DNA of 64,000 nt, taken from positions 1 through 64,000 of IMG/VR virus record IMGVR_UViG_3300027771_001853. One strand, written 5' to 3'. The notes below the pieces were generated by a model. The model was not told the origin of the DNA, made no database searches, and saw only the letters and a program-made list of their open reading frames with translations. This document shows positions 1-64,000 of this stretch, piece after piece; positions within the stretch are counted from its first letter, which is position 1; the number at the start of each line of letters is the position of its first letter. A program made the translations under genes and the position numbers.

Positions 1-755
1 ACAGGGGGGAGGGGCACCCCATATAGCCGCTAGGGGGCTAATATGGTTCTATAGGTGGGGGTATGTTGGATATGATAGCTCCCTCCCCTCCTTAATTATT
101 ATAGTACCCTACGTCTCATCCTATAGGATTATGTATAGTGTGCATTAGATTTTTTCTTTAAATAATATTATATCCCCCGGGACACCACGCTATCATGTAG
201 TGTAAGACCCGCCCTCCCACAACCTAAAGGTACAACTTTTATTTGACGTGGCCTAATTAAATGTGTGACAATGTGTCGTAGCAGTTATGGAACGTATAAA
301 TTGTTAGTAACTTTTTATAACTCAGCGTGTCTGACACATTGTCAGGGGGAAATTGTTAATAACTTCTAACAAATAGTGGTCTAAAAACTTGACATTGTCA
401 GAATGTCAGTCCATACAGCGGGAGCGGGACAATCCCTTTAAGGGCTTTTACAATTCTTTATCAGTAGTAAGTATCAGTCATTATGACAGAAAACTATCTA
501 CTGTGAATCAGTATAGGGGATTACAAAGTGGTAGGGTGTGGGAGTAAGTGGTAAATAGTGGAATATAGTATCCGATAAAGATAGTCTGTTATGGTACACG
601 TAGTATATAAGTATAGGGCACACGTTAAACCCCTATAGGATTAGTTATAAGCCGCAGTAAATCATATATAAAAGTTTGTAAATGGAAAGGGTAGGAAACC
701 CTCTCAACATAGAGTAGGTAACTCTAAAATGGATGGTTATATAGTGAGGTTTTAA
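1..755. other. Long non-coding region with G/C-rich tracts, palindromes and direct repeats (possible origin/terminus/control region)
   Basis: No ORF >=60 aa; TGACA-n-TGTCA palindromes at 331-345 and 390-400; 12-nt inverted repeat 266-277/333-344; AATTGTTARTAACTT twice (299-313, 351-365). Confidence 0.45.
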
Positions 756-944
756 TTAGGGTTTTGTAATAGAGTTTAAATAAGTCATTGCAGAAGAGAG
801 AGTAGAAAACTCTTTAATAGTCCATGTGAATAACCACCACTTAGCAACTACTCTGTACCCATTTATATCACCCTTTACTAGATAGTTCTTCTTAAACATC
901 TTTAATGATATTAACGTTCTGGCTAATTGACTTCCACTATACAT
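756..944 (-). CDS. Hypothetical protein
   Basis: ORF track; co-oriented with neighbours; start uncertain. Confidence 0.5.
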   Translation of the reverse strand: MYSGSQLARTLISLKMFKKNYLVKGDINGYRVVAKWWLFTWTIKEFSTLSSAMTYLNSITKP

Positions 945-1158
945 CTTCTATGTTGTTTTGGTGAGGATAATAATCCTTTATGTTATAGGGTCCTTTAATA
1001 ATAAGGTTATCATCTATAGGTTCTTTAACATCTGATAGATGTTGACATATGGAACATTCTGCTAGGGTGACTTCATCCTTTAGTTCTATACCTTCTTCAT
1101 GACCACACTCCTTACAAGGTAGTATATTCACTATACGTATATCATTATGGTTATCCAT
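937..1158 (-). CDS. Small zinc-ribbon protein
   Basis: CKEC...CSIC motifs. Confidence 0.6.
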   Translation of the reverse strand: MDNHNDIRIVNILPCKECGHEEGIELKDEVTLAECSICQHLSDVKEPIDDNLIIKGPYNIKDYYPHQNNIEDV

Positions 1159-1255
1159 TATTCTTTAGTGTTGAAGTGTGCCCATACCATCATTATTATC
1201 ATTAGGAATATCCCTGTGAATAACATCATGTCTACTATTGTGCTTATTGATTCTA

Positions 1256-1663
1256 CTACCCCTGGTTCTTCCATTCTTTCCAGTAATCGAAGTCTTTAAG
1301 TTTCTCTAGGAAACTTCTCTCCACCGTTACGGTAGTGCTATCTTCTTGTTTGTTTACTTGCATATGATTGTATGCAATGATTTCTTCTTGTGTAGGGTAG
1401 TTAGATTCTTTTTCTGGTGTCATGGTAGTTATGTTCTCCATGTCATCCATTATGATATCTTCCTTCCCTATCTTTCCTTTCATCTCTAAATCCATAATTC
1501 TTTTATCGTTAATCTTTTTTTCTTCATCACTTAGTTTAGTTATGAACGAATCCTCACTCTTATAGTATGGATTGTCTGCACCATACTTATTAGAGTTCTC
1601 TTCACCTGCTTCAGTAAAGTATCTTTCTTTGTTCCAGTTGTCACTATTATTCTCTCCCATCAC
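1256..1663 (-). CDS. Hypothetical acidic protein
   Basis: 135-aa ORF in a tightly packed run. Confidence 0.6.
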   Translation of the reverse strand: MMGENNSDNWNKERYFTEAGEENSNKYGADNPYYKSEDSFITKLSDEEKKINDKRIMDLEMKGKIGKEDIIMDDMENITTMTPEKESNYPTQEEIIAYNHMQVNKQEDSTTVTVERSFLEKLKDFDYWKEWKNQG

Positions 1664-1731
1664 TAAATCCTGTTTTAAATCCGTACCACATTAATATTAT
1701 TAGTAAGCATATCATTATTGCTCCCACCATA

Positions 1732-1959
1732 CTACCTTATCCCTAGTCTTCTAACTTGTTCTGTAATGTCAGTCATTAGGTTTTTGATTCTGTCTACCTT
1801 CATCTGGTTATCTCTATCGTATTGTACAGTACTGTCGTTATCCACGTAAGAACTTTGTTCTTCTATAGGTGTTTGTTGTATTGCTGATAGTTGATTCTCT
1901 AGTCTTACGTATTCTCTCATTAACCAGTCGTACTTTCTTGCTTTTTCTTCTCCTCTCAT
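1732..1959 (-). CDS. Hypothetical coiled-coil protein
   Basis: Start moved to MRGEEK (1959) to avoid overlap with the upstream ORF. Confidence 0.6.
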   Translation of the reverse strand: MRGEEKARKYDWLMREYVRLENQLSAIQQTPIEEQSSYVDNDSTVQYDRDNQMKVDRIKNLMTDITEQVRRLGIR

Positions 1960-1960
1960 A

Positions 1961-2188
1961 TTATGTTGTTTTAATACTTTGTTTAGGTTTATAGTACTTC
2001 TTCTTCTTTTTTCTTTTATAAGTAGTCTCCTCCTTCTTCTCATTCATAGATTTGAAGGTAGTACTCATTAGTTCTAGGTTTGTTACTCTTATACCCATCT
2101 TTTTCATTCCTTTGTTATTAGAATATAGGTTATATAAAGTAATCGTTGCTACTATTACTACTATAAGTAATATTGTTGTTTCTATCAT
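1961..2188 (-). CDS. Small membrane protein
   Basis: N-terminal hydrophobic helix, basic tail. Confidence 0.6.
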   Translation of the reverse strand: MIETTILLIVVIVATITLYNLYSNNKGMKKMGIRVTNLELMSTTFKSMNEKKEETTYKRKKKKKYYKPKQSIKTT

Positions 2189-2373
2189 TTTTCTTTGTTT
2201 TTTATTTTATTTATTGAGATTAGTATTTCTTCCCATAATATTATTGTTAATACCACTAACATGATTGGACAGAAGACTATTAACGTTATTATAGTTTCGA
2301 AGAACCCTAACATTAGTATTCCTGTTATTACTACTGCTTTATTTGTTAAAAACCTCTTCATTAACCTCATCAT
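2185..2373 (-). CDS. Small membrane protein
   Basis: Hydrophobic core; ATGA overlap with next gene. Confidence 0.55.
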   Translation of the reverse strand: MMRLMKRFLTNKAVVITGILMLGFFETIITLIVFCPIMLVVLTIILWEEILISINKIKNKEK

Positions 2374-2392
2374 TAACCATCTTAAACCTAAG

Positions 2393-2620
2393 TTAGTCTC
2401 TTATTATGTTCTGCCTTCTTATTTCTCGTTTTCTTTTTATTCTCATTCTGAACTCCTTAGCGTCCTCTTCACTCATTGTTATTCTTTCATCACACTCATT
2501 ACAGAACTTAACTGTTAGAACTGTATCTGAAACATAGTCCGTACAATAGTTTACTTGTTTATCACATTTTGAACAGTATGTTGTTTTATCGTCTTTCATT
2601 TTAAAAATCTTCGTAGTCAT
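2393..2620 (-). CDS. Small zinc-finger protein
   Basis: CSKC...CNEC. Confidence 0.6.
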   Translation of the reverse strand: MTTKIFKMKDDKTTYCSKCDKQVNYCTDYVSDTVLTVKFCNECDERITMSEEDAKEFRMRIKRKREIRRQNIIRD

Positions 2621-2711
2621 CTGGGACTTGTTTAATGATATGATTTTTTACAAACTTAGTCCACCATACCTTTAATTTATTATATATTCCCCTCATATTA
2701 TTTTATTATGT

Positions 2712-2787
2712 ATGACCGGGGTTTCGTAATTCGACCCGAACCTCGTAAGAGTGAAGGGAAGGGTCGAGTTATGTGAACCATGGTCAT
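2712..2787 (+). ncRNA. Putative structured RNA (long hairpin, GNRA-capped)
   Basis: ATGACC/GGTCAT, GGTTT/GAACC and TAATTCGACCC/GGGTCGAGTTA stems; CTC-GTAA-GAG hairpin; G-U pairs favour the + strand. Confidence 0.45.
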
Positions 2788-2877
2788 TCCCATAAATGAA
2801 TAGTAATAAAACCTGAGTAGAAAGATAGTCTATTTGGGGATTACCGTAAAAATAAAACCTCCACACTACGTGTGATA

Positions 2878-4254
2878 TTAGACTTTTCTATCGTTTCTAT
2901 CCTTAATATTTCGTTTGGAGTAGAACTTGTTGTAGAGTTTCCGAGCTTGGTTGGCTCTCTTATTACGTTTCCTTGGGTTGTTGGATGATGATGGTCTCTC
3001 GAAATTAACCATGAAGGATATAGCAGCGTTTTCTGGGGTGTCAGTATCTAATAGTTTCCTATATGCTTTGTTCTCCTTGTTTTGTAGTTCGTACCACAGA
3101 TATTCTAATTGAGCTGTTGGGTCGGTCACAGTTAACTTCTTATCTCGGGCAAATTGATTTAATCTTAATAGTCTAGATTTATGCCATTGTGCTAACCCCA
3201 TAGATGTCCCACCGTCACCTATAACTCCTGTCTGCCAAGTACCGGCAGACTCCGTTTTAATGTTACCGGCAATACCGGCGGCTTGTGGTGATGTTAAACC
3301 CTTTCCTACAAAGAACTCTATAATTGTATTAGGGTTAACCTTAACTGAACCAGGGTAAAATTTACCACTTAAAGGTAGTACAAAATTAGCGTTTGGGTCT
3401 ACAAGTCCTTGATTCTCAGCGTTTTTAACAGCAGTAGGGTCATTTTCCTGTGGTTTCTTATTCACATTAACTTTATCCTTCATGGCCTTTAACATTTCAG
3501 TTGTGATTACCTCACCAGTATCCGATGGGAAATAATCTCTTTGGAACGCGTTAACCGCTGCTAGTGTTTCAGGACCATATTTACCATCTATACCGAACTC
3601 AGGTAAAATATAATTTCGGGCAATTAAGTCTGTCTGCATTTCTTCTACTTGGCCCTCCATTTCTGTAGGTCCGGAACCACCAGTACATTTACTACCACAC
3701 CCATCCCATAATATAATGGTCCCTTCGTCTCTTTTTACATCTGGTTCATCAACCACACTAGAACTTTCTATATGATGTTCAGGGTCCACCCATTTATTCT
3801 TATACTTTAATCCGAAATGTAAGTGAGCACCTAATGAATTACCAGAACCAGTTTTACCTCTATCACCACCTGTAACACCTATAAGTTGCCCTTTAGTGAC
3901 TTTTTCATTCTTATTAACTTTGATTTGACTCATATGACAATAAGAACTTTTATAACCATTATTATGTTTAATAATTATCATACCACCACAAGCACCACTA
4001 TCTCTATTAATTTTACTAACAGTACCATCTGCTATAGCGAATGCTTGGGTGTAGTCCGCTTTATAATCTGTACCATTATGTGCTCTACATTTTTGACCAC
4101 TTAGACATCGTTTAGGGGAAAACTTACTATTAACACTAAGGCCACCCTTTAATGGAGCACCTAAAACCGCTTCAGATAAAACCTTGATTTTCTTGGGTTT
4201 AAGACTTTCTATTAGAATTTCTAATTGCTCACTACTGATTATTACATTTCCCAT
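2878..4254 (-). CDS. Multidomain peptidoglycan hydrolase: M23 peptidase + PG-binding + phage tail lysozyme-like domain
   Basis: HNGTD and HLHF M23 motifs; GIDGKYGPETLAAVNAFQ PG-binding motif; AAGIAGNIKTES...GLAQW...FERP lysozyme motifs. Confidence 0.85.
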   Translation of the reverse strand: MGNVIISSEQLEILIESLKPKKIKVLSEAVLGAPLKGGLSVNSKFSPKRCLSGQKCRAHNGTDYKADYTQAFAIADGTVSKINRDSGACGGMIIIKHNNGYKSSYCHMSQIKVNKNEKVTKGQLIGVTGGDRGKTGSGNSLGAHLHFGLKYKNKWVDPEHHIESSSVVDEPDVKRDEGTIILWDGCGSKCTGGSGPTEMEGQVEEMQTDLIARNYILPEFGIDGKYGPETLAAVNAFQRDYFPSDTGEVITTEMLKAMKDKVNVNKKPQENDPTAVKNAENQGLVDPNANFVLPLSGKFYPGSVKVNPNTIIEFFVGKGLTSPQAAGIAGNIKTESAGTWQTGVIGDGGTSMGLAQWHKSRLLRLNQFARDKKLTVTDPTAQLEYLWYELQNKENKAYRKLLDTDTPENAAISFMVNFERPSSSNNPRKRNKRANQARKLYNKFYSKRNIKDRNDRKV

Positions 4255-4257
4255 ATA

Positions 4258-7200
4258 TTATAAGTATTCAAGTCCGTACCTTCCCACCCCTTGGTACCAC
4301 TTATCCGGTGGTATCATCTCCTTTAATTCTGAATTATCAGCATTTACGTAAGTTTCTAAATCATCCGTCTTGATTCTTCTATTTACGGTCCATTGTTTTA
4401 CAGAACTGTCCGTTTCTACTTCAGTAAACTTAGGGTCTGGACGGTCTACATCATCATCTTCCTTACCAACTGGTTCGTCACTTATTTGCATAGAAATTTT
4501 AATCAGTGTATCATCAGTTTTACCATCATAATCCATAATATTTATCTGGTTTTTCCCCACTTTATCCACAAAAAACACATTACCTCCAGATAAAACGTCC
4601 TCCAATCCAAAATCGGGTTCCCTCGCCTGTCCGTTTCTACGCTTAAACCCTAACCTTTTAAGAATCTCCATAAACTTTATATTGTTATTTTTTCCCCTTC
4701 TTAGTGAATCCTCATCTTCTAATTCATGAAGTAACCAATTATTCATTAATGTGTTAATTTCTTCACCCACATCATCTTCATAACCATAACCATCATAATA
4801 AATGTCAGATAGATTACTCTCAATTTCATTCCAAGGTTCCTTTAACATCTCTGAGAAGTTAGTGACCCCAAACATTTTAATAATCCATAATAGTTGGAGC
4901 CAACTAAGTTTTACAATTGTTTTATCCATATAAAAATCATCCTCAAATAAAAGTTCATCTGAAATGTGTTTGGACATCTCACTTGCTCTATGAGCCCCTA
5001 TACCATACCCTAATGCACTTATTATATCATTTAACACTTCAGTGACATCACCACCACCTATACGTTTCATTGGGTCTAGGATATCACCTTCGCCAGCATC
5101 CCTACTATTTTGTTGTATATATTCCTCATTTCCAGTTAACTCCATTACTTTATTCCAGTTAGCCAACGTATCTTTACTCCAATGTACAGCCGTATAATCA
5201 ACTTCAGTTTCTTCAACATCTTCATAGGGATGGTCGTACGTATTAGTGTCCCTACCAACCTCATAGAAATATAAATCATCGTCCGTTAACAATAACACGT
5301 CCTCCACATACCTATTCTTATCCATACGTATTTCCACACCATTATCCGTTATGTGTATTTGGTCCAATGAAGAAGAATACCCGTATGGGTTGGGTTCGTT
5401 ATCATATGATATAGTGGTGTCTTCACCCGTAAAATCTTCTAATGTATCATAGATATCCTCTTGGTTAGTTACACCTCTTTTTTCCTCATTCACCATAATA
5501 CCGTAGATTGATTTAAGAAAAGTGTCATTGGAAGATTTGTCACTATTTGATGTGGTATTGTTGGTACTGTTCATAAAGCCCTTTATATCCTCACTAGTCC
5601 TTATCATGTTAAATTTAATTTTCTCCCTCTCATCAAATTCTACATTAAAAAACTTGGCTAGTTCTGGTTTATCACTTAGATACCTTTTAAACTCTACCTT
5701 CTCTAAATACTTTAGACTATTCCCCAGCTTTTCGTAGAACGAATAAAAAGGTTTATCACGTAGAAACGGCACTTTTCCCTGATGGTGCATAATGTGAGTC
5801 TTTCTTCTATACCCCTCCTGTTCTTCTGTAATATATATTGTCCCTGTATTTAACAATTTTTTAATAAAATGGTCACCCAATCCTCCACAAACCGACTCAG
5901 AAATTAACGAACAAAAAGATTCTTTATTTAATGGTACCACAACTTTAACTTTACCATTATCGAACATAGTCCTAACCTTAATATTCTTATTTTCGATTTG
6001 TTCATTTAATTGTGGTTCCTTAAAAGTCATCCTACTATTCACCCAATCAGTTAAAATGTTAACCATTAAATCAGCTTCTTCTTGTGGTACTCCACGTTCT
6101 ACCATACCAGGAATTGTTTGGTATAGGACTTCTATCGGCACAAACCCTTCATGGTCGTAAGAATACAATTGCATCTTACCACCATCATAATCTAATTCAC
6201 CTTCTGGGTGTGGATATATACCAAAACTATTATCCAGTGCATCAAATAGTTGTGTGGTTAAGTCTATATTTTTTTTATCTTCTGGTTTGTCATACTGTTC
6301 TTGTAATTGTGAGTATATTTCAGGAAATAACTTACCATAGCTCTTAACCAACCTTCCCGCTAAACTATTAGCTTCATCTTCTATGGGTCCACCTATTTCT
6401 GGATGTGGTTTATCTATTAACCCATCTTCTTTTTGTTTATGGTGGACTAACTCATGAGCAATACTTCTTAATATATCAGCTAATTGTCTTTGGTACCCTC
6501 TAACCTTAACTATTTCTTTTTTATTATTATAGTAACCTGTAGTATATTCGGATGTTGGTTCTACCTCTACTTTAATTGGTGGTGAATTTTTAATCCCTAA
6601 TTCATTCTTAACAAAATCCACAAAATCATTATATCGTGCTTCACTATAAGGGTGGGTGGTATCTATAATATCTATTTGGGATTCACTTAATTCTAATTCC
6701 TCTTGTGTTTGGTATACGTAATCATAAAGTTCATCACCTAATAATTTCCCAAATGCTGAATCACTAGGGTAGTGAACTTTTGCCATGTTACGACTGTACG
6801 CGATATCCTCACCTATTTGTTTAAGTTCATTACCATACTCAGGGTATAAATCTGATAGGTACCTACCTATGAATCTACCTTGAGTAGCGTGACCAGAAGG
6901 GTATGACGGTGTAGAAGCACTCTGTAATGTTTCACTATCTAACGTTAACCCTTTTGCGTTTGCTATTTGCCATGGTCTTGGTCGATTATAGTGGTATTTT
7001 AATTTAAGAACTATAGCTCTCACTCCATTCATTACCTCCTTTATTTCATTAGTTGGGTACTCTAATTGTTTAGAGTTTAGGAAAATTTTAAAGTGTTTGT
7101 CCACATTATCAGCACTCTCAACCAACTCACTATCCACTTTTATGGTATCTAAATAATCTAGTTCTTCCTCAGTCGTATCTGATTCATTTTGTGGTGGTGG

Positions 7201-10200
7201 AATGTTTTTAAAATTATTTATAGGGAACCCGTTTAAACTACCTAAATCCTTACCCATTCTTCTTTTATGTTTATCTTTAGGTTCGTCCCTGAATACTAAA
7301 TCGTTAAGTGATTCATTTAATTCTCCTCTTAAAAATCCTTTTCTTAGTATCCATTGGTCCGCACGGCCAGACTGGGGAAAGGTTTGTGGGGAACTATCTT
7401 TAGGAAAAATATACAGTGGTTTCGCACGTCCTCCACCTGCTAACATAGCACCTGTACGTTGTTCGTCGGTTATGCCCAGAGGTTCAATTTGGTAATAAGG
7501 GTTATCGTAATCAGGACGGTTATCTCTTCTGTTGGGGTCGGAAGCGTTATGATTATACTTAATCCCTACAACCACATAAGGTTTATATAATTCTGGTGCC
7601 CCGAAATCATGAATCCCTTCAGTAGAGACTACTATTATCTCATCACCAACCATTAAATCTGGATTTAAGTTAGATTCTTTATGTTCAGTAATAGCTTGTG
7701 GTGGTTCAGCATAAATCCATGTATCACCTTGGTATAAACGTTTAGGTGAACTATGAATGTTATAACCAGGTTTAAGTGGTTCTGCAGGTTCTAAATAATA
7801 ATATCTTCGGTAGTCTACGTGGAGTTCATTTGTATAGTGGCTATCAGCTATTTCAATTACTCTATAAACACCAAATCTTTCTGGTATACTTTCATCTCTG
7901 CCAATACTCCTATCTTCAACATCAATTACCCTTATAATGTCATCTACTTCTAACTCAGGATTTAATTTAGTTTCTTTATGTTCTTTGATGGTTTTACCCA
8001 CTTTAATCCATGTATCTTCTTGGTACATTCTTTTTATATGCCTCAGGTAGTCACACTTCATCAGCTCTTCACAGTTAACATCTAGTGGTACTAAATCATA
8101 TGTATCAGTACCATCACCATTTCCAGACCATTTTTCATTCATCACCTCCTCTACTTTATACTTTCCCCATTTGTCCGGCATCCATTCAGATGCCATACCA
8201 ATATCAATTACTCTTATAACATCACCTACCTCTAACTTAGGATTTAACTCTGGTTGATTATGTTCACTAAGTGTTAATCTATCCACACCGTTAGCTCTTG
8301 GGGTATTGGTGAGAATCCATTCGTATATCCAAGGGTATAATAGTTTTTCATAACCCTCATAATCTCCGTACCCACTGTCCAAACTTTCTTCATATTCATC
8401 TAATTTGTCTTCTGGAACTAATGTATACCTCCACCTCCACTTTGATTTATGTCCGTTAGATTCTTTATCTACAACAGTATATGGTGTATATTTTGCTGGT
8501 CTCATCTGTTCACTAGGGACATTATATGTTGTTGTGCCATTTTCCCTCTCTCTATCTACATCCACTATGAGTATAGTATCACCATATGTTAATTCAGGAC
8601 TTAACCCTGGTTGTTCGTCGGTTTGTTCGTCCATGTTTCTTCTATTGCCATCATAATATTTGCTTGATTCATTCCCAAGTCCTTCGTCGAATTTACCTGG
8701 TTCACTAAACACAATATGGTCTAAAGTTAAATCCACTGGTAGACCTATTAACACAGAACGTAAATCTTCTTCAATCTCTTCGTATACGTAATTAAGTTGC
8801 TCTTCATATCCATCTTCTCCTAATTCACTTATCTCCCATAAAGATATATCTTGGACGGTACCATCTGGAAAACTTACTGGTAATTCTGTATCCCCATTAA
8901 CTACCACATTCACACTTACATCACCGTTATTGTAGTTGAATATATCACTTACAATATATTCGTATTGCCATTGGTCTTGTAACCCTTCTAATCTATCTTT
9001 TACAATGTTACTTAATTCTTCGTCCCCATAATACTCTTTTAGGTTATCCCAAACCACAGACCTCTCCTCTAAGTTACCCATATTAATCCCCAATAACTTT
9101 AACTTATTCTTGTCTAGTGTTGGCCCCATCTTTCTCCAGAAGTTGAATAGTAGGTCTTGTGTTTTTTTAGGGTCGTTTTGTATAATTTTAGATATTTCCT
9201 CTTCATTTAGTGATGAACCTAATTCATTTAATTCATCATTACTTACTTGACTCAGTCTACCTTCATCGATACCGTACAATTTGAAATAATCATTAAAAAG
9301 TGTCTCGTTTATTTTAAATCTTAAAGCACTTCTATCTAATTCTGACGTTAACCACGCTATTTCACCATTATAAGTGTACTCTGGACTATCCCCTGCATCA
9401 GCAATATCTGTCCAAACTAAATCATAGTCAATTACTGTTATATTTTTCTTCCATAAACTTTTAGAGAATTCCCTCTCATATATGTAAGGGTTAACAATTG
9501 TGAATGTTATCTCCGTTCTAACAATATGTTCCCTACCTAATGTATTCCAGGTTGACCTGTCCATACCACTATCGACGTGTTTAAGACTACCCACATCTAA
9601 CATAACTGGTATTACGTGTGTTGTCCCATCCACAAAACTTGCAAGTCTTTTATGTTTGACCTCCTTACCGGAGAGTTGTGACTCTTGGTTTATAATCTTT
9701 TCTTTCCAATCTTGATTGTGATATGTACGAAACCTTCTAGACTCTTTTAACTCTTTTTCTTCTACCCCTTGTTTAATAGGTAAAGGTGGGTCCAATAAAA
9801 ACTTTTGGTTAAGGTAGTTTCTTAATAGGTTTTCTACGAACCAATCTGGAACTGGTCTACTATCTGGTTCATTCGATGCAACATCCGAGACATATCGGGC
9901 AAATTTAAGTTTATATTTATCCCTAATCATTTGTAAAAGACCATCAGAAATGAAGAATACTTTACCTAATGGGTCATCACCAATAGCGACATCTGGAATA
10001 TAATCTCCTTCTGCAATATCCATCGCCTTTAGTACAACTTTACCCCACCAGGATTTATAACCTTTAGTATCTTTAAGTGCTGGTGTGATTATCTTATTAA
10101 TTGCTCTAGTCGCGGTAACACCAACAGCCGCTAATAATATTTGTGGTATAAAAAATGGTACAATTCTCCAAATAGTTTTAAATAACCCTCTTCCCATATC

Positions 10201-13200
10201 ACCAGTAATTCGTTTCCTAGTTGCCTCCTCAACTAGTTCTCGTAACTGACCAAACGTTATAGGTCCTTGTGCTGAACAAAACCCTTTTACCTTACAAATA
10301 TTATCTGTTACTTCACTGGAAGGTGCTACATACCCTTTAATAGCGTCTGTTTTACCACCAGTATAAACATATTCTGATTCTGGATTGTTACGTTCTACGT
10401 CATCTTCAACATCACTAACTATTTTTTCCCATTCACTATCTTCACCCTCAAAGTCTTCAGGGTCACTTGGTTCTAACATTCCTTGACCAAACACATCCGA
10501 ATCTTCTTTCAAGATGGCAATTTTTTTCGTATTATCTATCTCCAATTCATGGTCGTCAGTATCACCCCACTCATAGGGTTCCATATCAACATCATAATCA
10601 TACCAATGGTTTTGGGCTGTATCTGTTGCATCCTGACTATTATAAGCATTTATTTCTATGGTCCCAGATTCCCATGTTTTTTGCCAATAAGAATTGGTTG
10701 CTTGTACTTCGTATTTTAATGGGTAAGTTTTAATAGCTGTACCAACTTCACTATAATCACAAGGAACATCCTCCGCAGCATAACACCCTTCATTCCAATT
10801 ATCTATTGCCCATTTAGCGAATCTTGTTGAACTAGCGTAGTAACCTCCATCATATTGAGTAGGTATACCAAAAAGTTTTATATTTTTAATCCACTCATCA
10901 TCTGGTATTTCCAAATTAGAAATAATATAATTCAATTTATCTTTAGTAAAAATTTTAGTGATGAAATTTAAAATTTTAACTTCGTTGTTGGTTAGTGGTT
11001 CGTATATAGAATAATCTTCAGACTCTTTATCATCCCCTTCATTATCTGGTGTAAGCCAATCACCTGTGTTAGCCTCTGTTAGTATCATAGGTTTTTCGTC
11101 CAACCATTTATCTATTCTTTCCATCAGTTTTAGAAACTCAACACCAGTTACTTCTGTGTCATAGCTTTCATAATCACCATAATCGGTAACCTCAGTCTCT
11201 CCTCCCCAATCCCAAAACTCATCATTTCCTTTATCTGTTGCGTCATTTTCGTCATACGCTAAAAGAGTGACCTCACCTCTTTTGTATTCTACTTGGGAAC
11301 CACTTTCATCCCTTGTAACTGTATACCATTTTAGTGGGGTTCTAATTGGTGCACTTATATCTTTATAGTCCCCGTCTTCTGTAGCTTTATCCCAGTTATC
11401 TAGTGCAAGTTTAGCGAACTGTGAATGTTTTGCGTTATCATCAAAATTATTTGCCTTAGTTATACCAAATAATTTTAAGTATTTAAAATATTTGTTTGCC
11501 GAACCATAATTATGTGGTGTTTCAGTGGTTAAATCTTGTAGTTCAGTTCTAGTAAAATTTCTGTAAAGCATTTTTAAAATACTAAGTTCAAAATTTGTAA
11601 AAGGGTGGGTTTCTGAATTGATTTGGTTTATTAGCTCCTCATCATGATGTTTATCGGCTGACCAATCCTCCTGTTCAACAATAGAATGACCACTTGCACC
11701 AGGTAACTTTTCGTGTTGGGATTGGGTTAATTTTTGTTCATCTGACAAGTCTGGTTCGTAAGTTAATTCAGTCAACCTATCACTTAGTGTTTCATTTATG
11801 TCATAGTCTGGCTGCCAATATCCGTCATACCATCGTGTATCTACTTGTAAACATTCACCTCTTTTTCCCTCACAATACTCACCCATCATAAATTCTTCTT
11901 CAACTAACATACCAAATAGTGCTGTTGCGTTGATTTCGTGGCTATGCATGTCGTTTATCATGATACTTTCTATGGTTTCTCCAATATAATCTGTGTGGTA
12001 TTCAAACACATCTTCAGTATTATCCCATTTATCATTTATCCAATCTCTAAGGTCACTATTAATAGTCCAGCTTATTCTACCGTTGTCATCTCGGTTTATT
12101 TTACCGTATTCCTGAAAATGTTCTGCTAATTTATCTTCAATATCATTACCCATCGCATTTAATGTAGCGTATGTTGATTCGTCATTGTTTGCCCACAATA
12201 TGTAGTGTTGGATATCGTCTATTTCTCCTTCGTATTTTTCTATTAGTTCTTCTTCCTCTTCGTTTTGTGGTTGTTCAGATAGTATGTGTTCTGCAACTTC
12301 CTGAGATACACCACCAAAAATACTACTAATAGTTTTCCAATTACTTTCATCAATTTGGTCTGTCATGTAAGTGTCCCACTCAAAATTAAACCAATCTTCC
12401 GTTTCGTTAAATTCGTCATCACCACATAAGTATTGTTTAATATACTCATCTTTTCCAATCTCTATCTCAAATAGATTTGATAGGTCATCACAATTAAGAG
12501 TATAAGATACTGGAATAGGGGTTTGACTAAATTGGATGTATCTTTTTAATAACATTGACATTAGTAAGTCTATACCCTCTGTTAAACCAAGCAGTTTTAA
12601 CACACCAACATCTACCCCTCTCTTATCCCATTGTCTAAAAATCACTTCAACCATATTGTCTGGTAGGGAATCCTCAACATGTTTAATTTCATCATCATCT
12701 AAATGACCTACAGGGTATTTAAATTCTCCTGTTGGCCACATTTTTATTTGCTTACTGTCTTGTTCCAACATTCTTTCACCTTCCCCATTAAATCTTTCCT
12801 TCTTTACACCTACTAAGCTTTTAAGAAAAATCCCTAGGTAATATACAGTATCACCTTCGTTTTCTTCTTCAAATTCTACAACTTCCCCCTGTTTATTATC
12901 AGGAAAGTGTTCCCAAATTTGTGCTTCATCTTCGTCTGTGTAGTCATCCGTTTGTTCATCAAATATAAGAAAATTACCATCTGTCCCCTCATCTAACATC
13001 ATCAATATATCATCATAATCGTGCGTAGTCGACATGTCAACATCAGGTATACATAAAACCTCAACATGATTATATGGGTAAAAATAAACCTCAGTAGTTA
13101 GAGTATAGTACTCAACACACTCACAATCATCGTCTTGGATGTTTAGATTTATCTCATTTTCATCACACTCAACCTCCACGATAGACCCATCAGGTCTTAC

Positions 13201-15066
13201 AACTTCTTTTTCTTGTCTTTTACAATCACACTCTTCACCACTAAGTTCACCATAACCATCTTCATCACAATCTTCATCCCGTGCAAAAGAGGTAAATTCT
13301 CCTTTATAAGTTATATAATACCTCATAAACTCATCCGGCACCACTAAATTATCTGGTGGACCATCATAACTTTGATTCAAATGGTTTAAAGTTAACCATA
13401 CTACTTGTGCTGATTCTTTTTGGCCTCTAGGAAAACTAAAATACTGAACTAGGACATCCCAGAAATTGGTGAATGTGTACTTTCCTCCACGTCTCCTTTC
13501 CATCATTTTATAGACTGTTTTTAGGATAGAGTGTAGTTTTGGGTGGGTGTATCCGTTGTATGATAAATCAGCTTCATTTAGGTTTCCCTTAGTTTTAGTT
13601 CTTTCTAACTCAAACTCATCATCTTCCCAGTCATTCTTTCTTTGTTCACCCTCGTCATTATAATCAGAAGCTCCTGTGTCTACTAATTTAATTACGTTTG
13701 GGTACGTAGGTTGTTTTAGATATTCGGTAACGGGAACTCCTGCACGTTCTAATTCTTTCATAAAATTATAAAGGGTGTAGTAATCTTGTTTTAAGGTCCC
13801 ATTAATCATTTCACCTCTTTCGTCTGGTGGAAACTCATCCATACATTTTCCCAGTCCAGATTCGTCAACACCATCCTCACCACAATAATGTTTAAACTCC
13901 TCAACTATATCTTCATATACATCAAATAACAATATTGCGTGTACCCAATCTAAGTTTGTATTATCTATTATCTCTAATCGGTCGTTGAGTGTTGGTAATC
14001 CAGCATCATCTATTACTCTTTTAGTGTCTTCCCATTCTTCCTCCTCTTTATTAAATTTGGTGATGGAATTACCTCTAAAGTCATAGTGATATGTGTCGGA
14101 CCAATCTACACTAGAATTTAAAAGTCCTAATTTCTTTCCATCATGAACTGCATCTGCAACAGTCTCCAAAGCATCCTCAAAGTTACCACCTGGTCTATTA
14201 AAACTTTCTACATATGCTGATGGGTGATAGGTGTTGTATAAGTTACTATATAACTGGTTACGGTATTTAGGCCATATAGACGTTAAGAACTTCTTAGTTA
14301 GTTCAGTTTCGGTTGACCCTTCAGTTATCTTTTGTTTTATGTCTTTAGTTTTTACCCATTTAACTTCACTTTCTACCAGGTTAAACGTTTTTGGGTGCAT
14401 GGTAACAGATTCTAGTAGGGTATCACTTTCGTTAACTGTGACTGGCATCCCACCATCCTCAAAACCAATAACTAATAAAGATTCATTTAATAAATCACTG
14501 TTAGATTCTAATTTAGTTTCTATTATTTTTACAGTATCACCAACATTAACTACGGGATTTACCACTTCGTTGGTTGGGCTTTCTTCTAGATATTTTAGGT
14601 AATTAGCCCAATTTAGTTCTGCCTTTGCTGAAGATACCTCATCTGGGTCTTTGTCATACCCACCTTTACGGTTTTCTTCTTTTTTATCTGGGTCTTGTAA
14701 GTGATGAGTGTATTCGTGTAATAAGGCTTTAATGATGTCTTCTTTATCTTTCATATTAGGGTAATATACGAATATCTTATTTTCATATACATCGTATTGT
14801 GCTTTTGACGTTTGACTTTCTTCTCCTTCCATCTCTGGAATACCACTTAATCTAGCATAGATATCCTTCCATAATTCAACTGTAGGTGTTCCATCCACAT
14901 ACATACTTTTACCTAAGTCGTTTACGATATGTGGGTACACTTTATCTATAATATCCTGTACAACGTATTGTTGGTCGATATCGTACTGTAATTCTGAGTC
15001 TAATATTTGTTTATTCATTACTTTTTTCTTATCTTTGTATTGTAGTTCAACATACAATAAATACAT
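4258..15066 (-). CDS. Giant 3602-aa modular protein (putative virion-cargo polyprotein) with two HExxH zincin-like domains, a PAP2/haloperoxidase-like domain and repeated modules
   Basis: Uninterrupted ORF; HEYTH and HELVH; KYHYNRPRP/PSGH/SRxxxxVHYPSD; four tandem LxPxLxxGD repeats. Confidence 0.85.
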   Translation of the reverse strand: MYLLYVELQYKDKKKVMNKQILDSELQYDIDQQYVVQDIIDKVYPHIVNDLGKSMYVDGTPTVELWKDIYARLSGIPEMEGEESQTSKAQYDVYENKIFVYYPNMKDKEDIIKALLHEYTHHLQDPDKKEENRKGGYDKDPDEVSSAKAELNWANYLKYLEESPTNEVVNPVVNVGDTVKIIETKLESNSDLLNESLLVIGFEDGGMPVTVNESDTLLESVTMHPKTFNLVESEVKWVKTKDIKQKITEGSTETELTKKFLTSIWPKYRNQLYSNLYNTYHPSAYVESFNRPGGNFEDALETVADAVHDGKKLGLLNSSVDWSDTYHYDFRGNSITKFNKEEEEWEDTKRVIDDAGLPTLNDRLEIIDNTNLDWVHAILLFDVYEDIVEEFKHYCGEDGVDESGLGKCMDEFPPDERGEMINGTLKQDYYTLYNFMKELERAGVPVTEYLKQPTYPNVIKLVDTGASDYNDEGEQRKNDWEDDEFELERTKTKGNLNEADLSYNGYTHPKLHSILKTVYKMMERRRGGKYTFTNFWDVLVQYFSFPRGQKESAQVVWLTLNHLNQSYDGPPDNLVVPDEFMRYYITYKGEFTSFARDEDCDEDGYGELSGEECDCKRQEKEVVRPDGSIVEVECDENEINLNIQDDDCECVEYYTLTTEVYFYPYNHVEVLCIPDVDMSTTHDYDDILMMLDEGTDGNFLIFDEQTDDYTDEDEAQIWEHFPDNKQGEVVEFEEENEGDTVYYLGIFLKSLVGVKKERFNGEGERMLEQDSKQIKMWPTGEFKYPVGHLDDDEIKHVEDSLPDNMVEVIFRQWDKRGVDVGVLKLLGLTEGIDLLMSMLLKRYIQFSQTPIPVSYTLNCDDLSNLFEIEIGKDEYIKQYLCGDDEFNETEDWFNFEWDTYMTDQIDESNWKTISSIFGGVSQEVAEHILSEQPQNEEEEELIEKYEGEIDDIQHYILWANNDESTYATLNAMGNDIEDKLAEHFQEYGKINRDDNGRISWTINSDLRDWINDKWDNTEDVFEYHTDYIGETIESIMINDMHSHEINATALFGMLVEEEFMMGEYCEGKRGECLQVDTRWYDGYWQPDYDINETLSDRLTELTYEPDLSDEQKLTQSQHEKLPGASGHSIVEQEDWSADKHHDEELINQINSETHPFTNFELSILKMLYRNFTRTELQDLTTETPHNYGSANKYFKYLKLFGITKANNFDDNAKHSQFAKLALDNWDKATEDGDYKDISAPIRTPLKWYTVTRDESGSQVEYKRGEVTLLAYDENDATDKGNDEFWDWGGETEVTDYGDYESYDTEVTGVEFLKLMERIDKWLDEKPMILTEANTGDWLTPDNEGDDKESEDYSIYEPLTNNEVKILNFITKIFTKDKLNYIISNLEIPDDEWIKNIKLFGIPTQYDGGYYASSTRFAKWAIDNWNEGCYAAEDVPCDYSEVGTAIKTYPLKYEVQATNSYWQKTWESGTIEINAYNSQDATDTAQNHWYDYDVDMEPYEWGDTDDHELEIDNTKKIAILKEDSDVFGQGMLEPSDPEDFEGEDSEWEKIVSDVEDDVERNNPESEYVYTGGKTDAIKGYVAPSSEVTDNICKVKGFCSAQGPITFGQLRELVEEATRKRITGDMGRGLFKTIWRIVPFFIPQILLAAVGVTATRAINKIITPALKDTKGYKSWWGKVVLKAMDIAEGDYIPDVAIGDDPLGKVFFISDGLLQMIRDKYKLKFARYVSDVASNEPDSRPVPDWFVENLLRNYLNQKFLLDPPLPIKQGVEEKELKESRRFRTYHNQDWKEKIINQESQLSGKEVKHKRLASFVDGTTHVIPVMLDVGSLKHVDSGMDRSTWNTLGREHIVRTEITFTIVNPYIYEREFSKSLWKKNITVIDYDLVWTDIADAGDSPEYTYNGEIAWLTSELDRSALRFKINETLFNDYFKLYGIDEGRLSQVSNDELNELGSSLNEEEISKIIQNDPKKTQDLLFNFWRKMGPTLDKNKLKLLGINMGNLEERSVVWDNLKEYYGDEELSNIVKDRLEGLQDQWQYEYIVSDIFNYNNGDVSVNVVVNGDTELPVSFPDGTVQDISLWEISELGEDGYEEQLNYVYEEIEEDLRSVLIGLPVDLTLDHIVFSEPGKFDEGLGNESSKYYDGNRRNMDEQTDEQPGLSPELTYGDTILIVDVDRERENGTTTYNVPSEQMRPAKYTPYTVVDKESNGHKSKWRWRYTLVPEDKLDEYEESLDSGYGDYEGYEKLLYPWIYEWILTNTPRANGVDRLTLSEHNQPELNPKLEVGDVIRVIDIGMASEWMPDKWGKYKVEEVMNEKWSGNGDGTDTYDLVPLDVNCEELMKCDYLRHIKRMYQEDTWIKVGKTIKEHKETKLNPELEVDDIIRVIDVEDRSIGRDESIPERFGVYRVIEIADSHYTNELHVDYRRYYYLEPAEPLKPGYNIHSSPKRLYQGDTWIYAEPPQAITEHKESNLNPDLMVGDEIIVVSTEGIHDFGAPELYKPYVVVGIKYNHNASDPNRRDNRPDYDNPYYQIEPLGITDEQRTGAMLAGGGRAKPLYIFPKDSSPQTFPQSGRADQWILRKGFLRGELNESLNDLVFRDEPKDKHKRRMGKDLGSLNGFPINNFKNIPPPQNESDTTEEELDYLDTIKVDSELVESADNVDKHFKIFLNSKQLEYPTNEIKEVMNGVRAIVLKLKYHYNRPRPWQIANAKGLTLDSETLQSASTPSYPSGHATQGRFIGRYLSDLYPEYGNELKQIGEDIAYSRNMAKVHYPSDSAFGKLLGDELYDYVYQTQEELELSESQIDIIDTTHPYSEARYNDFVDFVKNELGIKNSPPIKVEVEPTSEYTTGYYNNKKEIVKVRGYQRQLADILRSIAHELVHHKQKEDGLIDKPHPEIGGPIEDEANSLAGRLVKSYGKLFPEIYSQLQEQYDKPEDKKNIDLTTQLFDALDNSFGIYPHPEGELDYDGGKMQLYSYDHEGFVPIEVLYQTIPGMVERGVPQEEADLMVNILTDWVNSRMTFKEPQLNEQIENKNIKVRTMFDNGKVKVVVPLNKESFCSLISESVCGGLGDHFIKKLLNTGTIYITEEQEGYRRKTHIMHHQGKVPFLRDKPFYSFYEKLGNSLKYLEKVEFKRYLSDKPELAKFFNVEFDEREKIKFNMIRTSEDIKGFMNSTNNTTSNSDKSSNDTFLKSIYGIMVNEEKRGVTNQEDIYDTLEDFTGEDTTISYDNEPNPYGYSSSLDQIHITDNGVEIRMDKNRYVEDVLLLTDDDLYFYEVGRDTNTYDHPYEDVEETEVDYTAVHWSKDTLANWNKVMELTGNEEYIQQNSRDAGEGDILDPMKRIGGGDVTEVLNDIISALGYGIGAHRASEMSKHISDELLFEDDFYMDKTIVKLSWLQLLWIIKMFGVTNFSEMLKEPWNEIESNLSDIYYDGYGYEDDVGEEINTLMNNWLLHELEDEDSLRRGKNNNIKFMEILKRLGFKRRNGQAREPDFGLEDVLSGGNVFFVDKVGKNQINIMDYDGKTDDTLIKISMQISDEPVGKEDDDVDRPDPKFTEVETDSSVKQWTVNRRIKTDDLETYVNADNSELKEMIPPDKWYQGVGRYGLEYL
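7320..8635 (-). repeat. Four tandem ~95-125-aa SH3/KOW-like modules inside the giant ORF
   Basis: LSPELTYGDTILIVDV, LNPKLEVGDVIRVIDI, LNPELEVDDIIRVIDV, LNPDLMVGDEIIVVST, each followed by P-x-x-[YWF]-x-x-Y-x-V. Confidence 0.75.
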
Positions 15067-15110
15067 CGGAACTACAGCTATTTTTATAAATATTAACTAA
15101 TACACATTAT

Positions 15111-15545
15111 ATGGATTTATATCTCTTCGATTTCGACAATACTTTAGTTCAAACCCCTTATCCCGACTCTATATATTATATGGACAGAAAAGAAAGTTTA
15201 AATGATTCCCGTTGGGAATTTAAAATTAACCAAGAAGTAAAATCATATTATGATAAAGCTAAGAAAAATAATAATAATAGGGTAGTCTTATTATCTAATA
15301 GAGTTAGGGAAGTTGAAAAACCTTTAAGGGAGTTACTATCTAGACTTGGGTATGTGTTTGACGATTATCTTTTAATCGAGAATGGTGAGAGGTCTAAAGC
15401 TAAAAGACTATTAGACTACTTGGAGATTATAGATGAGGTGAAGAACATTCACTATTGGGAAGATAAAGATAAACACATAAAGGACGTTTCAGAAAATGTA
15501 CCTGAAAAGTATGGTGTTGGTGTGACTGTTCACAAAGTTACTTAA
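15111..15545 (+). CDS. HAD-superfamily phosphatase (RNA-repair/PNK 3'-phosphatase-like)
   Basis: FDFDNTL (DxDxT) motif I, LSNR motif II, WED motif IV. Confidence 0.75.
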   Translation: MDLYLFDFDNTLVQTPYPDSIYYMDRKESLNDSRWEFKINQEVKSYYDKAKKNNNNRVVLLSNRVREVEKPLRELLSRLGYVFDDYLLIENGERSKAKRLLDYLEIIDEVKNIHYWEDKDKHIKDVSENVPEKYGVGVTVHKVT

Positions 15546-16227
15546 CCTTCTCTATTGTTTCGTGAGGTCTACTAGCTAAATCGTACGGACTATCATTGTT
15601 AACGACCCACACATGATTAAACTTATCTACCATATTACCTATATTATCACTAACCAATTGGTGGTAACTGGTTACCATTTCAGGTGATAGACTCCTACTC
15701 CTTTTTTCATTTCTTTCATGAGCTACACCCAAACTAGTTTTAACATAAATTAAAGTAGTTTCGTAACCATTGTCGTTAGCTAACCTCCAAACATCTTCCA
15801 TAACTTTTTGTTGTCCACCCCCAGCATCAAACACCACATTGGGTAACTCTTTCCTATCTTGTTCTAAAAATTGTTTAAGAAACCTAACCGTTACATTTCT
15901 AGGGTCAGAGGTGGTGAATGATTGACTAAGAATTTCTTGATATCCTTCTGGTGTGGATATGTTAGCTTCCCAATTATCACCCCATAGTTTCTTTGCTAAC
16001 TGAACTCGGTAGTTATCAACATTAAATTCTTTTATGTTAGGTAAATCTATTAGATTTCTAGAGACAAAACTTTTACCAGCACCTGGTCCACCAACTACCA
16101 CTATAAAATTATTATCTAGTCTATCAAACCCAACTACTTTAGCCTCAGTCATTAATATTTTTTCAATCTGTGATTCCGTCACCATAATATTAAATGGACC
16201 TTTCTTTTTCTTAATTAAGTTCTTCAT
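15538..16227 (-). CDS. P-loop kinase (AAA_33/zeta-toxin/PNK-like)
   Basis: VVVGGPGAGKS Walker A, VVFD, RNEKRSR lid. Confidence 0.8.
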   Translation of the reverse strand: MKNLIKKKKGPFNIMVTESQIEKILMTEAKVVGFDRLDNNFIVVVGGPGAGKSFVSRNLIDLPNIKEFNVDNYRVQLAKKLWGDNWEANISTPEGYQEILSQSFTTSDPRNVTVRFLKQFLEQDRKELPNVVFDAGGGQQKVMEDVWRLANDNGYETTLIYVKTSLGVAHERNEKRSRSLSPEMVTSYHQLVSDNIGNMVDKFNHVWVVNNDSPYDLASRPHETIEKVK

Positions 16228-16864
16228 ATTTCTCCGATACTTTATCCCAGTTAACCACCTTCCAAAAGTTGTTTATATATTTTTTTCTATCCGACATGTA
16301 ATTTAAATAGTAAGCGTGTTCCCACACATCTAAACCCAATAATGGTTCTCCAAGATTATCCATTAAGGGGTTGTCTTGGTTTGGTGTGGTAACTATTTTA
16401 AGTCTACCGTTTTTTAAAACCAACCAACACCAACCAGAACCAAATACTTTTCCAGAGTCTTCATCAAATTGTCTTTTAAAATTATCTAAACTACCAAAAT
16501 CTTTATTTATCTTAGTTTTTAACTCTTTAGATAGTTTTGTTTTATCTGGTGTTATATAATCTCTAAAAAATAAACTATGGTTATAATAACCACCAGCATT
16601 ATTTCTAGTAAATGCATCATAACTCTTAATGCCTTTAATTATCTTTTCGATATCTTTGGTGGGATTTTTTCTTTTAGATAATGCTTCGTTTAGTTTAGTC
16701 GTATACCCTTTATAGTGTTTATTGTAGTGTTCCCACATTGTTTCATAACCCACAAAGTCTTTTACAGAATTGTAGTCGTAAGGTAAAGTAACTCTTTTGA
16801 AGAATGTTTTCTTAGCTTCTGTTAATAAAGTACTTCTTAATATTTTTTTAATTAAATTATTCAT
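16211..16864 (-). CDS. sodA: Fe/Mn superoxide dismutase (Mn-type signature) with N-terminal extension
   Basis: HYNKH, NAGGYYNH, FGSGWCWL, PNQD, DVWEHAYY. Confidence 0.92.
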   Translation of the reverse strand: MNNLIKKILRSTLLTEAKKTFFKRVTLPYDYNSVKDFVGYETMWEHYNKHYKGYTTKLNEALSKRKNPTKDIEKIIKGIKSYDAFTRNNAGGYYNHSLFFRDYITPDKTKLSKELKTKINKDFGSLDNFKRQFDEDSGKVFGSGWCWLVLKNGRLKIVTTPNQDNPLMDNLGEPLLGLDVWEHAYYLNYMSDRKKYINNFWKVVNWDKVSEKYEELN

Positions 16865-17526
16865 CACCATTTTCTACATGACCAATACCTAGCTTTCCAT
16901 TTTGGGCCAGGTGTATCACATTTATGTCTCGCTCTAAAAGATTTTCTTGCCTCTGGGTTGGACTTTCTTATCTTCATAGTCTTTTCCCCTTTCTTTTTAG
17001 CGGATGTCCCACCATGACCAAAGTTAACTTTAACCACATTACCTTTATCATTTTTAACATACACTTTAAACTTCTTAATATCACCCCTTGTGGGTTTATT
17101 AAGTGTTACTTTTCTTCCTTGGTACTCCGCTTCTTGCAATATACTTTCAGTTTTGAAACCCTTACAAGCAGCTGGAGTCGGTCTACATCTTGGTTTCTTT
17201 CTTTCTTCACCCTCACTTCTACCACAAGCTTTACATTTACCATCATTACAGGTATTACAATCTACCCAACCACTAGTCTTACCTGGAGCTCCTTGTCTTT
17301 CAAACCAACCATGTAATCCTTTATCTTTTTCTTTAGAGAAATCTGTTTTTTCTTTTATGTCTTCTTCACTTAGCCCTTTCCATATTTTACCAGCCCTACA
17401 TTTTACCACAGCTCCTGAAGCATAAGCAGATGGCCAAACATCGTATTTTCTTTTAGCTATACTAGTACACCTATCGTCCTTTTTCTTTTTAGTTTCTTCT
17501 AGTATTCTTTTTATTATATCTCTCAC
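16864..17526 (-). CDS. Basic two-module phage protein (probable virion component)
   Basis: MRDIIKRILEE leader; internal ILQE before AEYQGRKV...KKFKVYVK...SFRARHKC module. Confidence 0.7.
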   Translation of the reverse strand: MRDIIKRILEETKKKKDDRCTSIAKRKYDVWPSAYASGAVVKCRAGKIWKGLSEEDIKEKTDFSKEKDKGLHGWFERQGAPGKTSGWVDCNTCNDGKCKACGRSEGEERKKPRCRPTPAACKGFKTESILQEAEYQGRKVTLNKPTRGDIKKFKVYVKNDKGNVVKVNFGHGGTSAKKKGEKTMKIRKSNPEARKSFRARHKCDTPGPKWKARYWSCRKW

Positions 17527-18398
17527 AAACTTAAATTTTTATACTTATTTATTACTTTTTTTAATTCTTTACTATATCTAGAATTACCCCATTTAATAAT
17601 TAAGCCATCTAAATCATCAAGCACGTCATTTTCTTCAGGACTTGGCCCAACTGTTTCTGTTATTGGGGCTTCTTCTTTTTTAAATCCTTCAGGTCCTTTA
17701 CCTGAACCGTAACCACTATCTGGGTAAATAATTTCATATCCCTTTATGTCTTGTTGTTCTCTACCTTGTCCTTCCCATTCGATAATATCTTCCTGATATC
17801 CCTTGTCATGCGACCATTCCCAAGAGTCATATGTACCATCCTCATCATATACGACAGTATCTTCCGCATCATCTTCATCGTAAGCCACTACTGTAACTTC
17901 CCATTCAATACTTTTATAGACCTGCACATTTTCCTCCATAGATAAAGTATATCTTTTTAGTGCTCTTAACTTAAGTTGGTCGTATCCGGTTATGGTGTTA
18001 TTTTTTAACCCATCAAAGTTATCGTGTGCTGCCCAAAATATTTTGTCTATTAGAGTACCATAATCTGTGCTTTTTGCATCTAACCCTATTAATTTAAGGA
18101 CGTTCAATGCCTCACTTTGCCGTTCCCATAAATTATCCCCAAGCTGAGTTCTACTAGAGAACCAATCTTTGTCATGTGCATTTACTAACAATTTTACACC
18201 TTTAAAAAATATATTTTTAGTTATAGTAGTAGTACTATACTTTTTATCCGTACGATTAAGCGTTCGGGATGTGTATGATGTTGGTGGGACCATATCATTT
18301 GAAGGCTCGGAGTCATAGTGAGGGTCGGCCCAAGTTCCACTACCCATCATCGTATCATCTGTTTCTTCTCGTAATACAGTTTTAATTATACTTTTCAT
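17523..18398 (-). CDS. Hypothetical protein; free-standing paralog of a giant-ORF module
   Basis: LKLIG..WAAHDNF..LKRY..VVAYDEDDA matches the module in 4258-15066. Confidence 0.75.
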   Translation of the reverse strand: MKSIIKTVLREETDDTMMGSGTWADPHYDSEPSNDMVPPTSYTSRTLNRTDKKYSTTTITKNIFFKGVKLLVNAHDKDWFSSRTQLGDNLWERQSEALNVLKLIGLDAKSTDYGTLIDKIFWAAHDNFDGLKNNTITGYDQLKLRALKRYTLSMEENVQVYKSIEWEVTVVAYDEDDAEDTVVYDEDGTYDSWEWSHDKGYQEDIIEWEGQGREQQDIKGYEIIYPDSGYGSGKGPEGFKKEEAPITETVGPSPEENDVLDDLDGLIIKWGNSRYSKELKKVINKYKNLSL

Positions 18399-18403
18399 TA
18401 CTA

Positions 18404-18410
18404 ATAAATA
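18404..18410 (-). promoter_or_regulatory. Phage TATTTAT motif (putative late promoter)
   Basis: Same heptamer precedes many genes; 5 nt before this ATG. Confidence 0.55.
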
Positions 18411-18448
18411 TAATCAAATAATGTATGGTATTAGAAAAATAGATATTT

Positions 18449-18670
18449 CTACTCAGCTAATTTAAATTCTTTATTGATGTGCCCACATTTAGTACATTTA
18501 TAAGTCTCCATAGGGACCATACTATCTTCCGTTTCTAAAGTTATTAACTTAGATACTCTTCTAATCATTAATACTTTGTCAAAATATTTGCTTTCACACC
18601 CTTCTGCTTCACATTCTACAGCTGTAGTAGAACTCATATCAATTTGTCTTGGTTGTCTGTTTAAATCCAT
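18449..18670 (-). CDS. Zinc-ribbon protein (paralog of 50034-50294)
   Basis: CEAEGC...PMETYKCTKCGHIN. Confidence 0.7.
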   Translation of the reverse strand: MDLNRQPRQIDMSSTTAVECEAEGCESKYFDKVLMIRRVSKLITLETEDSMVPMETYKCTKCGHINKEFKLAE

Positions 18671-18930
18671 GTTTTATCTCTAATTATTTTTAATTTTTTT
18701 AAATTATTACACTTATCGTATTCTTCCCTATTTTCAAAGTAAGAAATGAGTCTGTTTATTGATTTATAGGTACTATCTGGTTTGGTGTCTTTGTGGTCCG
18801 CATTAAATTCTAGCTCCCAATTATCAACACCACCAATTAATAGTTTATAAGCACTATTCATTGATTGATTTTCTCTTTCAAATTCGTTTAAATTGTCATC
18901 ATTTTCTAAATATTCTAAATCTAACCCCAT
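18661..18930 (-). CDS. Hypothetical protein with UVR-like EEYDKC motif
   Basis: YFENREEYDKCNNLK; host-type promoter immediately upstream. Confidence 0.65.
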   Translation of the reverse strand: MGLDLEYLENDDNLNEFERENQSMNSAYKLLIGGVDNWELEFNADHKDTKPDSTYKSINRLISYFENREEYDKCNNLKKLKIIRDKTWI

Positions 18931-18937
18931 AATACTT

Positions 18938-18945
18938 CAAATATA
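18938..18945 (-). promoter_or_regulatory. Bacteroidota -7 promoter element TATATTTG
   Basis: Matches TAnnTTTG, 7 nt before the ATG at 18930. Confidence 0.6.
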
Positions 18946-18990
18946 TAGTGTTGTGCCCATAAAATCAATGATTTTATTCCTTCTGGAGTA

Positions 18991-18998
18991 TATTTATA
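18991..18998 (+). promoter_or_regulatory. Phage TATTTATA motif (putative late promoter)
   Basis: Upstream of + strand gene 19026; orientation follows the gene. Confidence 0.5.
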
Positions 18999-19025
18999 TT
19001 AGAATTAAAACTAAAATAATATATT

Positions 19026-20675
19026 ATGAAAAAACAACAACTTTTAGAACAACAAGAAAAGATAATGAAAATGTTCTCATATTCACCTGGTATGACAATA
19101 TCAGAGAATGATGAACAATATAGTGAAGAAACAACTCAAGTGAACGAAATAGCTCCATTAGCCGCTATAGGTTGGGGGTTAACTGCTGCTTGGGCAGGAT
19201 ATGAAATTTGGAAATGGGCTACAAACACATGGGGAGCTAAAACTCTGGGTCCTAGATTAAAAGCAGCAACTGACCCAGGTACTTGGGAAGAAATCACAAA
19301 CTCTATGAAACAAACTTCTATTAAATTAGGGGAGGATATCTCGGGTAAGTTGAAGGTTATGTCAAGTTCGGATGCTGGTCAACTAGCTGACTTTCTGTAT
19401 AATGCAATGGATGGAGCAGGGACAGATGAAGAAGAAATAAGAGAGGCAATGGATAAAATGAGTTCATTTATGGATTTAGCTTACGTAGCGGATAAATTTG
19501 GTACTAGAGAAGGTTACACTTTGTGGGGTTGGTTGGATGACGAATTGAGTCAGTCATACTTTAAAACATACGTTATGCAACCTATGAGTTCTAAACCACT
19601 TCTTATATGGGATGGAAAACAATACAATAGTTTAGAAAAGTGGGCAGCAGAATTAAGTAAGTTGGTTGATGATAAATCAGCACAACCAAAGAATGATGAC
19701 CAAAATAAAAAGACTATTATAAATGCACTTAAAGGTAAAAAAGGTTCTTGTATGGAAGAATACCTAGCAAATGCAGTAATAGGGTCTACAAAAAAAGGTG
19801 TTCCATTCCTAAAATATACGGAAGGTGGGGTAGAATTAAATGTTTTTGCTAATGGTAGATTTATTGACGTAAAAACTAATAAGATGGGTACGATTCAAAA
19901 TTGTGATGAAGTGGTTACTGAATCCGTAAGTAGTATTTTAAACTTAAACTGGGTATTAGGTTCACTTACAGAACAATTTAAAGTGGTATATGATGATGAC
20001 AAAGAAAACGTTGTTACTATAAAAGATAAAGAAGTTGTTAAAACTGATGATACTGGTGGTGAAGAAGTTGAGAAAGAGGTAGTTACTAAATCTAAATGGA
20101 CGAAATACACTGGAGACCCAACAAAAGATGTTGTAAAAATGATGCATTACAACAAAGATGCTAATTCAGTAATTAAACAAATTCAAAAAGCTATAGGAGC
20201 TAAAGAAGATGGTTACTATGGTAATAACACTAAGAAAGCTGTAATGGGTTGGCAAAAGGAGAACGGACTGAAGGTTGATGGTTCAATTGGTCCTGAAAGT
20301 TGGGCTAAAATAACTACATCTACTGATGAGGTGGGTGGTGAAACAACAGTTGATACAGCGGTAGAAAAAGCAATAGAAACAGAAGCTAGTAAAGTAGTAC
20401 AACAAGTTCAGCAAAAGAAAATTAATGTACCTACAGCAAGAGAAAAATTAATGAAAGATGTTTTAGAATCTCAAGGTAATAAGAAAATGCAAAAGAACTA
20501 TTGTCAAAATTTAATAGCGTTCGAGGCTGGTATGTTAAAAAGTAATATGGAAAAAGCAACTAACTTAAAAGCTCTAGGAGCTTGTTATGATGACCATAAC
20601 TTTGGGGCTGGGGGTATGTCTAGAAAAGTTAGAAAATCTTACAACTTAAAGACATCAGGTAACAACATTAGTTAA
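19026..20675 (+). CDS. Annexin-repeat + peptidoglycan-binding domain protein
   Basis: LYNAMDGAGTDEEEI...LDDELS annexin repeat; IQKAIGAKEDGYYGNNTKKAV..WQ..GLKVDGSIGP PG-binding motif. Confidence 0.75.
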   Translation: MKKQQLLEQQEKIMKMFSYSPGMTISENDEQYSEETTQVNEIAPLAAIGWGLTAAWAGYEIWKWATNTWGAKTLGPRLKAATDPGTWEEITNSMKQTSIKLGEDISGKLKVMSSSDAGQLADFLYNAMDGAGTDEEEIREAMDKMSSFMDLAYVADKFGTREGYTLWGWLDDELSQSYFKTYVMQPMSSKPLLIWDGKQYNSLEKWAAELSKLVDDKSAQPKNDDQNKKTIINALKGKKGSCMEEYLANAVIGSTKKGVPFLKYTEGGVELNVFANGRFIDVKTNKMGTIQNCDEVVTESVSSILNLNWVLGSLTEQFKVVYDDDKENVVTIKDKEVVKTDDTGGEEVEKEVVTKSKWTKYTGDPTKDVVKMMHYNKDANSVIKQIQKAIGAKEDGYYGNNTKKAVMGWQKENGLKVDGSIGPESWAKITTSTDEVGGETTVDTAVEKAIETEASKVVQQVQQKKINVPTAREKLMKDVLESQGNKKMQKNYCQNLIAFEAGMLKSNMEKATNLKALGACYDDHNFGAGGMSRKVRKSYNLKTSGNNIS

Positions 20676-20701
20676 TTTAATTAAACAATGTATTTATAAA
20701 C

Positions 20702-20729
20702 AAAAAGGGACTTATCGTCCCTTTTTTTT
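20702..20729. terminator. Bidirectional intrinsic terminator
   Basis: A5-GGGAC-TTATC-GTCCC-T8 between convergent genes. Confidence 0.8.
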
Positions 20730-21282
20730 ATTCTGCACCTCTTTTTACCTGGTGATAACTTAGGTCTACTGGGGTTTCTCTCCCAAATATCTTAACACTA
20801 ACACTTAGTGACTTTTTATTTTTATTTATAGAATTGATTGTACCGGTAAACGTAGCGAAAGGACCTTCAGTAATCGTAATGGATTCTCCAAGAAAATAAG
20901 TTTCACCCATATCTATTTTTTGTTCTTCACCTTCTAATTTAGCTAATAACCCCTCTTTTTCTCTTTTACTCATTCTTGTTGGTACTTCCCCACCTAAAAA
21001 ATTCATAGCGTTTTCTACCGCCCTAACTTTACTAATTGTTTCCCCATTAAGGATTTCATTAACAGCTTCTACAATAATGTAACCAGGTAAAAGATTTTTT
21101 TCCACAATAACTTTAGAGGTACCGTTTTTCTTTCTTCTTAGTTGTACGGTTTTGTAGGTTGGGTTGATGATTCTGGACACTTCCTTTTCTAGTTTAGTAT
21201 CAGTTAACATACTTCTCTCTATACTTTCCCTAACCTTTTTCTCTTTACCTGTTATTGTCCTTAAGACGAACCAATTTTTCAT
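20728..21282 (-). CDS. nusG: Transcription termination/antitermination factor NusG
   Basis: WFVLRT.TGKEKKV, LPGYI NGN domain; GPFATFTG KOW; VKIFGRETPVDL. Confidence 0.92.
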   Translation of the reverse strand: MKNWFVLRTITGKEKKVRESIERSMLTDTKLEKEVSRIINPTYKTVQLRRKKNGTSKVIVEKNLLPGYIIVEAVNEILNGETISKVRAVENAMNFLGGEVPTRMSKREKEGLLAKLEGEEQKIDMGETYFLGESITITEGPFATFTGTINSINKNKKSLSVSVKIFGRETPVDLSYHQVKRGAE

Positions 21283-21300
21283 AATACACTAATTTTTATA

Positions 21301-21726
21301 TTAAACTATTTCTACACTAAACGTATCACCTTGTGTTATTTGTGGTATAATGTCTAGTCCTTCAGTGACTTTCCCAAAACATGTGTGGTTCCCATCTAAA
21401 TGTTGTGTACCTTCTCTACTGTGACAAATAAAGAATTGTGACCCACCTGTATTTCTACCAGCGTGTGCCATTGATAGTACTCCCTCATCGTGATGTTGGT
21501 TTCCACCGTTAAGTTCACAATCTATAGTATGTCCTGGACCACCAGTACCATTTCCTAATGGGCAACCACCCTGTATTACAAAATTAGGGATAACTCTATG
21601 AAATGTTAAATCTTTGTAAAACCCATCCTTCGCTAATTTAACAAAGTTATCTATTGTTGCTGGTGCATCTTTTTCATAAAAGTCTACCACCATTGTTCCT
21701 TTATTTGTTATAATTTTTCCTTGCAT
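21301..21726 (-). CDS. Cyclophilin-type peptidyl-prolyl isomerase
   Basis: [40 protein letters not shown]. Confidence 0.95.
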
Positions 21727-21729
21727 ATT

Positions 21730-21975
21730 TTATATTTTTATTTTATTTAAATTATTATCGTCATTGTTAGTATCTGGGGAGATAGCACCACTATCTATTT
21801 TCATTGGTTTATCTTCTTTACCTTCACCCTCCATTTGTAATTCTTGTGCTTGTTTATAAATTTCTTCCATCTTGTTTTTGTACTCCTTCATTTCAGTATT
21901 CTTTGCTACTGCTGTTCGTTTTTTAAAACTTGTAACTTTCTTTTTATGGTCTTTTCTATGTCTAGATTTTGGCAT
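21730..21975 (-). CDS. Hypothetical basic protein
   Basis: MPKSRHRK...; tightly packed ORF. Confidence 0.6.
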   Translation of the reverse strand: MPKSRHRKDHKKKVTSFKKRTAVAKNTEMKEYKNKMEEIYKQAQELQMEGEGKEDKPMKIDSGAISPDTNNDDNNLNKIKI

Positions 21976-22048
21976 ATCTTAATTTTATTTAAATGATTAT
22001 AATTTTATGTGTTAACTAATAATATAACTTATTTTGAACTGTGTCAAA

Positions 22049-23257
22049 CTATGGGGTAGATTTAAATATATAAGAAGCTTTATGTTTACAATGGGGACAA
22101 TGTATTTCACTTGTTTCCCAAGGTTGTGGGTTAGTTGGTATTGTCCAATTGTCACCACATTCACCACACACATAAACATTACTACACTTTAAAGTAACAC
22201 TGTGTGGTTTTATCTCTTTAGTTGGATTGTAGGTTATCCCTAACTTATCCTCAATTAATTGTATCCTCTCTAACATTATATCTTCCATATTTATAACCGC
22301 TTTTGGTTCTATCACTGGTTTGTCATTCATGGTGGTTGGTCCTACCCTGAACGTTTCTAATTCTTTCTTTTCTGTTTCTATAGGGGTTGGTTTACTTTTT
22401 TTACCACATCCACAGTCTTTAATATATGGAGCAAATTTTTCCTCTAACTTCTTTTTCATTTCTTCCGTATACAATTCTGGTACTTTTTCTGACTCTGGTG
22501 GGTGAACACACTGTTCTATAATGTCTTTCCAATATTTTTTTAAATCAGTAACTTTCATACTGGATTTACCATCACCAAAATCACTAAATCTTTTTCTATA
22601 GTTAGTTGCGACTACAGAATAATCATCAATATAATTACCAGTTTTTGGGTTTTCAATTAGTGAATGGTGAGCGTCACCAGTTGCCCATCTATAAACATAA
22701 GAAGTTAAAGCACCAAATAAAGATTCTTCTAGTTCACCACCTATTAGTATATCCCAGTAGAATGGTGGGTCAGCATATTCAGAATGTTTTGTATAATACT
22801 CATCTAAAGATATTTTAGTTCTATCGAATATCCACGTACCTTCACATAGGTTTGATGTTCTGTGGTATTCTTTATTCCTTAATGATATCCATACGTCTTT
22901 TGGTTTCCAAGCTGGTTTATCGGTATTTTTAATTCCCTCCACACAGTCAGTTAAATGCCAAGGTAAATACAAATCGTCATTATCCCAAAAATGTATATAT
23001 TTCCCATTAGATTTTTGTATACCTACCATTTTTACGTGTCTAAGAGTGGGCACATCTTCTGATTTTAAATTTAAAATAGTGACTTGTGGATGATTAAAAA
23101 TTAATGGAACTTCATGATGGTTTACAATTATCAGTTCTTTGTTTTGGTAGTCTTGGTGTAGAAAGCACGTCAGGGCTTCACACGCTACCTCATAATTCCC
23201 ATAGGTCCCCATTATACATGAGACCATTTCTTCGTTATATTTATGTTGTGTTATCAT
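22049..23257 (-). CDS. Glycosyltransferase family 2 with C-terminal Zn-ribbon extension
   Basis: VSCIMGTYG, QDYQNKELIIVN, GKYIHFWDNDD; C-terminal CGEC...CPHC. Confidence 0.75.
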   Translation of the reverse strand: MITQHKYNEEMVSCIMGTYGNYEVACEALTCFLHQDYQNKELIIVNHHEVPLIFNHPQVTILNLKSEDVPTLRHVKMVGIQKSNGKYIHFWDNDDLYLPWHLTDCVEGIKNTDKPAWKPKDVWISLRNKEYHRTSNLCEGTWIFDRTKISLDEYYTKHSEYADPPFYWDILIGGELEESLFGALTSYVYRWATGDAHHSLIENPKTGNYIDDYSVVATNYRKRFSDFGDGKSSMKVTDLKKYWKDIIEQCVHPPESEKVPELYTEEMKKKLEEKFAPYIKDCGCGKKSKPTPIETEKKELETFRVGPTTMNDKPVIEPKAVINMEDIMLERIQLIEDKLGITYNPTKEIKPHSVTLKCSNVYVCGECGDNWTIPTNPQPWETSEIHCPHCKHKASYIFKSTP

Positions 23258-23327
23258 AGATAAAGTATAAATCTAAAGTATTTTCGGTAAATACTTAAAC
23301 ATAGTTTGTATTATTACAATAATTTAC

Positions 23328-23335
23328 TATATTTG
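23328..23335 (+). promoter_or_regulatory. Bacteroidota -7 promoter element TATATTTG
   Basis: TAnnTTTG upstream of the + strand cluster 23373-24328. Confidence 0.6.
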
Positions 23336-23372
23336 TACCAACGAATCTTTAACTTTAATTATAAATAAAACT

Positions 23373-23555
23373 ATGGCAAAAAAAAGAAAACTAAACAGTA
23401 ACAACCCAAAGTACAAAGTAACTACAAAGGACGATTCACCAGTGGTGAAAGAAAAAAAATTAATGTGTAACGCAGCTATAAGGAATGCAAGTGGTGAAAT
23501 TGTACCAGGAAAAACTGTAGCTGTATATGGTGTATGGTGTGAGGACGATGAATAA
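23373..23555 (+). CDS. Hypothetical protein
   Basis: ORF downstream of promoter with A-rich leader. Confidence 0.6.
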   Translation: MAKKRKLNSNNPKYKVTTKDDSPVVKEKKLMCNAAIRNASGEIVPGKTVAVYGVWCEDDE

Positions 23556-23567
23556 CATTTAAATTTT

Positions 23568-23891
23568 ATGAAACCAGAAAAAATCCTAGAAGACCAAATT
23601 ATAATGGTCATTAAAACAGTGGAAGACCCAGAAATACCGGTTAACATATATGAATTAGGTTTAATCTATTTTATTAATATAACTAAAGCTGAGGATGGTT
23701 ATGATGTAGAGATTGAAATGACTTTGACAAGTCCAAACTGTCCTGTGGCGGAAAGTATGCCAGAAGAAGTTAGGACTAAAGTAGAGAACTTAAAAGATGT
23801 TAATAAATCTGAAGTCATTATAACTTGGGAACCCACCTGGGACCAAAGTTTTATGAGTGACGAAGCAAAACTAGAACTAGGTATGTTATAA
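23568..23891 (+). CDS. sufT: DUF59/SufT-like Fe-S cluster assembly protein
   Basis: DPEIPVNIYELGLIY, MTLTSPNCP, WEPTW..MSDEAKLELG. Confidence 0.9.
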   Translation: MKPEKILEDQIIMVIKTVEDPEIPVNIYELGLIYFINITKAEDGYDVEIEMTLTSPNCPVAESMPEEVRTKVENLKDVNKSEVIITWEPTWDQSFMSDEAKLELGML

Positions 23892-23910
23892 ATTTACAAA
23901 GTAAATACGA

Positions 23911-24087
23911 ATGATTGTGGATAATAAAAAAGATAAGTGTGTTGTGTGTGATAAGGAGACCCCTTACTTGGTTTCTACCCCTGTCGGTGGTAGAATAAAT
24001 TACGTGGAAGGTGCTGGACAATTATGTACTAAGTGTTGGTCTACCACCTATTTAACTAAAAAAAGAAAATATGAAAAAAGAAATTAA
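23911..24087 (+). CDS. Small Zn-binding phage protein (58 aa, below ORF-track cutoff)
   Basis: Translated by hand: CVVC...YVEGAGQLCTKC. Confidence 0.6.
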   Translation: MIVDNKKDKCVVCDKETPYLVSTPVGGRINYVEGAGQLCTKCWSTTYLTKKRKYEKRN

Positions 24088-24328
24088 GTTACCTGAATGG
24101 TTTACTGGTGAATTATATGAGGAAGGTGGAAAGGTATCAAATAGATTTTCAGGTGAGGAATACGAACTAAACGCAATGGAATTAAGTATGTACGATTTTG
24201 TTATGGGTGCAACAATAGTAGCTGAAATGGGTATATTTAATGAATCACAAGATGTTAAAGACCTAAGAAAGGGTTTAGAGTGGTTTAAGAAGAATAATAG
24301 TGAAGCCTATATGACTTTATTGGACTAA
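24071..24328 (+). CDS. Hypothetical protein
   Basis: 85-aa ORF. Confidence 0.65.
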   Translation: MKKEIKLPEWFTGELYEEGGKVSNRFSGEEYELNAMELSMYDFVMGATIVAEMGIFNESQDVKDLRKGLEWFKKNNSEAYMTLLD

Positions 24329-24714
24329 CCTAAAAATATCTTCTTTTTCCCACCGTCATACACATATGCATGCCCTTCTGTTATTAATAAGTCATTAACA
24401 CAAATAGAATTACCATCTGTATCTTGTATGAATAATTCACCAAGTACTCTACCATATTTCCCTACTCCATGAGACTTTAATCTAAAGTATCCTGGCTTTG
24501 ATGATGTTTCTTCTAACAACTCTATCACTCTTGCTTTTGCAGCTAGACCTTTCTTTTTTTCTTCAACGTCTCTTGTTCTAGATTCCCAAGCGTCAAGTCC
24601 CATAAAACGGATTCGTTTCTTAAACCATATATCGAAACCTACATCAATAAGAGCATCAACAGTGTCACCGTCTACTACTCTATCTAGTTTTGCTCTGTAA
24701 ATATACTTTTCCAT
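24325..24714 (-). CDS. Thermonuclease (SNase-like) family nuclease
   Basis: RVVDGDT, RIRFMGLDAWE, KYGRVLG, LITEGHA. Confidence 0.88.
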   Translation of the reverse strand: MEKYIYRAKLDRVVDGDTVDALIDVGFDIWFKKRIRFMGLDAWESRTRDVEEKKKGLAAKARVIELLEETSSKPGYFRLKSHGVGKYGRVLGELFIQDTDGNSICVNDLLITEGHAYVYDGGKKKIFLG

Positions 24715-24869
24715 TAGTAGTATAATTCAAACCCAAAGTTTAATAGCATGAACCTTAATTCTTCACTATCTACTCTTATTTCTAATACTGTAAAAGTACC
24801 TAACCTAAAAGTTAAACTATACTTTTCTTTTTTGTTACCGGCATTAAAACCGTTTATCCAATTTACCAT
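24714..24869 (-). CDS. Small hypothetical protein (51 aa)
   Basis: Translated by hand (MVNWINGF...); TAATG overlap; TATTTAT upstream at 24890-24896. Confidence 0.55.
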   Translation of the reverse strand: MVNWINGFNAGNKKEKYSLTFRLGTFTVLEIRVDSEELRFMLLNFGFELYY

Positions 24870-24900
24870 AATATTCTTTTTATTTTTATATAAATACTTC

Positions 24901-25812
24901 TTATTTTAAAACATACAAATCAATCTCATTATATTTGTATTGTTTGGTCCCTATATTCTCTAAAAAATCTATTTGACTTGTTTTTCTTCTATTCATACAA
25001 TCGTGGATTGTGTAAACACCATCCTTATGTGTTCCTGAAATATAAACTTGGTCACCATAATTAAAAATCCCGCCATTTCTTTTTAACATGTCCTGACTAA
25101 CGGCAATCCAATTCCAACCAGATACTTTATATGGGTCAATGATACTACCATCTGCTGTTATTAATGGACTATCGTCACATTGTCCTTCTACTGGGTGGTA
25201 CATTGTAGCCCTTACCTCTATAGGGGTACAATCTATATAAGGCATAGGGTCTATTGTTTTACCCTCGTGCGATATTTCATAATGTAGGTGTTGTCCCGTA
25301 ACTTTTCCAGTACTCCCCATTATACCAATTGCTTGATTGTCTTCCACACTATCCCCTATTTTCACGAATATCCGATGTAAATGAGCATACTTACTTGTAA
25401 ACCCAAATAGGTGTTCTATTTCTACACACCTACCATAACCATAATTCCATCCTGAATATCGTACCACACCTGAACCAGTAGCGTATACAGTATCTCTCCA
25501 GGTATCAATTAAATCCACCCCTGAATGCATTCTATATCTACCAAATATCGGGTGTTTTCGTACACCAAAACCATCTTGTATTGCAATAGTATCTAGTGGT
25601 GGACCAATGGGTAAACTTTTAAAAGTATTATGGTATACACTATCTAATACATTTAATTGGTTATTGAGTGAATCTATAAGTTCTAATTTTTCTTTTAGGT
25701 TTTCTTCTCTATCTTCTAGTTGGGTTTTTAGTTGGTGGGATACTAACGAGACTGCACATATGATTGATAATAGGATGACCCATATGGATGTATGTATTTT
25801 ATTTTTACTCAC
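24901..25812 (-). CDS. Membrane-anchored M23 peptidase + 3D-like domain protein
   Basis: N-terminal TM/coiled coil; HSGVD and HLHYE; ATMY...TADG...IAVS...D...IDF. Confidence 0.82.
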   Translation of the reverse strand: MSKNKIHTSIWVILLSIICAVSLVSHQLKTQLEDREENLKEKLELIDSLNNQLNVLDSVYHNTFKSLPIGPPLDTIAIQDGFGVRKHPIFGRYRMHSGVDLIDTWRDTVYATGSGVVRYSGWNYGYGRCVEIEHLFGFTSKYAHLHRIFVKIGDSVEDNQAIGIMGSTGKVTGQHLHYEISHEGKTIDPMPYIDCTPIEVRATMYHPVEGQCDDSPLITADGSIIDPYKVSGWNWIAVSQDMLKRNGGIFNYGDQVYISGTHKDGVYTIHDCMNRRKTSQIDFLENIGTKQYKYNEIDLYVLK

Positions 25813-25818
25813 AAACTC

Positions 25819-26706
25819 TTATTTAAAGTTAGCTAAAAATTCCCAAATCTCATCACCTTTAATAATTTTTGTTACCGATGGTAACATCCAAGGTGAAATA
25901 TTAGATACTTTCTTATCGTTAGTTAACCAAATGAATATCTGAGAATTCTTAAGTGCACTTACTTGTGCTTCACCAAAAGTTCCAGCTCCAGCTGTCCCAT
26001 CAAAATTAATTAAATTAGTATCACATATTTTTAACATATATAAATCTTGTACTACAATATTCTCACGTATTTTTTTCTGGAAGGTTTTAAAAGTTTCGTC
26101 ATCTAGTTCGTTAGCTTTCCAAGCTTTAAATAATTCCCCAAACTCAGCGTCTTCCTCCCTTACAGTTTCTGCTCTAAGTGGATTAAGGATAGCTGGAGTT
26201 TGTAGACCATCAAAACTCATCTCACCATTTGTAACTAAATCTAGTAACCTATCACCTTCGACTACATGGTCAGAACCAAAAAATTCTTCTACTTTTGTTC
26301 TCCATGATAAAGCATCTTTTGCAAAATCTATACCACCACCAAGATACATAGCTCTAGGTGTGAATATCCCATTCATATCATAAGGGTCCAAAACCTTTAA
26401 CATATCTATAGTGTCAGCCATTTCTGCCGCACTAGAATTTATTAAAAAACTAGAAGCTTTGTCGGTTAGATATCTTTTAACCCATTTTAACATTTTACCT
26501 AATGCTCCATCAGCCTTATATTCTGGTATACCACCATAACTTATTTCCCCCAATTCTTGTTCCTCTTCACTTGGGGCATTCATTAAAGCGTTCTCTAAAG
26601 CTTTCTGTATTTCTTTTCTTGTTTCGTACGGTAGGGAAAATATCTCGTCTTGGACTTCTTTTTCCTCCACATATTCACGTAAAATTTTTCTAGTATCCAT
26701 TTTCAT
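25819..26706 (-). CDS. Nucleoside 2-deoxyribosyltransferase / dNMP N-hydrolase-like protein with N-terminal extension
   Basis: YLGGGID..WR, ILNP, DLxxLxxCD, GTFGE motifs. Confidence 0.65.
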   Translation of the reverse strand: MKMDTRKILREYVEEKEVQDEIFSLPYETRKEIQKALENALMNAPSEEEQELGEISYGGIPEYKADGALGKMLKWVKRYLTDKASSFLINSSAAEMADTIDMLKVLDPYDMNGIFTPRAMYLGGGIDFAKDALSWRTKVEEFFGSDHVVEGDRLLDLVTNGEMSFDGLQTPAILNPLRAETVREEDAEFGELFKAWKANELDDETFKTFQKKIRENIVVQDLYMLKICDTNLINFDGTAGAGTFGEAQVSALKNSQIFIWLTNDKKVSNISPWMLPSVTKIIKGDEIWEFLANFK

Positions 26707-27790
26707 CTGTTTCCTTTCCTAAATAAATATCTAAAGCTCTTGATGTTCCCACTCTTGTAGCCCCAGCATTTATCATTTTATTTAAATCTTCTTTATTATA
26801 TACACCACCAGAAGCTTTAACAGGTAAATCCCCTGACATCGATTTCATTATTTCTACATCCTCTGGTGTTGCTCCAGTACCATTATAAAACCCTGTCGAG
26901 GTTTTTATGTATACGTTCTGTGCCTCTGTTGGGAACTCATCCATCACTATAGAACTTATGAGTTTACTTATTTCTGCTATTTCCTTTTTATCTAAAGCTC
27001 CAGTCTCTATTATCCACTTAACCATTTTCCCATTCTTTAAACCCACACCGGTACCCTGTACTATATCCTCATTAAATTTATCTAAGTTTCCATTTTTAAA
27101 TGCTGTATAATCAGCAACATAGTCAAGTTCATCAGCACCATTATCTATAGCTTCCATAGCTTCATGAACTTTCTCTGAAGTTGTACCTCTACCATCTGGA
27201 AAATCTATAACGGTACCTATCAATACTGAAGAGTCGTTTTTATCGATATAATCTCTTGCTACTTCCACAAAAGAAGGTCTAATCATAACTAATTTAAAAC
27301 TATGGTCTACAGCTGTTTTTATAGTATCTAATACTATGGTAACATTTTCTCTTTTGGTTATCCCAGCTTGGTCTGCTGTTTTTAAATAGGTAGAATCAAG
27401 GTACTTACGTATGTCGTCCTCTTCTTGTTCTTTTAACGTACCTACATTTTCCCACATCTTTGGTTTGGTTGGTCCTAAAAAATAACTTAGGTTCATTTCC
27501 ATATCCTTAATATTGTGTAAGTTACCTAACCTTTCATTCTTATCGTAGTCTCTCCAATAAACATCTTCGTCCCCATCGACATAAATGTAGAATGGTGTGT
27601 TAACTACATCTCCGGGTAATTTAACGTAGATGTCGTAAGCCATATGTCCTGGTATTTCTCTACCTGCAGATTCATAAGGAAATACATCTTCTACCGTATG
27701 TCCAATAGAATTAAATAAACCTACTATATCTTTTAGATACGGTAAATTTTGTTTTGTGTTTTGGGTTTCTTCTTGTTTATCTGAATACAT
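26690..27790 (-). CDS. deoC: Deoxyribose-phosphate aldolase fused to an ~120-aa N-terminal domain
   Basis: LDSTYLK, GTVIDFPDG, GADELD, KWIIETG, IKTSTGF, VKASGG, GATRVGTS. Confidence 0.9.
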   Translation of the reverse strand: MYSDKQEETQNTKQNLPYLKDIVGLFNSIGHTVEDVFPYESAGREIPGHMAYDIYVKLPGDVVNTPFYIYVDGDEDVYWRDYDKNERLGNLHNIKDMEMNLSYFLGPTKPKMWENVGTLKEQEEDDIRKYLDSTYLKTADQAGITKRENVTIVLDTIKTAVDHSFKLVMIRPSFVEVARDYIDKNDSSVLIGTVIDFPDGRGTTSEKVHEAMEAIDNGADELDYVADYTAFKNGNLDKFNEDIVQGTGVGLKNGKMVKWIIETGALDKKEIAEISKLISSIVMDEFPTEAQNVYIKTSTGFYNGTGATPEDVEIMKSMSGDLPVKASGGVYNKEDLNKMINAGATRVGTSRALDIYLGKETDENGY

Positions 27791-27810
27791 AATTAATATT
27801 GTCTATAATA

Positions 27811-27817
27811 ATAAATA
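27811..27817 (-). promoter_or_regulatory. Phage TATTTAT motif
   Basis: Upstream of the deoC fusion. Confidence 0.5.
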
Positions 27818-27843
27818 TAATTTTAAATAAGAATAGAATCAAA

Positions 27844-28110
27844 TTAACTGTCTATTGTTTGGTCGTAAATTATCTCCCCAACCACTAAGTCATCTTCAGT
27901 GATACCTGTCCCATCACCAACCCAATAACTATTGTTAATGTAAGTGTATTCGGATAAGGTTGTTTTGTTAATAAATGTATTTGTGGGGTCACTAACAGTA
28001 TCACTCGTTATTATTATTCTTTTAGTCCCATCATTACTGATATGACAATATTTTATATTCCCTTTTGTTAAAGTATTAAAAACTGTTGTTGTTACTATAT
28101 AATAATTCAT
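27844..28110 (-). CDS. Hypothetical protein (tail-fibre associated?)
   Basis: Coupled to the LamG-like gene. Confidence 0.6.
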   Translation of the reverse strand: MNYYIVTTTVFNTLTKGNIKYCHISNDGTKRIIITSDTVSDPTNTFINKTTLSEYTYINNSYWVGDGTGITEDDLVVGEIIYDQTIDS

Positions 28111-29054
28111 TATTTATCTTCTATACTTGAGTCACCGTTTATGGTAAAAGCTGGACCACCACTTACAGAGTTATTTCCATCACCCTCAAAATTCCACCAA
28201 CCCACTAAATTGTTCGCTCTAGAATGGTTCGCTAAATTCATTGGGGTACCCCCATTCCAAATTTCCGTTACGTCACTACCACTAAGAACCACATCCCAAA
28301 TAGACAAACCATTAAATTTAGTGTCGTTGGTATTCCCAGCTTTGGTAAAATTCCAACTATTAGAACCTAATGTTATTTGTTTATCATCATTACCCATAGC
28401 AGGTGTCCCAACATTATTTCCCACCGTTTTACCATTTTCGGCTGAATAAAAACCTAACCCACAATCAGTCTGATTCCAGTATAATTTACAATTAAAATAC
28501 CCACCTGAATTAGCGGCACCCCTAGTTATTGTTATCAAAGTATAATCATCATCGCCAACATTTCCTCTATTTGTATTAGTCCAATATGAGGCTCCTAATC
28601 CAGATGCTGCGTACGCGTTAGCGTAAACTCCATTGTTTGAGTGAAATAACCAAAAGTTTTGACATTTATCGTTTTGTGCACTTCTCCACTCAAACATTAA
28701 CCTATTAAGGTTTTCATAGTAAAAGATTCTAAAGGTATCAGCGTTTACACCGGTTGCACCAACATTAGTGGAGGAGAATAAGTGTATATTGGTATTTAAA
28801 CTTGTAGTCCATCCTGGCTTTATCCAAAAAGAAACTGAAAATAAATCGGCCTGGTCAAAGGTATAGTCACCATCAGAATCTGTTATGTAAACAGCGTTCC
28901 CTGTCCCTGTTGTTGGTGATTTTGCCACCGCTTTAGCGTCAGTAAATAATGAGATTACCTGGTCCATTATTTTAGCAATACCAGTTATAGCTGTTCCCGA
29001 TACTTTAGAAATGGCTGTAGCTAACTTCCCTGTTATTTTACTTACTGTTCCCAT
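28110..29054 (-). CDS. LamG/concanavalin-like domain protein (putative tail/receptor-binding)
   Basis: FSVSFWIKP...LSIWDVVLS..V..IWNGG..NLVGWWNFE. Confidence 0.7.
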   Translation of the reverse strand: MGTVSKITGKLATAISKVSGTAITGIAKIMDQVISLFTDAKAVAKSPTTGTGNAVYITDSDGDYTFDQADLFSVSFWIKPGWTTSLNTNIHLFSSTNVGATGVNADTFRIFYYENLNRLMFEWRSAQNDKCQNFWLFHSNNGVYANAYAASGLGASYWTNTNRGNVGDDDYTLITITRGAANSGGYFNCKLYWNQTDCGLGFYSAENGKTVGNNVGTPAMGNDDKQITLGSNSWNFTKAGNTNDTKFNGLSIWDVVLSGSDVTEIWNGGTPMNLANHSRANNLVGWWNFEGDGNNSVSGGPAFTINGDSSIEDK

Positions 29055-29055
29055 A

Positions 29056-30936
29056 TTAACTTAATTCTACCCATGTTTTATCTGGGTCAAACCATATTTG
29101 CCCGTTTACACTATCCATCACATATCCAACTATTCTAACAAATGTACCAGTATAATTTAATGATGCGTCGTTATCAGTAACAAATCCACTAGTCTTACTT
29201 ATGTATATTGGGTTACTTATCGTACCCGGGTCATACGTTAGTGTGTAATACCCTTTAATTAAAAAACCACCTGAACTATTAGTTTCCAAAGCAATACCTA
29301 AGAATCCTTTACTTAAATTAGGTACATCAGCATCAGATTTTACCCAAGTTCCCCCAGTTAAACAATACAGACTTCCTTTATCTACTGAGTATTCATTACC
29401 ATACGGGTCATACAATACGTCACCCATATATCGGTTGTTGGTTGCACTTGGTGCAGAAAATGTTCTCACACCTTGTATTGTAGCACCACTTATATTACCT
29501 GAGGCTATCACATTGGTAGTATTTACATTAGCTATAGTTCCTACTGTTAACTTATCTTGAATATTAAGTGTAACTGCTGATAATGTGGAACCAGAAATAA
29601 AAGAATTAGACATAAAACTGTTAGATACCATATCACCCTTTACCTCTATTCGGTCTGTGGTGTTTCTACCTAACCTCAACCCATCAATAGTATTTGAATT
29701 ACCTAACAAGATAACGTTTTGTTCATCGTCTGTACTTAGACTTGCAAATGTTTCTTGGCCTAGTAAATAAGAGTTCGCGATAACCTTACCACCTACAAAA
29801 GCATTATTAGAGGTATAAACAGTTGCTGCTGATAATGTAGTAGCAGAGATAAGTCCTGAGATTACCGCTTGACTGGGACTACCATTCCCACCTATTCTTA
29901 GGTTAGGCATGGACCCTAACGTTTTATCACTATCCTTCCAAACTGTAAATTGATTAGCTGTTATAGGACCAACCTTATCTACAGCAGAAGAACCAGATAA
30001 TGAGGCTTTTGTTAAAAATAAGTTCTGTAATTTACTAGACCCACTATATATTGTCCCATTAATATACACATCAGTAGTAGCACTCACACCACCAATAACC
30101 GTTAATTTTTGATTGGGTGTTGTTGTTCCAATACCAACATCTCCGGCTCCAGTTACACTTAACCTATTAGTGTTGTTAGTCCATATAGAATATGGATTGT
30201 TTCCATACACATAAGTATTGAAATCTGATATTGAACCAGATGCCCCAATGATATTATAGGTATTACTAAAAAGAGCATTTGCTGCACTACCATTTCTAAA
30301 TTGTAAATTACCACCATTAGTTAAACTTATTTTTACATTTCCATCTACTTGTAGTTTTTCTGTTGGTTCTGTTGTTCCAATACCAACATTTCCATTAGCA
30401 AGAATTCTCATTTTATCAGTTGCATCAACTTGAAATTGCATATATGATGAATTTGCTACTATTCTTGAATTACTACTCCAAGATAAATATTGATTATCAC
30501 TTATAGTTAATTTTCCACTAAATTTTCCAGTCCCTACAACATCAAGTTTTGTTGTTGGCGAACTCGTTCCAATACCAACATTCCCAGTTAAACCACTGTT
30601 TGAGTAGTTTCCATTACCGTCGGTTGACCAGTACGAAACTGGTACATTAATAGTTGTACCACTAGTGGTGTGTAATTTAAGGACCGTATCGTCCATCGTG
30701 GCAGCAGAAATATAAATGTCACCACTTACTGTAAGTTGTGACCAAGTAGCGTTTCCGGCCACATCAGATTTTAGGAAGTAACCACCTTCTTGGTTACCAT
30801 CCACATATCTTAAGTTCCCATTAACAATAAGGGGGTTAGGGGTTGTACCTTGTAGGTTTTGTACATTTCCAGCTGAGTCTGCCTGTAATAGCAGTTGGTA
30901 TGTATTTTTTATTTTAAGGTTTGATAAATCAGCCAT
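29056..30936 (-). CDS. Tail fibre-like protein
   Basis: Repeated GNVGIGT(T/S)xPxxKLxVxG beta-repeats; G/S/T/N-rich. Confidence 0.75.
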   Translation of the reverse strand: MADLSNLKIKNTYQLLLQADSAGNVQNLQGTTPNPLIVNGNLRYVDGNQEGGYFLKSDVAGNATWSQLTVSGDIYISAATMDDTVLKLHTTSGTTINVPVSYWSTDGNGNYSNSGLTGNVGIGTSSPTTKLDVVGTGKFSGKLTISDNQYLSWSSNSRIVANSSYMQFQVDATDKMRILANGNVGIGTTEPTEKLQVDGNVKISLTNGGNLQFRNGSAANALFSNTYNIIGASGSISDFNTYVYGNNPYSIWTNNTNRLSVTGAGDVGIGTTTPNQKLTVIGGVSATTDVYINGTIYSGSSKLQNLFLTKASLSGSSAVDKVGPITANQFTVWKDSDKTLGSMPNLRIGGNGSPSQAVISGLISATTLSAATVYTSNNAFVGGKVIANSYLLGQETFASLSTDDEQNVILLGNSNTIDGLRLGRNTTDRIEVKGDMVSNSFMSNSFISGSTLSAVTLNIQDKLTVGTIANVNTTNVIASGNISGATIQGVRTFSAPSATNNRYMGDVLYDPYGNEYSVDKGSLYCLTGGTWVKSDADVPNLSKGFLGIALETNSSGGFLIKGYYTLTYDPGTISNPIYISKTSGFVTDNDASLNYTGTFVRIVGYVMDSVNGQIWFDPDKTWVELS

Positions 30937-30971
30937 AACTTAAATTTTACTATACAAGTCACGAAAGTAAA

Positions 30972-31430
30972 TTATCGTTTATAGTTCCTTAAAATATCTT
31001 CTAACTGTCTTTTAGTTAAGGTTACTTTTTTCTTTGGGTTCGGTTTGGAGTTTTCTTCCTTGATAACTTTTCTTTCTGGGTATTTTACTTCAACCTTAGG
31101 TGCTTTAGTCTCAACTAGAGATTTAGTAGGTTGTTTTACTTCCACAGTCACACTTTTAGATTGTTTTAGTTCATATTCTGAGTTCCATGGGTTAAAATAC
31201 ATATCGTCCGCTACTACCTCTAACCTCATATTACCACCTTCACTAACCAATCCTTTTATTTTTTTAATTGGGACAACACAAACACCGTTATTGTTTATTT
31301 CCCCGTTAAACACTAAAGAGTTTTCATCACTTTCTATTATTAATCTAGCAAATGAATTAGAGATACTTGTCCCTTCTAACTGAATTGAACATTCAAACAG
31401 GTTTGGTTTATCCGAATATAGTGTATACAT
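30972..31430 (-). CDS. Hypothetical phage protein
   Basis: 152-aa ORF; TATTTAT at 31447-31453. Confidence 0.65.
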   Translation of the reverse strand: MYTLYSDKPNLFECSIQLEGTSISNSFARLIIESDENSLVFNGEINNNGVCVVPIKKIKGLVSEGGNMRLEVVADDMYFNPWNSEYELKQSKSVTVEVKQPTKSLVETKAPKVEVKYPERKVIKEENSKPNPKKKVTLTKRQLEDILRNYKR

Positions 31431-31436
31431 AACTTT

Positions 31437-31745
31437 TTATTTATTTATAAATACCTTTAACTTTATCTTTCTCAATTCTTTTTCTACTATTGTGAAATCA
31501 TTTGCAGTTACAGATACGTTTGGGTTAAAGTATTTAGATTCTTCATATTCTTCATCTTTTATAAAACATAGAAGTTTTATGAACTTTTTTTGGTTTGGTT
31601 TCTTTTGTTTACGTAATCTAGTTAATTGTGCTGTATATCCCCCACCTATTACCTGTGAGGCAACATCGCACGCCTCTTCCCACGTAAAGTCAGCTTCGTT
31701 CCATACATGGTCAAACTCATTCCATCTACATTCAGCATTTCCCAT
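31437..31745 (-). CDS. Hypothetical phage protein
   Basis: WNE..WNE..WEE pattern. Confidence 0.6.
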   Translation of the reverse strand: MGNAECRWNEFDHVWNEADFTWEEACDVASQVIGGGYTAQLTRLRKQKKPNQKKFIKLLCFIKDEEYEESKYFNPNVSVTANDFTIVEKELRKIKLKVFINK

Positions 31746-31926
31746 CGTTTTTGTCTTTTTTAAACCAATAATCTATTACATTCTGAAATGAACTTAAAAA
31801 TCCACCTATAATAATAAACAAGAGGTCACGAGTTGTACCCATGACCTCTCGTGTAAATATACAATAGATTAGTGCAGCAAAAAGAACTAAAAACATAATA
31901 GTTATTATAGTTCTAGCTAAATCCAT
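31732..31926 (-). CDS. Small two-TM protein (holin-like)
   Basis: Two hydrophobic helices, charged C-terminus. Confidence 0.5.
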   Translation of the reverse strand: MDLARTIITIMFLVLFAALIYCIFTREVMGTTRDLLFIIIGGFLSSFQNVIDYWFKKDKNDGKC

Positions 31927-31931
31927 TTTTA

Positions 31932-32093
31932 TTATAGTTTACAACATTTAGACCCACAATTGTATGCTAGGTACGCTGCTACTACTAAAGCTGGTACGGC
32001 AACCATCCAATCACTGTGTGCCATTTCCCAACCTGCAAATAAAGCTACTGGGTAACCCAAGTAACATTTACATATGTTTAAATATTTTTCCAT
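31932..32093 (-). CDS. Small membrane protein (53 aa)
   Basis: Translated by hand (MEKYLNICKC...); fills the gap between genes. Confidence 0.5.
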   Translation of the reverse strand: MEKYLNICKCYLGYPVALFAGWEMAHSDWMVAVPALVVAAYLAYNCGSKCCKL

Positions 32094-32098
32094 GTTTT

Positions 32099-34504
32099 CT
32101 AAAATTTAGTTTTTAACGAAATTATCACATTCCTTCCTGGTGCTGATATACCTGAAGCAAATGTTCGGTAGTGCTGGTCTAGAATATTTTCTAGACTTAA
32201 TTGTAATTTAACTTTTTTGTTAAATTTATATTGAATTGAGCTATTGAGTACCCACCAAGAAGGGTACCCTTCATCGGTACCTAAATCCTCATTGTCTACC
32301 CCAGTCGAGTTCATTTCCTCAATATGTTTCCATGCAGTATAAATACCCCATATATTGTACTCTAACTTACCAGTCTTAATCTTAAATAAAGATTTACCAT
32401 ACCCTGGAGGTATATGACCTAGAGGTTCATTATTAGATACATCATAACCTCTTTGCCATGTGAATGATTCTTCGTAGAATAACCATGAATTTAATTTAGA
32501 TTTTACTCCGAATGACCAACCATATATGTAAGCTTCTGGTGAGTTCATTAATGATTGTACATTCAATTCTTCATCTTCATGTATTTGTGTGTAACCTAAA
32601 TCATGTTTTACTATCGCGTCTTTAAGGTGAGTATAGAATACGTTACCTGTTGTTTGCATTCTTTTTTTCTTCCAAGTAATACTCATTTCACCATTATAAG
32701 CGTACTCTGGTGTTAAATCAGGGTTAGGTACAACCATATTACCTTTTTTAACAAATACTTTACCATAATCATCTATATTGGGATTTCTAAAACCTGATGA
32801 TGTTACCCAATCAAACTTCCATTTTTTAGATGGTTTATAAATTAAATTAAGATTACCAGTTAATGCTCCGTTGTTGAACTCTATCTGGTCTGTAACAAAT
32901 ACTGGGTCCGTATCTCTGAATACCATATCACCAAGTACTCTTGAGTATCTTAGTCCTGCATTCCATACTATATGTTCGTTAACCTCTTTCTTGTATGAAC
33001 CATATAAAGCTGCTGTAGATAGGTTACTACCACCTGATGGGTACCTTGACTGTGTACCTTCAGTAGAGGTTGATAGTACGTTATTGTGTGTTAATTCCAT
33101 ACCGTAAACTAAATTGTCTAATGAAAAGTCCCAGTTAAAGCTAAACACATCCACATCTATGTATGTGTTATTATATTCATCTGATAGATATTTTCTAGTT
33201 ATCCTATCTTCTTCTATAAATTGGTATGCTAATGTGATGTTATGACTGTTAAATAATTTACTGGAAGTGTAAGTGTTTATATCAATAGATGACATAAATC
33301 TTGTTTGGGGACCATATGACCATTCACTCCATGTTAAGTAACCGTCTTTATACTCCTGTAAGTTATCGTACCTAGGTATGTTTGTTGTTGTAGAAAATTG
33401 GTTATTAAACCTCAAAAACACATTTTCAGATATTCTCCATGATGTATTGTTTAATAGGTCTATTTGTTTATACCCTGTACCGACTTGTGTATTTGGGTCC
33501 GTATTTTCAACCATCACACCATCTTCCATATAATGATTAACTAATCCCCAGTCAGTATAACCATGTGGTCTCCACTCCCCCATTTTTAAATCACCATATT
33601 GTTTTAAAGTAACTGAAAAGAAATTAGCTAGATTATCACCACCTATATTATTATCAACATGAATAGAAGATTCGTTAGCAGCGGTACCATATCTAAGTTC
33701 CGCACTAGTTTTAATGAATATCTTATCATTTTTACTAAACTCAGGTTTCTTTGTGTAGAAATGTACTACACCACCTAAGGCATCACTTCCATAGATTGTT
33801 GATGATGGTCCAAATACTACCTCAACTATCTCTAAAGCGTTTGGGTCTACTGTTAATGCGTTCTGTAGGTGACCTGAACGATATATAGCGTTATTCATTC
33901 TAACACCATCAACCACAAGTAAAACCCTATTAGCTTCAAACCCTCTTATGATTGGTGAACCACCACCTAATTGAGATTTCTGAATGGTTAGTCCTTGTGT
34001 TGCTGTTAGTAGGTCAGCTGTGGTAGATTGGTTTGCGTTTTCTATTTGTATAACATCAAGAGATTGTATCTGATAAGCTACATTTTCTCTTAACTCTCTT
34101 ACTTTACTAGCTGAGATTACAACATCATCTAAGTATTCCGATGATTGGTGCAATAGAATTACATAATCTTTCTTAAGCATTTCTTGTTTGGTTATGTGTC
34201 GTGTTTCATAACCAATAAAAGAAATTGATAATAAAATAACATCTGACTTAAATAAAGATAAGTCTGCTCGGCCATCTATATCTGTAGTAGTTCCTTTCAC
34301 TATAGAGTCTCTGAATGTCGTATTACTTCCAGGACTAATAAGTAATTGTTTAGAGATTATATTAGCAAATGGTATAGGTTCTAATGTTTGTTGGTCTTTT
34401 AGGGTTAATGTCTGACCACAAACCGAACCCGAACATATAAGTAAAAAGAGGATTAACAAATATCCTCCAAATAGTTTTAATTGTATTTTAGTCATCTCCC
34501 TCAT
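32099..34504 (-). CDS. TonB-dependent receptor (Bacteroidota type)
   Basis: Signal peptide; EPIPFANI/GTTTDIDG N-domain; DVVISA; plug GGGSPIIRG..DGVRMNN..IEVVFGP.S..YGSDALGG; ENILDQHY..PGRN; terminal Phe. Confidence 0.92.
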   Translation of the reverse strand: MREMTKIQLKLFGGYLLILFLLICSGSVCGQTLTLKDQQTLEPIPFANIISKQLLISPGSNTTFRDSIVKGTTTDIDGRADLSLFKSDVILLSISFIGYETRHITKQEMLKKDYVILLHQSSEYLDDVVISASKVRELRENVAYQIQSLDVIQIENANQSTTADLLTATQGLTIQKSQLGGGSPIIRGFEANRVLLVVDGVRMNNAIYRSGHLQNALTVDPNALEIVEVVFGPSSTIYGSDALGGVVHFYTKKPEFSKNDKIFIKTSAELRYGTAANESSIHVDNNIGGDNLANFFSVTLKQYGDLKMGEWRPHGYTDWGLVNHYMEDGVMVENTDPNTQVGTGYKQIDLLNNTSWRISENVFLRFNNQFSTTTNIPRYDNLQEYKDGYLTWSEWSYGPQTRFMSSIDINTYTSSKLFNSHNITLAYQFIEEDRITRKYLSDEYNNTYIDVDVFSFNWDFSLDNLVYGMELTHNNVLSTSTEGTQSRYPSGGSNLSTAALYGSYKKEVNEHIVWNAGLRYSRVLGDMVFRDTDPVFVTDQIEFNNGALTGNLNLIYKPSKKWKFDWVTSSGFRNPNIDDYGKVFVKKGNMVVPNPDLTPEYAYNGEMSITWKKKRMQTTGNVFYTHLKDAIVKHDLGYTQIHEDEELNVQSLMNSPEAYIYGWSFGVKSKLNSWLFYEESFTWQRGYDVSNNEPLGHIPPGYGKSLFKIKTGKLEYNIWGIYTAWKHIEEMNSTGVDNEDLGTDEGYPSWWVLNSSIQYKFNKKVKLQLSLENILDQHYRTFASGISAPGRNVIISLKTKF

Positions 34505-34671
34505 AGTGATGTGTTTTCTTGTACGTATTCCTCAACCACCTCAATTTCATCTTCTTTTTTAAGGACACATTCAGCACAACAACTACTAACTCCGTGGTTT
34601 ACTTGGATTGGTGTGAACCAAGTCATTAAAGCTGCCATAAATAACCCTAGTACCTGTATTGTTTTTCTCAT
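34501..34671 (-). CDS. Small secreted/membrane protein (56 aa)
   Basis: Translated by hand (MRKTIQVLGLFMAA...); overlaps both neighbours. Confidence 0.5.
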   Translation of the reverse strand: MRKTIQVLGLFMAALMTWFTPIQVNHGVSSCCAECVLKKEDEIEVVEEYVQENTSL

Positions 34672-35225
34672 TATTTACTGTTACTCATATTGAATCCTAG
34701 TATAAGTGATATTCTAGCTCCTGTTGGGTCACCACCATCTCCCCATGCAGATGATTTACCTGGTACAAATGCTATATTTACTGGAAAGTTTAAGTCTCCT
34801 GATTTGAAGTTCTTTCCTATTGTGAATACCATACCAATACCTGATAGAGATAAGTTAGGTCCTATTGCTGCTTCCATGCCATTTCCAGTTCTTATACCTA
34901 CTAGAGATGATACAGCTGGTAGAAACATTCCTTGTTCCATTCCACCTACAACAACCACCCATTCTACCAATCCTGCTACTTCACCATTGTCTACGAATCT
35001 TGTTTCCCATTGCCATCCATATTGTGATATGAATGCCATCTTCTGACCTTCTGTATAAACCTCATCAAAACCATTATATTCAGATGACCTATCATTGATA
35101 AAGTCTGCTGAACTACCATGTGTTAGTAATGTGAATCCAATTCTTGGTCCTGCTAATCTGTCTATCTGTGCATTGGCTGTTAGCAACCCTAACCCTAATG
35201 CTAATGTTAATATAATTCTTTTCAT
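34671..35225 (-). CDS. Secreted/outer-membrane protein
   Basis: Sec signal MKRIILTLALGLGLLTANA-Q; amphipathic strands. Confidence 0.7.
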   Translation of the reverse strand: MKRIILTLALGLGLLTANAQIDRLAGPRIGFTLLTHGSSADFINDRSSEYNGFDEVYTEGQKMAFISQYGWQWETRFVDNGEVAGLVEWVVVVGGMEQGMFLPAVSSLVGIRTGNGMEAAIGPNLSLSGIGMVFTIGKNFKSGDLNFPVNIAFVPGKSSAWGDGGDPTGARISLILGFNMSNSK

Positions 35226-36523
35226 TATTTTGTTTTAAATATCTTATTATTATTAATGATATACATTCCTATTGGTAAGTCAATAAAGTCAACTTTCCAT
35301 TCTCTACCTAACACATCAAATATCCTATTATCTATAGGGTTTATAAATATTACTTCTTTTATACCTACTGTGGTGTTACCTGTTTCAAATTTGATTTCTT
35401 CTTTGGAACCAAAGTCACCACCTTGTACTATCATATTACCTAAACCATCGGTAACAGTATACGAACCATTACCATAACTACAACATATACCATCCCCGTA
35501 AAAATCTTCTATCTTGAACGTCACACAAGTGTTCGGTGGGATGACTCCTGTTGATGGTGTTTGACTCATAACACCTTGTGTACTTAAATCACTATATGGT
35601 CCTCCAGTCATATAAGAAACACTACCATCACCTATCGACCATGTTGTTTCTGAACCATACATGTCTGTTACTATTGTTACAGTTATATCTGTATGGACAT
35701 TCGTTAATGGACCAACCACCTCTATATTTTCTTCATCCCCATTAGGTCTAGTGTCTGTCACACCATTTGGTGAAACAACTTTTGCTGTCCAAGTTCCTGG
35801 TGTTGTTATTAAATAATTTATTGTGAATATTGTACGACCAAAAGGTGATAGGTTTCCTTGCCATTGTTGAGTGTGGACTAGGTTACCTGATGGGTCCCTC
35901 AATTCTAATGTTGCTGATGTAAGGTTAACATACGCACTAGCGTTATATATTTCAACATCTGGTTCGTTACCATTTGTACATATCTTCATTCCTTGATGTA
36001 GTAATAGGGTTGCGTCATCATTTTGCCATTGAAAGGCTTGTGAACAATTTACCACTTCATTCCAAAATACCCATTTTTCATTTCGTTGTATCTCAGGTGC
36101 TATCCCAGTTCCACAATGTAAGAACAATGTAGGGTACCCAGCAAATGTATAATTACTAGCTACTGAACTCCCTTGATTGTTCGGGCCTATAATGGGGTAG
36201 TCAACACCAGTTATCCAATCTCCTTGGCTACCACCAGCACCTTGTAATTTAGCTATTGAAGAATTTCCGTCCCCATCAATCCAGAAAACCATAAATTCAT
36301 CTGTACCGTTTGGTCCGAAGTCGTGATACAACTCTTGCATTATATGGGCTGAGTGCCATATCCAACAAGGTCCACACCAATGTGCTGATATATCCACTAG
36401 GACTGCTTTATTAGTATGGTCTGATATGTCGTATACCACACCATTAAAATCACCAGCCATCCATGTCTGAGAATATGTAGTGAGTGTTATTACACTTAAT
36501 AGTATTATTAATAGTTTTTTCAT
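35225..36523 (-). CDS. Secreted thioredoxin-like (WCGPC) + Ig-like domain protein with T9SS-like C-terminus
   Basis: Signal peptide ending SQ; AHWCGPCW, GYPT; IFDVLGR...GMYIINNNKI tail. Confidence 0.75.
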   Translation of the reverse strand: MKKLLIILLSVITLTTYSQTWMAGDFNGVVYDISDHTNKAVLVDISAHWCGPCWIWHSAHIMQELYHDFGPNGTDEFMVFWIDGDGNSSIAKLQGAGGSQGDWITGVDYPIIGPNNQGSSVASNYTFAGYPTLFLHCGTGIAPEIQRNEKWVFWNEVVNCSQAFQWQNDDATLLLHQGMKICTNGNEPDVEIYNASAYVNLTSATLELRDPSGNLVHTQQWQGNLSPFGRTIFTINYLITTPGTWTAKVVSPNGVTDTRPNGDEENIEVVGPLTNVHTDITVTIVTDMYGSETTWSIGDGSVSYMTGGPYSDLSTQGVMSQTPSTGVIPPNTCVTFKIEDFYGDGICCSYGNGSYTVTDGLGNMIVQGGDFGSKEEIKFETGNTTVGIKEVIFINPIDNRIFDVLGREWKVDFIDLPIGMYIINNNKIFKTK

Positions 36524-36556
36524 AGTTCTTTTTTTTACGAAATTATTTATAAAAGG

Positions 36557-37894
36557 TTACAGTTTATATTTTATACCTATAGTGGTTTTATAATCTTGTA
36601 CCCCATAGTAGTTTGATATCTCACCTGATATAGCTAGAGTGAACTTCTTCCCTAATTTTAATCCTGCTTCTAGACCACCATCATACTCAAATACATTTTC
36701 TGTTGGTGCCCAATCAGCTTCCATACCAAAGGCTTTTATCGTCACATCGTTACCTGAGGTTATTGTTGCGACTCCTGGTACACTTAAGTCAGTTTGTTGT
36801 GGGTATAAGTTTATCCATGTATTAAAAAAGTATAGTTTGGATTCCGAAAAGAAATCTAAACCTATAACTGGTGAACCTGTCCATGCCCATATTCTTTTTT
36901 TAGCGTTGTATTGATTGGTAACATAAGGTTCAGACAATACAGGGTCTAGTATCTCGGTGTACGTACCAACCAGTTCTTCATTAGACCATTCATTATTATT
37001 ATCAAAATCATAAAACACATTTTGAGCTACTGAACCAGTGTCCCAGTAAGCGTTTTCATAGAACCCAATAAAATCATCTGTGTAAGCTGCCCATGGTGTT
37101 GCTCTGACATTATACCCTACCGTAAAATTTACGTTTTGGTTTACTCTATAAAGTAGTCGTATACCACCTTTAGCAAATTCCTGGTTGGACCCATAGTCTT
37201 CTATTAAAGCGTTTACCCTACTTTTATGGTCCCCTTCTAACCAAAACCCATATCGTTTAAATATTTTTGTATATCTAACATATTGTCGTGATTCGGAATA
37301 CTCCCTACCATCATTCCTAATGTAATCCCAAGTAAGTTTATATTCCACACCTTGTGAGTTAAAGGCATACGAATCCTTACCTTCATCTTTTTTTAATTCT
37401 TCATCTTTTCTACCAAATAAATTTTGTGGACATGTAACACAAGATTCACTAGCTTTCTTTTTTATCCCAAACGAATAAACATAATCATCTTTTATTGTAA
37501 GGTCCGCAAAATCTTTAGGTCTAGCAATAAACCCACCAAACTGTAATTGTATCCCAGTGAATAAATTAGTTTTACCCCATTTAATCACATCCTGACTAGT
37601 AATGTTTTTAAAATTAATACTGTCCCACATAACCTCAGCTCTAAGTTCTGCTATGGTTGGTAGTTGTATTTTTGTCCTTAATCTTAGTGTGTCTAATTTT
37701 TTAAGGTTTTTCTGACATCGGATATATTCTTTATAACATATAATAAAGTTATCTATCTTTCCTGAGTTAATGTACTCACCCAGGTATATGTTTTGTGTCT
37801 TATCCCATACAGGTAACTTAGGTTCTATACAATCTTGACTAAAACTAGTAGTGAAGAAAACAACGAATGTGATTAATAATAATAACTTTTTCAT
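36557..37894 (-). CDS. Putative outer-membrane beta-barrel protein
   Basis: Signal peptide ending SFS-Q; alternating aromatic strands; C-terminal IGIKYKL. Confidence 0.65.
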   Translation of the reverse strand: MKKLLLLITFVVFFTTSFSQDCIEPKLPVWDKTQNIYLGEYINSGKIDNFIICYKEYIRCQKNLKKLDTLRLRTKIQLPTIAELRAEVMWDSINFKNITSQDVIKWGKTNLFTGIQLQFGGFIARPKDFADLTIKDDYVYSFGIKKKASESCVTCPQNLFGRKDEELKKDEGKDSYAFNSQGVEYKLTWDYIRNDGREYSESRQYVRYTKIFKRYGFWLEGDHKSRVNALIEDYGSNQEFAKGGIRLLYRVNQNVNFTVGYNVRATPWAAYTDDFIGFYENAYWDTGSVAQNVFYDFDNNNEWSNEELVGTYTEILDPVLSEPYVTNQYNAKKRIWAWTGSPVIGLDFFSESKLYFFNTWINLYPQQTDLSVPGVATITSGNDVTIKAFGMEADWAPTENVFEYDGGLEAGLKLGKKFTLAISGEISNYYGVQDYKTTIGIKYKL

Positions 37895-37895
37895 T

Positions 37896-38273
37896 TTATT
37901 TAATTATACTTACCCCTCCAAGACTTTTTATTTGTAGTTCTATTTTCTTAAACTCAACATCTATCTCTTTGGTTATGTCAAACACCTTATCTTCTAGTGT
38001 GTTGATGGTTTTAATTTTTTTATTAAGTCTTTCCTCGACCACACCTATTTCAGTTTCTAGTTTTTCTTCCATTGTCACAAACTTTTCAAGTACCATATCA
38101 GTCTCACCTTCGAAATCTTCATCAAATGCTTTTTGTTTTTCTTCAAAAATATATATTTGATTTTTCATAGTTTGAAATTCTCCGTATATTATCCCTAAAG
38201 TGAAGACAAACCCTATTAGGGTTATCCACATCTGTGGGTCTATTTTTTGTAAGAAACTTGTTTTTTCTGCCAT
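37896..38273 (-). CDS. TM + coiled-coil protein
   Basis: Hydrophobic helix followed by heptad repeats. Confidence 0.6.
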   Translation of the reverse strand: MAEKTSFLQKIDPQMWITLIGFVFTLGIIYGEFQTMKNQIYIFEEKQKAFDEDFEGETDMVLEKFVTMEEKLETEIGVVEERLNKKIKTINTLEDKVFDITKEIDVEFKKIELQIKSLGGVSIIK

Positions 38274-38279
38274 AATATT

Positions 38280-38876
38280 TTATCTTTCTAATGTTAATTC
38301 TCTGTACTGATAATGTTCCGCAGTGAGTGGTAATTGGCCATCATATCTTCTAACATTTTCTATTACCCATTTATTTGTTGTTTTATATGTTGTTGTCCAT
38401 TCCTCAACCTCTAGTCCTAAATAATAAGTAGCTGGAACATATAAATATGTAAAATCCATTACATTACATAAGGGTTTTTCTGCTTTCCAATTCCACCCTA
38501 ATGTTGATGAATCTTGTAGTGATGAGTTATGGTTATCACCCCATCTCATATCTGATGGGTACCCTTCAGCTCTTGTGCCATATATTAAATTAAAGTCAGC
38601 AACACTATCAAAGGTTATTGTCCCTATGTTTAATGTAGAATCATTAACATATTCTACCCAAGCGGACAAATCTAATTTAAACCCTTCTTCTAACATATAA
38701 AATTTACTTATCTGCCATTCCCCAGATATCTCCGTAGGGTCTACCGCTGCTGGTAATTCAAAGGGTGTTATAGGTTCTTTTTCACAAGCACTTAAGATTA
38801 AAACCCAAAAAAGTAACATACACCCCAAGTAAATCTTAGTTAAATGGTTACTAACAAATTTATTAACGTTTTTCAT
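38280..38876 (-). CDS. Lipoprotein
   Basis: Lipobox LSA-C followed by EKE; GEWQI lipocalin-like motif. Confidence 0.7.
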   Translation of the reverse strand: MKNVNKFVSNHLTKIYLGCMLLFWVLILSACEKEPITPFELPAAVDPTEISGEWQISKFYMLEEGFKLDLSAWVEYVNDSTLNIGTITFDSVADFNLIYGTRAEGYPSDMRWGDNHNSSLQDSSTLGWNWKAEKPLCNVMDFTYLYVPATYYLGLEVEEWTTTYKTTNKWVIENVRRYDGQLPLTAEHYQYRELTLER

Positions 38877-38887
38877 ATTATAATTTT

Positions 38888-39358
38888 TTAATCTAAAGGG
38901 CCATACTTTTCACTAGCCATTGCATCACCAAAGTCTTTAGACCCCGGTAATTCAAAAGAAATATAGTAAGGGTGTTTATCATAATCTTTTGTGGTGGTTC
39001 CATAATAAGAATCAATAGAATATGATATTATGTCACCTCTTCGTGTAAGAGACAAGATTATTTCTTTTATCTTGTCCTTCCAATTACTCTGTTTAGTTGG
39101 GTCAAAAGTTGTGTCATCTGGATTATGCATTTGTAAATCTGTAGGGACCTTAATGGACTCAATTGTGTTTGGTAGTTTATCCACAAAATCTAACATCTCT
39201 TTATAGTCATTTGTTTTAAAGACATATGGGTTAGTTCTAAATTCTTCAACCTCACCTCTTCTATGGTAAGTCCCAGGAAATCCCTTTGATGATACCCTAT
39301 GGTGTTGGACAGGGTTCTTGTATTCTTCTTTTAATATATTTCTAATTAGTTTTTTCAT
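38888..39358 (-). CDS. Hypothetical phage protein with ILKE leader
   Basis: MKKLIRNILKEE. Confidence 0.7.
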   Translation of the reverse strand: MKKLIRNILKEEYKNPVQHHRVSSKGFPGTYHRRGEVEEFRTNPYVFKTNDYKEMLDFVDKLPNTIESIKVPTDLQMHNPDDTTFDPTKQSNWKDKIKEIILSLTRRGDIISYSIDSYYGTTTKDYDKHPYYISFELPGSKDFGDAMASEKYGPLD

Positions 39359-42300
39359 TGTTTAATTACTTTATGGTTAATTATCATACCTCTAAAGGTA
39401 ATTCTTAAATCGTATATTCCAGCTGGTAAGTTAATCATATCTATTTCTTTAGCTTTTTCTTTATATATAAGATGATTCCCAAACATATCATAAACGTTAA
39501 CATCTATATCTTCTTTTGTTTTAATATTTATTTTATCTCTAGTAGGATTTGGGTAAACCACTACTTTATTTCTACCCATATCCTCCAAACCTAAAGGGCT
39601 TCCAAAGGTACAATAATCATATTGTGACTGACAAAAAGCGTCCCATTGATTATTAAGACAGTACGGGTCTACCTCATAAACTACCCAAGCGTAACACGTA
39701 TCATTTAACCAGTAAGGTAATCCAACACCCGTTACTGTATTCACATCGTAATATAAACATGAACCATCATCAGTGTTAGCGTTCTGGTCGTAGTTATTTA
39801 CTGTCACAGTACTAAATCCTGGTATATAATTAGTATATGTACTATATAGATACCCTTGGAAGTCATATCCGTCCGTACACCCTAAGACTGTCGCTATGCA
39901 AGTCCCATTATCTGTATTAACTAATGGGTCGTAGTTGAATGCTGTTGAATCCATACACCCATACATAAATGGGATACACGGGTTAGTTATGTCTGTCTCA
40001 CTTACTTGATTTGTGTTAGCTGAAACGTCGTAGTTAAACATTGTGTTATCCATACACCCATACATAAACGGGACACAACTCCCATTATCTGTATTAGCTA
40101 ATGGGTCATAGTTAAACATCAATGAGTCCGTACAACCATATGTAAATGGTACACAACTCCCATTATCCACATTAACCGTTGGGTTATAGTTAAACATTGT
40201 GTTGTCCATACACCCATAAACAACCAAATTTAAACAACTTCCGTTATCAAAATCCGCTGTAAATCCTTGATTATAAAATTCTAGATATAAAGGGTCAGTA
40301 CAACCTGGGTTATAATAACAACTATTATCGTTTGTATTAGATAGTGGGTTCCAGTTAGAAGCTGTCACATCAGTACACCCATAAATGTAAGCTACACATG
40401 AACCATTATCTGTATTAACTAATGGGTTATAGTTAAACATTGTGGAATCAGTACAACCATAAATGTAAGCTACACAACTAAAGTCATCTGTATTAGCACT
40501 AGGATTAAAATTTAGTGCTGTAGGGTCAGTACAACCCTCTATAACTGAAACACAGGTACCGTTATCCGCATTGGCTACAGGGTCGTAGTTGAACGCGGAG
40601 GTATCAGTACAACCATAAATAAAAGTTATACAAGAACCATTATCCGTGTTTGCTGTTGGGTTATAATTAAACATTGTGTTGTCTGTACAACCATTAATAA
40701 ATGGTACACAGGAACCATCATTCACATTTGCATTAACATTAAAGTTAAACATTGTTGGGTCCGTACACCCTAGGAAAGGATAAACACAACCACTATTAGT
40801 GTTAGCTAAACTATCGTAATTTAAAGCTGTCTGGTCTGTACACCCAATCACCACTGGCATACACGAACCATCGTCAGTATTTGCATTTACATTGAAATTA
40901 AAAGCGGTTGGGTTTGTACAACCTAGGATTGGGTAGATACACCCACTATTAGTGTTAGCTAAAGAGTCGTAATTCATTGCCGTTATATCAGTACAACCAA
41001 TAACAACAGAGACACAAGTACCGTCATCTGTATTTGCGTTTACATCATAGTTAAAGGCTATTGGGTCTGTACACCCTAATATTGGGTAAACACAACCTGA
41101 ATTTGTATTTGCTGTGGAATCAAAATTAAGAGCAGTCGGGTCCGTACATCCAATAACAACAGAAACACAACTATTATCATTAGTATTTGCACTAACATTG
41201 AAATTAAAGGCTGTCTGGTCTGTACAACCTAATATTACTGGTACACACGAACCATTGTTTGTGTTTGCTGGTGGGTCATAATTAAATGCGAGAATATCTG
41301 TACAACCAAATACGATTGGGTAACAAGAACCATCCTCGGTATTGGCAGCTGCATTATAATTAAACATTGTATCATCCATACACCCTAATATTACTGGAAT
41401 ACATGATGATGGGTCGTTTGTGTTTGCTGAAGGGTTAAAGTTGAATGCCGTTGAGTCCATACATCCAATTATGGTAGCTACACAATTACCATCGTCAACA
41501 TTTGCTAATGGGTCGTAATTGAAGGCTAGTGTATTTGTACACCCTAATACTATTGTAATACAATTACCATCTGGCATATTGGCTAACGAATTATAATTTA
41601 ATGCGGTTACATCCATACAACCAAGTATTCCTGGTGTACAGTAATTACCACATTGTGGAATTGAGTTGTATTTGTAAGGGAATTGTATCATTGGGTCTGT
41701 CCAAGAATTAGTCCCTCCTGATAATGTAGTGTCACCTTCAGGTCCTATTAAATAAAACCCACATTGATTTGCTGTTGTCTCAGAATTACCTTGAGTAAAG
41801 AACATTATATCTACTGGACTGGATGAACTTAGGTTAATTGTATATGAATTACTTGCCCCGTCAGAAGGTCCCATTGTATATGGTCCTAATATTGTTGTAC
41901 CTTGTAATACACCCAACCAACTTCCAAACCAACCATCTTGTGCACCATCAGTTATTACTAATGTATAATCACAATTTGGGACTAGGGACATTGTGTTCGC
42001 TGATGAGTCATAGTCTGGTGATGTTATATCTGTACAACCTAATACTACTGGTGTTAAACAAGAACCGTCATCTGTGTTTGCTTGTGGGTTATATTCTGTA
42101 AATCCTGGAGTTGTACAACCTGGAATTGAATTTGGTGTACAAGGTTGGACGGTGTATGTCACACTTGTATCCATCCCAAAGTCTGCATTACCTGGTAGTA
42201 TGGCCATTATAGTGTCCCCACATAACGTTTGAACTAGTACTGTTCCGTCAACCCCACCATAACAAGTTCCACACATACCATCACCAAAACCATCATATAA

Positions 42301-43320
42301 GTTAAAATTAATTACTGTTCCATTTGGTACACATGTCTCTGTAATTATAGGAACTCCTGTTATTGAGTAGCTTGGGGAACTTACTAATACTATTCCATTA
42401 GTGTCTGTTATTTCCCATGAAGTTTCTCCTGGGTACGTATCTGGTATTACTGTTACAACTATATTTGATTCCCCATTTATACAATTAGCTGGTGGAGCTT
42501 GACATGAACCGTCAGGGGTATTAGCCCAAGGGTTGTAGTTTAATGCGGTAGGGTCTGTACAACCAAGAATACATTCTCCAGTTGTAATAACTAAAGTATC
42601 TGTATAACTTGAGTCAGCTAGCATACCTAAAAAATAATATGTAGTGTTTGGTTGTTGGTTAGAATACATCAACCCTGTATTTGAAAAGTTTCCGGGATAA
42701 GGATACCAATTGTTTCCTAAATCATATGGGTTATCTGATTTCGTATATGAGGCCATTCTACAACTCAGGTTTGCCATGTTTGACCAATGGTAATAAACCA
42801 CATTCCCAGCAACGTTACAATAAGTTTCTACCCAAAAAGTGTCTAAACCATTACATGGAGGATACACACATGAACCATCATCAAAATCGGATAATGAATC
42901 GTAGTTTAATGCTAACGTATCTAAACAACCCCCAACTGGTGGAGCACATGGTGCAATAATTAATGTTTGTGTATATAAAGCACCGAAATCATCTTCAATA
43001 AAAGCTAGAGTATCTGCACAACTAGTATCTGTTACTGTAATACTACCTCCTGGGCAGCAATATCCGTCGCTAAAAGCATCGTATACATTTAAAGTATAAG
43101 TACCGTTAACTACAGAGTCAATGAATATAGTTGTATCTGCTTGACCAAACCAATAGTCACCAGGTAATGCAAATGCTAAAGTGTCTCCGTATGCGTCTAA
43201 AATTTCCCAAGAAGTTTCTTGAGCGTAGTTGTCGAATTTAAAATCAACCTTTATTTGTGTTTGTGTGAACCCTAAAAAAGGTATCAGTAATGTTGTTATA
43301 TATAGAAAAATGTTTCTCAT
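39355..43320 (-). CDS. Large Cys-rich repeat protein with T9SS type A sorting domain
   Basis: Signal peptide; about 27 GCxDxxAxNYxxxANTDDGSC repeats; C-terminal VYPNPTRD..YDMFG..LPAGIY..KVIKQ. Confidence 0.88.
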   Translation of the reverse strand: MRNIFLYITTLLIPFLGFTQTQIKVDFKFDNYAQETSWEILDAYGDTLAFALPGDYWFGQADTTIFIDSVVNGTYTLNVYDAFSDGYCCPGGSITVTDTSCADTLAFIEDDFGALYTQTLIIAPCAPPVGGCLDTLALNYDSLSDFDDGSCVYPPCNGLDTFWVETYCNVAGNVVYYHWSNMANLSCRMASYTKSDNPYDLGNNWYPYPGNFSNTGLMYSNQQPNTTYYFLGMLADSSYTDTLVITTGECILGCTDPTALNYNPWANTPDGSCQAPPANCINGESNIVVTVIPDTYPGETSWEITDTNGIVLVSSPSYSITGVPIITETCVPNGTVINFNLYDGFGDGMCGTCYGGVDGTVLVQTLCGDTIMAILPGNADFGMDTSVTYTVQPCTPNSIPGCTTPGFTEYNPQANTDDGSCLTPVVLGCTDITSPDYDSSANTMSLVPNCDYTLVITDGAQDGWFGSWLGVLQGTTILGPYTMGPSDGASNSYTINLSSSSPVDIMFFTQGNSETTANQCGFYLIGPEGDTTLSGGTNSWTDPMIQFPYKYNSIPQCGNYCTPGILGCMDVTALNYNSLANMPDGNCITIVLGCTNTLAFNYDPLANVDDGNCVATIIGCMDSTAFNFNPSANTNDPSSCIPVILGCMDDTMFNYNAAANTEDGSCYPIVFGCTDILAFNYDPPANTNNGSCVPVILGCTDQTAFNFNVSANTNDNSCVSVVIGCTDPTALNFDSTANTNSGCVYPILGCTDPIAFNYDVNANTDDGTCVSVVIGCTDITAMNYDSLANTNSGCIYPILGCTNPTAFNFNVNANTDDGSCMPVVIGCTDQTALNYDSLANTNSGCVYPFLGCTDPTMFNFNVNANVNDGSCVPFINGCTDNTMFNYNPTANTDNGSCITFIYGCTDTSAFNYDPVANADNGTCVSVIEGCTDPTALNFNPSANTDDFSCVAYIYGCTDSTMFNYNPLVNTDNGSCVAYIYGCTDVTASNWNPLSNTNDNSCYYNPGCTDPLYLEFYNQGFTADFDNGSCLNLVVYGCMDNTMFNYNPTVNVDNGSCVPFTYGCTDSLMFNYDPLANTDNGSCVPFMYGCMDNTMFNYDVSANTNQVSETDITNPCIPFMYGCMDSTAFNYDPLVNTDNGTCIATVLGCTDGYDFQGYLYSTYTNYIPGFSTVTVNNYDQNANTDDGSCLYYDVNTVTGVGLPYWLNDTCYAWVVYEVDPYCLNNQWDAFCQSQYDYCTFGSPLGLEDMGRNKVVVYPNPTRDKINIKTKEDIDVNVYDMFGNHLIYKEKAKEIDMINLPAGIYDLRITFRGMIINHKVIKQ
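39757..41622 (-). repeat. About 23 tandem ~75-81-bp coding repeats
   Basis: GC[TM]D...N[YF]...[AV]N[TV]xxGxC units counted in the translation. Confidence 0.85.
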
Positions 43321-43336
43321 ATTAAGTTCTTTAGAA

Positions 43337-43343
43337 ATAAATA
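43337..43343 (-). promoter_or_regulatory. Phage TATTTAT motif
   Basis: Upstream of the secreted-protein cassette. Confidence 0.45.
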
Positions 43344-43385
43344 TCTTAATGCTTTCAAATGAGAAGGGGGGAGGAAGTTTTTAGA

Positions 43386-43559
43386 TTACTTGGTTTTATC
43401 TTCTAAAATAACAAACTCGTCTGGGGATATGGATACCTGTACCCATTCATCGTTTCTATCATGGTAAGGTCTGGTATATTCGTATTTTGTTATCTTATTA
43501 TTGATAACATCATTTTTATGTACCCAAATGTATATTTTTTCAATTACGTTATACCCCAT
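43386..43559 (-). CDS. Small hypothetical protein (57 aa)
   Basis: Translated by hand (MGYNVIEKY...); abuts 43561. Confidence 0.5.
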   Translation of the reverse strand: MGYNVIEKIYIWVHKNDVINNKITKYEYTRPYHDRNDEWVQVSISPDEFVILEDKTK

Positions 43560-43560
43560 T

Positions 43561-43869
43561 TTATATTGTTGTAGTCCATATTAAACCACCCTCAATGTCA
43601 TATGAGTTTGGCCCATTGACCCATGAATTAGGATTTCGTCTCTTATCTATTGCTGTCATATGTTCTTGACTATACTTCCACTGTAACTCAACTATATCGG
43701 ATTCTGGGATACCATATAACTTTAAATCATCTATAGATTTACATGAAGAAACTACCCTATCCAATAATTTAGATGATTTTATCATTTTCTTCAAGTGCTT
43801 GTACACCCAATCAATTAGTATTTTATTACGGGCTATTAAAGTAATGTCATTATATGTTCTTGTTTCCAT
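43561..43869 (-). CDS. Hypothetical protein
   Basis: ORF track. Confidence 0.6.
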   Translation of the reverse strand: METRTYNDITLIARNKILIDWVYKHLKKMIKSSKLLDRVVSSCKSIDDLKLYGIPESDIVELQWKYSQEHMTAIDKRRNPNSWVNGPNSYDIEGGLIWTTTI

Positions 43870-43888
43870 TTTATTTATTATTTTTTGA

Positions 43889-44161
43889 TTAGTCCCAACA
43901 TCGAGATAATTGTATTTTTTGTTCTTGTGTAAGTGAATCTATAAAATCCACCCATTCATTTCCACTCATATTTAAAGCGGGTCTTATATATTCACCATCA
44001 CAAATACTATTATCTATGTGTGGTGCAGAATTAACCGCTGGGGTCACTATTTGTTCGTTTCCATAATCACCTGATTTTCTTTTTTTAACTTCACCAGTAT
44101 CAGGATTTCTTTCGAATATCCAATATTTTCCTTCCCATTCGTCTTTATTCTGTAATTTCAT
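43889..44161 (-). CDS. Hypothetical protein
   Basis: ORF track; WIFERNPDTG. Confidence 0.6.
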   Translation of the reverse strand: MKLQNKDEWEGKYWIFERNPDTGEVKKRKSGDYGNEQIVTPAVNSAPHIDNSICDGEYIRPALNMSGNEWVDFIDSLTQEQKIQLSRCWD

Positions 44162-44258
44162 TTTATACTATCCTTTAGTTTTTCCTGTTTACGTAACTCC
44201 TCATCACTAGTATTATAATTGTGAATGCGATGTAGTACAGTAATATGTTTATCACCAT

Positions 44259-44633
44259 TTATTCCCATATTGTGTCTCCGTCACCACCTATCCACATCAC
44301 ATCTTCATCTAGATATGGGACACTATCTGATACCCCGTCTACACAAGGTGAACCTGTAGTATCGTAGTATATGGTAGATGGTTCTTTCATCTCTAATGAA
44401 TCTTGTGGTGTTAAAGTATCCACAAGTAAACTAGGATGAATATAATTCAATGAACGGTTTGCCGGTCTTGGGTCATTCTTTATTTTCTCACCCATATCGT
44501 CATTAAACCCAGTATAGTCACCTATAAATAACATAGTGATAACGATAACCAAGACTAACCCTACGTACCCTATTATAGTAAAGATTGATGAATCTTTTTG
44601 TTGTTTCGGTGTTTTTCCTTGATTGTCTGTCAT
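44259..44633 (-). CDS. Single-TM hypothetical protein
   Basis: QGKTPKQ + TM helix. Confidence 0.6.
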   Translation of the reverse strand: MTDNQGKTPKQQKDSSIFTIIGYVGLVLVIVITMLFIGDYTGFNDDMGEKIKNDPRPANRSLNYIHPSLLVDTLTPQDSLEMKEPSTIYYDTTGSPCVDGVSDSVPYLDEDVMWIGGDGDTIWE

Positions 44634-45133
44634 TGTGTTATTTGTTGTTCATTCTCCGGTCCACCGATTACTGGTGAATCCCCCATTTTTGGTATATTTA
44701 TGAGTGTTTCTGTGTTTTTATTACAATCACACATCTTCCCTTCTTTTATCTGAGTTAAATCCGCGTCAAGTTTGTTTAACTTCTGCATCATTTGACCAAA
44801 AACTTGTTGGGTACTCACAAATTGAAAGTGAATATTTTTTAACATTTCTAAATTAAATATCCTTTCATCTTTATCGTTCCCGTACTTCTCAATCTCTTCA
44901 AGTACTGTGATGAGTTGTCCTGGGTTCATAAAGTCTCTATTAGGCATAAGATAGTGTCCGTTAACTTTTAGTGTTGGGAACATGTAGGACATTGCGTCCG
45001 ATTTGACCTTGTGCCAGGCTTCAGGGTTATCGTTGATGGTATACTCTTTGTAGGTATACCCATTTTCGTCTAGTCTGTCTTTTGTTTGTTTACAAAAATG
45101 ACATCCACTGTTGGTGTAAATTAAAATCTCCAT
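44630..45133 (-). CDS. Glutaredoxin-like protein with C-terminal coiled coil
   Basis: IYTNSGCHFC, FPTL. Confidence 0.75.
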   Translation of the reverse strand: MEILIYTNSGCHFCKQTKDRLDENGYTYKEYTINDNPEAWHKVKSDAMSYMFPTLKVNGHYLMPNRDFMNPGQLITVLEEIEKYGNDKDERIFNLEMLKNIHFQFVSTQQVFGQMMQKLNKLDADLTQIKEGKMCDCNKNTETLINIPKMGDSPVIGGPENEQQITQ

Positions 45134-45227
45134 ATTATTATTTTATTTAAAGTTTATAAAAAGTTATCGCATAAGTCAAACTTATTAGAATAATAATAAA
45201 AAACAAATAAGAGGTAAATAAAATATA

Positions 45228-45650
45228 TTAGATTTTGTCACCGGTAGCAATACCAGCTTTAAAGTCTAATTTAACATTAAGGGTAAAATCTCCCTTTTTA
45301 TTAGTTAAGGTATAATCTGAATGAAATTTACCTTGTTGGCTTTTGTGTGATTTTTTAAACCCGACTATATCAAAATTATGGTCTTTAAGGAAATCCCTAA
45401 AGTGCTTGTCATATTGTTTATATGCTTTAGCTTCTTTTGAGTTTGATGGGTCTTTCGGTTCTGCGTCAACTTCAAACATCTCCCCTTCTTTAGTTTCGTG
45501 ATGTCCTTCCTGTGTAGGTGCTGGTTTACGTTTTCTAGGGCTTACTGGGTTGTCAGAAAAAGGGTAAGATAATTTCTCATCATCTTCCTTTAGTACTTTA
45601 TTGATTATGTTAACCAATTCTTTTTCCGTTAATTTTATAATGTTTGACAT
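45228..45650 (-). CDS. Hypothetical phage protein with LTE/VLKE leader
   Basis: MSNIIKLTEKELVNIINKVLKED; TATTTAT at 45662-45668. Confidence 0.7.
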   Translation of the reverse strand: MSNIIKLTEKELVNIINKVLKEDDEKLSYPFSDNPVSPRKRKPAPTQEGHHETKEGEMFEVDAEPKDPSNSKEAKAYKQYDKHFRDFLKDHNFDIVGFKKSHKSQQGKFHSDYTLTNKKGDFTLNVKLDFKAGIATGDKI

Positions 45651-45680
45651 AATATTGATTTATAAATAAATATAACGTAT

Positions 45681-46130
45681 TTACCGTTTTTCCAATCCTT
45701 TTATTTTTTTCCACATACGTTTAAGACGAGTTTCATCACCAAAAAATACTTTTGCTATAACCAAACCAACAAATCTAATCATTGTATAGGTTAAACCTAT
45801 TGCTAGCATAAAGAATAATAGTGTTGGGAAGTACACTATAGAAAACGATATTAGGTATTCTTTAGTACTATCAAAGGGTCTATATGTTTTTTGTGAATTA
45901 AAATTTTCCGTTCTCTCTTGTAATACAAGTGGGTCTTCTCCCCATTTAACTTGTGGTGGTGTGAGTTCACTACAATTAACACAGTACCCACTTTGGTAAG
46001 TACCGTATAAAGAACTTAAAAGGTGCAACACCATAAAAAATATAACTATGTTTTTAAGTTTGAATATTGTTTTACGGTATTCAAAAAGTTTACTACTTAA
46101 CTTGTTTAATATGTTTAATATTTTTTCCAT
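45681..46130 (-). CDS. Membrane protein
   Basis: Two hydrophobic segments. Confidence 0.6.
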   Translation of the reverse strand: MEKILNILNKLSSKLFEYRKTIFKLKNIVIFFMVLHLLSSLYGTYQSGYCVNCSELTPPQVKWGEDPLVLQERTENFNSQKTYRPFDSTKEYLISFSIVYFPTLLFFMLAIGLTYTMIRFVGLVIAKVFFGDETRLKRMWKKIKGLEKR

Positions 46131-46314
46131 CTGGATTTTCTTTATCTAATTCTAACTCTTCGTCTTCAGTAGTCAAGTCGTCAGCTACAGGAATGGGGTG
46201 GTCCCCATTCAAAGGTCTGTCTTGTGGTGCTCTTCTAACAGAAAAAACTCTACCTGGTGATATGTAGTTACCAGCTACCGCTTCTTTTACTATTTCTATT
46301 AAAGTATTAATCAT
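46093..46314 (-). CDS. Small phage protein with IVKE leader
   Basis: Start re-assigned to MINTLIEIVKE, 4 nt after TATTTAT (46319-46325). Confidence 0.55.
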   Translation of the reverse strand: MINTLIEIVKEAVAGNYISPGRVFSVRRAPQDRPLNGDHPIPVADDLTTEDEELELDKENPDGKNIKHIKQVK

Positions 46315-46328
46315 ACCCATAAATATGT

Positions 46329-46802
46329 TTATTTTTCCCAACTGATATTCTTAACCTCAATACTTTGCCAATGTCGTTCACACCCTATCCCCAATAATTT
46401 TAAATAGTTTTTTAATTCGTCACTTAATAAGTCTCTTAGTTTTTCGCGTATCATTTTGTGGGCGTTGTGGCCCCAAATACGGTCAGAATTACCTTCATAC
46501 CATCTACCACAGCTAAGTTTATATTCAGCTACCTTACTTATATCTCTCATATATGCTGAGCCGGAGTAAGATTGGCAAGTTGTGGCCTTACCGGATACTT
46601 TAACATTAACAAGAATTCTATTCCCTCTCGGGTTTAGTGGTGTTTGCTTTACATCCCAGCCCTCATTTTCACTCACAATATTAGTTATTCTACATTTAAC
46701 ATCTAACTCACGACTCCAATTTCCAGCATCTTCTGTTATATTGTTTATATGGAATATCTTTTTTCTAATTATTCTTTTCGCTTTTAATGGTAATCTTTTC
46801 AT
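46329..46802 (-). CDS. Hypothetical protein
   Basis: 157-aa ORF; host-type promoter upstream. Confidence 0.65.
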   Translation of the reverse strand: MKRLPLKAKRIIRKKIFHINNITEDAGNWSRELDVKCRITNIVSENEGWDVKQTPLNPRGNRILVNVKVSGKATTCQSYSGSAYMRDISKVAEYKLSCGRWYEGNSDRIWGHNAHKMIREKLRDLLSDELKNYLKLLGIGCERHWQSIEVKNISWEK

Positions 46803-46806
46803 ACTA

Positions 46807-46814
46807 CAAAGATA
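46807..46814 (-). promoter_or_regulatory. Bacteroidota -7 promoter element TATCTTTG
   Basis: TAnnTTTG 4 nt before the ATG. Confidence 0.6.
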
Positions 46815-47052
46815 AGTAAATTTACTTTAATAACCAAACAATAAGGCATAAAAAAAAGTATGAACCGAATAATAATACTAATCGGGTCACCCTACATAGA
46901 AAGATAGAACACGGTAACCATTAGTATAACATATAAAACCGAACTAAAGTCTATTTTTGGTTGCATTGTTTCCATACCAATAAGTAATTAGATTCACTTA
47001 AAAACCAAAGTATTTGGTATTATGTTATTGTTAAGTTTTTAACCCGTATAGG

Positions 47053-47511
47053 TTATATAAATTCTGGGGTTTCTCTTTTCTTCCAGGAATGTAAATGTGA
47101 TTTATCTTTAACATAATAAAGTCGATACGATTCAACATGGTCATCGCTTTTATACTCCTCTGGCATCGCTAGGGTTGGTTGTGTGAATTTACCATCTGGT
47201 ATGTTAGGGGTATTATTAGTTAACCACTCTATGTGTTGTTGTGTTTTATGTGTTTTCCCATACCGATGGGTATACTCTTTACATAATCCCATACCTAACT
47301 CACATAACCAAGTGTAGTTTGACTTATTACTTCTAGCCCAAACTGCTGATGGGTGGTTTTTATGTGTTTCTCTGTAAGGTCCTTCACCACCTGACACCCA
47401 GTGAGTGGTAGAAAGTAACTGTGCTGTCTCTAAAATCATTTTAACCACATGTTTGTCCACATGATACTTTGAACAGGTCTCGGGGTCTTTATGTAAGTAG
47501 AATATATTCAC
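47053..47511 (-). CDS. Pyrimidine-dimer DNA glycosylase (DenV)-related protein
   Basis: MNIF..DKHVVKMILETAQLL..THKNHPSAVW..EY..RYGKTH..YRLYY; GTG start. Confidence 0.75.
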   Translation of the reverse strand: MNIFYLHKDPETCSKYHVDKHVVKMILETAQLLSTTHWVSGGEGPYRETHKNHPSAVWARSNKSNYTWLCELGMGLCKEYTHRYGKTHKTQQHIEWLTNNTPNIPDGKFTQPTLAMPEEYKSDDHVESYRLYYVKDKSHLHSWKKRETPEFI

Positions 47512-47515
47512 AACA

Positions 47516-47523
47516 CAAAGATA
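47516..47523 (-). promoter_or_regulatory. Bacteroidota -7 promoter element TATCTTTG
   Basis: TAnnTTTG 4 nt before the GTG. Confidence 0.6.
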
Positions 47524-47524
47524 T

Positions 47525-47557
47525 AAAAAAAAACCGAAAGTTTTTAGTTTTCGGTTT
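47525..47557 (-). terminator. Intrinsic terminator
   Basis: AAACCGAAA/TTTCGGTTT stem with U-tract on the minus strand. Confidence 0.6.
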
Positions 47558-47580
47558 AATTATATTTTATTTTTAGTTGG

Positions 47581-48099
47581 TTACTTTACGATAATAAATT
47601 TCTTTTGGTTTCTAATGTACATCACTCCTTTAGTTGGGTTAATTACTTCTCTACCCATTAAGTCATACATTACATTGTTAGCACCTTCATTCTTCATTAA
47701 CTCTTCGATTCCAGTTGGGTTACCCATATTCATTAGTACCCACGTATCAGTCATGAAATCATATACTAATGAATCACAATAATTACAAATATAAGTCATG
47801 GAGTCAAAATATATAAAAGCATCGTAACATAATTTAACAGTGTCTTGTGGGGTTATAAGTGGAAATGAGTATGGGTCGTTACCTTGTGGTATATAACAAG
47901 TTAATGCATTACATGCTGAAAAATTCCAATCTATAGAATCTACTATATTAATTATTCCAGGTGCGTTTCCTGTTACTGTTAATGTATTCCAGGTTGTACT
48001 GTCTACTACTATCGAATATGATAGTGAGTCACAAGGAATCATTTGTGCTTGTGTTTGTAGTCCAAGCGAGACTAATACTACTAGTAAAAATTTCTTCAT
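47581..48099 (-). CDS. Secreted protein with T9SS-like C-terminus
   Basis: Signal peptide ending QA-Q; TGIEE..MYDLMGRE..KGVMYIRNQKKFII. Confidence 0.7.
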   Translation of the reverse strand: MKKFLLVVLVSLGLQTQAQMIPCDSLSYSIVVDSTTWNTLTVTGNAPGIINIVDSIDWNFSACNALTCYIPQGNDPYSFPLITPQDTVKLCYDAFIYFDSMTYICNYCDSLVYDFMTDTWVLMNMGNPTGIEELMKNEGANNVMYDLMGREVINPTKGVMYIRNQKKFIIVK

Positions 48100-48237
48100 T
48101 TTGTTTCTTTTTTAGTTATTTATGTCTTTTAATTATATAATATATATATCTATTTGTCCAGTTTTATCACGAATAAAGAATATACTTAAACACATATAGT
48201 TTAGTACAATATCACTATATTATACACAATTACATAT

Positions 48238-48262
48238 AAAAAAACCCCACCGAAGTGGGGTT
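48238..48262 (-). terminator. Intrinsic terminator (C-UUCG-G loop)
   Basis: CCCCAC-TTCG-GTGGGG followed by T7 on the minus strand. Confidence 0.85.
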
Positions 48263-48266
48263 AATC

Positions 48267-48321
48267 TCAGGAAGGGGTTTCAATTTAATTTATTTAATTG
48301 TTAGATTGCGGTAATCTTCCT
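48267..48321 (-). ncRNA. Putative small RNA, copy 2 of the DUF2828-associated motif
   Basis: AGGAAG-ATTACCGCAA-(AU-rich)-CTTCCT-GA. Confidence 0.5.
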
Positions 48322-48363
48322 TTCATATATAAATCGCCTAGGGCGAAGTAAAGTACAATCTTC

Positions 48364-48482
48364 TGGGTAGTCAGAATCATTTTTTTATTCCTAGTTTATT
48401 TTATCGTCAAGGTGGGGAATAATATCCACCTCTCTCTCTTGGTTTTGTTTTTAGTTGCCGAAGAGATTCTTTGGTCTACCCA
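48364..48482 (-). ncRNA. Putative small RNA, copy 1 of the DUF2828-associated motif
   Basis: TGGGTAG..AGAATC-TCTTCGGCAA-(A-rich, GGTGG/CCACC hairpin)-GATTCT-GA-CTACCCA. Confidence 0.55.
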
Positions 48483-49916
48483 TTAGACCTTAATAGATTC
48501 ATATCGAGCGGACCCGATAGTCTCCATCATCATATTATAAGGTGTCATATCCTGACAACTTAATATACTTTTCATGATTGAGGGTGAGAATCCTGACACT
48601 AACGCTGTTCCCATCTCGTCGAAACTAGTTGGTACGTTGTCTTGTCTACTTTGGATATTCCAATAAACAATCCCTGGCATTTTGTAACCAGCTTCCTCAT
48701 ACATCCCTTTAATCATTTCTTGTGCAGTTGGGTTCCAGTCTGTTACTTTGTCATAGTTATCACTGATTGCTTCATCAAACTCCATATCCGAAAGGATAAG
48801 AACTTTGGTCGGCATCTCTGATACTGAAACATCGTGTTTTACTGCTTGGTCTAAGATTAACTTAAACGTTGCTTGTAAATCAGTACTCATTCCCCAGTCT
48901 GCTCTCTCCAGTTGAGTTAACCTTTCGGCTAACGAACCTTCGAGTAATTGTAGTTGTGGTCTCGAAGAAAATGTTATGAATGCGTTTTTGAAGACACCTT
49001 CATTTCTCTCTGAGATGTACAAACCCAATGATGTTGAAACATCCATACAAGTAACGTTACCGTTATTTCCAGCGGAATTTCCCATCGAACCTGATACATC
49101 AACTACAGGTAACACTCTTTCACTAATACCTTCCATGTAATTTGGAAGAGACTCCCATTGTGCTTGTGCAACATCCCTTTCCCCACCAAATTTGATGGAT
49201 TTAGTTATGTCATAAGGGTATACAGCTCCAGCGTTGATTGTAGTTTTACCTTCAACTAAAGCTCTTTTGTACTCCTCATACCTCTCTTCGTCATTCTTCA
49301 TGAAAGTTTTTTGATACCTTGACGAGGCTAAGGATGGAAGTTTCGAATAATCGATACTTTTCCAATCCTTTGCACACATCTTGGTTTCAACCACATCGGT
49401 AAGTCCTACTAATAACTTACGGTATTGTTTTGGGGACATTCTAAGGTACCTACGAATAATATTCGCTTTCATACCTTTTCTTGGCATCCATTTAGCACAT
49501 AAACCATCTTCGTTATCCAAAGCAGTTTTTACTAAATTAAGTGCCGAGTCCCAACAGTTCTGAGTTCCAACCAACGTTAAAACATCATCCCATCTACCGT
49601 ATTCACTAATTAAGTGAATGTTTTTATGTAAAACTTCTCTGTGGTTGTCACATAACCATAATAGACAATCTCTGAAGATTTGTCTCTCACCAGCTCCACC
49701 ACGGACATCACGTGCCCAAAAAATAATCCTAATTGTTGTGAGAGGGTCTTCATTAAAAGCTTTCGAAACCTTGGCGTGAAGTCTGTCTTTGCTCGCACCA
49801 CGCATCGCTCCTACTTGAAAAAATAGGTCAACACAATGTTTGAGCGAGGATGAGTTTGTGGTCATCCCTTTCTCAGTCGTTGTGTCTTTTTGTTGTATGG
49901 CGTCGATTAAATTCAT
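48483..49916 (-). CDS. DUF2828-family TROVE/Ro60-like protein with vWA domain
   Basis: ARDVRGGAGER, YGRWDD, AKWMPR, VVDVSGSM (MIDAS), ILSDMEFD, VYWN, SGFS. Confidence 0.85.
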   Translation of the reverse strand: MNLIDAIQQKDTTTEKGMTTNSSSLKHCVDLFFQVGAMRGASKDRLHAKVSKAFNEDPLTTIRIIFWARDVRGGAGERQIFRDCLLWLCDNHREVLHKNIHLISEYGRWDDVLTLVGTQNCWDSALNLVKTALDNEDGLCAKWMPRKGMKANIIRRYLRMSPKQYRKLLVGLTDVVETKMCAKDWKSIDYSKLPSLASSRYQKTFMKNDEERYEEYKRALVEGKTTINAGAVYPYDITKSIKFGGERDVAQAQWESLPNYMEGISERVLPVVDVSGSMGNSAGNNGNVTCMDVSTSLGLYISERNEGVFKNAFITFSSRPQLQLLEGSLAERLTQLERADWGMSTDLQATFKLILDQAVKHDVSVSEMPTKVLILSDMEFDEAISDNYDKVTDWNPTAQEMIKGMYEEAGYKMPGIVYWNIQSRQDNVPTSFDEMGTALVSGFSPSIMKSILSCQDMTPYNMMMETIGSARYESIKV

Positions 49917-49979
49917 GGTTATAGTTTTTAAACAATATTATAATTTATAAAAGTTCATAAAGTAACTGAACGTTGTTAT

Positions 49980-50007
49980 ATTATAATAAAAAAATTGGTT
50001 GTGTCAA
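49980..50007 (-). promoter_or_regulatory. Possible sigma70-like promoter TTGACA-N16-TATAAT
   Basis: Exact hexamers upstream of the DUF2828 gene; AT-rich background lowers significance. Confidence 0.35.
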
Positions 50008-50033
50008 GCCGCCAGAAGGAGTTTTTTTTAAAT

Positions 50034-50294
50034 TTAAGCTTTTTTCTTAAGTAACTCTTCCTTTAGCCCACTTAACGAGTGTTTTCCATCCGGTATTAAA
50101 TCTTCATTGATGTGATTACAATCCGCACATTGGAATATAATCATAGGTGCGAAAGTTGGTCTTTCCATCTGTGCTACATCAGCAGTGATTTTTTTAAGGA
50201 TGTGTCTTTGTTTGAATAATCCAGAACCACAATTGTCACACATGACATCTTGTAAATCGTCTGGATTAATATTTAATTCTTGTTGTTCTTGCAT
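50034..50294 (-). CDS. Zinc-ribbon protein (paralog of 18449-18670)
   Basis: CDNC...PMIIFQCADCNHIN. Confidence 0.7.
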   Translation of the reverse strand: MQEQQELNINPDDLQDVMCDNCGSGLFKQRHILKKITADVAQMERPTFAPMIIFQCADCNHINEDLIPDGKHSLSGLKEELLKKKA

Positions 50295-50371
50295 AATATA
50301 ATATTTTTATATAAATGTACTAAGAGGATGCTAGTTAGTCAAATATTTATTATAAAAGATTGTAGAAAATA

Positions 50372-50716
50372 ATGGAACTTATTATAAACAAAAATAACTA
50401 CCCTTTGGAGTTGATGTTGACCGAACCCCAAATAAGAAAGGGTATGATGGGTAGAAATAAACTAGATGGTGGAATGTTGTTTGTGTTTGATAACGTTTCT
50501 CCTAGAGCTTTCTGGATGAAAGACTGTAAGATACCTTTAGATATAATATACCTAACTAATGGTAAGGTAAATAAAATCTACAATTCATGTTTACCATGTA
50601 AAAGGTTAAAGTGTAAGAACTATCCTGGTGTTGGGGATTCGGTACTTGAATTAAACGGTGGTACAGTTAAAAGAGAAAATATCCAAAAAGGTGATTTATT
50701 AAGATTTAAGTCTTAA
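50372..50716 (+). CDS. DUF192 family protein
   Basis: GMMGR..GMLFVF..FWMK..IPLDIIY..VLELNGG. Confidence 0.88.
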   Translation: MELIINKNNYPLELMLTEPQIRKGMMGRNKLDGGMLFVFDNVSPRAFWMKDCKIPLDIIYLTNGKVNKIYNSCLPCKRLKCKNYPGVGDSVLELNGGTVKRENIQKGDLLRFKS

Positions 50717-51115
50717 TTATTCCCTAGTCTTAATATACTCTAGAATGGTTGTTGCCATTTGTTCATCAAAAAACTCTGGGTCTAATTCAGCAACTATTTC
50801 ACTTGTAGTGTCATCACTTTCTAACTCACCAGTTTCGAGATATATCACGTACTTAGGTGGGCCAAAAACAGTTTCATATTCTAAAACTAACTGACCACCT
50901 TTATATGGTAAATTTTTAATCACACTATTTTCTTCTTCTGGTTCGACATGTTGTGGGTCACCAGGTTCAGCGTATTTTTGTTGTGTTTTTTTAAAAGAAT
51001 CGTCATAGAAATAATCAGGATTACCACCTGGAGTATCATTTCTAGAGTCTTCTTTAATAATTTTTTTAACCAAGTTTTGTATGTGTTGTGGGGATATGTT
51101 TACCTTTCTTTTCAT
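50717..51115 (-). CDS. Hypothetical phage protein with IIKE leader
   Basis: NLVKKIIKED. Confidence 0.65.
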   Translation of the reverse strand: MKRKVNISPQHIQNLVKKIIKEDSRNDTPGGNPDYFYDDSFKKTQQKYAEPGDPQHVEPEEENSVIKNLPYKGGQLVLEYETVFGPPKYVIYLETGELESDDTTSEIVAELDPEFFDEQMATTILEYIKTRE

Positions 51116-52539
51116 TATTGGGTTAGTTTTTTAAGTTTTTCTACCATAGCGTTTTGAATCCATTTCACCATTTTAACATATTTTGTTTGTTGTCCAGATT
51201 TCTTTTTGTATGGTTTGTCAAAATTTCTTGTCGCTCTACTAAAAAAGTTTAACCCACTTATGTTAGTTATACATTTATGCCCTCCACTATTAGACTGTAT
51301 AACATCCCATATAGAAACTGTTATTCTATCCAGATAACTTTTTTCGGTCTCAGTTAAATTTGCCCAAGGTGTATCCACCATTTTAATTGTATTTCCATAC
51401 TCTGGGGAATCTTCAGGTGGCATATTTTGTAAATGGTCCTTATATAAAGCAAATAAATCAGACGATTTAAAACCAATACTTTCTTCTTCAGCTTTAGTTT
51501 CACCTATACGTTTTATAACAGAAATGGGTACTTGGTGTCTTTGTAGTCCTGGTTTAATGGTCTCCAACACTTCTTGAGCTACATCTGCTAAGTTCACACC
51601 TTTAATAGCTCTATCTTCTTTAAACGGATTACATGACGCTTGTACTAGACCCATAGGCCAAGCTATAACTAGAAAATCAGCGTCAGGGTATAATTTAAAT
51701 GGTGTGTACCTATCGTAAGACCCTGGTTTAAACATACTACCTCCACCGTATTGAGATATGATACCATCTTCGTAAGTTACATTAGCGTTTTTACTTTGTG
51801 CGTCCACATAACTTTCTTGGTTTTTTTGCATGTCTTCTGGTGTAGCAAATCCCCTTTCTTTTGCTATCCTCCTAATGTTATTATAGATGTTTAACAGAGA
51901 AGGTTCTGATGTCATAACTAACTCTTCTAGAAACCCTGGTTTATTTTTATAAGCTAATAACAATTTATTTGTTAATAGTGCTAACATTTGTTTATTCTTA
52001 GGTACACCACCTTCTTTATCCAAGTCGTACAAATAATTCATAACCTCTTCAGGTTTAATCCCATACTTCGCATAATCAGCACTATCCATGGTAGAAATCA
52101 TCCTAATATCATCATTAGGGAATATATCTTGTGGGCTTACTATTTGAGATACTGTCTCAACGTTTGACCTTGCTCCTCTAAATTGGGTTGACGTATCATC
52201 TTCTACCCCAGTTTGGCTATCGTGATGGTCAGTATGTATAATCATCTGTGGTTTACCGTGAGCAAAATCCACCAATACTGGCATAACATCACCCCTAGCT
52301 TTATCTATTAGTGGTTTTTGTACTGAAAATTCCTTATCACCATATTGGATTACATGACTACCTATAACTTTTATCCCGTAAGATTCCAAATAATTCTTCA
52401 TCGCTAAAGCAGTTGTAACCCCATCCGTATCTTGGTGGAAGTATATTTCCGCTTTAGGGTATCTTTGAGCTAACGCGGTAATATTACGTATTCCGCTTTC
52501 TTTTAATAAGATTTGTGAGAGTGTATTAACTAATTCCAT
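51115..52539 (-). CDS. DHH-family phosphoesterase
   Basis: FHQDTDG, LVDF, TDHH, GGHK motifs; ILLKE leader. Confidence 0.75.
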   Translation of the reverse strand: MELVNTLSQILLKESGIRNITALAQRYPKAEIYFHQDTDGVTTALAMKNYLESYGIKVIGSHVIQYGDKEFSVQKPLIDKARGDVMPVLVDFAHGKPQMIIHTDHHDSQTGVEDDTSTQFRGARSNVETVSQIVSPQDIFPNDDIRMISTMDSADYAKYGIKPEEVMNYLYDLDKEGGVPKNKQMLALLTNKLLLAYKNKPGFLEELVMTSEPSLLNIYNNIRRIAKERGFATPEDMQKNQESYVDAQSKNANVTYEDGIISQYGGGSMFKPGSYDRYTPFKLYPDADFLVIAWPMGLVQASCNPFKEDRAIKGVNLADVAQEVLETIKPGLQRHQVPISVIKRIGETKAEEESIGFKSSDLFALYKDHLQNMPPEDSPEYGNTIKMVDTPWANLTETEKSYLDRITVSIWDVIQSNSGGHKCITNISGLNFFSRATRNFDKPYKKKSGQQTKYVKMVKWIQNAMVEKLKKLTQ

Positions 52540-52551
52540 ATTTCATAAATA

Positions 52552-53160
52552 TTACGCACATCCACCTGAAGAACAAAATAAGGTGGAGGTCGCTATTCTT
52601 CTTTCATTATGCCCCCAGTCACCGTTTATTATGGTGTTAGATGCTTTTTTATAATTTCCTTGTTCAATATCCACAATAAGTGTAGGAGAATGTATAAAAG
52701 CATTACAACCTATATTATACGCTATATCAATCATTGCACGATACATACCTAAAGTTAGTAAACGATTATTCGTGTCTCCAGTTGTCGCTCTAGATTGCCA
52801 ACTTTTTATACATCTTGCCGCTTCGTTAATATCAGGAACCGTTAATGCTTTTGCTGTTTGGAGGGTCATCTCTTTATTGTTATCCCTATATTCTTGAATA
52901 ATTGATTCTTGGGTTGTCCCGAATCCAATAGTTAGTGTACCGTAAATTGTGCCTCCAGTATATCTAATAGGTGTTCCTTCTTTCCACTTTCTCATATCGT
53001 CATACACATAAGGAATGTGGTTTCCATATACGTCTCCTTCATGTTTCCTTATATGGTCAAACAATTCTTGGCCAGCTACATTTCCAGTCCCTTTTTGAAA
53101 ATCCAAAAAAGTCGGTGTAGTTTCTTCTACTAATAACGATAATGTATGAAGTAATCCCAT
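52552..53160 (-). CDS. Phage lysozyme (GH24-like)
   Basis: HEG..VYDD..TIGFG; AMIDIAYNIG. Confidence 0.7.
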   Translation of the reverse strand: MGLLHTLSLLVEETTPTFLDFQKGTGNVAGQELFDHIRKHEGDVYGNHIPYVYDDMRKWKEGTPIRYTGGTIYGTLTIGFGTTQESIIQEYRDNNKEMTLQTAKALTVPDINEAARCIKSWQSRATTGDTNNRLLTLGMYRAMIDIAYNIGCNAFIHSPTLIVDIEQGNYKKASNTIINGDWGHNERRIATSTLFCSSGGCA

Positions 53161-53183
53161 AACTATAAATACTCACTTAATTA

Positions 53184-53414
53184 CTATTGATGTGTGGAAT
53201 TTTTGATTTGTTGAATGGCTCTACCCAAATACCAAGATGCTTTTTCTAGGTCCTCTATTGTTTCGTTCTTCTTACCAGCACGAGATATGTACTTAACCAC
53301 GTTCCCTAATGAAAAATTTAAGTCCCAAGCTTCTATAACCTTTATAGCTTCATAAATGTTCTCTTCACCTCCATAGTGTATTGGGTGGTTTACCATTTCT
53401 TTCTTTGTCCCCAC
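53184..53414 (-). CDS. DUF3310 family protein
   Basis: VNHPIHY..LGNVVKYISRAGKK..EDLEKASWYL. Confidence 0.88.
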   Translation of the reverse strand: MGTKKEMVNHPIHYGGEENIYEAIKVIEAWDLNFSLGNVVKYISRAGKKNETIEDLEKASWYLGRAIQQIKNSTHQ

Positions 53415-53415
53415 T

Positions 53416-53793
53416 CTAAGTGCTCTTTATATTTTTCTTAACAGATTGTTTAATTAGTGAGTCCTCATCAAGTTCCTCCTCACTTGTATTCCCTATTACC
53501 ATTTCTAAAGCTTCCTTATTATCTTCTTCTAATTTTTCTATTAAAGTTAAAACTTTTTCTTGTAGGTCGTTTGTTTTCATCACATCAGATTTAAGTACAC
53601 TTATTAGTTCTACTTTTGTTTCAAAATCTCCAGGTAATACTAACACCTTATACCCAAAATCTTTCATTAATTGATTGGCGAACATTCTCAATTCTTCTGA
53701 TGGTGGAACTCTTAACATCTGTATAACTAGAATCGGTTCATACTTCCCCTCTAATAAATTCTCTAGATTTTTTAATATTTTTTTGCTGTCCAT
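53416..53793 (-). CDS. Hypothetical protein
   Basis: ORF track. Confidence 0.6.
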   Translation of the reverse strand: MDSKKILKNLENLLEGKYEPILVIQMLRVPPSEELRMFANQLMKDFGYKVLVLPGDFETKVELISVLKSDVMKTNDLQEKVLTLIEKLEEDNKEALEMVIGNTSEEELDEDSLIKQSVKKNIKST

Positions 53794-53885
53794 AATTTTT
53801 TTTTATTGATTAAATTTAAATATACCCCCACCAAAGTAAATATAAAATATTTTCTCTTTTCTTGCGTTGGTTAGGTTATTTTTAT

Positions 53886-53893
53886 TATATTTG
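53886..53893 (+). promoter_or_regulatory. Bacteroidota -7 promoter element TATATTTG
   Basis: TAnnTTTG with an upstream TTG; precedes 53935 and rpsU. Confidence 0.6.
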
Positions 53894-53934
53894 TATCTAT
53901 AAAAGTAATTATAACAATATAATTATCGAAACTC

Positions 53935-54189
53935 ATGAAAAATAAAATAAGTGGGATTTTTGCTAGAGGTTCTACTAGAACCGAAGTTGATGAACTTTTA
54001 TCAAAGAAGAGTCGGATTGAATGGGAGTTGGGTAAGATAAGAAAGGGTTGTAACCATACTAATCAGTCTTTAAAACTGATTAACACTGGTGGAATGTCTT
54101 CCTTCCAAATACGTTGGGTATGTGAGGATTGTACTAGTCCGGTTGGTTGGCCTACTAAAGAGGAAACAATAAAATTTTTAAAAACTTAA
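53935..54189 (+). CDS. Hypothetical Zn-binding protein
   Basis: CNH...CEDC. Confidence 0.6.
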   Translation: MKNKISGIFARGSTRTEVDELLSKKSRIEWELGKIRKGCNHTNQSLKLINTGGMSSFQIRWVCEDCTSPVGWPTKEETIKFLKT

Positions 54190-54198
54190 TAAAATAAT

Positions 54199-54387
54199 AT
54201 GTTAATAACAGAAGTAAAACAGGGAAACATTAATAGGGCGTTAAAGGATATGCGTCATAAGTTTAGAAATACTAAAACATTTCAAAGACTTAAGGACCTT
54301 AGATATTTTGAAAAGCCTTCGGCTAAAAGAAGACTTAAGTTAGAAAAAGCCGTAAGAAGGGACGAAAAACGTAGAGAAGAAGAGTAA
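54199..54387 (+). CDS. rpsU: Ribosomal protein bS21
   Basis: MLITEVKQGNINRALK...YFEKPSAKRR..KA. Confidence 0.85.
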   Translation: MLITEVKQGNINRALKDMRHKFRNTKTFQRLKDLRYFEKPSAKRRLKLEKAVRRDEKRREEE

Positions 54388-54397
54388 TTTAGTTGTA

Positions 54398-55600
54398 TCA
54401 CCTATATCTACCATACCTATCTAAATTCCCATCAGGTTCTATAAAACTCCATTCTTCCCAGTTGGGGTCTATTTCATTACTCAATAAATCTTCTAACCAA
54501 GGTATTAATTTAATCGGTATCATAATTTCAGGGTCATATGGTACGTACCAATCTTCATTTCTCACTTCAAGTACCTCACTATTACCTTCTTCAAATGCTT
54601 CCCACACCCAAGTAGTGTATTGGTTACCATAAGCTAACCCATATAATTTAAAAACCTGTATAATATCATCCATTACCCCTCTTACCTTAACTAATGCAAA
54701 TTCAATATTTTCTTCAACATCTCGCCAACTACCATCTCTTTTTCTCATTGCTTCTGGCCATCGTCTTTGTGCATTAAAATATGCCTCCAACCATACCCTT
54801 AATTCTTTCCGGTATTTACCATCAATAATATTGAATGCTATGTCCTCATCTACATCTTCTTCTTCTTCTGTTTCTTCTTGTTCTAAAATGTGGTCTCCAG
54901 CTGAGTGTTTGTGGGACGCGTGAGAAGTTAATTGTACTTCTTCTAGTTCTTCATCAAACACATCTGAATCCATATAATCTATAAAGTCAGAAGTAAAAAC
55001 CCCTTCTGTTAAATTATCTGGTGGTGTGTTTCTGTTTTTAAGTTCACGTAATCTCCTAACTAACCTATTAAATAGATTTTTTATTGATAGTATTCCGACG
55101 GAGAATAATAAAGCTTTAAAATATTGGGGTGCCATCTCCATGGTTAGATGTTCTGAGTTCGTGTAGGCCCTGATAGCGTCTATAATTGGTAGAAACATAA
55201 ACGTAAACGAAGCTATGTCTAGTAGGTTGGTAACTACGAATCCCGAGGTTTCCGCTATTTTTATACCAATATCTTCTACGGTTTTTAAAAAAGTAACTGA
55301 TTTGTTTAGTGTCGGTTCTAGTCCCCTACCTTTAATAAGGTTTACTAGTTTTTTAATTTCCGCACTATTGTCCCTTATTACCAAAGCGACTGCTGCTATA
55401 AAAACCATAGCAATTTCTACTTCAGTAAACTTAGGGTCTTGATTTAATAACAAGTCTTTAACTGGACCATAAAATGCCGTTATACCAGCACCCCATGTGA
55501 GTGTTCCCTCTATGTGTACCCCCACACTATCAAGTAATTCTTTTAAAAAACTATCTTTAGTGTCTTGTTGTTCTAATATAAGTTCTATTTGTGTTTTCAT
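54398..55600 (-). CDS. Hypothetical modular protein (hydrophobic N-half, acidic C-half)
   Basis: MKTQIELILEQ leader; internal LTE and ILE; TATTTAT at 55608-55614. Confidence 0.7.
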   Translation of the reverse strand: MKTQIELILEQQDTKDSFLKELLDSVGVHIEGTLTWGAGITAFYGPVKDLLLNQDPKFTEVEIAMVFIAAVALVIRDNSAEIKKLVNLIKGRGLEPTLNKSVTFLKTVEDIGIKIAETSGFVVTNLLDIASFTFMFLPIIDAIRAYTNSEHLTMEMAPQYFKALLFSVGILSIKNLFNRLVRRLRELKNRNTPPDNLTEGVFTSDFIDYMDSDVFDEELEEVQLTSHASHKHSAGDHILEQEETEEEEDVDEDIAFNIIDGKYRKELRVWLEAYFNAQRRWPEAMRKRDGSWRDVEENIEFALVKVRGVMDDIIQVFKLYGLAYGNQYTTWVWEAFEEGNSEVLEVRNEDWYVPYDPEIMIPIKLIPWLEDLLSNEIDPNWEEWSFIEPDGNLDRYGRYR

Positions 55601-55631
55601 TACAACAATAAATACTAGTAGTTAGTCCAAT

Positions 55632-56258
55632 TTAATGAAAAATTACTGCACCATAATTAGATGCTAATGAAAAAGCTTTTTTCCACTCATCATATTTCAA
55701 TCTAAACCATCTAACATCATCTAAAGTATATTCATCATTTTCTTCTTGTCCATCTTCTTTTCTTTGTTTTAGGAAACCTGGTGTGTGGTCGGGGTGACCT
55801 TTCATTAATACCCATTTGTCTATAGTGGTCATTATTTTTTTTTCATTATCTACAAAATCTTGGTATAGTTTTTTTGAGACAACTGGTCCAATAAAACCAT
55901 CAGCGTCAGAAAAATTAATTAATTCTTCAAAGGGCCTGCCTTTGTACCCTCCACCATCTACTTTTGCCCACACATCAGAAGAACCACCATAATAACCAGC
56001 GGCATGAGCTAATTCGTCCCTCCACATACCATATCCAGTATAGGAACCAGCTCTAAACCCAAAGTAGTCATTTGAGGAGGTATAAAAACCATCATCTAAT
56101 CCTTCTGCTTGTTCGGTAAACGAATTAGGTTTTTGAAAACGCCAAACACTACCTGCTTGTTCTTCCTCCCAATCGTAGTATTCGTCTGACCAAGGTTTTA
56201 TACCTTCAGGTAATTCTATTCTTTCTAACTCACTAAGTGCACTAATGTCTAATCCCAT
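55632..56258 (-). CDS. Hypothetical phage protein
   Basis: MGLDI..FRAGSY..PFEELINFSDADG. Confidence 0.7.
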   Translation of the reverse strand: MGLDISALSELERIELPEGIKPWSDEYYDWEEEQAGSVWRFQKPNSFTEQAEGLDDGFYTSSNDYFGFRAGSYTGYGMWRDELAHAAGYYGGSSDVWAKVDGGGYKGRPFEELINFSDADGFIGPVVSKKLYQDFVDNEKKIMTTIDKWVLMKGHPDHTPGFLKQRKEDGQEENDEYTLDDVRWFRLKYDEWKKAFSLASNYGAVIFH

Positions 56259-56532
56259 TGATATAATCTTTAACTAATTTAAAACATTCTTTAGGTTCCT
56301 CGAAATCCAAGTCTGGAACGAAGAACTTAGAACTGCCAGTATCTGTGTTAATTACCTTGGCTGTTGGGACAAAGTCCTCACCGGTAAGTTTCTTTACGTT
56401 CTCCCATAAATTAACTCTTTCCTCAATGTCTATAGGTCTATAATCAATCCCTTCATTCTGGAAATAACCTTTTAATTCATCACAATAAGGACATCCTTCC
56501 ATACTATATAACACAATCTTATAATTCTTCAT
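56242..56532 (-). CDS. Glutaredoxin
   Basis: GCPYC, FVPT. Confidence 0.82.
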   Translation of the reverse strand: MKNYKIVLYSMEGCPYCDELKGYFQNEGIDYRPIDIEERVNLWENVKKLTGEDFVPTAKVINTDTGSSKFFVPDLDFEEPKECFKLVKDYINGIRH

Positions 56533-56533
56533 A

Positions 56534-56851
56534 TTAATTTAAGTAATACTTTATTTTATCACTATAGAAAGATTTAGGTTTAACCCCACTCATCCTCTCA
56601 GCTTCTTTACCATTTTTAAATATAATGATGGTTGGTATGCCCCTTATACCGTATTTTTTCGCCAAATCTGGGGACTCTTCTGTGTCTACCTTCCCAACAC
56701 AAATACTAGAATCACCTTTATAATCGTTTATTAATTCATTCATTATTGGTGTTAACATTTTACACGGGCCACACCAAGCTGCCCAAAAATCTACTAACGA
56801 TACTTTGTTATTTTCAATTTCCGTATCAAAATTACTTTTTGTTAATTTCAT
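56534..56851 (-). CDS. trxA: Thioredoxin
   Basis: VDFWAAWCGPCK, GIRGIPT. Confidence 0.95.
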   Translation of the reverse strand: MKLTKSNFDTEIENNKVSLVDFWAAWCGPCKMLTPIMNELINDYKGDSSICVGKVDTEESPDLAKKYGIRGIPTIIIFKNGKEAERMSGVKPKSFYSDKIKYYLN

Positions 56852-57191
56852 ATCTTATAAATCCTGTTTTGTTCTCTCCGGGAGAACTTGTTATTATTTC
56901 CTCTTCAAAATTATAAATATCGAGGTTTTTTATTAATTTTTTTATTTTTAAGCATTCACCATATTCTTCTATTTCTACATAATACTCCATAGCTTTTTCT
57001 AAACCCGATTTCCATTCACCCTTAGGTACACTCAATGTTACATCTTGGTTTTTTATTTCTGCTATGTTGACTGATTCTAAATTACCTTCTATCCCTTCAG
57101 TTATATTTTCAACTATACTTTTCATAATAATTGGTTTTTTAGCTTTAGCTTCAAAGTCTTCTAATGATATTATGGGAATTTTTCTAGTCAT
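56832..57191 (-). CDS. Hypothetical protein with UVR-like EEYGEC motif
   Basis: YYVEIEEYGECLKIK. Confidence 0.65.
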   Translation of the reverse strand: MTRKIPIISLEDFEAKAKKPIIMKSIVENITEGIEGNLESVNIAEIKNQDVTLSVPKGEWKSGLEKAMEYYVEIEEYGECLKIKKLIKNLDIYNFEEEIITSSPGENKTGFIRYEINKK

Positions 57192-58219
57192 TATAGTATA
57201 TTTTCTAATATTACATTTGAGACTTTGTAGGGGTCAGCGTTAGAAGCTGGTCTTCTATCTTCTAAATAACCTTTTTGGTCTAGGTGGGTTTTAATCGGTA
57301 TCCTTATACTAGCTCCTCTATCTGAAACACCATAACTAAATGTTTTAATTGATTGGGTTTCATGAAGACCTGTTAGTCTTTCTTCATTCTTAGAACCATA
57401 CTCTTTAATATTCTTTTTATGGTTTTTCTTAAAGTTTTCACATATATCCATAAACAAATCTGAACCACCTTCTTCTCTCATTTTAGAACTAGAAAAATTA
57501 CAATGCATACCTGAACCATTCCAATCCCCTTTAACTGGTTTCGGGTGAAGTTCTACCTTTACGTTATACTTTTCGGATATCCTATACAATAAGAACCTAC
57601 TCAACCATAAATCATCGGAAGCTTTCTTAGCTCCTTGACCAAATAACTGATATTCCCATTGACCTAACATAACCTCAGCGTTTATACCGGTTAAACCTAG
57701 GTTAGCTTGTAAACAAACCTCTAAATGTTCTTCAGCTATATCCCTACCTACCGCATTTTCAGTACCAATACCACAATAATACTGACCTTGTGGTTCAGGG
57801 TAACCAGTAACTGGGAAACCTAAAGGTTTTGCGTCGGACATTAATGTGTATTCTTGTTCGAAACCAAACCAAATATCTTCGTCAACATCTAGAAGATGTC
57901 TCTTATTGCTTATATGTGGGTTACCATCTGGATTTAATACCTCACATAAAACTAAAAATCCGTCATGTCTTTGTGGGTCACTAATAACCCTTACTGGTTT
58001 TAATACACAATCAGAATCACTCCCTTCTGCTTGTTGTGTACTACTTCCATCAAAAGACCATTCTGGTAATTCTTCAACTTTAGGTATTGCACTACCGTTT
58101 ACTGTTTGTTCGTGTATTACTGTTGTATATGGGTCGAAATCCCATACTTTAGTTTTACTCCTTAAGTTTGGTTCTGGTTTATAACCATCCAACCAAATAT
58201 ACTCTAATTTAACTTTCAT
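57191..58219 (-). CDS. glnII: Glutamine synthetase type II
   Basis: EYIWLDG, WSFDGSST.QA, GFEQEY, NAEVM.GQWE, GDWNGSGMH, LTGLHET, DRGASIRIP, EDRRPASNADPY. Confidence 0.93.
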   Translation of the reverse strand: MKVKLEYIWLDGYKPEPNLRSKTKVWDFDPYTTVIHEQTVNGSAIPKVEELPEWSFDGSSTQQAEGSDSDCVLKPVRVISDPQRHDGFLVLCEVLNPDGNPHISNKRHLLDVDEDIWFGFEQEYTLMSDAKPLGFPVTGYPEPQGQYYCGIGTENAVGRDIAEEHLEVCLQANLGLTGINAEVMLGQWEYQLFGQGAKKASDDLWLSRFLLYRISEKYNVKVELHPKPVKGDWNGSGMHCNFSSSKMREEGGSDLFMDICENFKKNHKKNIKEYGSKNEERLTGLHETQSIKTFSYGVSDRGASIRIPIKTHLDQKGYLEDRRPASNADPYKVSNVILENIL

Positions 58220-58327
58220 CTATTTAAAACTTTATGTTTAGTTTATTAAAACAACTTTCTTGTCATTTCAATTATACTAAATAAAACTTTAAAAGGTAAG
58301 TTTACTAATAAGAAATTTATTTTTTGG

Positions 58328-58615
58328 TTACTCTTTATGAGATTTCCCTACCCTTCTCATTAATTTAAATTCGTAATCGTTATCGTTAGCCCAGTTTTCA
58401 ATATCGAAAATCGATACACTCATACCTGTACCAAAAGGAAGTTCCCGATGTTCACCCATTTTACTATCAACATGTACTATATTTTCACTCGGTGATTGGT
58501 AGATATTAATCGTTTTAGGGTTTTTGCCCCAACCCCCCTGGTTAGATAACCTAACATGACTCATCATCCCTAGGTAATCCTTTATCTCCAATTCTATTAA
58601 TGGCATAAGTTTCAT
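58328..58615 (-). CDS. Hypothetical phage protein
   Basis: Start at MKLMPLIELE, 5 nt after TATTTAT (58621-58627). Confidence 0.6.
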   Translation of the reverse strand: MKLMPLIELEIKDYLGMMSHVRLSNQGGWGKNPKTINIYQSPSENIVHVDSKMGEHRELPFGTGMSVSIFDIENWANDNDYEFKLMRRVGKSHKE

Positions 58616-58647
58616 ACCCAATAAATACTATCTATACATATAATGGG

Positions 58648-60453
58648 TTAAAATGGTAAGTCATCATTAAATTCATAAAACTCCACATTTTTAGTTAACT
58701 TATAAGAATCTTTAACATATTCAGTCTCCACACTATGTGGAACTAAGTTTAACTCATCACTGTTAGGGTATTTTTTAATGTTACAATAAAGTTTAGTCTT
58801 AAACTGACTAATAACTTCTTCCCAATCATTAGTTAACGACACATTTCTTTTTAATCTATTTTGTGGGTTAAGTGATTTTCCTTCATACCTAAACTCACAT
58901 GTAGCTCTTTCACCACCATCAGGGTCACCTTTCCTTATAGAGATAATATAACAATTTTTCTGTGTGACATACGTACGAACACAACTTGTTTGGTGTTGTC
59001 CTTCTTTAAAGTAATCTAAATCACTTTTTAATAGGATTGGATAGTAACCCACATCTTTTACCTTTATTCTTTCTGGTATTGCCTTTATAAGTGTTTCGTC
59101 GTGAATTAACACCGTCCTTGTATTACTTTCATGGTAATGTAGCTTAGTTGCCCAATCTGAATGTTCTTCGGTAAATTCATCCATGTTTTTCGCCTTTATC
59201 TTTACTTTTTCGTTGTACTTGTTGTTAAGTTTGTGTCTTTGGTTTAAATGGTCCATTAGTTCGGTCCACCTTAACTTTACTAGATTTTTCCCATCATTTA
59301 AAATTTTAACAATATTTCTTTTCTCATATGTCGTTAACCCTTCACCATACTCATGTTGAGCAAAATCCGGTAATAGACCGTCCCTTTGTTCTTTATATTC
59401 TTTAGTGTCTTTATGGAAATAAGAATGATTAACATTTTTTATAAAATCTAACCCCAGTACTTTTTGGATGGCAGCGAATTCAGGGTAACTCAAATCCGGA
59501 TTCTGATTGAATACCCCTATGTTTGATTTACTCTTTATATTATAGTAATCTAATGTAGCGGCAACCAACTTCATTTTATTTCTCTTTATCTTCCTCATCC
59601 CAGGATAAAAAGTGGTTAACACGTGTCCCCAAAGGTTAGGGCATTTTATCTTTTTTGCCTTCACAAACCAAGCTGCTGACATTAAATGTATAACATTATG
59701 AAAATTAGCAGCATCTAATGTGACATTACTATGGAACCCAAAACAACTTTTAAATTGTTCTTCTAGTTCTTTTATAGTGTAGTCTTTTGATAGTACTTTG
59801 TAATAGATTTGTGATTGTATGTGTGTTAATGCGGTTGCTATTTCTATTTGTATTTGGGACTTGGCTAAAGCAGTCTTAATATAAGGGGTCTTATCCGTGG
59901 TGGTTACACTAAAGTTCGGTATCCTCATAAAAGATAATAGTTCCTCGTATGATATCTGTTGTGGTGGGGGCACAATTAATGGATTTTTATTTGTACTAGT
60001 CCTCATCTTTCTTTTATAAAAATTACTAGTAGTGTAGTAGAAGTCTCCAGTCTTTAAATTAAAAGTAACATAATAATTTTCTCTATGTTTATGAAAGTGT
60101 TTTTTACCCACCCTCCTAAGCTTTTGGAATTTGTATATCCCTAACCGGACTTTGTCTTCACCATCTTGTTCCAAAACTATAGTTAATCTTTTAGTGTGAG
60201 CTTCATAACAATCATCAAAAGCTAACTTTAACCACTTTTGTTCTTCCACATTATCAAAAACTTTATCTATTGTCCATACTCCGAGTGATGGGTCCTTTAA
60301 ATTTTTTTCCTGGTCACCCCATGGGTACTCATTTGTTTTTTTTTTGGAAATTTCACTAACTTTTTCCAAATCAGAATAAGGTTTATAACGTATAAGTGTC
60401 AAATTTTCCCACTTAAATTTAGCTAATTCTTTAGTGTCTTTCCTTTTTTCCAT
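58648..60453 (-). CDS. PcfJ-like domain protein
   Basis: C-terminal EH...EGQHQTSCVRTY...ISIR...ATCE. Confidence 0.65.
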   Translation of the reverse strand: MEKRKDTKELAKFKWENLTLIRYKPYSDLEKVSEISKKKTNEYPWGDQEKNLKDPSLGVWTIDKVFDNVEEQKWLKLAFDDCYEAHTKRLTIVLEQDGEDKVRLGIYKFQKLRRVGKKHFHKHRENYYVTFNLKTGDFYYTTSNFYKRKMRTSTNKNPLIVPPPQQISYEELLSFMRIPNFSVTTTDKTPYIKTALAKSQIQIEIATALTHIQSQIYYKVLSKDYTIKELEEQFKSCFGFHSNVTLDAANFHNVIHLMSAAWFVKAKKIKCPNLWGHVLTTFYPGMRKIKRNKMKLVAATLDYYNIKSKSNIGVFNQNPDLSYPEFAAIQKVLGLDFIKNVNHSYFHKDTKEYKEQRDGLLPDFAQHEYGEGLTTYEKRNIVKILNDGKNLVKLRWTELMDHLNQRHKLNNKYNEKVKIKAKNMDEFTEEHSDWATKLHYHESNTRTVLIHDETLIKAIPERIKVKDVGYYPILLKSDLDYFKEGQHQTSCVRTYVTQKNCYIISIRKGDPDGGERATCEFRYEGKSLNPQNRLKRNVSLTNDWEEVISQFKTKLYCNIKKYPNSDELNLVPHSVETEYVKDSYKLTKNVEFYEFNDDLPF

Positions 60454-60741
60454 GTTAAAAATATACGTTTTTTACTTAATTTAACCAAATATTTTCAAAA
60501 GAATTTATTCTTTTTTGCCATCACTTGTAGGTAAAAAGTATAATTTTTTATCGAGTTTTTTAGTTTACTAATACAAAGTTAACACTTTTTTATTACTTTT
60601 AAGTCTATTTATGGATAGTTATTTTGAGGAAAAAACGTTTTTATGGATGGAAAAGTGTTGTGTGATGAGCAAAACATGAACCATAACATTAAAAACAAAA
60701 GCTCTTACAAAGCATAAACTAAATTAAAAAAAAATTGATTT

Positions 60742-60966
60742 ATGGATTCAGTAATGAAATACATCACAGGGTTTTTTAGTGGACTAGGGACAATTATGAT
60801 GGCCTTAGTACCAGTATCAATCATGTGGTATGTCTTGACTGGTGGAGCAATATTCAATATGGATGTAGTTGCAAACCTTACAGCACTAATCACCTCTATA
60901 GGTGAAGGTGGGTTTGTTGGCTTAATCGTATTAGTAATGTTGGCATCATTCTTTACTAAGAAGTAA
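60742..60966 (+). CDS. Small multi-TM membrane protein
   Basis: Hydrophobic, Gly-rich 74-aa ORF. Confidence 0.65.
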   Translation: MDSVMKYITGFFSGLGTIMMALVPVSIMWYVLTGGAIFNMDVVANLTALITSIGEGGFVGLIVLVMLASFFTKK

Positions 60967-61069
60967 TAGAGTGTATATTACTTAAGATTTTGATGGTTAC
61001 CTACTCCCATCTTAATTGAAAAGAAGTAAAAGTGTTAATTGGGTATAAAAGGATAAAAAAATATTTATA

Positions 61070-61495
61070 ATGAAAAAATTGATTTTAACATCCGCTATAG
61101 CATTCGCAACGTTATTTGCTTCAGCTCAGAATTTCATGGTCGTAACGACTTTTGATGGGGACCAAGAAGAAACTATGGATAAAGTATCACAAAACTTAGG
61201 TTTTGGTTACGCTTTAAACAACACATGGACTTTAGGTTTGATTCAAGCTGGAGAAGATATTGATGGTGAAATGACTTACGACTTATTTGGTCGTTACAAT
61301 TGGAACAAAGACATGTATGTATCTTTTCAAGCACCTACAGAAGAAACTATGGACAACTTAACTGTTGGACTTGGTTATTCTTACAATGTATGGAAAGGTC
61401 TTAATGTTGAACCAAACTATAGTATGGGATTAAAAGAAGATGAGGACGGAGAAAGAGAGGGAACTTTCAATCTTGGTTTATCATATAAATTCTAA
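61070..61495 (+). CDS. Small outer-membrane beta-barrel protein
   Basis: Signal peptide ending ASA-Q; amphipathic strands; C-terminal FNLGLSYKF. Confidence 0.78.
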   Translation: MKKLILTSAIAFATLFASAQNFMVVTTFDGDQEETMDKVSQNLGFGYALNNTWTLGLIQAGEDIDGEMTYDLFGRYNWNKDMYVSFQAPTEETMDNLTVGLGYSYNVWKGLNVEPNYSMGLKEDEDGEREGTFNLGLSYKF

Positions 61496-61608
61496 TATAG
61501 GAATTGTATTAAGTTGTTTAGGACGGTTGCAAATTAGTTAAAGTTTTTCCCGCAACCAAAGATGGAAACTAATTACGGATTTTAAATTACTTAAGTGTCA
61601 CAAAATAG

Positions 61609-61638
61609 AAACCCCCCCTGGAAACAGGTGGGGTTTTT
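61609..61638. terminator. Bidirectional intrinsic terminator
   Basis: AAACCCC-CCCTG-GAAA-CAGG-T-GGGGTTTTT between convergent genes. Confidence 0.75.
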
Positions 61639-61642
61639 ACTT

Positions 61643-62410
61643 TTATACATAATCTTCAGCTAATTCCCAAAGTTTTTTATTAACATCAACCTGTCTATCA
61701 ATATTGGTTAACTCTCTAGCTGTTTGATTTCTTCCATTCCTTAGTTTATAACTAAGACCACCTCTTATTAGTTTTTCTTGTACCACATTTAACACTTTCC
61801 ATAAACTATTACCTTCATCTTCTTCCCTCAAAGGATTTAATACGTCCTCCATAGATAATATATCGTTACCATCTTTCCATCTTGTCAATATAGCTTTTTT
61901 AGCGAAAGATATTTTTTCTTGTGGGTCCAACATCCTATCTTCAAACTTGGTGACCCTTCCGATTATTGTTGGGATTGATTCCACAACTTCGTCTGTTACT
62001 TCTTTAACTTGGTCTAAGTCGTACCATTGGTGTTTTATCCTAATTTGACCAAATGTCTGGTCAGCTACTATTAGACCGTTAGCACAAACCAACCTAAATA
62101 ATCCAGCGTGAAGACTAAAAGCGTTTCTACCATCATGTGAATTAGTCATTACTATTTCTGGTATAACTCCATTTATTTTTGACATCTTATCATTTCTAAA
62201 CCTTAACATGTGTTTAGTGTGTAACATATTTCCCTTAGATTTTCTTTGTTCTGCCTTATAGGGTAACCACCCTTGTCTTGCCATATCTTCTACCATTTGT
62301 AGGGTAGGTATAAATGTATATTTTTTGGAAACTTTTTCTGAAGGTTCTTCAGTAAACACTGAAGGTGCGTTGTTTTTAATTTCATCGTAAGTTAAAGGTT
62401 CATTTGTCAT
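61643..62410 (-). CDS. DUF932/DUF945 family protein
   Basis: APSVF..SKKYTFIPT..KHMLRFR..NSHDG..GLFRLVCANG..NVVQE. Confidence 0.85.
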   Translation of the reverse strand: MTNEPLTYDEIKNNAPSVFTEEPSEKVSKKYTFIPTLQMVEDMARQGWLPYKAEQRKSKGNMLHTKHMLRFRNDKMSKINGVIPEIVMTNSHDGRNAFSLHAGLFRLVCANGLIVADQTFGQIRIKHQWYDLDQVKEVTDEVVESIPTIIGRVTKFEDRMLDPQEKISFAKKAILTRWKDGNDILSMEDVLNPLREEDEGNSLWKVLNVVQEKLIRGGLSYKLRNGRNQTARELTNIDRQVDVNKKLWELAEDYV

Positions 62411-62444
62411 AATATATTTTATAGTTTTAGTTATTAATTCTATA

Positions 62445-62452
62445 CAAATATA
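62445..62452 (-). promoter_or_regulatory. Bacteroidota -7 promoter element TATATTTG
   Basis: TAnnTTTG upstream of 62410. Confidence 0.55.
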
Positions 62453-62476
62453 CTGATTTATCTTTAAATTACAAAG

Positions 62477-62650
62477 TTAATTCACTTTATTTTTAATATT
62501 TCTTAGAACCACACAAATCTCATATCTTTCCTCAAATTCAAAAAATTTCATAAGATTAGTAATTTCACCGTAATAAGGACTTGATACCCTATTTAGACAT
62601 AAATCATAGAACATCTGAATATTTACGTTGTAGTCGTCTCTAAACATCAT
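62477..62650 (-). CDS. Small protein (57 aa) with UVR-like EERYEIC motif
   Basis: Translated by hand; starts immediately after the clpP stop. Confidence 0.55.
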   Translation of the reverse strand: MMFRDDYNVNIQMFYDLCLNRVSSPYYGEITNLMKFFEFEERYEICVVLRNIKNKVN

Positions 62651-63334
62651 CTACTTCTTAATTTCTCTCTTAGATTTTACAATATCGTCAATGATACCAT
62701 ATTTCTTAGCTTCTTCCGCATTTAACCATAAATCTCTTTGGGCATCCTTTTCTACTCTTTTTGCTGTTTTACCACAGTATGCCCCTAGTAGTTTAAATAA
62801 CGTATCATTTACGTTTTCCCATTCTTTCATGGTAATTCTTGCGTCTTGTATATTACCTACAGCTCCACCACTTGATTGGTGTAACATTGTTCTACTAAAC
62901 CTTAAGGAGTACCTTTTTCCTTTGGTCCCGGCTCCTAATATTAAGGACCCCATTGATGCTGCCATACCGGTATTGATTGTTACTATGTCTGGTTTTACGT
63001 AATCCATAACATCTATAATGCTTAGACCAGATTTAACTGAACCACCTGGACTATCAACATGCATTGTTATATCGTCGTCACTTACACTATCTAAAAACAT
63101 TAGTTGTGCTTGTACCACAGTAGACATTCTGTCATTTACTTCACCTGCTACCCATAATAATCTATCCATCATTAATCTAGAAAACACGTCCATAGCTGTA
63201 ACATTTAATTGTCTTTCTTCTAAAATTAATGGTGTTAAACTATTTTCTATGTGTTGTTGGTATTGGTGTTGTTCTAACCCACTTATGCCGTGATTGTGTA
63301 ATGCGTATTTTTCAAATTCTTTTTTTATATCCAT
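62651..63334 (-). CDS. clpP: ATP-dependent Clp protease proteolytic subunit
   Basis: DVFSRL, DSPGGSV, GMAASMGS, MLHQ, RDLWL.AEEA..YGIID. Confidence 0.95.
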   Translation of the reverse strand: MDIKKEFEKYALHNHGISGLEQHQYQQHIENSLTPLILEERQLNVTAMDVFSRLMMDRLLWVAGEVNDRMSTVVQAQLMFLDSVSDDDITMHVDSPGGSVKSGLSIIDVMDYVKPDIVTINTGMAASMGSLILGAGTKGKRYSLRFSRTMLHQSSGGAVGNIQDARITMKEWENVNDTLFKLLGAYCGKTAKRVEKDAQRDLWLNAEEAKKYGIIDDIVKSKREIKK

Positions 63335-63345
63335 TTTGTTTTTTT

Positions 63346-64000
63346 TTAATAAGGTAAAAATTCTTTTAGTTTATTTAATCTTTCCCAAGGGAAATCTTTT
63401 GTTTTGTCATCTGGTTCAATTAAATGACCGAAGTGACCATTAAGTGAAGTTTTTAAATATATGGGATTTAAAAGTCCCATTTCTCTAATAGCGTCATCTA
63501 TATTTAAAGGAAATAAATCGAGAACTAAACTATAGATAAAGTCATGTGGGACAAATGGTTTTTCTCTACCGTAATCTAATGATAAAAATTTACCATCTGA
63601 TTGTCCAATAATAAAGGATATTCCTACAGTACATTCCTTTGCCCATCCTGCCGCTACTATATGTTTAGCTATCCATCTTGCTAGATAAGCTCCCGACCTA
63701 TCTACTTTAGATGGGTCTTTACCTGAAAAAGCTCCACCACCAACAGGACTATAGGGACCATATTGGTCAATCACTATCTTTCTTCCCGTTAAACCACAGT
63801 CAGCGTCAGGACCACCTACAGTCCATGGACCAGCTGGGTTAAATAAAAACTTAGTATCTTCATCAAAGTAATTTCTTATCTCTTCAGTTTCATCAACCAA
63901 CAAAGACACCATAAACTCCTTATTTCTATATTGTTTTGGGTCTATAAAAACTGGATGCATAGTAGAAATGACCATTTCTTTAACCTTTTGTGGTATACCA
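63346..64000 (-). CDS. metK: S-adenosylmethionine synthetase (5'-truncated by window edge)
   Basis: GGPDADCGLTGRKIVIDQYG..GGGAFSGKDPSKVDRSGAY..GHFG..PWE. Confidence 0.93.
   Translation of the reverse strand, partial: GIPQKVKEMVISTMHPVFIDPKQYRNKEFMVSLLVDETEEIRNYFDEDTKFLFNPAGPWTVGGPDADCGLTGRKIVIDQYGPYSPVGGGAFSGKDPSKVDRSGAYLARWIAKHIVAAGWAKECTVGISFIIGQSDGKFLSLDYGREKPFVPHDFIYSLVLDLFPLNIDDAIREMGLLNPIYLKTSLNGHFGHLIEPDDKTKDFPWERLNKLKEFLPY

What the first reader, a model, noticed from the sequence alone, without database searches (positions are those of the whole stretch)
2878..58615. Shared N-terminal leader ending in [IL]-x-E on about 15 genes, including metabolic enzymes: a capsid-loading system
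Seen: leaders include MNNLIKKILRSTLLTE (SOD), MRDIIKRILEE, MKSIIKTVLREE, ...IEKILMTE (kinase), MDTRKILRE (NDT-like), MKKLIRNILKEE, MSNIIKLTE..VLKE, MINTLIEIVKE, ..LVKKIIKE, MELVNTLSQILLKE (DHH), MGLLHTLSLLVEE (lysozyme), MKTQIELILE, MGNVIISSEQLEILIE (M23-lysozyme) and MKKQQLLE (annexin). Most lie in units headed by TATTTAT/TACTTAT. trxA, the cyclophilin, nusG, glnII and rpsU lack such a leader. In SOD the leader is an extension ahead of the canonical fold. Known: T4 internal proteins carry a 10-aa capsid-targeting sequence ending in Glu that gp21 removes. Inference: the phage tags captured host-type enzymes for packaging and injects a ready-made toolkit (ROS defence, nucleotide handling, wall hydrolysis).
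Basis: partly seen in the sequence, partly recalled or inferred. Interest (0 to 1): 0.82.

Follow-up and report, generated by a model that had tools for sequence, protein, structure and literature searches.

The report
Capsid-loading leader peptides in marine jumbo phage
About thirty genes of a 298-kb marine T4-like phage, among them an intact superoxide dismutase, start with a short swappable helix ending in hydrophobic-x-Glu, which is most likely a T4-style tag that loads proteins into the capsid and is then cut off by the head protease, though no protein data yet prove it.

Summary
[IL]-x-E occurs in the first 35 residues of 131 of 300 genes. The discriminating signal is h-x-x-h-h-x-E, an amphipathic helix. 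It is enriched at N-termini about 5-fold over protein interiors and over composition-preserving shuffles (z 5-6).

Of the 14 listed genes, 7 are strong, 6 moderate and 1 weak. About 18 more lie outside the window.

The window belongs to a 297.6-kb marine phage with a T4-type head module, including a Peptidase_S77 (gp21) protease. Several lines point to T4-style cleavage and loading:
- The predicted capsid-protein maturation site (I-N-E|A) aligns with T4 gp23 L-T-E|A.
- The core protein next to the protease has the highest [IL]xE density in the genome.
- The same rule applied to T4 recovers IPII, IPIII, gp24 and Alt.
- Leaders sit on unrelated folds and are swapped between orthologs, while the [ILV]-x-E junction is kept.
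- All 16 strict leader genes lie in units headed by the late promoter TATTTAT. Tail proteins with that promoter lack leaders.
- Two Bacteroidota phages without an S77 protease show no enrichment.

Verdict: a greatly expanded variant of the T4 capsid-targeting and propeptide system. It is well supported in silico, but packaging, cleavage and injection remain untested.

The parts
17523..18398 (-). 291-aa ORFan. Class-1 leader MKSIIKTVLRE|E (residues 1-11). First gene of a four-gene late unit.
   Evidence: PSSM 18.8. TATTTAT lies 12 nt upstream. No Pfam, PHROG or Atlas function.
18404..18410 (-). Late-promoter element TATTTAT heading the unit 17523 > 16864 > SOD > kinase.
   Evidence: The same heptamer heads the sheath, protease, scaffold and terminase genes.
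16864..17526 (-). 220-aa protein. Leader MRDIIKRILEE|T, and a second predicted site SILQE|AEYQGR at residues 132/133, ahead of a basic domain of about 90 aa (phrog_7595).
   Evidence: Across 67 distinct IMG/VR relatives the junction is P3 L/I/V in 67 of 67, P1 E in 65, and P1' A in 65.
16211..16870 (-). Fe/Mn superoxide dismutase. Its 18-aa leader ends LLTE|AKK, and the fold starts at about residue 25.
   Evidence: Pfam Sod_Fe_N and Sod_Fe_C. Metal ligands H48, H98, D181 and H185 are conserved. In the AF2 model the leader helix (residues 2-19) has pLDDT 50-61, residues 16-20 fall below 50, and the fold exceeds 85. Orthologs carry swapped leaders.
15538..16227 (-). P-loop kinase (AAA_33 / zeta-toxin-like). 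Leader-like MVTESQIEKILMTE|A counted from Met15. The start codon is ambiguous.
   Evidence: Pfam domain starts at residue 42. Last gene of the late unit.
25819..26706 (-). 295-aa protein of unknown function. Leader MKMDTRKILRE|Y.
   Evidence: PSSM 18.6. TATTTAT at 26723-26729. No support for 'NDT-like'.
38888..39358 (-). 156-aa ORFan. Leader MKKLIRNILKE|E.
   Evidence: PSSM 20.8. Downstream of a TATTTAT-headed gene.
45228..45650 (-). 140-aa ORFan. Class-2 leader with a KLTEKEL cap followed by IINKVLKE|D.
   Evidence: PSSM 20.7 and HMM 38 bits. TATTTAT at 45662-45672.
46093..46341 (-). Protein of 75-82 aa. Class-1b leader MINTLIEIVKE|A.
   Evidence: Shares the h-h-x-T-h-S/x-x-h-h-x-E pattern with 51115, 52552 and genome position 65208. 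Downstream of a gene with TACTTAT.
50717..51115 (-). 132-aa ORFan. Class-2 leader ending NLVKKIIKE|D.
   Evidence: PSSM 21.7 and HMM 39 bits.
51115..52539 (-). DHH-family phosphoesterase-like protein. Leader MELVNTLSQILLKE|SGIR.
   Evidence: Weak DHH hit from residue 32. The G001 ortholog (58% identical) has a different, shorter leader, MKKILSE|SGIR, with the same junction. TATTTAT lies 12 nt upstream.
52552..53160 (-). Phage lysozyme. Leader MGLLHTLSLLVEE|T plus a linker of about 25 aa.
   Evidence: Pfam Phage_lysozyme from residue 73. TATTTAT lies 11 nt upstream.
54398..55600 (-). 400-aa ORFan starting MKTQIELILE|Q. Moderate leader.
   Evidence: TATTTAT lies 14 nt upstream.
2878..4254 (-). 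M23 peptidase + PG_binding_1 + tail-lysozyme protein. Leader MGNVIISSEQLEILIE|S.
   Evidence: Pfam. The leader resembles MKIIITESQLENIVSE of a relative. TACTTAT lies 12 nt upstream.
19026..20675 (+). Weak candidate.
   Evidence: No annexin hit. Fails the strict motif. TATTTAT lies 35 nt upstream.

Best explanation
The leaders are N-terminal propeptides of the T4 capsid-targeting-sequence kind.

Proposed mechanism:
1. The phage is a roughly 298-kb marine T4-like myovirus, probably of a Bacteroidota host. It builds its head on a scaffolding core.
2. Leader-bearing proteins are made late, together with the head proteins.
3. The amphipathic leader helix (hydrophobic at positions -6, -3 and -2, Glu at 0) docks on the core, so the protein is enclosed in the prohead.
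4. The gp21-family serine protease then cuts after [I/L/V]-x-Glu. This destroys the core and frees the mature proteins inside the capsid.
5. The mature proteins leave with the DNA at the next infection.

Candidate cargo: a Fe/Mn SOD, a P-loop kinase, a DHH phosphoesterase, wall hydrolases, a small basic protein, and many ORFans.

Shown here: the motif and its statistics, the protease, the aligned capsid-protein site, portability of the leader, and linkage to the late promoter.

Inferred, not shown: docking, cleavage, retention in the capsid, and ejection.
For: 1. T4-order head module: portal, two small genes, Peptidase_S77 protease (90 bits against a cut-off of 27), acidic scaffold, gp23-type capsid protein. 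The catalytic His and Ser are invariant against T4 gp21.
2. T4 gp23 L-T-E|A and gp24 L-R-E|S align with I-N-E|A in this phage's capsid protein.
3. The 243-aa gene between portal and protease has the highest [IL]xE density of all 300 genes: 4.9 per 100 aa against a mean of 1.14 (p 3e-5). The scaffold ranks 7th.
4. The motif is N-terminal and enriched. This replicates in two related genomes with an S77 protease: G001 (z 6.4-6.8) and Flavobacterium phage immuto (z 6.1-6.6). It is absent from two Bacteroidota phages without S77 (z -0.3 to -1.1).
5. The same rule in T4 picks out IPII, IPIII, gp24 and Alt. T4 CTS residues 4 and 7 (targeting) and 8 and 10 (processing) (PMC9026906) map onto motif positions -6, -3, -2 and 0.
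6. Leader proteins are mostly unrelated in their mature parts.
7. Orthologs swap leader classes but keep the junction:
   - SOD: LLTE|AKK against NLLLE|AKK and NLILE|GKE.
   - DHH: LLKE|SGIR against ILSE|SGIR.
   - Family of the 220-aa protein: P3 L/I/V in 67 of 67, P1 E in 65 of 67.
8. All 16 strict leader genes lie in TATTTAT-headed runs, against 155 of 300 genes overall (p 1.7e-5). Sheath, tube, baseplate and neck genes have the promoter but no leader. Host-like enzymes without a leader are mostly outside late units.
9. In the AF2 model the SOD leader is a separate helix, and its least confident residues lie exactly at L-T-E|A-K.
10. An S77 protease is present in 5 of 5 large relatives that carry leader proteins, and in 2 of 5 fragments.
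Against: - There is no proteomic, N-terminomic or structural evidence for any of these proteins in virions.
- The motif is short and degenerate, so individual assignments are uncertain. This applies especially to 19026, 54398 and the kinase, whose start codon is ambiguous.
- The leaders share only a pattern with the T4 CTS, not sequence homology.
- The conserved L-x-E|A ahead of the basic domain also occurs, as V-Y-E|A, in contigs that look podovirus-like. It could therefore be partly structural.
- About 30 cargo species, including an oligomeric metalloenzyme, would be an unusually large and bulky load to pass through a tail.
- The M23-lysozyme protein may instead be tail-associated.
- The 16 extra leader genes were curated by eye.
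Confidence: 0.6

Rival explanations
1. The leaders are protease-removed propeptides whose main role is not delivery. They might act as zymogen-like inhibition or as assembly aids, for example keeping wall hydrolases inactive until head maturation, or acting as auxiliary core components. On this view the mature proteins stay in the capsid, or are degraded there, and do not act in the next host.
For: - Several leaders sit on peptidoglycan hydrolases.
- Multiple [IL]xE sites inside some cargo proteins and in the giant 3602-aa ORF could mean degradation.
- The functions of T4 IPIII and IPII themselves remain unclear (PMC9026906).
Against: - An intact SOD active site and other intact enzyme domains are conserved across many phages. 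That argues for function after maturation.
- Precedent: T4 Alt and IPI act after injection.
Confidence: 0.15
2. The leader is an amphipathic-helix address for some other destination or fate: membrane association, oligomerisation, or recognition by the phage ClpP system as an N-terminal degron. On this view it is unrelated to the head protease.
For: - The phage encodes ClpP (195 bits).
- The helix is strongly amphipathic and basic.
- No direct evidence of cleavage exists.
Against: - The motif matches the gp21 rule (P3 I/L/V, P1 Glu, small P1') and the capsid protein's own predicted site.
- The enrichment is found with S77-bearing phages and not in two S77-less Bacteroidota phages.
- The bona fide head proteins (capsid protein, scaffold, protease, core) begin with similar x-L-L-E or I-L-T-E starts.
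Confidence: 0.12
3. The pattern is a by-product of translation constraints. AU-rich, unstructured 5' coding regions of late and often leaderless mRNAs would enrich Lys, Ile, Asn, Leu and Glu codons.
For: - TATTTAT lies only 10-14 nt before the ATG of about 17 genes, many of which are leader-like.
- Leader codons are very AU-rich.
Against: - Shuffling residues within each N-terminus keeps the composition but removes the motif (z 4.4-6.1).
- Late tail genes with the same promoter lack it.
- AT-rich Bacteroidota phages without S77 show nothing.
- Junction residues are conserved across divergent orthologs.
Confidence: 0.06
4. Chance resemblance among a few hydrophobic N-termini.
For: The loose [IL]-x-E rule hits 44% of genes.
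Against: The strict-motif statistics replicate in three genomes.
Confidence: 0.02

Closest known systems
T4 capsid targeting sequence (CTS) of internal proteins IPI-III, plus the propeptides of Alt and gp24, all removed by the gp21 protease at L/I-x-E
   Same: - Extreme N-terminal position. Class-1 leaders are 10-12 aa long.
- The h-x-x-h-h-x-E pattern, with Glu at the end.
- The leader is portable on unrelated proteins.
- A gp21-family protease sits in the same gene order, and the capsid-protein cleavage site aligns with T4's (PMC9026906).
   Different: - No sequence homology to MKTYQEFIAE.
- At least three or four leader classes, including a 20-24-aa form with an L-T-E-x-E-L helix cap.
- About 30 genes per genome, against about 5 in T4.
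- Cargo includes host-type enzymes such as Fe/Mn SOD.
- The leaders are widespread in marine and freshwater jumbo phages, probably of Bacteroidota.
- Untested experimentally.
Propeptide processing of head, inner-body and ejection proteins in phiKZ, 201phi2-1 and SPN3US (gp175 / gp245 proteases)
   Same: - Many head-internal proteins are cleaved after Glu by a diverged gp21 homolog.
- Propeptides contain redundant sites.
- Jumbo phages with a large protein cargo (PMC9026906, PMC7411985).
   Different: - Those proteases use S/A/G-x-E. Here P3 is I, L or V.
- Here the protease scores directly as Peptidase_S77, and the capsid protein is gp23-type.
Virion-packaged superoxide dismutase of giant eukaryotic viruses (Megavirus Cu,Zn-SOD; from my own recollection, not checked here)
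   Same: The idea of a pre-packaged anti-ROS enzyme delivered with the genome.
   Different: A different enzyme family, a different virus realm and a different packaging route.

Membership tests
T4-type CTS / gp21-processed propeptide | The phage encodes a gp21-family (Peptidase_S77) prohead protease with catalytic His and Ser | tested here: met
   PF03420 scores 90.4 bits at genome position 240342-240809. phrog_207 matches. H94 and S157/S158 are invariant against T4 gp21.
T4-type CTS / gp21-processed propeptide | Leader at the extreme N-terminus ending in L/I-x-Glu | tested here: met
   Class-1 leaders end at residues 10-13 and class-2 leaders at 19-22.
T4-type CTS / gp21-processed propeptide | Hydrophobic residues at the positions that T4 mutagenesis found critical (CTS residues 4, 7 and 8) | tested here: met
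   The pattern h(-6) h(-3) h(-2) E(0) is shared. The same rule recovers T4 IPII, IPIII, gp24 and Alt.
T4-type CTS / gp21-processed propeptide | The same protease specificity acts on the major capsid protein and the core proteins | tested here: inconclusive
   The capsid protein's I-N-E|A aligns with T4's L-T-E|A, and the core protein has the top [IL]xE density. This is consistent, but the cleavage itself is not observed.
T4-type CTS / gp21-processed propeptide | Sequence homology to the T4 CTS (MKTYQEFIAE) | tested here: not met
   Only the pattern is shared. No leader resembles the T4 decapeptide.
T4-type CTS / gp21-processed propeptide | The protein is present in the capsid and the leader is removed in the mature virion | not testable with these tools
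   Needs virion proteomics and N-terminomics.
phiKZ-type propeptides | Cleavage motif with a small residue at P3 (S/A/G-x-E) | tested here: not met
   P3 is L, I or V in 67 of 67 family junctions and in the leaders.
Fe/Mn superoxide dismutase (for 16211-16870) | Both SOD domains and the four metal ligands | tested here: met
   Pfam scores 53 and 139 bits. H48, H98, D181 and H185 are conserved across 30 sequences. The AF2 model has pLDDT 89.5.
Sec / lipoprotein signal peptide | An uninterrupted hydrophobic core of about 10 or more residues after a basic N-region | tested here: not met
   Leaders have a charged residue every 2-3 positions. True signal peptides are seen on other window proteins such as the TonB receptor and the T9SS protein.

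The most novel reading that the evidence does not exclude
Roughly a tenth of this phage's genes encode cargo that is addressed to the capsid by interchangeable leader cassettes and injected as ready-made proteins. That is about 30 proteins, including an active Fe/Mn SOD, a kinase, a phosphoesterase and wall hydrolases. If so, T4-like jumbo phages of marine Bacteroidota carry the largest and most modular protein-delivery system known in phages, and they evolve it by leader swapping.
Probability: 0.35. Interest if true: 0.8.

Novelty: new variant of a known kind. Interest (0 to 1): 0.62.

Why it matters
If the leaders work as proposed, a simple sequence rule would predict the injected proteome of a large and globally distributed group of uncultured marine and freshwater jumbo phages. 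That group covers hundreds of IMG/VR contigs, and this phage is found in at least 20 marine metagenome runs.

It would also show that 'auxiliary metabolic genes' such as SOD can act as pre-packaged proteins, rather than only as genes expressed after infection.

Finally, it would give a natural set of short tags for loading foreign proteins into phage capsids.

Tried and rejected
- **Megablast of 12 kb against GenBank phages:** no match.
- **Small HMM of the class-2 leader:** it found only its own seeds above decoy level, so it was not used for counting.
- **Crude regex leader list against a TATTTAT directly upstream:** only a modest association (OR 2.2, p 0.03). The regex picks up membrane and Rossmann N-termini, so it was replaced by the strict set and operon-level units.
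- **Function of the ORFan cargo:** Pfam, PHROGs and the ESM Atlas gave nothing.
- **Literature search for the leader strings:** nothing found. A search for phage SOD packaging also found nothing relevant.
- **RNA evidence:** no served RNA run holds this phage.
- **The bS21-phage paper (PMC9723584):** it describes a different gene arrangement and has no N-terminal data.
- **Ideas considered and set aside:** signal peptides, chance, and codon or translation bias (see the rival explanations).


Full report
**What the window is.**
The 64-kb window is the first fifth of a 297,623-bp IMG/VR phage record with 34.7% G+C, estimated 93% complete. A simple ORF call gives 300 genes. Genome positions 236.7-244.1 kb hold a T4-order head module:
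- a portal;
- a 243-aa gene and a 143-aa gene;
- a Peptidase_S77 (T4 gp21) prohead protease, at 90 bits against a cut-off of 27;
- a very acidic 493-aa scaffold-like protein;
- a gp23-type major capsid protein.

The nearest cultured relatives by capsid protein are Flavobacterium phage immuto, Rhodothermus phage RM378 and Microcystis phage Mel-JY01, at about 36-42% identity. The window also encodes a SusC-like TonB-dependent receptor and a protein with a T9SS sorting domain. Together these point to a Bacteroidota host. Nearly identical DNA occurs in at least 20 marine metagenome runs.

Every quoted N-terminus is there. The definition '[IL]-x-E' is not discriminating, however. It occurs in the first 35 residues of 131 of 300 genes and is only 1.6-fold enriched.

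The real signal is an amphipathic pattern, h-x-x-h-h-x-E, typified by D-L-I-K-R-I-L-R-E:
- The stricter hhxxhhxE form occurs in 15 N-termini, 5.2-fold over protein interiors.
- Shuffling residues 2-30 within each protein leaves only 3.6 (z 6.1).
- Even [IL]-x-E shows an excess of about 30 genes over shuffles (z 4.4).
- A position matrix iterated on N-termini finds 17 against 3 expected.

By eye the leaders fall into four classes:
- Class 1, short: M-K-x-L-I-K-x-I-L-x-E.
- Class 1b: M-x-L-h-x-T-h-S-x-h-L-h-x-E. It is found on the DHH protein, the lysozyme, 46093 and genome position 65208.
- Class 2, long: M-K-x-h-x-L-T-E-x-E-L-x-x-L-I-x-K-V-h-K-E.
- Class 3: L-T-E-S-E-K-x-R-I-x-G-L-H.

The weak one is the 'annexin', which is in fact a PG_binding_1 protein. 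'NDT-like' has no support. About 18 further leader genes lie outside the window, mostly at 65-95 kb and 267-295 kb.

**The protease and its likely specificity.**
The protease aligns with T4 gp21 and the immuto protease, with the His of E-L-N-H-P and the Ser of G-I-S-S-R-G invariant.

In the capsid-protein alignment, the known T4 sites gp23 L-T-E|A-E-I-G-G and gp24 L-R-E|S-T-T-T fall on H-L-I-N-E|A-T-Q-A-D in this phage and I-V-S-E|A-N-V in immuto. T4's rule, cleavage after L/I-x-E, is taken from the review PMC9026906.

The 243-aa gene between portal and protease occupies the position of the T4 core proteins gp67 and gp68. It has the highest [IL]xE density of all 300 genes, with 12 sites, or 4.9 per 100 aa against a genome mean of 1.14 (p 3e-5). 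The scaffold ranks seventh.

The capsid protein, the scaffold, the protease and this core protein all begin with x-L-L-E or I-L-T-E within their first 8-15 residues.

**Match to the T4 capsid targeting sequence.**
A pattern search confirms the decapeptide M-K-T-Y-Q-E-F-I-A-E on two T4 genes. Applying the rule h-x-x-h-h-x-E (Tyr and Trp allowed) to the first 20 residues of T4 ORFs flags IPII, IPIII, gp24 and Alt, all of them known gp21 substrates.

According to PMC9026906, T4 CTS residues 4 and 7 govern targeting and residues 8 and 10 govern processing. These are exactly positions -6, -3, -2 and 0 of the motif found here. The resemblance is one of pattern and length, not of sequence.

**Portability.**
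All-against-all BLAST shows that leader proteins are mostly unrelated in their mature parts.

*The SOD.* The Pfam domain starts at residue 27. Cellular SODs start about five residues before the L-P-Y motif, which is at residues 29-31 here. The four metal ligands are conserved.

The AF2 model has mean pLDDT 89.5. It shows a detached helix at residues 2-19 (pLDDT 50-61), with residues 16-20, that is L-T-E|A-K, below 50. The fold itself exceeds 85.

The closest metagenomic orthologs keep M-K-D-L-I-K-N-I-L-R-E-S-F-L-T-E|A-K-K. Others, at 72-76% identity, carry different leaders, M-K-V-R-V-S-K-N-Q-F-N-L-L-L-E|A-K-K and M-K-I-I-I-T-E-S-Q-Y-N-L-I-L-E|G-K-E. A 237-aa SOD family with an extension rich in I-x-E sits in a 151-kb T4-like contig, next to gp13-like and sheath genes.

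*The 220-aa protein.* Its family has more than 595 IMG/VR loci. A conserved basic domain of about 90 aa (phrog_7595) is preceded by very variable N-terminal parts that start with class-1, class-2 or other leaders. In 67 distinct members the junction is P3 L51/I10/V6, P1 E65, P1' A65.

*Orthologs in a second genome.* Against the complete 321-kb relative G001, the junctions are conserved while the leaders differ:
- DHH: L-L-K-E|S-G-I-R against I-L-S-E|S-G-I-R.
- 73503: L-V-L-E|Q-S-R against L-I-L-E|Q-S-R.
- Core protein: I-L-T-E|S-Y-S-N against K-L-L-E|S-Y-S-N.

**Link to the protease, and controls.**
An S77 protease is present in 5 of 5 large relatives carrying such proteins, and in 2 of 5 fragments that are 34-64% complete.

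| Genome | S77 protease | Genes with h..hh.E in residues 2-30 | z against shuffles |
|---|---|---|---|
| G000 (this phage) | yes | 10.0% | 5.5 |
| G001 | yes | 11.5% | 6.4 |
| immuto | yes | 12.1% | 6.6 |
| Cellulophaga phage phi17:2 | no | 4.2% | -0.3 |
| Bacteroides phage crAss001 | no | 2.8% | -1.0 |

Figures are, and S77 status is. This argues against a generic Bacteroidota or AT-rich translation effect.

**Timing.**
TATTTAT is found within 40 nt upstream of 67 genes against 3.8 expected. TACTTAT is the best one-mismatch variant.

TATTTAT heads the sheath, protease, scaffold, terminase, baseplate and tail genes. A gp55-like late sigma candidate exists. TATTTAT is therefore most likely the late promoter, analogous to T4's TATAAATA.

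All 16 strict leader genes lie in TATTTAT-headed same-strand runs, against 155 of 300 genes overall (p 1.7e-5). For the 32 curated genes the figure is 31 of 32. Sheath, tube, baseplate wedge and neck proteins have the promoter but no leader.

NusG, cyclophilin, thioredoxin, the GlnA-like protein, bS21, DnaK and DnaJ have neither a leader nor a late unit.

**Interpretation.**
The best explanation is a much expanded, sequence-divergent version of the T4 CTS and propeptide system. A leader helix docks cargo to the scaffolding core. The S77 protease then removes the leader after [ILV]-x-E, and the mature cargo stays with the DNA and is probably ejected.

I put this at about 0.6, because nothing shows the proteins in virions or the cleavage itself. 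The rivals are:
- cleaved propeptides without delivery (0.15);
- another address, such as membrane, ClpP degron or oligomerisation (0.12);
- translation bias (0.06);
- chance (0.02).

**Novelty.**
The principle is known. PMC9026906 itself suggests that the CTS may be a general way for T4-like phages to load proteins. Four things appear new:
- the scale, at about 10% of genes;
- the several interchangeable leader classes;
- the host-type enzymes among the cargo, notably an intact Fe/Mn SOD;
- the wide distribution in uncultured aquatic jumbo phages.

I found no paper describing these leaders. The verdict is a new variant of a known kind. It is directly testable in the cultured phage immuto.

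Noticed in passing
window 18404-18410, 52545-52551, 53165-53171, 55608-55614, 58621-58627 and about 12 more genome-wide: In about 17 genes the late heptamer TATTTAT starts only 10-14 nt before the ATG. If transcription starts a few bases downstream, as at T4 late promoters, these late mRNAs are leaderless or nearly so. Most other occurrences sit 20-29 nt upstream.
   Followed up: partly
window 32099-34504 (-): The phage encodes a SusC-like TonB-dependent receptor (CarbopepD_reg + Plug + beta-barrel) with a signal peptide, which is an unusual gene for a phage. It sits in a block of signal-peptide proteins (34671-37894) next to a 1321-aa protein with a T9SS C-terminal sorting domain (39355-43320).
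   Followed up: partly
window 4258-15066 (-): Giant 3602-aa ORF headed by TATTTAT. Its only recognisable domain is PAP2 phosphatase (aa 2684-2777), and it has a significant excess of [IL]xE sites (63, p 8e-4). The leader-bearing M23-lysozyme gene lies directly downstream. It might be an ejected or internal giant protein. Other giant ORFs of 4512, 2739 and 2205 aa lie elsewhere in the genome.
   Followed up: partly
window 54199-54387 (+), 20728-21282, 21301-21726, 57191-58219, 62651-63334, 63346-64497: Host-type genes without leaders: ribosomal protein bS21, NusG, cyclophilin, a glutamine-synthetase-like protein, ClpP, and a MetK-like SAM synthetase (judged from its N-terminus only).
   Followed up: partly
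L126 (T4 NC_000866 18966-19130, gene 61.1): The 54-aa T4 hypothetical protein gp61.1 begins MKTFKEFIKE, very close to the IPII/IPIII capsid targeting sequence MKTYQEFIAE. I do not know whether this has been noted before.
   Followed up: no
window 16864-17526 (residues 133-220); L029-L108: A basic domain of about 90 aa (phrog_7595, starting A-E-Y-Q-G-R-K-V) is extremely widespread in IMG/VR phages, with more than 595 loci. It is fused behind many different N-terminal parts. It may be an internal, DNA-associated protein, analogous to the T4 IPs.
   Followed up: partly
genome 279416-279718 and 267238-268026 (L015, L014): Some small proteins carry two leader-like modules in tandem, for example a second I-K-L-N-E-N-D-L or T-I-N-E-K-Q-L-L-R-E about 30 residues in.
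   Followed up: no
genome 212380-213078 (L010:17380-18078): Weak match to the T4 gp55-type late sigma factor (phrog_234, E 5e-4; Sigma70_r2, 20 bits). It is a candidate reader of the TATTTAT late promoter. A full sigma-70 homolog lies at 85993-86787.
   Followed up: partly
L018-L021 (Flavobacterium phage immuto): The cultured relative has its own leader variant, M-E-N-F-D-L-K-K-F-L-V-E-N-K-L-T-x-N-S-x-h-h-x-E, on four genes. It also has M-K-K-S-Q-h-x-x-h-h-x-E starts, including a 73-aa gene inside the head module. TATTTAT and ATATTTA are enriched upstream of its genes as well.
   Followed up: partly

Follow-up and report, generated by a model that had tools for sequence, protein, structure and literature searches.

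A putative polyprotein with about 18 modules and gp21-type junction motifs, proposed to enter the head of a jumbo T4-like phage

Introduction

The T4 prohead protease gp21 cuts after (I/L)-x-E and processes internal proteins. The capsid targeting sequence (CTS) of T4 is MKTYQEFIAE (PMC8442874), its gp23 has a 65-residue propeptide (PMC5694885), and an Asp at P1 prevents processing (PMC9026906). In the gp21-family systems studied, cleavage mostly removes N-terminal propeptides and does not separate many folded domains (PMC10052503). The vRNAP of N4, a virion protein of 3500 aa, is packaged uncut (PMC5512222). The 'polyvalent proteins' of phages and plasmids, with 2-15 domains, were described by Iyer, Burroughs, Anand, de Souza and Aravind in 2017, who suggested that proteolysis sets the domains free and explicitly likened these proteins to the polyproteins of RNA viruses (PMC5512222). 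PAP2 and SET have 0 occurrences in the text of that paper (PMC5512222).

The stretch of DNA analysed here, referred to as the window, is the first 64,000 bases of a contig of 297,623 bp. Its minus strand carries an intact ORF (4258..15066) of 3602 aa, 417.6 kDa and pI 4.5, whose product may be a polyprotein made up of about 18 modules and destined for the head. The ORF is read here as belonging to a marine jumbo T4-like phage, in which its product would be packaged into the head, cut into modules by a gp21-type protease and co-injected, a reading to which a probability of about two in three is given. The host of the phage is probably a member of the Bacteroidota. The original prediction had spoken of a eukaryotic-virus-like polyprotein strategy in a phage, an idea that goes back to Iyer et al. 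(PMC5512222); since polyvalent proteins were proposed in 2017, the ORF does not represent a new category, and what is new is the set of explicit cut sites for a protease acting in trans.

Results and discussion

The modules are shuffled among the giant homologs of 2000-3190 aa, as evident from a module order and content that differ in each of 18 giant homologs, with variation in gene partition and copy number as well. The giant-gene copies in two relatives (L007 and L008) are identical, so that dN/dS was not computable. A near-DNA search of the giant ORF against 50,697 phage records returned no match, and a search against PHROGs gave a single uninformative match. Two candidate identities were rejected: a tail tape measure protein, as the giant ORF matches no TMP family and the model shows mixed beta/alpha globular modules, and an N4-like virion RNA polymerase, as no polymerase family was found in Pfam/PHROGs for the whole protein or in a scan of the 18 homologs.

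All modules lie on the minus strand. M1 (14581..15066, aa 1-162) is zincin-like with HEYTHH at aa 117, shows a weak Pfam match to DUF3920 (E 1.8e-4) and a breakpoint at q19-163, and ends LEE|S. It is followed by the small M2 (14320..14580, aa 163-249), ending ITE|G, and by M3 (13573..14319, aa 250-498), ending LNE|A, a weaker boundary with its breakpoint cluster 10 aa off. M4 (12763..13572, aa 499-768) ends MLE|Q, the motif being kept in 8 of 12 aligned homologs, and M5 (11674..12762, aa 769-1131) ends IVE|Q, with breakpoints at q764-1129 and q759-1122. M6 (11074..11673, aa 1132-1331; end LTE|A) and M7 (10504..11073, aa 1332-1521; end LKE|D, motif kept at 22 of 24 aligned positions) are paralogs of each other and of a free-standing gene at 17523..18398. 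The core module M8 (9742..10503, aa 1522-1775; end LKE|S) contains the hydrophobic helix IWRIVPFFIPQILLAAVGV and is present in 25 of the 26 relatives compared (missing in P0007) at 62-79% identity; it is represented by 115 clusters among 1.84 billion representatives, with CTS-like leaders on free-standing copies. M9 (9202..9741, aa 1776-1955; end LNE|E) has the least supported boundary, its breakpoint cluster lying at aa 1941, and the interior of M10 (8626..9201, aa 1956-2147; end MDE|Q) is covered by none of the aligned homologs.

M11-M14 (7312..8625, aa 2148-2585) are four tandem beta-rich repeats of 94-124 aa each, with predicted cut points after aa 2268, 2362 and 2461 and a small barrel fold that is DUF4314/Tudor-SH3-like; a DUF4314 Pfam match occurs in one family member of the giant protein. 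Next in order are the PAP2 phosphatase M15 (6682..7311, aa 2586-2795; end LSE|S) and the second zincin-like module M16 (6298..6681, aa 2796-2923; end LQE|Q), both bracketed by sites as had been predicted, and the alpha/beta module M17 (6001..6297, aa 2924-3022; end LNE|Q), with pLDDT of 85-91 and breakpoints at q2920-3024 in 7 homologs. The C-terminal region M18 (4261..6000, aa 3023-3602), shared only with P0001 and P0007, has no supported cut site inside, and a PDB sequence search and the ESM Atlas returned nothing usable for the C-terminal 582 aa. All predicted products are acidic, with pI of 4.1-5.5.

By its motifs and predicted fold, M15 is a member of the PAP2 phosphatase superfamily. The KX6RP, PSGH and SRX5HX3D motifs are complete, being read as KLKYHYNRPRP, YPSGH and SRNMAKVHYPSD, respectively; the Pfam PAP2 match has an E of 6.9e-8, and Foldseek relates the fold to the class A acid phosphatases PhoN/PhoC with a probability of 0.97 (E ~0.03 for a 1200-aa query). 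The original prediction had spoken of effector proteins, a term justified only in part: PAP2 and the two HExxH modules can be identified in the window protein itself and a SET domain in one homolog of it, but no function can be assigned to most modules.

All 17 of the [ILM]-x-E sites listed in the original prediction exist in the giant ORF, the first ten at aa 160, 247, 496, 766, 1129, 1329, 1519, 1773, 1953 and 2145, and the last seven at aa 2266, 2360, 2459, 2583, 2793, 2921 and 3020. The tripeptide is common, as had been cautioned for acidic proteins (73 [ILM]xE observed over the whole giant protein against 61 expected), and position is therefore the test. When the giant ORF was compared to the 18 giant homologs by BLAST, 100 of the 199 internal breakpoints lay ≤5 aa from the Glu of an [ILM]xE, as against 41.7±12.2 under circular shifts, a value of 100 being reached in 0 of 5000 shifts. 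After the internal breakpoints had been collapsed to 17 independent boundary clusters, 12 were found within 4 aa of the motif (null 3.0±1.5, z=6.1), and none of the control tripeptides ([ILM]xD, [ILM]x[KR], [AGS]xE, [FYW]xE and non-aliphatic-xE) was enriched at these clusters. Over 27 family proteins, the motif occurs at 41% of 1513 breakpoint starts, compared to 18.9±1.0% at random positions.

The junction sites are also better conserved than the interior ones, [ILMVF]xE being kept at 73% and 42% of the aligned homolog positions, respectively (p=0.002), and the family logo over 185 aligned positions has L/I at P3 in 78% and E at P1 in 83%. Interior [ILM]xE are also highly conserved at aa 905, 941, 1090, 1098, 1611 and 1684, and breakpoint support is weak for two junctions (aa 498 and 1955). 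In an AF2 model of aa 2148-3347, coil with pLDDT<50 holds 7/7 junction Glu versus 1/10 interior sites; enrichment at domain boundaries, which had been set beforehand as a test, is thus borne out by both the homology breakpoints and the model. A second AF2 model (aa 1132-2331), with a mean pLDDT of 50, is too poor for its six junctions. As in gp21-type substrates, [L/I]-x-E is found here at exposed positions delimiting the predicted mature products.

Each of the four tandem repeats begins directly behind one of these sites, as had been predicted; the sequences there read E|QTDEQPGLSPEL, E|HNQPELNP, E|HKETKLNP and E|HKESNLNP. The residue after the junction Glu is Q, H, E, A, D or S; examples of sequences starting at the junction P1' are DSDVFGQGMLEPSDPE, HKETKLNPELEVDD and SLNDLVFRDEPK. 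The 'DSDVFG' module, found in varied upstream contexts, is preceded by RIVE, RITE, LLME, TINE, TLTE, NLNE, KLTE or GITE, and at the level of sequence the junction motif tracks the junction rather than the neighbouring module. The extensive module shuffling might suggest that the motif is a by-product of recombination, a short conserved DNA at module borders that happens to encode L-x-E. However, eight kinds of P3 codon occur at the junctions (CTA, ATA, ATG, ATT, TTG, TTA, CTT and ATC), the nucleotide identity between junctions outside the P3/P1 codons is 0.335 as compared to 0.297±0.013 for random in-frame segments, and no nucleotide motif common to the junctions was found beyond the P3 and P1 codons. 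As the junction codons vary, selection would act on the peptide and not on the DNA, and a recombinational origin of the motif is hardly credible.

Relatives of the giant protein and free-standing modules start with leaders of 9-13 residues ending [IL]-x-E. Such an N-terminal leader, expected in gp21-type substrates to have about 10-20 aa and to end in the cleavage motif, is carried by some 12 of the 18 giant homologs, as exemplified by MKNITDKQLHE|Q and MKKSIPKIIQE|Q, and by many free-standing module copies; free-standing core (M8) modules start MKKIKTYKDFVKE| or MRIVKKYDQFINE|, and a free-standing copy of M15 in L082 has the leader MSIKKIIRE. Free-standing homologs of the modules had been expected in related phages, and several were found, most of them with T4-CTS-like leaders; one, P0086, sits on a 938-bp contig. 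A free-standing SET gene in L009 and a free-standing M16 copy in cyanophage S-SRM01 are without leader, so that not all free-standing homologs are predicted cargo. The window protein begins MNKQILDSE, with an aliphatic residue (Leu) at P4 and not at P3, and its alternative upstream start, MYLLYVELQ..., is likewise without a clean [IL]xE at P3. In relatives, the modules are distributed over 2-3 neighbouring genes, and a leader stands at the start of most genes that have arisen in this way.

The absence of cleavage has to be weighed here, the giant protein being in that case a single multidomain virion or ejection protein in which the [IL]xE linkers serve scaffold/core docking or domain spacing. 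The unprocessed packaging of N4 vRNAP and the fact that known gp21-type processing chiefly trims propeptides would agree with it, whereas the conservation of a hydrophobic residue and, two positions on, a Glu in disordered linkers between unrelated modules is difficult to account for unless a recognition event is involved. The fission products of relatives, moreover, begin with leaders ending in the same motif, which also stands, in this same genome, at the capsid-protein site homologous to the T4 cut. An uncut giant protein is, on this balance, unlikely.

The gene adjacent to the giant gene (2878..4254, minus strand, 458 aa) encodes an M23 peptidase with PG-binding and lysozyme-like domains behind the leader MGNVIISSEQLEILIE|S, and in relatives the M23/lysozyme gene adjoins the giant gene or lies within ~5 kb of it. 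The PHROG matches named TMP are due to this neighbouring gene, namely to its M23 and lysozyme domains. Also on the minus strand are a P-loop kinase-like gene (15538..16227), putatively of the AAA_33 / zeta-toxin type in Pfam, with an N-terminal leader; an Fe/Mn superoxide dismutase (16211..16870) with a 26-aa N-terminal extension, MVMNNLIKKILRSTLLTE|A, and SOD domains from aa 27; and the free-standing M6/M7 paralog (291 aa), with the leader MKSIIKTVLRE|E. There is no enrichment of the T4 late-promoter motif TATAAATA (19 occurrences, 15.5 expected), and none lies upstream of the giant gene on the coding strand. No report of a superoxide dismutase or PAP2 phosphatase as virion cargo was found in the literature compared here.

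Searches by Pfam and phmmer for a gp21-like protease were negative both for the window and for ~250 kb of flanking DNA from relatives. The protease was traced by a scan for the leader DNA pattern, which returned loci with T4-type gp20, gp21 and gp23 genes, and from their T4-like portals by a portal alignment that matched the window's own contig. At ~232-254 kb of this contig lies a head module in T4 order, with portal, Peptidase_S77, scaffold-like and gp23-type capsid protein genes and a TerL-like gene (Portal_T4 E 7e-78; Gp23 E 7e-72). The gp21-like protease that had been supposed to reside in the genome is thereby located (L218:13159-13884), with a match to Pfam Peptidase_S77, PF03420, at E 1.4e-25 (90 bits, cutoff 27) and to T4 gp21 at 7e-20 by phmmer, and with Portal_T4 and Gp23 genes on its flanks. 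Its N-terminus, MRTYKLLE|A, resembles that of T4 gp21 (MNEPQLLIE|T), and I58-N59-E60|A of the capsid protein aligns with the T4 gp23 maturation site L63-T64-E65|A. The giant gene is ~230 kb from the gp21 homolog and not adjacent to the head genes. The nearest cultured relative by capsid protein is Flavobacterium phage vB_FspM_immuto (36% identity); related contigs measure 232, 246, 191 and 194 kb.

Other candidates in the window were discarded. ClpP (62651..63334), tried as the processing enzyme, proved to be a canonical member of the Clp proteases (E 1.7e-57), is surrounded by host-like genes and is not known to be specific for Glu. The genes at 55632..56258 and 54398..55600 were ruled out on sequence as a protease/capsid-protein pair.

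The zincin-like modules raise the question whether the giant ORF is a self-processing polyvalent protein, in which, as in the model of Iyer et al. (PMC5512222), M1/M16 would act on the junctions either in cis or in trans, be it prior to injection or afterwards, and no head protease would take part. There are two HExxH modules, and M16 combines HELVHH, its HExxH being invariant in the alignment, with a conserved E further downstream, in IEDEAN, the pairing by which MPTases are defined (PMC5512222). Relatives of M16 occur as separate leader-bearing genes in L014-L016 and L036, and the relatives without an internal zincin have a zincin-led gene in the same cluster (L014-L016). Against this stands the lack of HExxH in 10 of the 18 giant homologs, and in a profile search of the PDB with the M16 alignment no solved peptidase or zincin was matched significantly. 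Zincin-free single-domain proteins (SOD, PAP2, core modules) bear the same leader ending in [IL]xE, and P1-Glu with an aliphatic P3 is the gp21-family signature, found also at the capsid-protein maturation site of this phage. Self-processing is therefore regarded as improbable.

Cleavage by the head protease could also yield products other than injected effectors, if the giant protein were a precursor of scaffold, core or inner body, its fragments either giving order to the head interior or being expelled. The core proteins of T4 undergo many cuts; the giant protein is very acidic, as is the scaffold-like protein on L218, which has 493 aa and contains 19 copies of the motif; and most modules have no recognisable enzymatic function. 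The PAP2 catalytic motifs are nevertheless intact, the modules are confidently folded domains also found as free-standing genes, and the high variability of module content among relatives is a better fit to arms-race cargo, which leaves a structural precursor with little chance of being the right explanation.

Under the preferred reading, that of a head-targeted polyprotein, short disordered linkers, each holding [L/I/M]-x-E, connect about 18 folded modules. This tripeptide is the cleavage signature of T4-type prohead proteases, and many enzymes would therefore probably be brought into the head together, as a single gene product. The precursor would enter the prohead core, where the gp21 homolog of the phage, activated in the prohead, would cleave I-N-E60|A of the capsid protein as well as the junctions of the polyprotein; the freed modules would remain in the head and then enter the cell with the DNA. 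The injected set would comprise the PAP2 phosphatase, two zincin-like domains, the hydrophobic core module and the small barrel repeats, accompanied by the leader-bearing M23/lysozyme enzyme, SOD and kinase-like protein. Delivery into the recipient cell with the DNA is suggested by context, namely the adjacent M23/lysozyme gene and the leaders.

More tentatively, and with somewhat less than even odds, a broad clade of marine T4-like phages, uncultured and in many cases jumbo, may share a portable loading code by which nearly any enzyme could become capsid cargo and be co-injected. The code might consist of a leader of ~10 residues (MKxLIKKILRE-type), an [L/I]-x-E cut site, or both, and its cargo might include superoxide dismutase, PAP2 phosphatase, SET methyltransferase, the kinase-like protein and lysins. 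Such cargo might be encoded singly, one gene for each protein, or strung together in giant polyproteins, with cut sites that could double as joints for shuffling, fusion and splitting.

If the cuts occur, the giant protein would stand as the clearest example, at the level of sequence, of a tailed phage with a true polyprotein, the head-maturation protease turning a single translation product into ~18 separate proteins. The polyvalent hypothesis of 2017 would become testable, with exact predicted cut sites, an identified gene for the protease and an internal positive control in the site of the capsid protein. It also suggests how large phages could load a changing arsenal at fixed stoichiometry by a single targeting event, and it would explain the freely varying module order. 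The leader and cut-site code offers a simple predictor of virion cargo in metagenomic phages without annotated structural proteins; in this window, the cargo predicted by it would include the superoxide dismutase, which carries a leader, and a PAP2 phosphatase that is soluble.

Comparison with known systems

The N4 vRNAP (gp50, 3500 aa) is comparable to the giant protein in size and in having a zincin-like domain, and it is packaged in the virion and injected; it remains uncut, however, and contains a central T7-like RNA polymerase module, whereas none was detected here and a T4-like head module is present instead. The phages phiKZ, 201phi2-1 and SPN3US are likewise jumbo; their protease is related to gp21 and cleaves behind Glu at numerous sites in many head proteins, and they package a large mass of ejection proteins. 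Their P3 is of the A/S/G type, which is found at 0/17 boundaries here and is not enriched, and in them long N-terminal propeptides are removed and fragmented, with no reported separation of strings of folded domains.

Like the polyvalent proteins, the giant ORF has several unrelated globular domains and variable architectures among its relatives. The likeness extends to giant size, unrelated enzymatic domains, interspersed HExxH modules of putative zincin type, extensive domain shuffling and linkage to peptidoglycan hydrolases, although none of the hallmark polyvalent domains (ART, SNF2, methylase, ArdC-N, RNAP) was detected in the giant protein by Pfam. For the proteins described in 2017, embedded peptidases were proposed and no cleavage sites defined, whereas the junction motif here points to a trans-acting head protease.

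The internal proteins of T4 (IPI-III and Alt) resemble the present case in a short leader ending [I/L]-x-E that is cut after Glu by Peptidase_S77 (a predicted cut here) and in a diverse cargo that has only the leader in common; the gp20-gp21-gp22-gp23 gene order and the capsid-protein cut site of T4 are conserved in this genome. The leader consensus is MKxLIKKILRE or MKIxITE here as against MKTYQEFIAE in T4, and the N-terminus of the window protein itself fits poorly. T4 cargo consists of single, mostly basic proteins that are cut once, whereas here up to ~18 acidic modules would be released from one 418-kDa precursor at 17 internal sites.

Giant ORF and its phage

The giant ORF (4258..15066, minus strand) lies on the metagenomic contig JGI 3300027771 Ga0209279_10000003 (IMGVR_UViG_3300027771_001853, 297,623 bp), whose bases 1-64000 form the window, and is intact, encoding 3602 aa (417.6 kDa, pI 4.5). 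It has no DNA-level match among 50,697 phage records, and the only Pfam families recognised in its product are PAP2 (aa 2684-2777, E 6.9e-8) and, as a weak match, the zincin-like DUF3920. Among its modules, numbered M1-M18 from the N-terminus, M15 is the PAP2 phosphatase; its three catalytic motifs are all present, and its predicted fold is nearest to soluble class A acid phosphatases. HExxH motifs occur in M1 and M16, the latter with an invariant downstream Glu like that of the zincin-like domains of polyvalent proteins. M11-M14 are small β-barrel repeats (DUF4314/Tudor-SH3-like), and the core module, M8, contains a long hydrophobic helix. For the rest of the modules no function could be assigned.

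The window has a GC content of ~34%, with almost every gene on one strand. Its host-like genes (TonB-dependent-receptor-type protein, T9SS sorting domain, SOD, ClpP, GlnA-like gene, SAM synthetase, thioredoxin and NusG) point to a jumbo phage with a Bacteroidota host. A set of host-like genes of envelope type, with signal peptides (32099-43320, minus strand), includes an 801-aa protein to which the Plug, barrel and CarbopepD_reg matches of a putative TonB-dependent receptor were assigned by size, along with three shorter lipoprotein- or OMP-like ORFs and one protein of 1321 aa; a T9SS Por_Secre_tail match falls somewhere within the set, which likewise points to Bacteroidota. Cellular-type genes at 48483-63975 and in phage locus L003 encode a TROVE/Ro-like RNA-binding protein, GlnA-like protein, thioredoxin, glutaredoxin, ClpP (E 1.7e-57), SAM synthetase, and DUF932 and PcfJ-like proteins; a ribosomal protein S21 gene was also called in L003.

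Predicted cleavage motif at the module junctions

The original prediction placed [ILM]-x-E at the module boundaries, and all 17 tripeptides that it listed are present at their positions. The tripeptide is common in the giant protein (73 copies, one per 49 aa, where 61 would be expected), and therefore only its position carries weight. Boundaries were set in two ways, both independent of the motif: from homology breakpoints and from predicted structure. Homology search yielded 18 giant relatives (2000-3190 aa) from marine metagenomes, having the same modules in differing order and copy number. The expected enrichment is evident, as 100 of 199 internal breakpoints lie no more than 5 aa from an [ILM]xE Glu (null 41.7±12.2; 0 of 5000 circular shifts attained 100), and 12 of 17 independent breakpoint clusters lie within 4 aa of a site as compared to 3.0±1.5 by chance (z=6.1). 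The control motifs [ILM]xD, [ILM]x[KR], [AGS]xE, [FYW]xE and non-aliphatic-xE displayed no enrichment at boundaries. Across 27 family members, the motif occupies 41% of 1513 breakpoint starts against 18.9±1.0% of random positions, and the residue profiles have peaks for an aliphatic residue at offset 0, Glu at +2 and His/Gln at +3.

The structural test rests on an AlphaFold2 model of aa 2148-3347, a second model (aa 1132-2331) being too poor. Every junction Glu (7/7) lies in coil of pLDDT <50, as against 1/10 of the interior [ILM]xE Glu; such segments hold 31% of the modelled residues. Breakpoints and predicted structure thus bear out the motif at module boundaries. The C-terminal 580 aa contain no supported cut site.

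The most conserved module starts with DSDVFG, and is preceded among relatives by RIVE, RITE, LLME, TINE, TLTE, NLNE, KLTE or GITE, each belonging to a different upstream module; judged from these sequences, the motif belongs to the junction. In 185 homolog positions aligned to 17 junctions, P3 (the first motif residue) is Leu/Ile in 78%, P1 is Glu in 83%, and P1', following the predicted cut, is Q, H, E, A, D or S. Sites are conserved in 73% of cases at junctions and 42% in interiors (p=0.002). A recombination signal would also mark module joints; since different P3 codons are used and the junctions have no broader nucleotide motif in common, the constraint acts on the peptide instead.

In relatives, modules are also divided over two or three adjacent genes, and a gene with M23, PG-binding and lysozyme/SLT domains, where found, adjoins the giant gene or lies within ~5 kb. 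A SET domain is an internal module of one giant relative (P0007, aa 847-942), and in another relative a free-standing 106-aa gene without leader (L009:8695-9015).

N-terminal leaders

The 10-residue capsid targeting sequence (CTS) of T4, MKTYQEFIAE, by itself directs any protein into the prohead and is cleaved off by gp21; targeting depends on residues 4 and 7, cutting on residues 8 and 10 (PMC8442874; PMC9026906). Free-standing homologs of several modules, anticipated in related phages, were found, most with comparable leaders ending in [IL]-x-E. Among 1.84 billion cluster representatives, 115 relatives of the core module (aa 1522-1775) were found, in proteins whose lengths range from ~200 to 2340 aa; its free-standing copies start MKKIKTYKDFVKE, MRIVKKYDQFINE, MELKRYDDFIINE or MSYLIKKIIKE. 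Of the 50,697 phage records, only four contain the module, all of them uncultured phages of 635-735 kb; a free-standing 237-aa homolog in a 735-kb huge phage (LR756501, L001:14842-15555) has the CTS-like start MDYMKSYKDKLNE↓E (↓, cut). Leaders also head a free-standing PAP2 copy (MSIKKIIRE, L082), copies of M16, the second zincin-like module (MKSLIRKILKE and MERGKTIKE), and an M6/M7 paralog in the window (17523..18398, MKSIIKTVLRE).

The Fe/Mn superoxide dismutase at 16211-16870 (minus strand) has a 26-aa N-terminal extension containing NNLIKKILRSTLLTE ahead of the SOD domain and reading MVMNNLIKKILRSTLLTE↓A, which suggests a capsid-loaded enzyme. Other window ORFs have an [ILM]xE Glu at residues 8-20 in 21/65 cases, compared with 15.9% for internal windows (p=8e-4). 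Another candidate substrate, of two modules, is a 400-aa protein (54398-55600, minus strand) with the leader MKTQIELILE↓Q, in which HILE↓QEE links a hydrophobic N-half of several helices to an acidic C-half.

The giant protein's own N-terminus, MNKQILDSE (or a longer MYLLYVELQ... form), places Leu at P4 instead of P3, and on this reading is the weak point of the targeting case. Its start codon is ambiguous (15019-15066, minus strand): the first 16 codons (MYLLYVELQYKDKKKV) are kept in relative P0001, and relative P0002 starts at the Met17 equivalent.

Head protease

A gp21-type protease was not seen in the window nor in the relatives' flanks, and the route to it started from the leaders, alike on giant-protein relatives and many neighbouring genes (MKELIKKILKE, MKTLIKKILRE, MKNITDKQLHE). 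A degenerate DNA pattern for the leader matched at least 120 IMG/VR stretches, and one contig often had several such genes side by side. In many contigs of uncultured phages, 3-5 neighbouring genes start with MKx[LI]I[KR]x[IV]L[KR]E (loci L021-L140; for example L036:10894-13904, L115:3-1659 and L045), and the leader strings have no occurrence in the literature searched. Some leader-pattern loci hold homologs of T4 gp20, gp21 and gp23, and one (L052) a core-module protein together with a T4-like portal. An alignment of two such portals, used to search IMG/VR, matched the very contig that holds the window, at 232,411-254,087 (L218).

The head genes there stand in T4 order: a TerL-like gene, the portal (Portal_T4, E 7e-78), two small genes, a 241-aa Peptidase_S77 protease (E 1.4e-25; phmmer against T4 gp21, 7e-20), an acidic 493-aa scaffold-like protein with 19 motif copies (L218:13987-15468) and a 612-aa Gp23-type capsid protein (L218:15497-17335, E 7e-72). 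By homology, then, the phage has the gp21-type protease that had been predicted for its genome. Stretches rich in Asp, Glu and Met occur in the scaffold-like protein, which is extremely acidic. The best Pfam Gp23 stretch covers only aa 344-597 of the capsid protein, which, compared with T4 gp23, seems to contain a large insertion.

In T4 the cut in the capsid protein follows L63-T64-E65 and defines a 65-residue propeptide (PMC5694885); this site aligns with I58-N59-E60↓A in the phage's capsid protein; the aliphatic-x-Glu signature of the giant-protein junctions is also present there. The protease itself begins MRTYKLLE↓A, and T4 gp21 begins MNEPQLLIE↓T, reported as 'LIE-9' (PMC9026906).

The interpretation originally offered drew support from every computational test proposed with it. 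We infer, at about two chances in three, that the giant protein is packaged, cut by the head protease and its modules injected.

Comparison with known systems

Polyvalent proteins of phages and plasmids contain 2-15 domains, whose release has been proposed via embedded zincin-like, rarely assemblin-like, peptidases, and they have been likened to RNA-virus polyproteins (Iyer et al. 2017, PMC5512222). The giant protein fits this class, and the general strategy is therefore not new. In the gp21-family systems studied, those of T4, phiKZ and SPN3US, N-terminal propeptides are removed or fragmented by cleavage (PMC5694885, PMC10052503), which is not known to release many folded domains from one another. 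What is new here is a defined, predicted cut-site motif at essentially every joint, its probable assignment to a trans-acting T4-type head protease of the same genome, with the capsid site as internal control, and its apparent link to CTS-like leaders common to single-domain cargo.

What the first reader, a model, noticed from the sequence alone, without database searches (positions are those of the whole stretch)
32099..43320. Phage-encoded cell-surface cassette: TonB receptor, beta-barrels, lipoprotein and T9SS substrates
Seen: co-oriented, often overlapping genes encode a full TonB-dependent receptor, two putative OM proteins, a lipoprotein, a secreted WCGPC thioredoxin/Ig protein and a 1321-aa Cys-rich T9SS cargo. 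Most signal peptides are followed by Gln, the Bacteroidota Q-rule. Related genes sit at 47581-48099 and 61070-61495. A phage-leader gene (38888) lies inside the cassette and a TATTTAT motif heads it, so it is integrated into the phage programme. Inference: the phage uses the host T9SS/BAM to remodel the infected cell's surface, for nutrient or iron uptake, adhesion, or superinfection/grazing protection. The secreted thioredoxin could fold the disulfide-rich repeat protein.
Basis: partly seen in the sequence, partly recalled or inferred. Interest (0 to 1): 0.7.

Follow-up and report, generated by a model that had tools for sequence, protein, structure and literature searches.

The report
Jumbo-phage operon for host-surface proteins
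A 298-kb marine phage that infects Bacteroidota carries a conserved operon, driven by its own promoter motif, for an outer-membrane TonB-dependent transporter, a phage-only beta-barrel, a lipoprotein and a secreted repeat protein; this is a clear example of a recently recognised habit of huge phages to re-equip the envelope of the cell they infect.

Summary
All genes in window 32099-43320 lie on the minus strand and are tightly packed. They encode a complete TonB-dependent receptor (Plug, barrel, conserved TonB box), a 12-stranded OM barrel (445 aa), a lipoprotein (198 aa), a membrane-anchored probable coiled-coil protein (125 aa), a WCGPC thioredoxin-like exported protein and a 1321-aa cargo. 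The cargo has a canonical T9SS type-A tail and 26 Cys-rich repeats.

The contig is a T4-like jumbo phage (gp23-like capsid, baseplate, tail lysozyme, class II RNR). The cassette is not chimeric:
- Contigs from independent marine metagenomes span its junctions with no mismatches and flat depth.
- Related phage contigs of 232 and 273 kb, plus Tara contigs of 77-80 kb, carry the same five-gene core at 56-88% identity, with dN/dS 0.05-0.23.
- The same GATATTTAT motif sits 23 nt before the first gene. TATTTAT is the phage's most enriched upstream 7-mer.

The barrel and lipoprotein families are phage-only. The nearest cellular TBDR is about 40% identical. The thioredoxin/184-aa/56-aa trio is a separate mobile module.

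Function is inferred. TonB-dependent uptake plus surface display is most likely; receptor masking is the main rival. Phage-encoded TBDRs, OMPs and T9SS cargoes are already published, so this is a new variant of a known kind.

The parts
43337..43343 (-). TATTTAT promoter-like motif (in GATATTTAT), 23 nt upstream of the cargo start codon
   Evidence: It is the most enriched upstream 7-mer in the genome (before 70 of 296 genes, 10 times expectation, peak 20-27 nt before ATG). The same GATATTTAT lies at the same distance in L003 and L005.
39355..43320 (-). 1321-aa T9SS type-A cargo. It has a signal peptide (GFT|Q), three N-terminal Cys-rich domains, about 22 tandem 26-aa repeats (26 GC[TM]D starts in all) of the form GCTDxxAxNYNxxANxDDGSC, and a C-terminal sorting domain (residues 1255-1321).
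   Evidence: PF18962 2.8e-11 and TIGR04183 2.4e-10, both above cut-off. Repeats listed. Homologues head the operon in L003, L005, L020 and L023. dN/dS 0.19-0.23.
38888..39358 (-). 156-aa non-secreted ORFan, specific to this lineage (N-terminus MKKLIRNILKEE)
   Evidence: No family hit. Absent from L003 and L005. Its 90% cluster has 2 members. Three other phage proteins match a loose N-terminal pattern for this motif.
38280..38876 (-). 198-aa lipoprotein (lipobox LSAC; mature N-terminus C-E-K-E-P)
   Evidence: Cys31, E32, K33 and P35 are invariant in 22 homologues (E34 is D in one), and every homologue found is at least 58% identical with no cellular name. Embedding neighbours are Bacteroidota lipocalin-like/DUF5004 lipoproteins; this is a lead only. 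The AF2 model is too poor to use (pLDDT 47.5).
37896..38273 (-). 125-aa bitopic membrane protein: an N-terminal TM helix and a charged, heptad-like C-terminal part read as coiled coil. It is the most conserved gene of the core.
   Evidence: Sequence. It is 80-88% identical in relatives, with dN/dS 0.05-0.12. Only weak hits to DUF2130 and assorted helical families. Embedding neighbours are virus-only clusters.
36557..37894 (-). 445-aa phage-specific outer-membrane protein: signal peptide (SFS|Q), helical N-domain (about residues 38-112), and a 12-stranded-type beta-barrel (about residues 113-445)
   Evidence: AF2 pLDDT 60. VIA-align Z 11-14 to autotransporter beta-domains, Tsx, KdgM and NanC. 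Foldseek matches OmpG, FapF and autotransporters. The nearest ESM-atlas folds are virus-only clusters. A profile search of 1.84 billion representatives found no clear cellular homologue: one full-length cluster, fragments, and two borderline hits of unchecked origin.
35225..36523 (-). 432-aa exported thioredoxin-like protein (signal peptide TYS|Q, WCGPC). It has a middle domain shared with the cargo and a shortened CTD-like tail.
   Evidence: Thioredoxin hit is sub-threshold (20.4 bits). It is 35% identical to the phage's own cytoplasmic thioredoxin at 56534-56851, which hits Pfam Thioredoxin at 2e-31. Residues 275-379 align to cargo 282-389 (E 3e-5). The tail against the cargo CTD gives z=5.2. 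Absent from L003 and L005 but present in L023 and L026.
34671..35225 (-). 184-aa exported protein (signal peptide ANA|Q); putative small OM protein with unverified fold
   Evidence: No family or PDB hit. It is 95-98% identical in otherwise diverged phage contigs L023 and L026. Its 90% cluster has 213 members. Depth is 20-80 times the phage baseline, with many variant unitigs, in four runs.
34501..34671 (-). 56-aa small protein with a hydrophobic N-terminus and a CCAEC motif; it overlaps the TBDR start (ATGA)
   Evidence: It travels with the 184-aa gene in L023 and L026 (76-77% identity).
32099..34504 (-). 801-aa TonB-dependent receptor: signal peptide (VCG|Q), CarboxypepD_reg-like N-domain, TonB box DDVVISAS (residues 125-132), plug, barrel, and a C-terminal Phe
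   Evidence: A clade at 47-99% identity sits on marine contigs up to 280 kb, while the next cellular TBDRs are about 40% identical. dN/dS 0.10-0.16.
31732..32093 (-). Two small conserved flank genes (53 aa and a 64-aa TM protein), beginning 5 nt after the TBDR stop
   Evidence: Both are conserved next to the TBDR in L003/L004; L005/L006/L020 keep the 64-aa gene, and the 53-aa gene matches only weakly in L006. One unitig in each of runs X2 and X3 spans 29500-34704 with 0 mismatches.
47581..48099 (-). 172-aa exported protein (signal peptide plus Q) that shares the short CTD-like tail with the thioredoxin protein
   Evidence: Its homologue lies between the thioredoxin and 184-aa genes in L026.
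61070..61495 (+). 141-aa exported protein (signal peptide ASA|Q); probably a small OM barrel ending in YKF
   Evidence: OMP_b-brl 6e-5, below cut-off. TATTTAT lies 8 nt upstream.

Best explanation
The region is a phage-owned envelope operon in a T4-like jumbo phage (298 kb) that infects marine Bacteroidota, probably Flavobacteriia.

A phage promoter-like element (GATATTTAT) probably drives one transcript. Its products leave the cytoplasm through the host Sec system and are then sorted by host machinery:
- BAM would insert the TonB-dependent receptor and the phage-specific 12-stranded barrel into the outer membrane.
- The Lol pathway would place the lipoprotein.
- The T9SS would export the 1321-aa repeat protein to the cell surface.
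- The 125-aa protein would stay anchored in the inner membrane, with a coiled coil reaching into the periplasm.

Most likely role (inferred): the infected cell gains an extra TonB-energised import route for a scarce ligand, together with a surface-displayed capture or adhesion fibre. The receptor's nearest subfamily is the haem/haemoglobin type, so a metal-tetrapyrrole or similar compound is the first guess. This would support a long jumbo-phage infection that needs cofactors; the phage encodes a B12-type class II RNR and an Fe/Mn SOD.

The thioredoxin/184-aa/56-aa trio and the 156-aa ORF are later insertions into this core. They belong to a pool of exported-protein genes that shuffle among related phages.

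Shown: gene identities, export signals, phage ownership, conservation, purifying selection, contiguity.
Inferred: the single transcript, where each protein ends up, the ligand, and the benefit to the phage.
For: The contig is a phage:
- gp23-like capsid protein (phrog_138, 3e-68), whose best cultured match is Flavobacterium phage immuto.
- Baseplate wedge, DnaB and RNR, and a tail lysozyme with M23 peptidase.
- It is classed as an IMG/VR virus record, 93% complete.

The host is Bacteroidota:
- Every clear SPI-type signal peptide (13 by my count) is followed by Gln. This is the Q-rule (PMC5837995).
- The genome has both type-A and type-B T9SS tails.

The phage owns the cassette:
- The five-gene core and its small flank genes recur in L003 (273-kb contig), L005/L006 (Tara) and the IMG/VR record G001 (232 kb). 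G001 also has a capsid protein 72% identical to this phage's.
- dN/dS is 0.05-0.23 with dS above 1.
- The promoter-like motif is conserved upstream of the cargo gene.
- The barrel family has no clear cellular relative in an exhaustive profile search, and every lipoprotein homologue found is at least 58% identical with no cellular name.
- Unitigs from four studies cover 29500-34704 and 36068-40798 with 0 mismatches at the phage's flat depth.

The transporter looks competent:
- The TonB box [DEQN]-V/I-V/I-[IV]-S-x-[SN]-K is conserved down to members only 48% identical.
- Many plug residues are invariant, and most members end in an aromatic residue (Phe or Tyr).
- The nearest subfamily is TIGR01785 TonB-hemin, matched full-length at 212 bits. 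The best PDB hits are PhuR and ShuA.

The phage needs cofactors: its RNR carries the B12-type insertion domain, and it encodes an Fe/Mn SOD.

Precedents exist: TBDRs in Lak phages and Mar_Mega_1, and transport-linked OMPs in huge phages (bioRxiv 10.64898/2026.10.24.761521; PMC9723777).
Against: - No expression data; no RNA run was listed.
- The ligand is unknown. The TBDR scores below the haem-family cut-off (212 against 317 bits). It also lacks a His between its FRNP and NPDL motifs, where, from memory, haem receptors have one.
- No matching periplasmic or inner-membrane importer is encoded nearby.
- A related lineage (L023) keeps the cargo, a distantly similar barrel and a TM coiled-coil protein. 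No TBDR or lipoprotein was found in the 14.5 kb of it that I fetched. The constant function of the island may therefore be surface display rather than uptake.
- Gene content at this locus varies between lineages, which is more typical of host-interaction or arms-race loci than of metabolic genes.
- The TATTTAT motif also heads many large, probably structural genes. If it is a late promoter, uptake would start late in infection.
- The barrel model has only moderate confidence (pLDDT 60) and the lipoprotein model is unusable.
Confidence: 0.5

Rival explanations
1. Receptor masking or superinfection exclusion. The exported proteins change the infected cell's surface so that further phages, or the phage's own progeny, no longer adsorb. 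The T9SS fibre and the new OM proteins would cover or bind the receptor, much as lambda Lom blocks LamB or T5 Llp blocks FhuA.
For: - The cargo's 26-aa Cys repeats also occur in three non-secreted, probably virion-associated phage proteins (G000 179660-181570, 118671-122090, 170155-171687). The secreted protein could therefore bind what virion fibres bind.
- The locus is a variable island with alternative OM-protein sets in different lineages, which fits an arms-race locus.
- The recent preprint on huge-phage OMPs favours this idea and cites Lom-LamB.
Against: - A decoy or mask would not need a conserved TonB box and plug, yet both are strongly conserved.
- The repeats may be no more than a generic stalk module.
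- No adsorption data exist.
Confidence: 0.25
2. Cargo-display system with the TBDR as an add-on. The constant unit is the T9SS cargo, the 12-stranded barrel and the TM coiled-coil protein. The barrel anchors or escorts the fibre at the surface, a role like that of SprF for SprB. The purpose would be adhesion, aggregation or particle attachment of infected cells.
For: - In the part of L023 that I fetched, a cargo (65% identity) sits next to a 363-aa OM protein and a 94-aa TM/coiled-coil protein, with no TBDR or lipoprotein. The 363-aa protein aligns to the barrel profile over 278 columns (25% identity, E=0.004).
- The nearest structural neighbours of the barrel are virus-only clusters of 350-362 aa.
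Against: - The hhalign probability is low (8%).
- The two TM/coiled-coil proteins show no sequence similarity.
- The cargo has a type-A tail, not the type-B tail that pairs with PorP/SprF proteins.
- The barrel has no PorP_SprF Pfam hit.
Confidence: 0.15
3. Part of the cassette is a lysis device. The 198-aa lipoprotein and the adjacent 125-aa TM/coiled-coil protein would form a two-component spanin that fuses the inner and outer membranes at lysis.
For: - The 125-aa protein has the i-spanin layout, with an N-terminal TM helix and a coiled-coil periplasmic part.
- The neighbouring gene encodes a lipoprotein with a Pro-rich mature N-terminus.
- In T4-like phages, lysis genes are scattered around the genome.
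Against: - The mature lipoprotein is about 168 aa, far larger than typical o-spanins.
- Its C-E-K-E-P start partly resembles the Bacteroidota surface-export signal C-X-K-(D/E)2-X (PMC5080379).
- There is no holin or endolysin nearby. The peptidoglycan-binding, endolysin-like gene is 17 kb away on the other strand.
- No PHROG spanin hit.
Confidence: 0.07
4. Assembly chimera or host contamination: the block is host DNA wrongly joined to a phage contig.
For: - TBDRs are typical cellular genes. PHROG 5687 and the small 'Bacteriophage sp.' records that hit the plug may themselves be contaminants.
- Unitigs break inside the 184-aa gene and inside the cargo repeats.
Against: - The same module with the same phage flanks occurs in at least four independent assemblies, including a 273-kb contig and a 232-kb IMG/VR record with a related capsid gene.
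- Depth is flat and unitigs cross both TBDR borders and the genes from 445 aa to the cargo with no mismatches.
- GC content matches the rest of the phage.
- The promoter-like motif upstream is the phage's own.
- The nearest cellular TBDR is only about 40% identical.
- The unitig breaks are explained by a widely shared gene and by internal repeats.
Confidence: 0.02

Closest known systems
TonB-dependent receptors and other beta-barrel OMPs encoded by huge phages (Lak phage cluster HP2985; Yuan & Chen, bioRxiv 10.64898/2026.10.24.761521)
   Same: A large phage of a Bacteroidota host encodes a 22-stranded TBDR plus further OM barrels. Envelope and transport genes cluster around them. The roles proposed there are uptake or receptor interference.
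   Different: This case is marine and the phage is T4-like rather than Lak. The TBDR sits in a conserved operon with a T9SS cargo, a lipoprotein, a TM coiled-coil protein and a barrel family found only in phages. That paper's main text mentions neither the T9SS nor lipoproteins. Transcription was shown there but not here.
Mar_Mega_1 marine megaphage 'SusC' TBDR (PMC9723777)
   Same: A marine large phage with a putative TBDR, read as an auxiliary gene for uptake.
   Different: That gene was called SusC-like and proposed for carbohydrate uptake. Here no SusC signature model appears among the NCBIfam hits, and there is no SusD partner. No operon context was described there.
Cryoconite 'Cryophage' T9SS cargo proteins (PMC7468147)
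   Same: Phage genes with T9SS type-A sorting domains, presumed to hijack the host T9SS. The cargo genes vary between phage variants.
   Different: Those cargoes are enzymes (endoglucanase, GH39, PA14). Here the cargo is a non-enzymatic Cys-repeat fibre co-transcribed with OM proteins and a TBDR.
Bacteroidota TBDR plus surface-lipoprotein uptake complexes (SusCD, BtuB-BtuG, HmuR-HmuY)
   Same: A TBDR with an N-terminal CarboxypepD_reg-like extension is encoded beside a lipoprotein, and T9SS-secreted partners are common in Flavobacteria.
   Different: The lipoprotein matches no SusD, BtuG or HmuY family. The two genes are not adjacent. The complex prediction gave no answer. The closest cellular TBDRs stand alone without such partners.
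Phage superinfection-exclusion envelope proteins (lambda Lom, T5 Llp)
   Same: These are phage-encoded OM barrel or lipoprotein genes expressed in the infected cell that alter receptor availability.
   Different: They are single small proteins that bind a host receptor. Here there is an 11-kb multi-gene set that includes an apparently transport-competent TBDR.
Cyanophage PstS and the cyanophage OMP-like family (PF24653 / IPR056410)
   Same: T4-like marine phages carry envelope or periplasmic nutrient-acquisition genes. Embedding search places the 445-aa barrel near this family (score 0.91).
   Different: There is no Pfam hit to PF24653. The barrel size and the host phylum are different.

Membership tests
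TonB-dependent receptor (TBDR) superfamily | N-terminal plug domain (PF07715) | tested here: met
   73.8 bits against a cut-off of 23.9, residues 141-246.
TonB-dependent receptor (TBDR) superfamily | C-terminal 22-stranded barrel domain (PF00593) | tested here: met
   96 bits against a cut-off of 27, residues 361-774. The protein ends in Phe.
TonB-dependent receptor (TBDR) superfamily | TonB box ahead of the plug | tested here: met
   DDVVISAS at residues 125-132. The pattern is conserved in all 16 clade members aligned. The consensus used for comparison is from general knowledge.
SusC/SusD-type polysaccharide utilisation pair | SusC/RagA signature model, and an adjacent SusD-family lipoprotein | tested here: not met
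   No SusC/RagA model appears among the 23 NCBIfam hits at E<=0.01. No SusD-family hit for any cassette protein.
Haem/haemoglobin TBDR subfamily (TIGR01785) | Score above the curated cut-off | tested here: not met
   212 bits against a cut-off of 316.85, although the match is full-length (1-677 of 677) and is the best-scoring family.
Haem/haemoglobin TBDR subfamily (TIGR01785) | Conserved His between the FRAP-like and NPNL-like boxes (feature recalled from the literature on HemR/HmuR) | tested here: not met
   FRNP and NPDL are present with the expected spacing, but no member has a His between them; K/R occupies that region.
T9SS type-A cargo | Sec signal peptide plus a C-terminal sorting domain (TIGR04183 / PF18962) above cut-off | tested here: met
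   Met for the 1321-aa protein: 40.3 bits (cut-off 23) and 44 bits (cut-off 27). NOT met for the 432-aa protein, which has no HMM hit and only a shortened look-alike tail.
T9SS type-A cargo | Secretion depends on a host T9SS | not testable with these tools
   The host is unknown. This needs expression in a wild-type strain and a T9SS mutant.
PorP/SprF-type barrel partnered with an adjacent T9SS cargo | PorP_SprF family match, and a cargo with a type-B CTD | tested here: not met
   The 445-aa protein has no Pfam hit even at E<=5. The cargo tail is type A. A PorP/SprF model is only rank 19 among the Foldseek hits, with TM below 0.3.
12-stranded OM beta-barrel fold (autotransporter translocator / Tsx / KdgM class) | Structural match over the whole barrel | tested here: met
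   Z 11.6-14.2, with 167-248 residues aligned to AaaA, Tsx, KdgM, NalP and NanC. The model is only pLDDT 60, so the strand count is approximate.
Bacterial lipoprotein (SPII substrate) | Lipobox with an invariant Cys after a hydrophobic signal segment | tested here: met
   L-S-A-C31, with the Cys invariant in 22 homologues.
Bacteroidota surface-exposed lipoprotein | Lipoprotein export signal C-X-K-(D/E)2-X (PMC5080379) | tested here: inconclusive
   The mature start C-E-K-E-P has K at +3 and an acidic residue at +2 and +4, but Pro at +5.
Two-component spanin | i-spanin (TM plus periplasmic coiled coil) with a small OM lipoprotein o-spanin, usually near lysis genes | tested here: inconclusive
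   The 125-aa protein fits the i-spanin layout. The lipoprotein is about three times the usual o-spanin size. There is no lysis gene nearby and no PHROG spanin hit.
Thioredoxin fold oxidoreductase | Family HMM above cut-off and a CxxC active site | tested here: inconclusive
   WCGPC is present. Pfam gives 20.4 against 23.5 bits, and TIGR01068 gives 20 against 96.8 bits. PDB thioredoxins match at E 0.01-0.4. It is 35% identical to the phage's own thioredoxin over 68 aa.

The most novel reading that the evidence does not exclude
A family of abundant marine jumbo phages carries a self-contained, virus-evolved envelope system. Its parts are a T9SS-displayed Cys-repeat fibre built from the same modules as virion proteins, a phage-only 12-stranded barrel, a periplasm-spanning coiled-coil protein, a lipoprotein and a transport-competent TBDR. 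Together they would work as one trans-envelope machine that both captures and imports a scarce cofactor for the infected cell and masks the phage's own receptor. It would be the first virus-encoded multi-component outer-membrane uptake and display apparatus. It would sit in a hot spot where exported-protein modules are swapped between phages.
Probability: 0.2. Interest if true: 0.8.

Novelty: new variant of a known kind. Interest (0 to 1): 0.58.

Why it matters
Phage-encoded envelope proteins are only now being recognised as a major interface between huge phages and their hosts. This locus offers a well-defined example that can be tested:
- It is a conserved operon found in near-identical form (share of sampled words 0.2-0.96) in about twenty public marine, sediment and sponge sequencing runs.
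- It uses three Bacteroidota-specific sorting routes at once: the Q-rule Sec pathway, lipoprotein sorting and the T9SS.
- Two of its protein families have no detectable cellular relatives.

If the TBDR imports a cofactor, phages would be altering trace-nutrient fluxes of infected marine Flavobacteria. If the set masks receptors, it is a new multi-protein exclusion strategy. Either way, the phage-only barrel and the 26-aa Cys repeat are new structural families worth solving.

Tried and rejected
- Scan of viral contigs with the single TBDR protein: nothing found. The alignment-based scan found one IMG/VR relative.
- tblastn of the TBDR against 50,697 phage records: only partial plug hits in unannotated faecal 'Bacteriophage sp.' fragments and misfiled Salmonella records. 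No full-length match among cultured phages.
- tblastn of the 184-aa protein against the phage records: no match.
- Pfam, NCBIfam and PHROGs at lax thresholds for the 184-, 198-, 445- and 156-aa proteins: nothing.
- PDB sequence and profile searches for the 184-aa protein and for alignments A1 and A2: nothing meaningful.
- AF2 model of the lipoprotein: pLDDT 47.5, so unusable, and no fold search was run on it.
- Complex prediction for the TBDR (residues 120-801) with the mature lipoprotein: no verdict. This is not evidence either way.
- RNA runs holding the TBDR gene: none was listed, so expression could not be examined.
- Sigma-70-type promoter scan over the cassette: fewer sites than in shuffles (49 against 61.5), so uninformative.
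- The genome search on the ENA contigs behind L003 and L005: records not held.
- Neighbourhoods of the closest cellular TBDRs (P0077, P0102): no shared partner genes, so no clue to the ligand.
- Searches for a phage TonB, ExbB or ExbD: none found.
- B12 uptake: considered because the phage RNR is B12-type. Not adopted as the leading ligand, because the BtuB models match only the plug, at 46-92 bits against cut-offs of 600-836.

Full report
WHAT IS THERE

The window is the first 64 kb of a 297,623-bp IMG/VR virus record, with CheckV completeness of 93%. Between 32099 and 43320 every sizeable ORF lies on the minus strand. The gaps between genes are -4, 11, 6, 1, 33 and -1 nt. One gap of 166 nt holds a further 56-aa ORF that overlaps the next start codon. 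In order of transcription the genes are:
- a 1321-aa protein with a signal peptide and a canonical T9SS type-A sorting domain (PF18962 at 44 bits, TIGR04183 at 40.3 bits, both above cut-off);
- a 156-aa non-secreted ORFan;
- a 198-aa lipoprotein;
- a 125-aa protein with one N-terminal TM helix and a charged C-terminal part that I read as coiled coil;
- a 445-aa exported protein;
- a 432-aa exported protein with a WCGPC motif;
- a 184-aa exported protein;
- the 56-aa ORF;
- an 801-aa TonB-dependent receptor with a CarboxypepD_reg-like N-domain, a Plug and a barrel.

Is the contig a phage?

Yes. Outside the window it has:
- a gp23-like major head protein (phrog_138, 3e-68), whose best cultured relatives are Flavobacterium phage immuto, a Microcystis phage and Rhodothermus phage RM378;
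- a baseplate wedge protein, a DnaB helicase, an SbcC-like nuclease and an RNR. The RNR carries the B12-type insertion domain.

Inside the window, the cassette is flanked by:
- a tail lysozyme/M23 protein next to a 3602-aa ORF, and an Fe/Mn SOD;
- a tail-fibre-like 626-aa protein and a peptidoglycan-binding, endolysin-like protein;
- a phage thioredoxin.

By my own greedy ORF call, coding density is 96% and most genes share one strand. The GC content of the cassette (0.33-0.37) matches the rest of the window.

Host signal

By my reading of the heuristic list, all 13 clear SPI-type signal peptides in the genome are followed by Gln. This is the Bacteroidetes Q-rule (PMC5837995, PMC10653852). The genome also has a type-B T9SS tail (CHU_C, 50.6 bits) at 290 kb. 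A Bacteroidota host, probably a marine flavobacterium, is therefore very likely.

IS IT REALLY PART OF THE PHAGE?

Four lines of evidence say so.

1. Homologue distribution and synteny. Homologues of the TBDR form a tight clade at 47-99% identity on marine contigs, several of them 120-280 kb long. The next, cellular, TBDRs drop to about 40% identity. The core order is cargo, 198 aa, 125 aa, 445 aa, TBDR, followed by the same small flank genes. This order recurs in:
   - a 273.5-kb contig (L003), at mid-contig;
   - Tara contigs (L005, L006);
   - a 232-kb IMG/VR record (G001/L020), which also encodes a capsid protein 72% identical to this phage's.

2. Selection. All five core genes are under purifying selection, with dN/dS of 0.05-0.23 and synonymous sites near saturation.

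3. Promoter motif. TATTTAT is the most enriched 7-mer in the 80 nt upstream of genes: it precedes 70 of 296 genes, ten times expectation, with a peak 20-27 nt before the ATG. GATATTTAT sits 23 nt before the cargo ATG in the window, in L003 and in L005. No other copy occurs inside the cassette, so one transcript is likely.

4. Contiguity in independent samples. Logan unitigs from four marine runs of four different studies cover 29500-34704 and 36068-40798 with zero mismatches, at the phage's flat depth. The only breaks are inside the 184-aa gene, at a short spot in the thioredoxin gene, and in the cargo repeats.

The chimera hypothesis is effectively refuted.

THE INDIVIDUAL PROTEINS

TBDR (801 aa). 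It looks transport-competent. The TonB box (DDVVISAS, residues 125-132) is conserved across the clade. Long runs of plug residues are invariant, and most members end in an aromatic residue, Phe or Tyr. Its best family is the haem/haemoglobin TBDR subfamily. The match is full-length, but at 212 bits it is below the 317-bit cut-off. The best solved relatives are PhuR and ShuA. It has FRNP and NPDL boxes but no His between them. It is not SusC-like, and no SusD is present. The phage has no TonB, ExbB or ExbD, so host energy coupling is required.

445-aa protein. It folds, with moderate confidence (pLDDT 60), into N-terminal helices followed by a barrel. The barrel matches 12-stranded OM barrels with Z 11-14; these are autotransporter translocators, Tsx, KdgM and NanC. 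Foldseek agrees. Its closest predicted-structure neighbours are virus-only clusters. A profile search of 1.84 billion representatives found only its own family plus two borderline hits.

198-aa lipoprotein. Every homologue found is at least 58% identical, comes from metagenome contigs and carries no cellular name. Cys31, E32, K33 and P35 of the mature start C-E-K-E-P are invariant, and E34 is D in one sequence. This start only partly fits the Bacteroidota surface-export signal. Embedding search points to lipocalin-like lipoproteins, as a lead only. The AF2 model failed.

125-aa TM protein. It is the most conserved gene of the core (80-88% identity) and has only virus-cluster neighbours.

Cargo (1321 aa). 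It has 75 Cys and 26 repeat starts of the form GCTDxxAxNYNxxANxDDGSC. The same repeat occurs in three phage proteins without signal peptides (636, 1139 and 510 aa). These are probably virion components, but that is an inference.

TWO MODULES, NOT ONE

The 432-aa thioredoxin-like gene, the 184-aa gene and the 56-aa ORF are absent from L003, L005 and L020. They recur together, at 74%, 95-98% and 76-77% identity, in two other phage contexts:
- L023, a 268-kb contig. In the 14.5 kb fetched, it has the cargo, a distantly barrel-like 363-aa OM protein and a 94-aa TM/coiled-coil protein, but no TBDR or lipoprotein homologue.
- L026, where the trio sits in a different neighbourhood, with a homologue of the window's 172-aa gene inserted between the thioredoxin and 184-aa genes, giving four genes in a row.

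The 184-aa gene belongs to a 213-member 90% cluster. In four runs it shows 20-80 times the phage's depth, with many variant unitigs. It is therefore shared almost unchanged by more abundant relatives.

The locus is thus a variable island of exported-protein genes. In this phage the thioredoxin module has been inserted into the TBDR core.

The thioredoxin protein shares one domain with the cargo (E 3e-5). It also has a shortened CTD-like tail, which it shares with the 172-aa protein at 47581 and a 335-aa protein at 155 kb. The T9SS models do not recognise this tail.

HOW IT MOST LIKELY WORKS

Shown: export signals of Bacteroidota type, phage ownership, conservation.

Inferred: after transcription from the phage promoter-like element, host machinery places the products. 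Sec, BAM and Lol would put the TBDR, the barrel and the lipoprotein in the outer membrane. The T9SS would put the repeat protein on the surface. The coiled-coil protein would stay in the inner membrane.

I favour, at about 0.5, an uptake-plus-display role, for three reasons:
- the transporter features of the TBDR are conserved;
- the phage needs cofactors (B12-type RNR, Fe/Mn SOD);
- comparable phage uptake genes are known (PMC9723777; bioRxiv 10.64898/2026.10.24.761521).

Rival readings are:
- receptor masking or superinfection exclusion (0.25), supported by the repeat sharing with probable virion proteins and by the variable gene content;
- a cargo-display system in which the TBDR is optional (0.15);
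- a spanin pair formed by the lipoprotein and the coiled-coil protein (0.07);
- an assembly chimera (0.02).

COMPARISON WITH WHAT IS KNOWN, AND NOVELTY

Three earlier reports cover the general phenomenon:
- Phage T9SS cargoes were reported in 2020 as a unique case (PMC7468147).
- A TBDR in a marine megaphage was reported in 2021 (PMC9723777).
- An October 2026 preprint catalogues 1,603 OMPs in huge phages. They include transcribed TBDRs in Lak phages, with neighbouring transport genes.

What is new here:
- the conserved operon that joins a T9SS cargo, a phage-only barrel, a lipoprotein, a coiled-coil protein and a TBDR under a phage promoter motif;
- the evidence that these genes have evolved for a long time inside phages;
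- the modular island.

I rate it a new variant of a known kind, with interest 0.58.

Noticed in passing
window 34671-35225 (and 34501-34671): The 184-aa gene is 95-98% identical at protein level in phage contigs whose other genes are only 50-75% identical. Its 90% cluster has 213 members. In four marine runs its depth is 20-80 times the phage baseline, with many variant unitigs. It looks like a gene that spread recently among related phages, or one under extreme constraint. The 56-aa CCAEC ORF always accompanies it.
   Followed up: partly
G000 179660-181570, 118671-122090, 170155-171687 (L012:15660-17570, L009:14671-18090, L012:6155-7687): Three Cys-rich phage proteins without signal peptides carry the same 26-aa GCTDxxAxNYNxxAxxDDGSC repeat as the secreted cargo; the 636-aa one has 60 Cys. 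The 636-aa and 1139-aa proteins have no Pfam family (the 510-aa one was scanned only against PHROGs, without a hit). They may be virion fibres or decoration proteins.
   Followed up: partly
genome-wide; e.g. window 43337-43343, 15067-15100, 31431-31460: TATTTAT, usually as (A/G)TATTTAT(A/T), lies 20-27 nt before the start codon of about a quarter of all genes, including many giant ORFs. It is probably this phage's main promoter element. It resembles the T4 late promoter TATAAATA but differs from it. Its timing class is unknown.
   Followed up: partly
G000 290040-291744 (L018): Three adjacent small exported proteins (176, 180 and 187 aa, all signal peptide plus Gln). One has a T9SS type-B CHU_C tail (50.6 bits), and the homologue of another in L026 is annotated PKD_6. 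In L026 the trio sits next to the DUF2828 gene, so exported-protein genes move around within these genomes.
   Followed up: partly
window 4258-15066 and G000 187576-201114: Two giant ORFs of 3602 and 4512 aa. The first lies next to a tail lysozyme/M23/PG-binding protein (2878-4254) and is preceded by TATTTAT.
   Followed up: no
window 16211-16870; G000 130935-132854: The phage encodes an Fe/Mn superoxide dismutase, which is conserved in relatives. It also encodes a ribonucleotide reductase with the B12-dependent (class II) insertion domain.
   Followed up: partly
window 48483-49916: A 477-aa protein matches phrog_850 'RNA-binding protein' (7e-152) and Pfam DUF2828/DUF7788. It is 91% identical in L026.
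   Followed up: no
window 38888-39358, 17523-18398; G000 205844-206674, 270394-270987: Four proteins match a loose pattern near the N-terminus (within the first 45 aa); the first three share a clear MK-x-[LI]-I-[KR]-x-[IV]-L-[KR]-E motif (in the third after an upstream alternative start), while the fourth carries only an internal look-alike, LVRKVLKE. The meaning of the motif is unknown.
   Followed up: partly
L023 2732-4110: In a related 268-kb contig, the cargo is followed by a 363-aa OM protein (ending RVF) and a 94-aa TM/coiled-coil protein. In the 14.5 kb fetched these take the place of the lipoprotein, 125-aa, 445-aa and TBDR set. So the pairing of a barrel with a bitopic coiled-coil protein recurs in a form that is not recognisably homologous.
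   Followed up: partly
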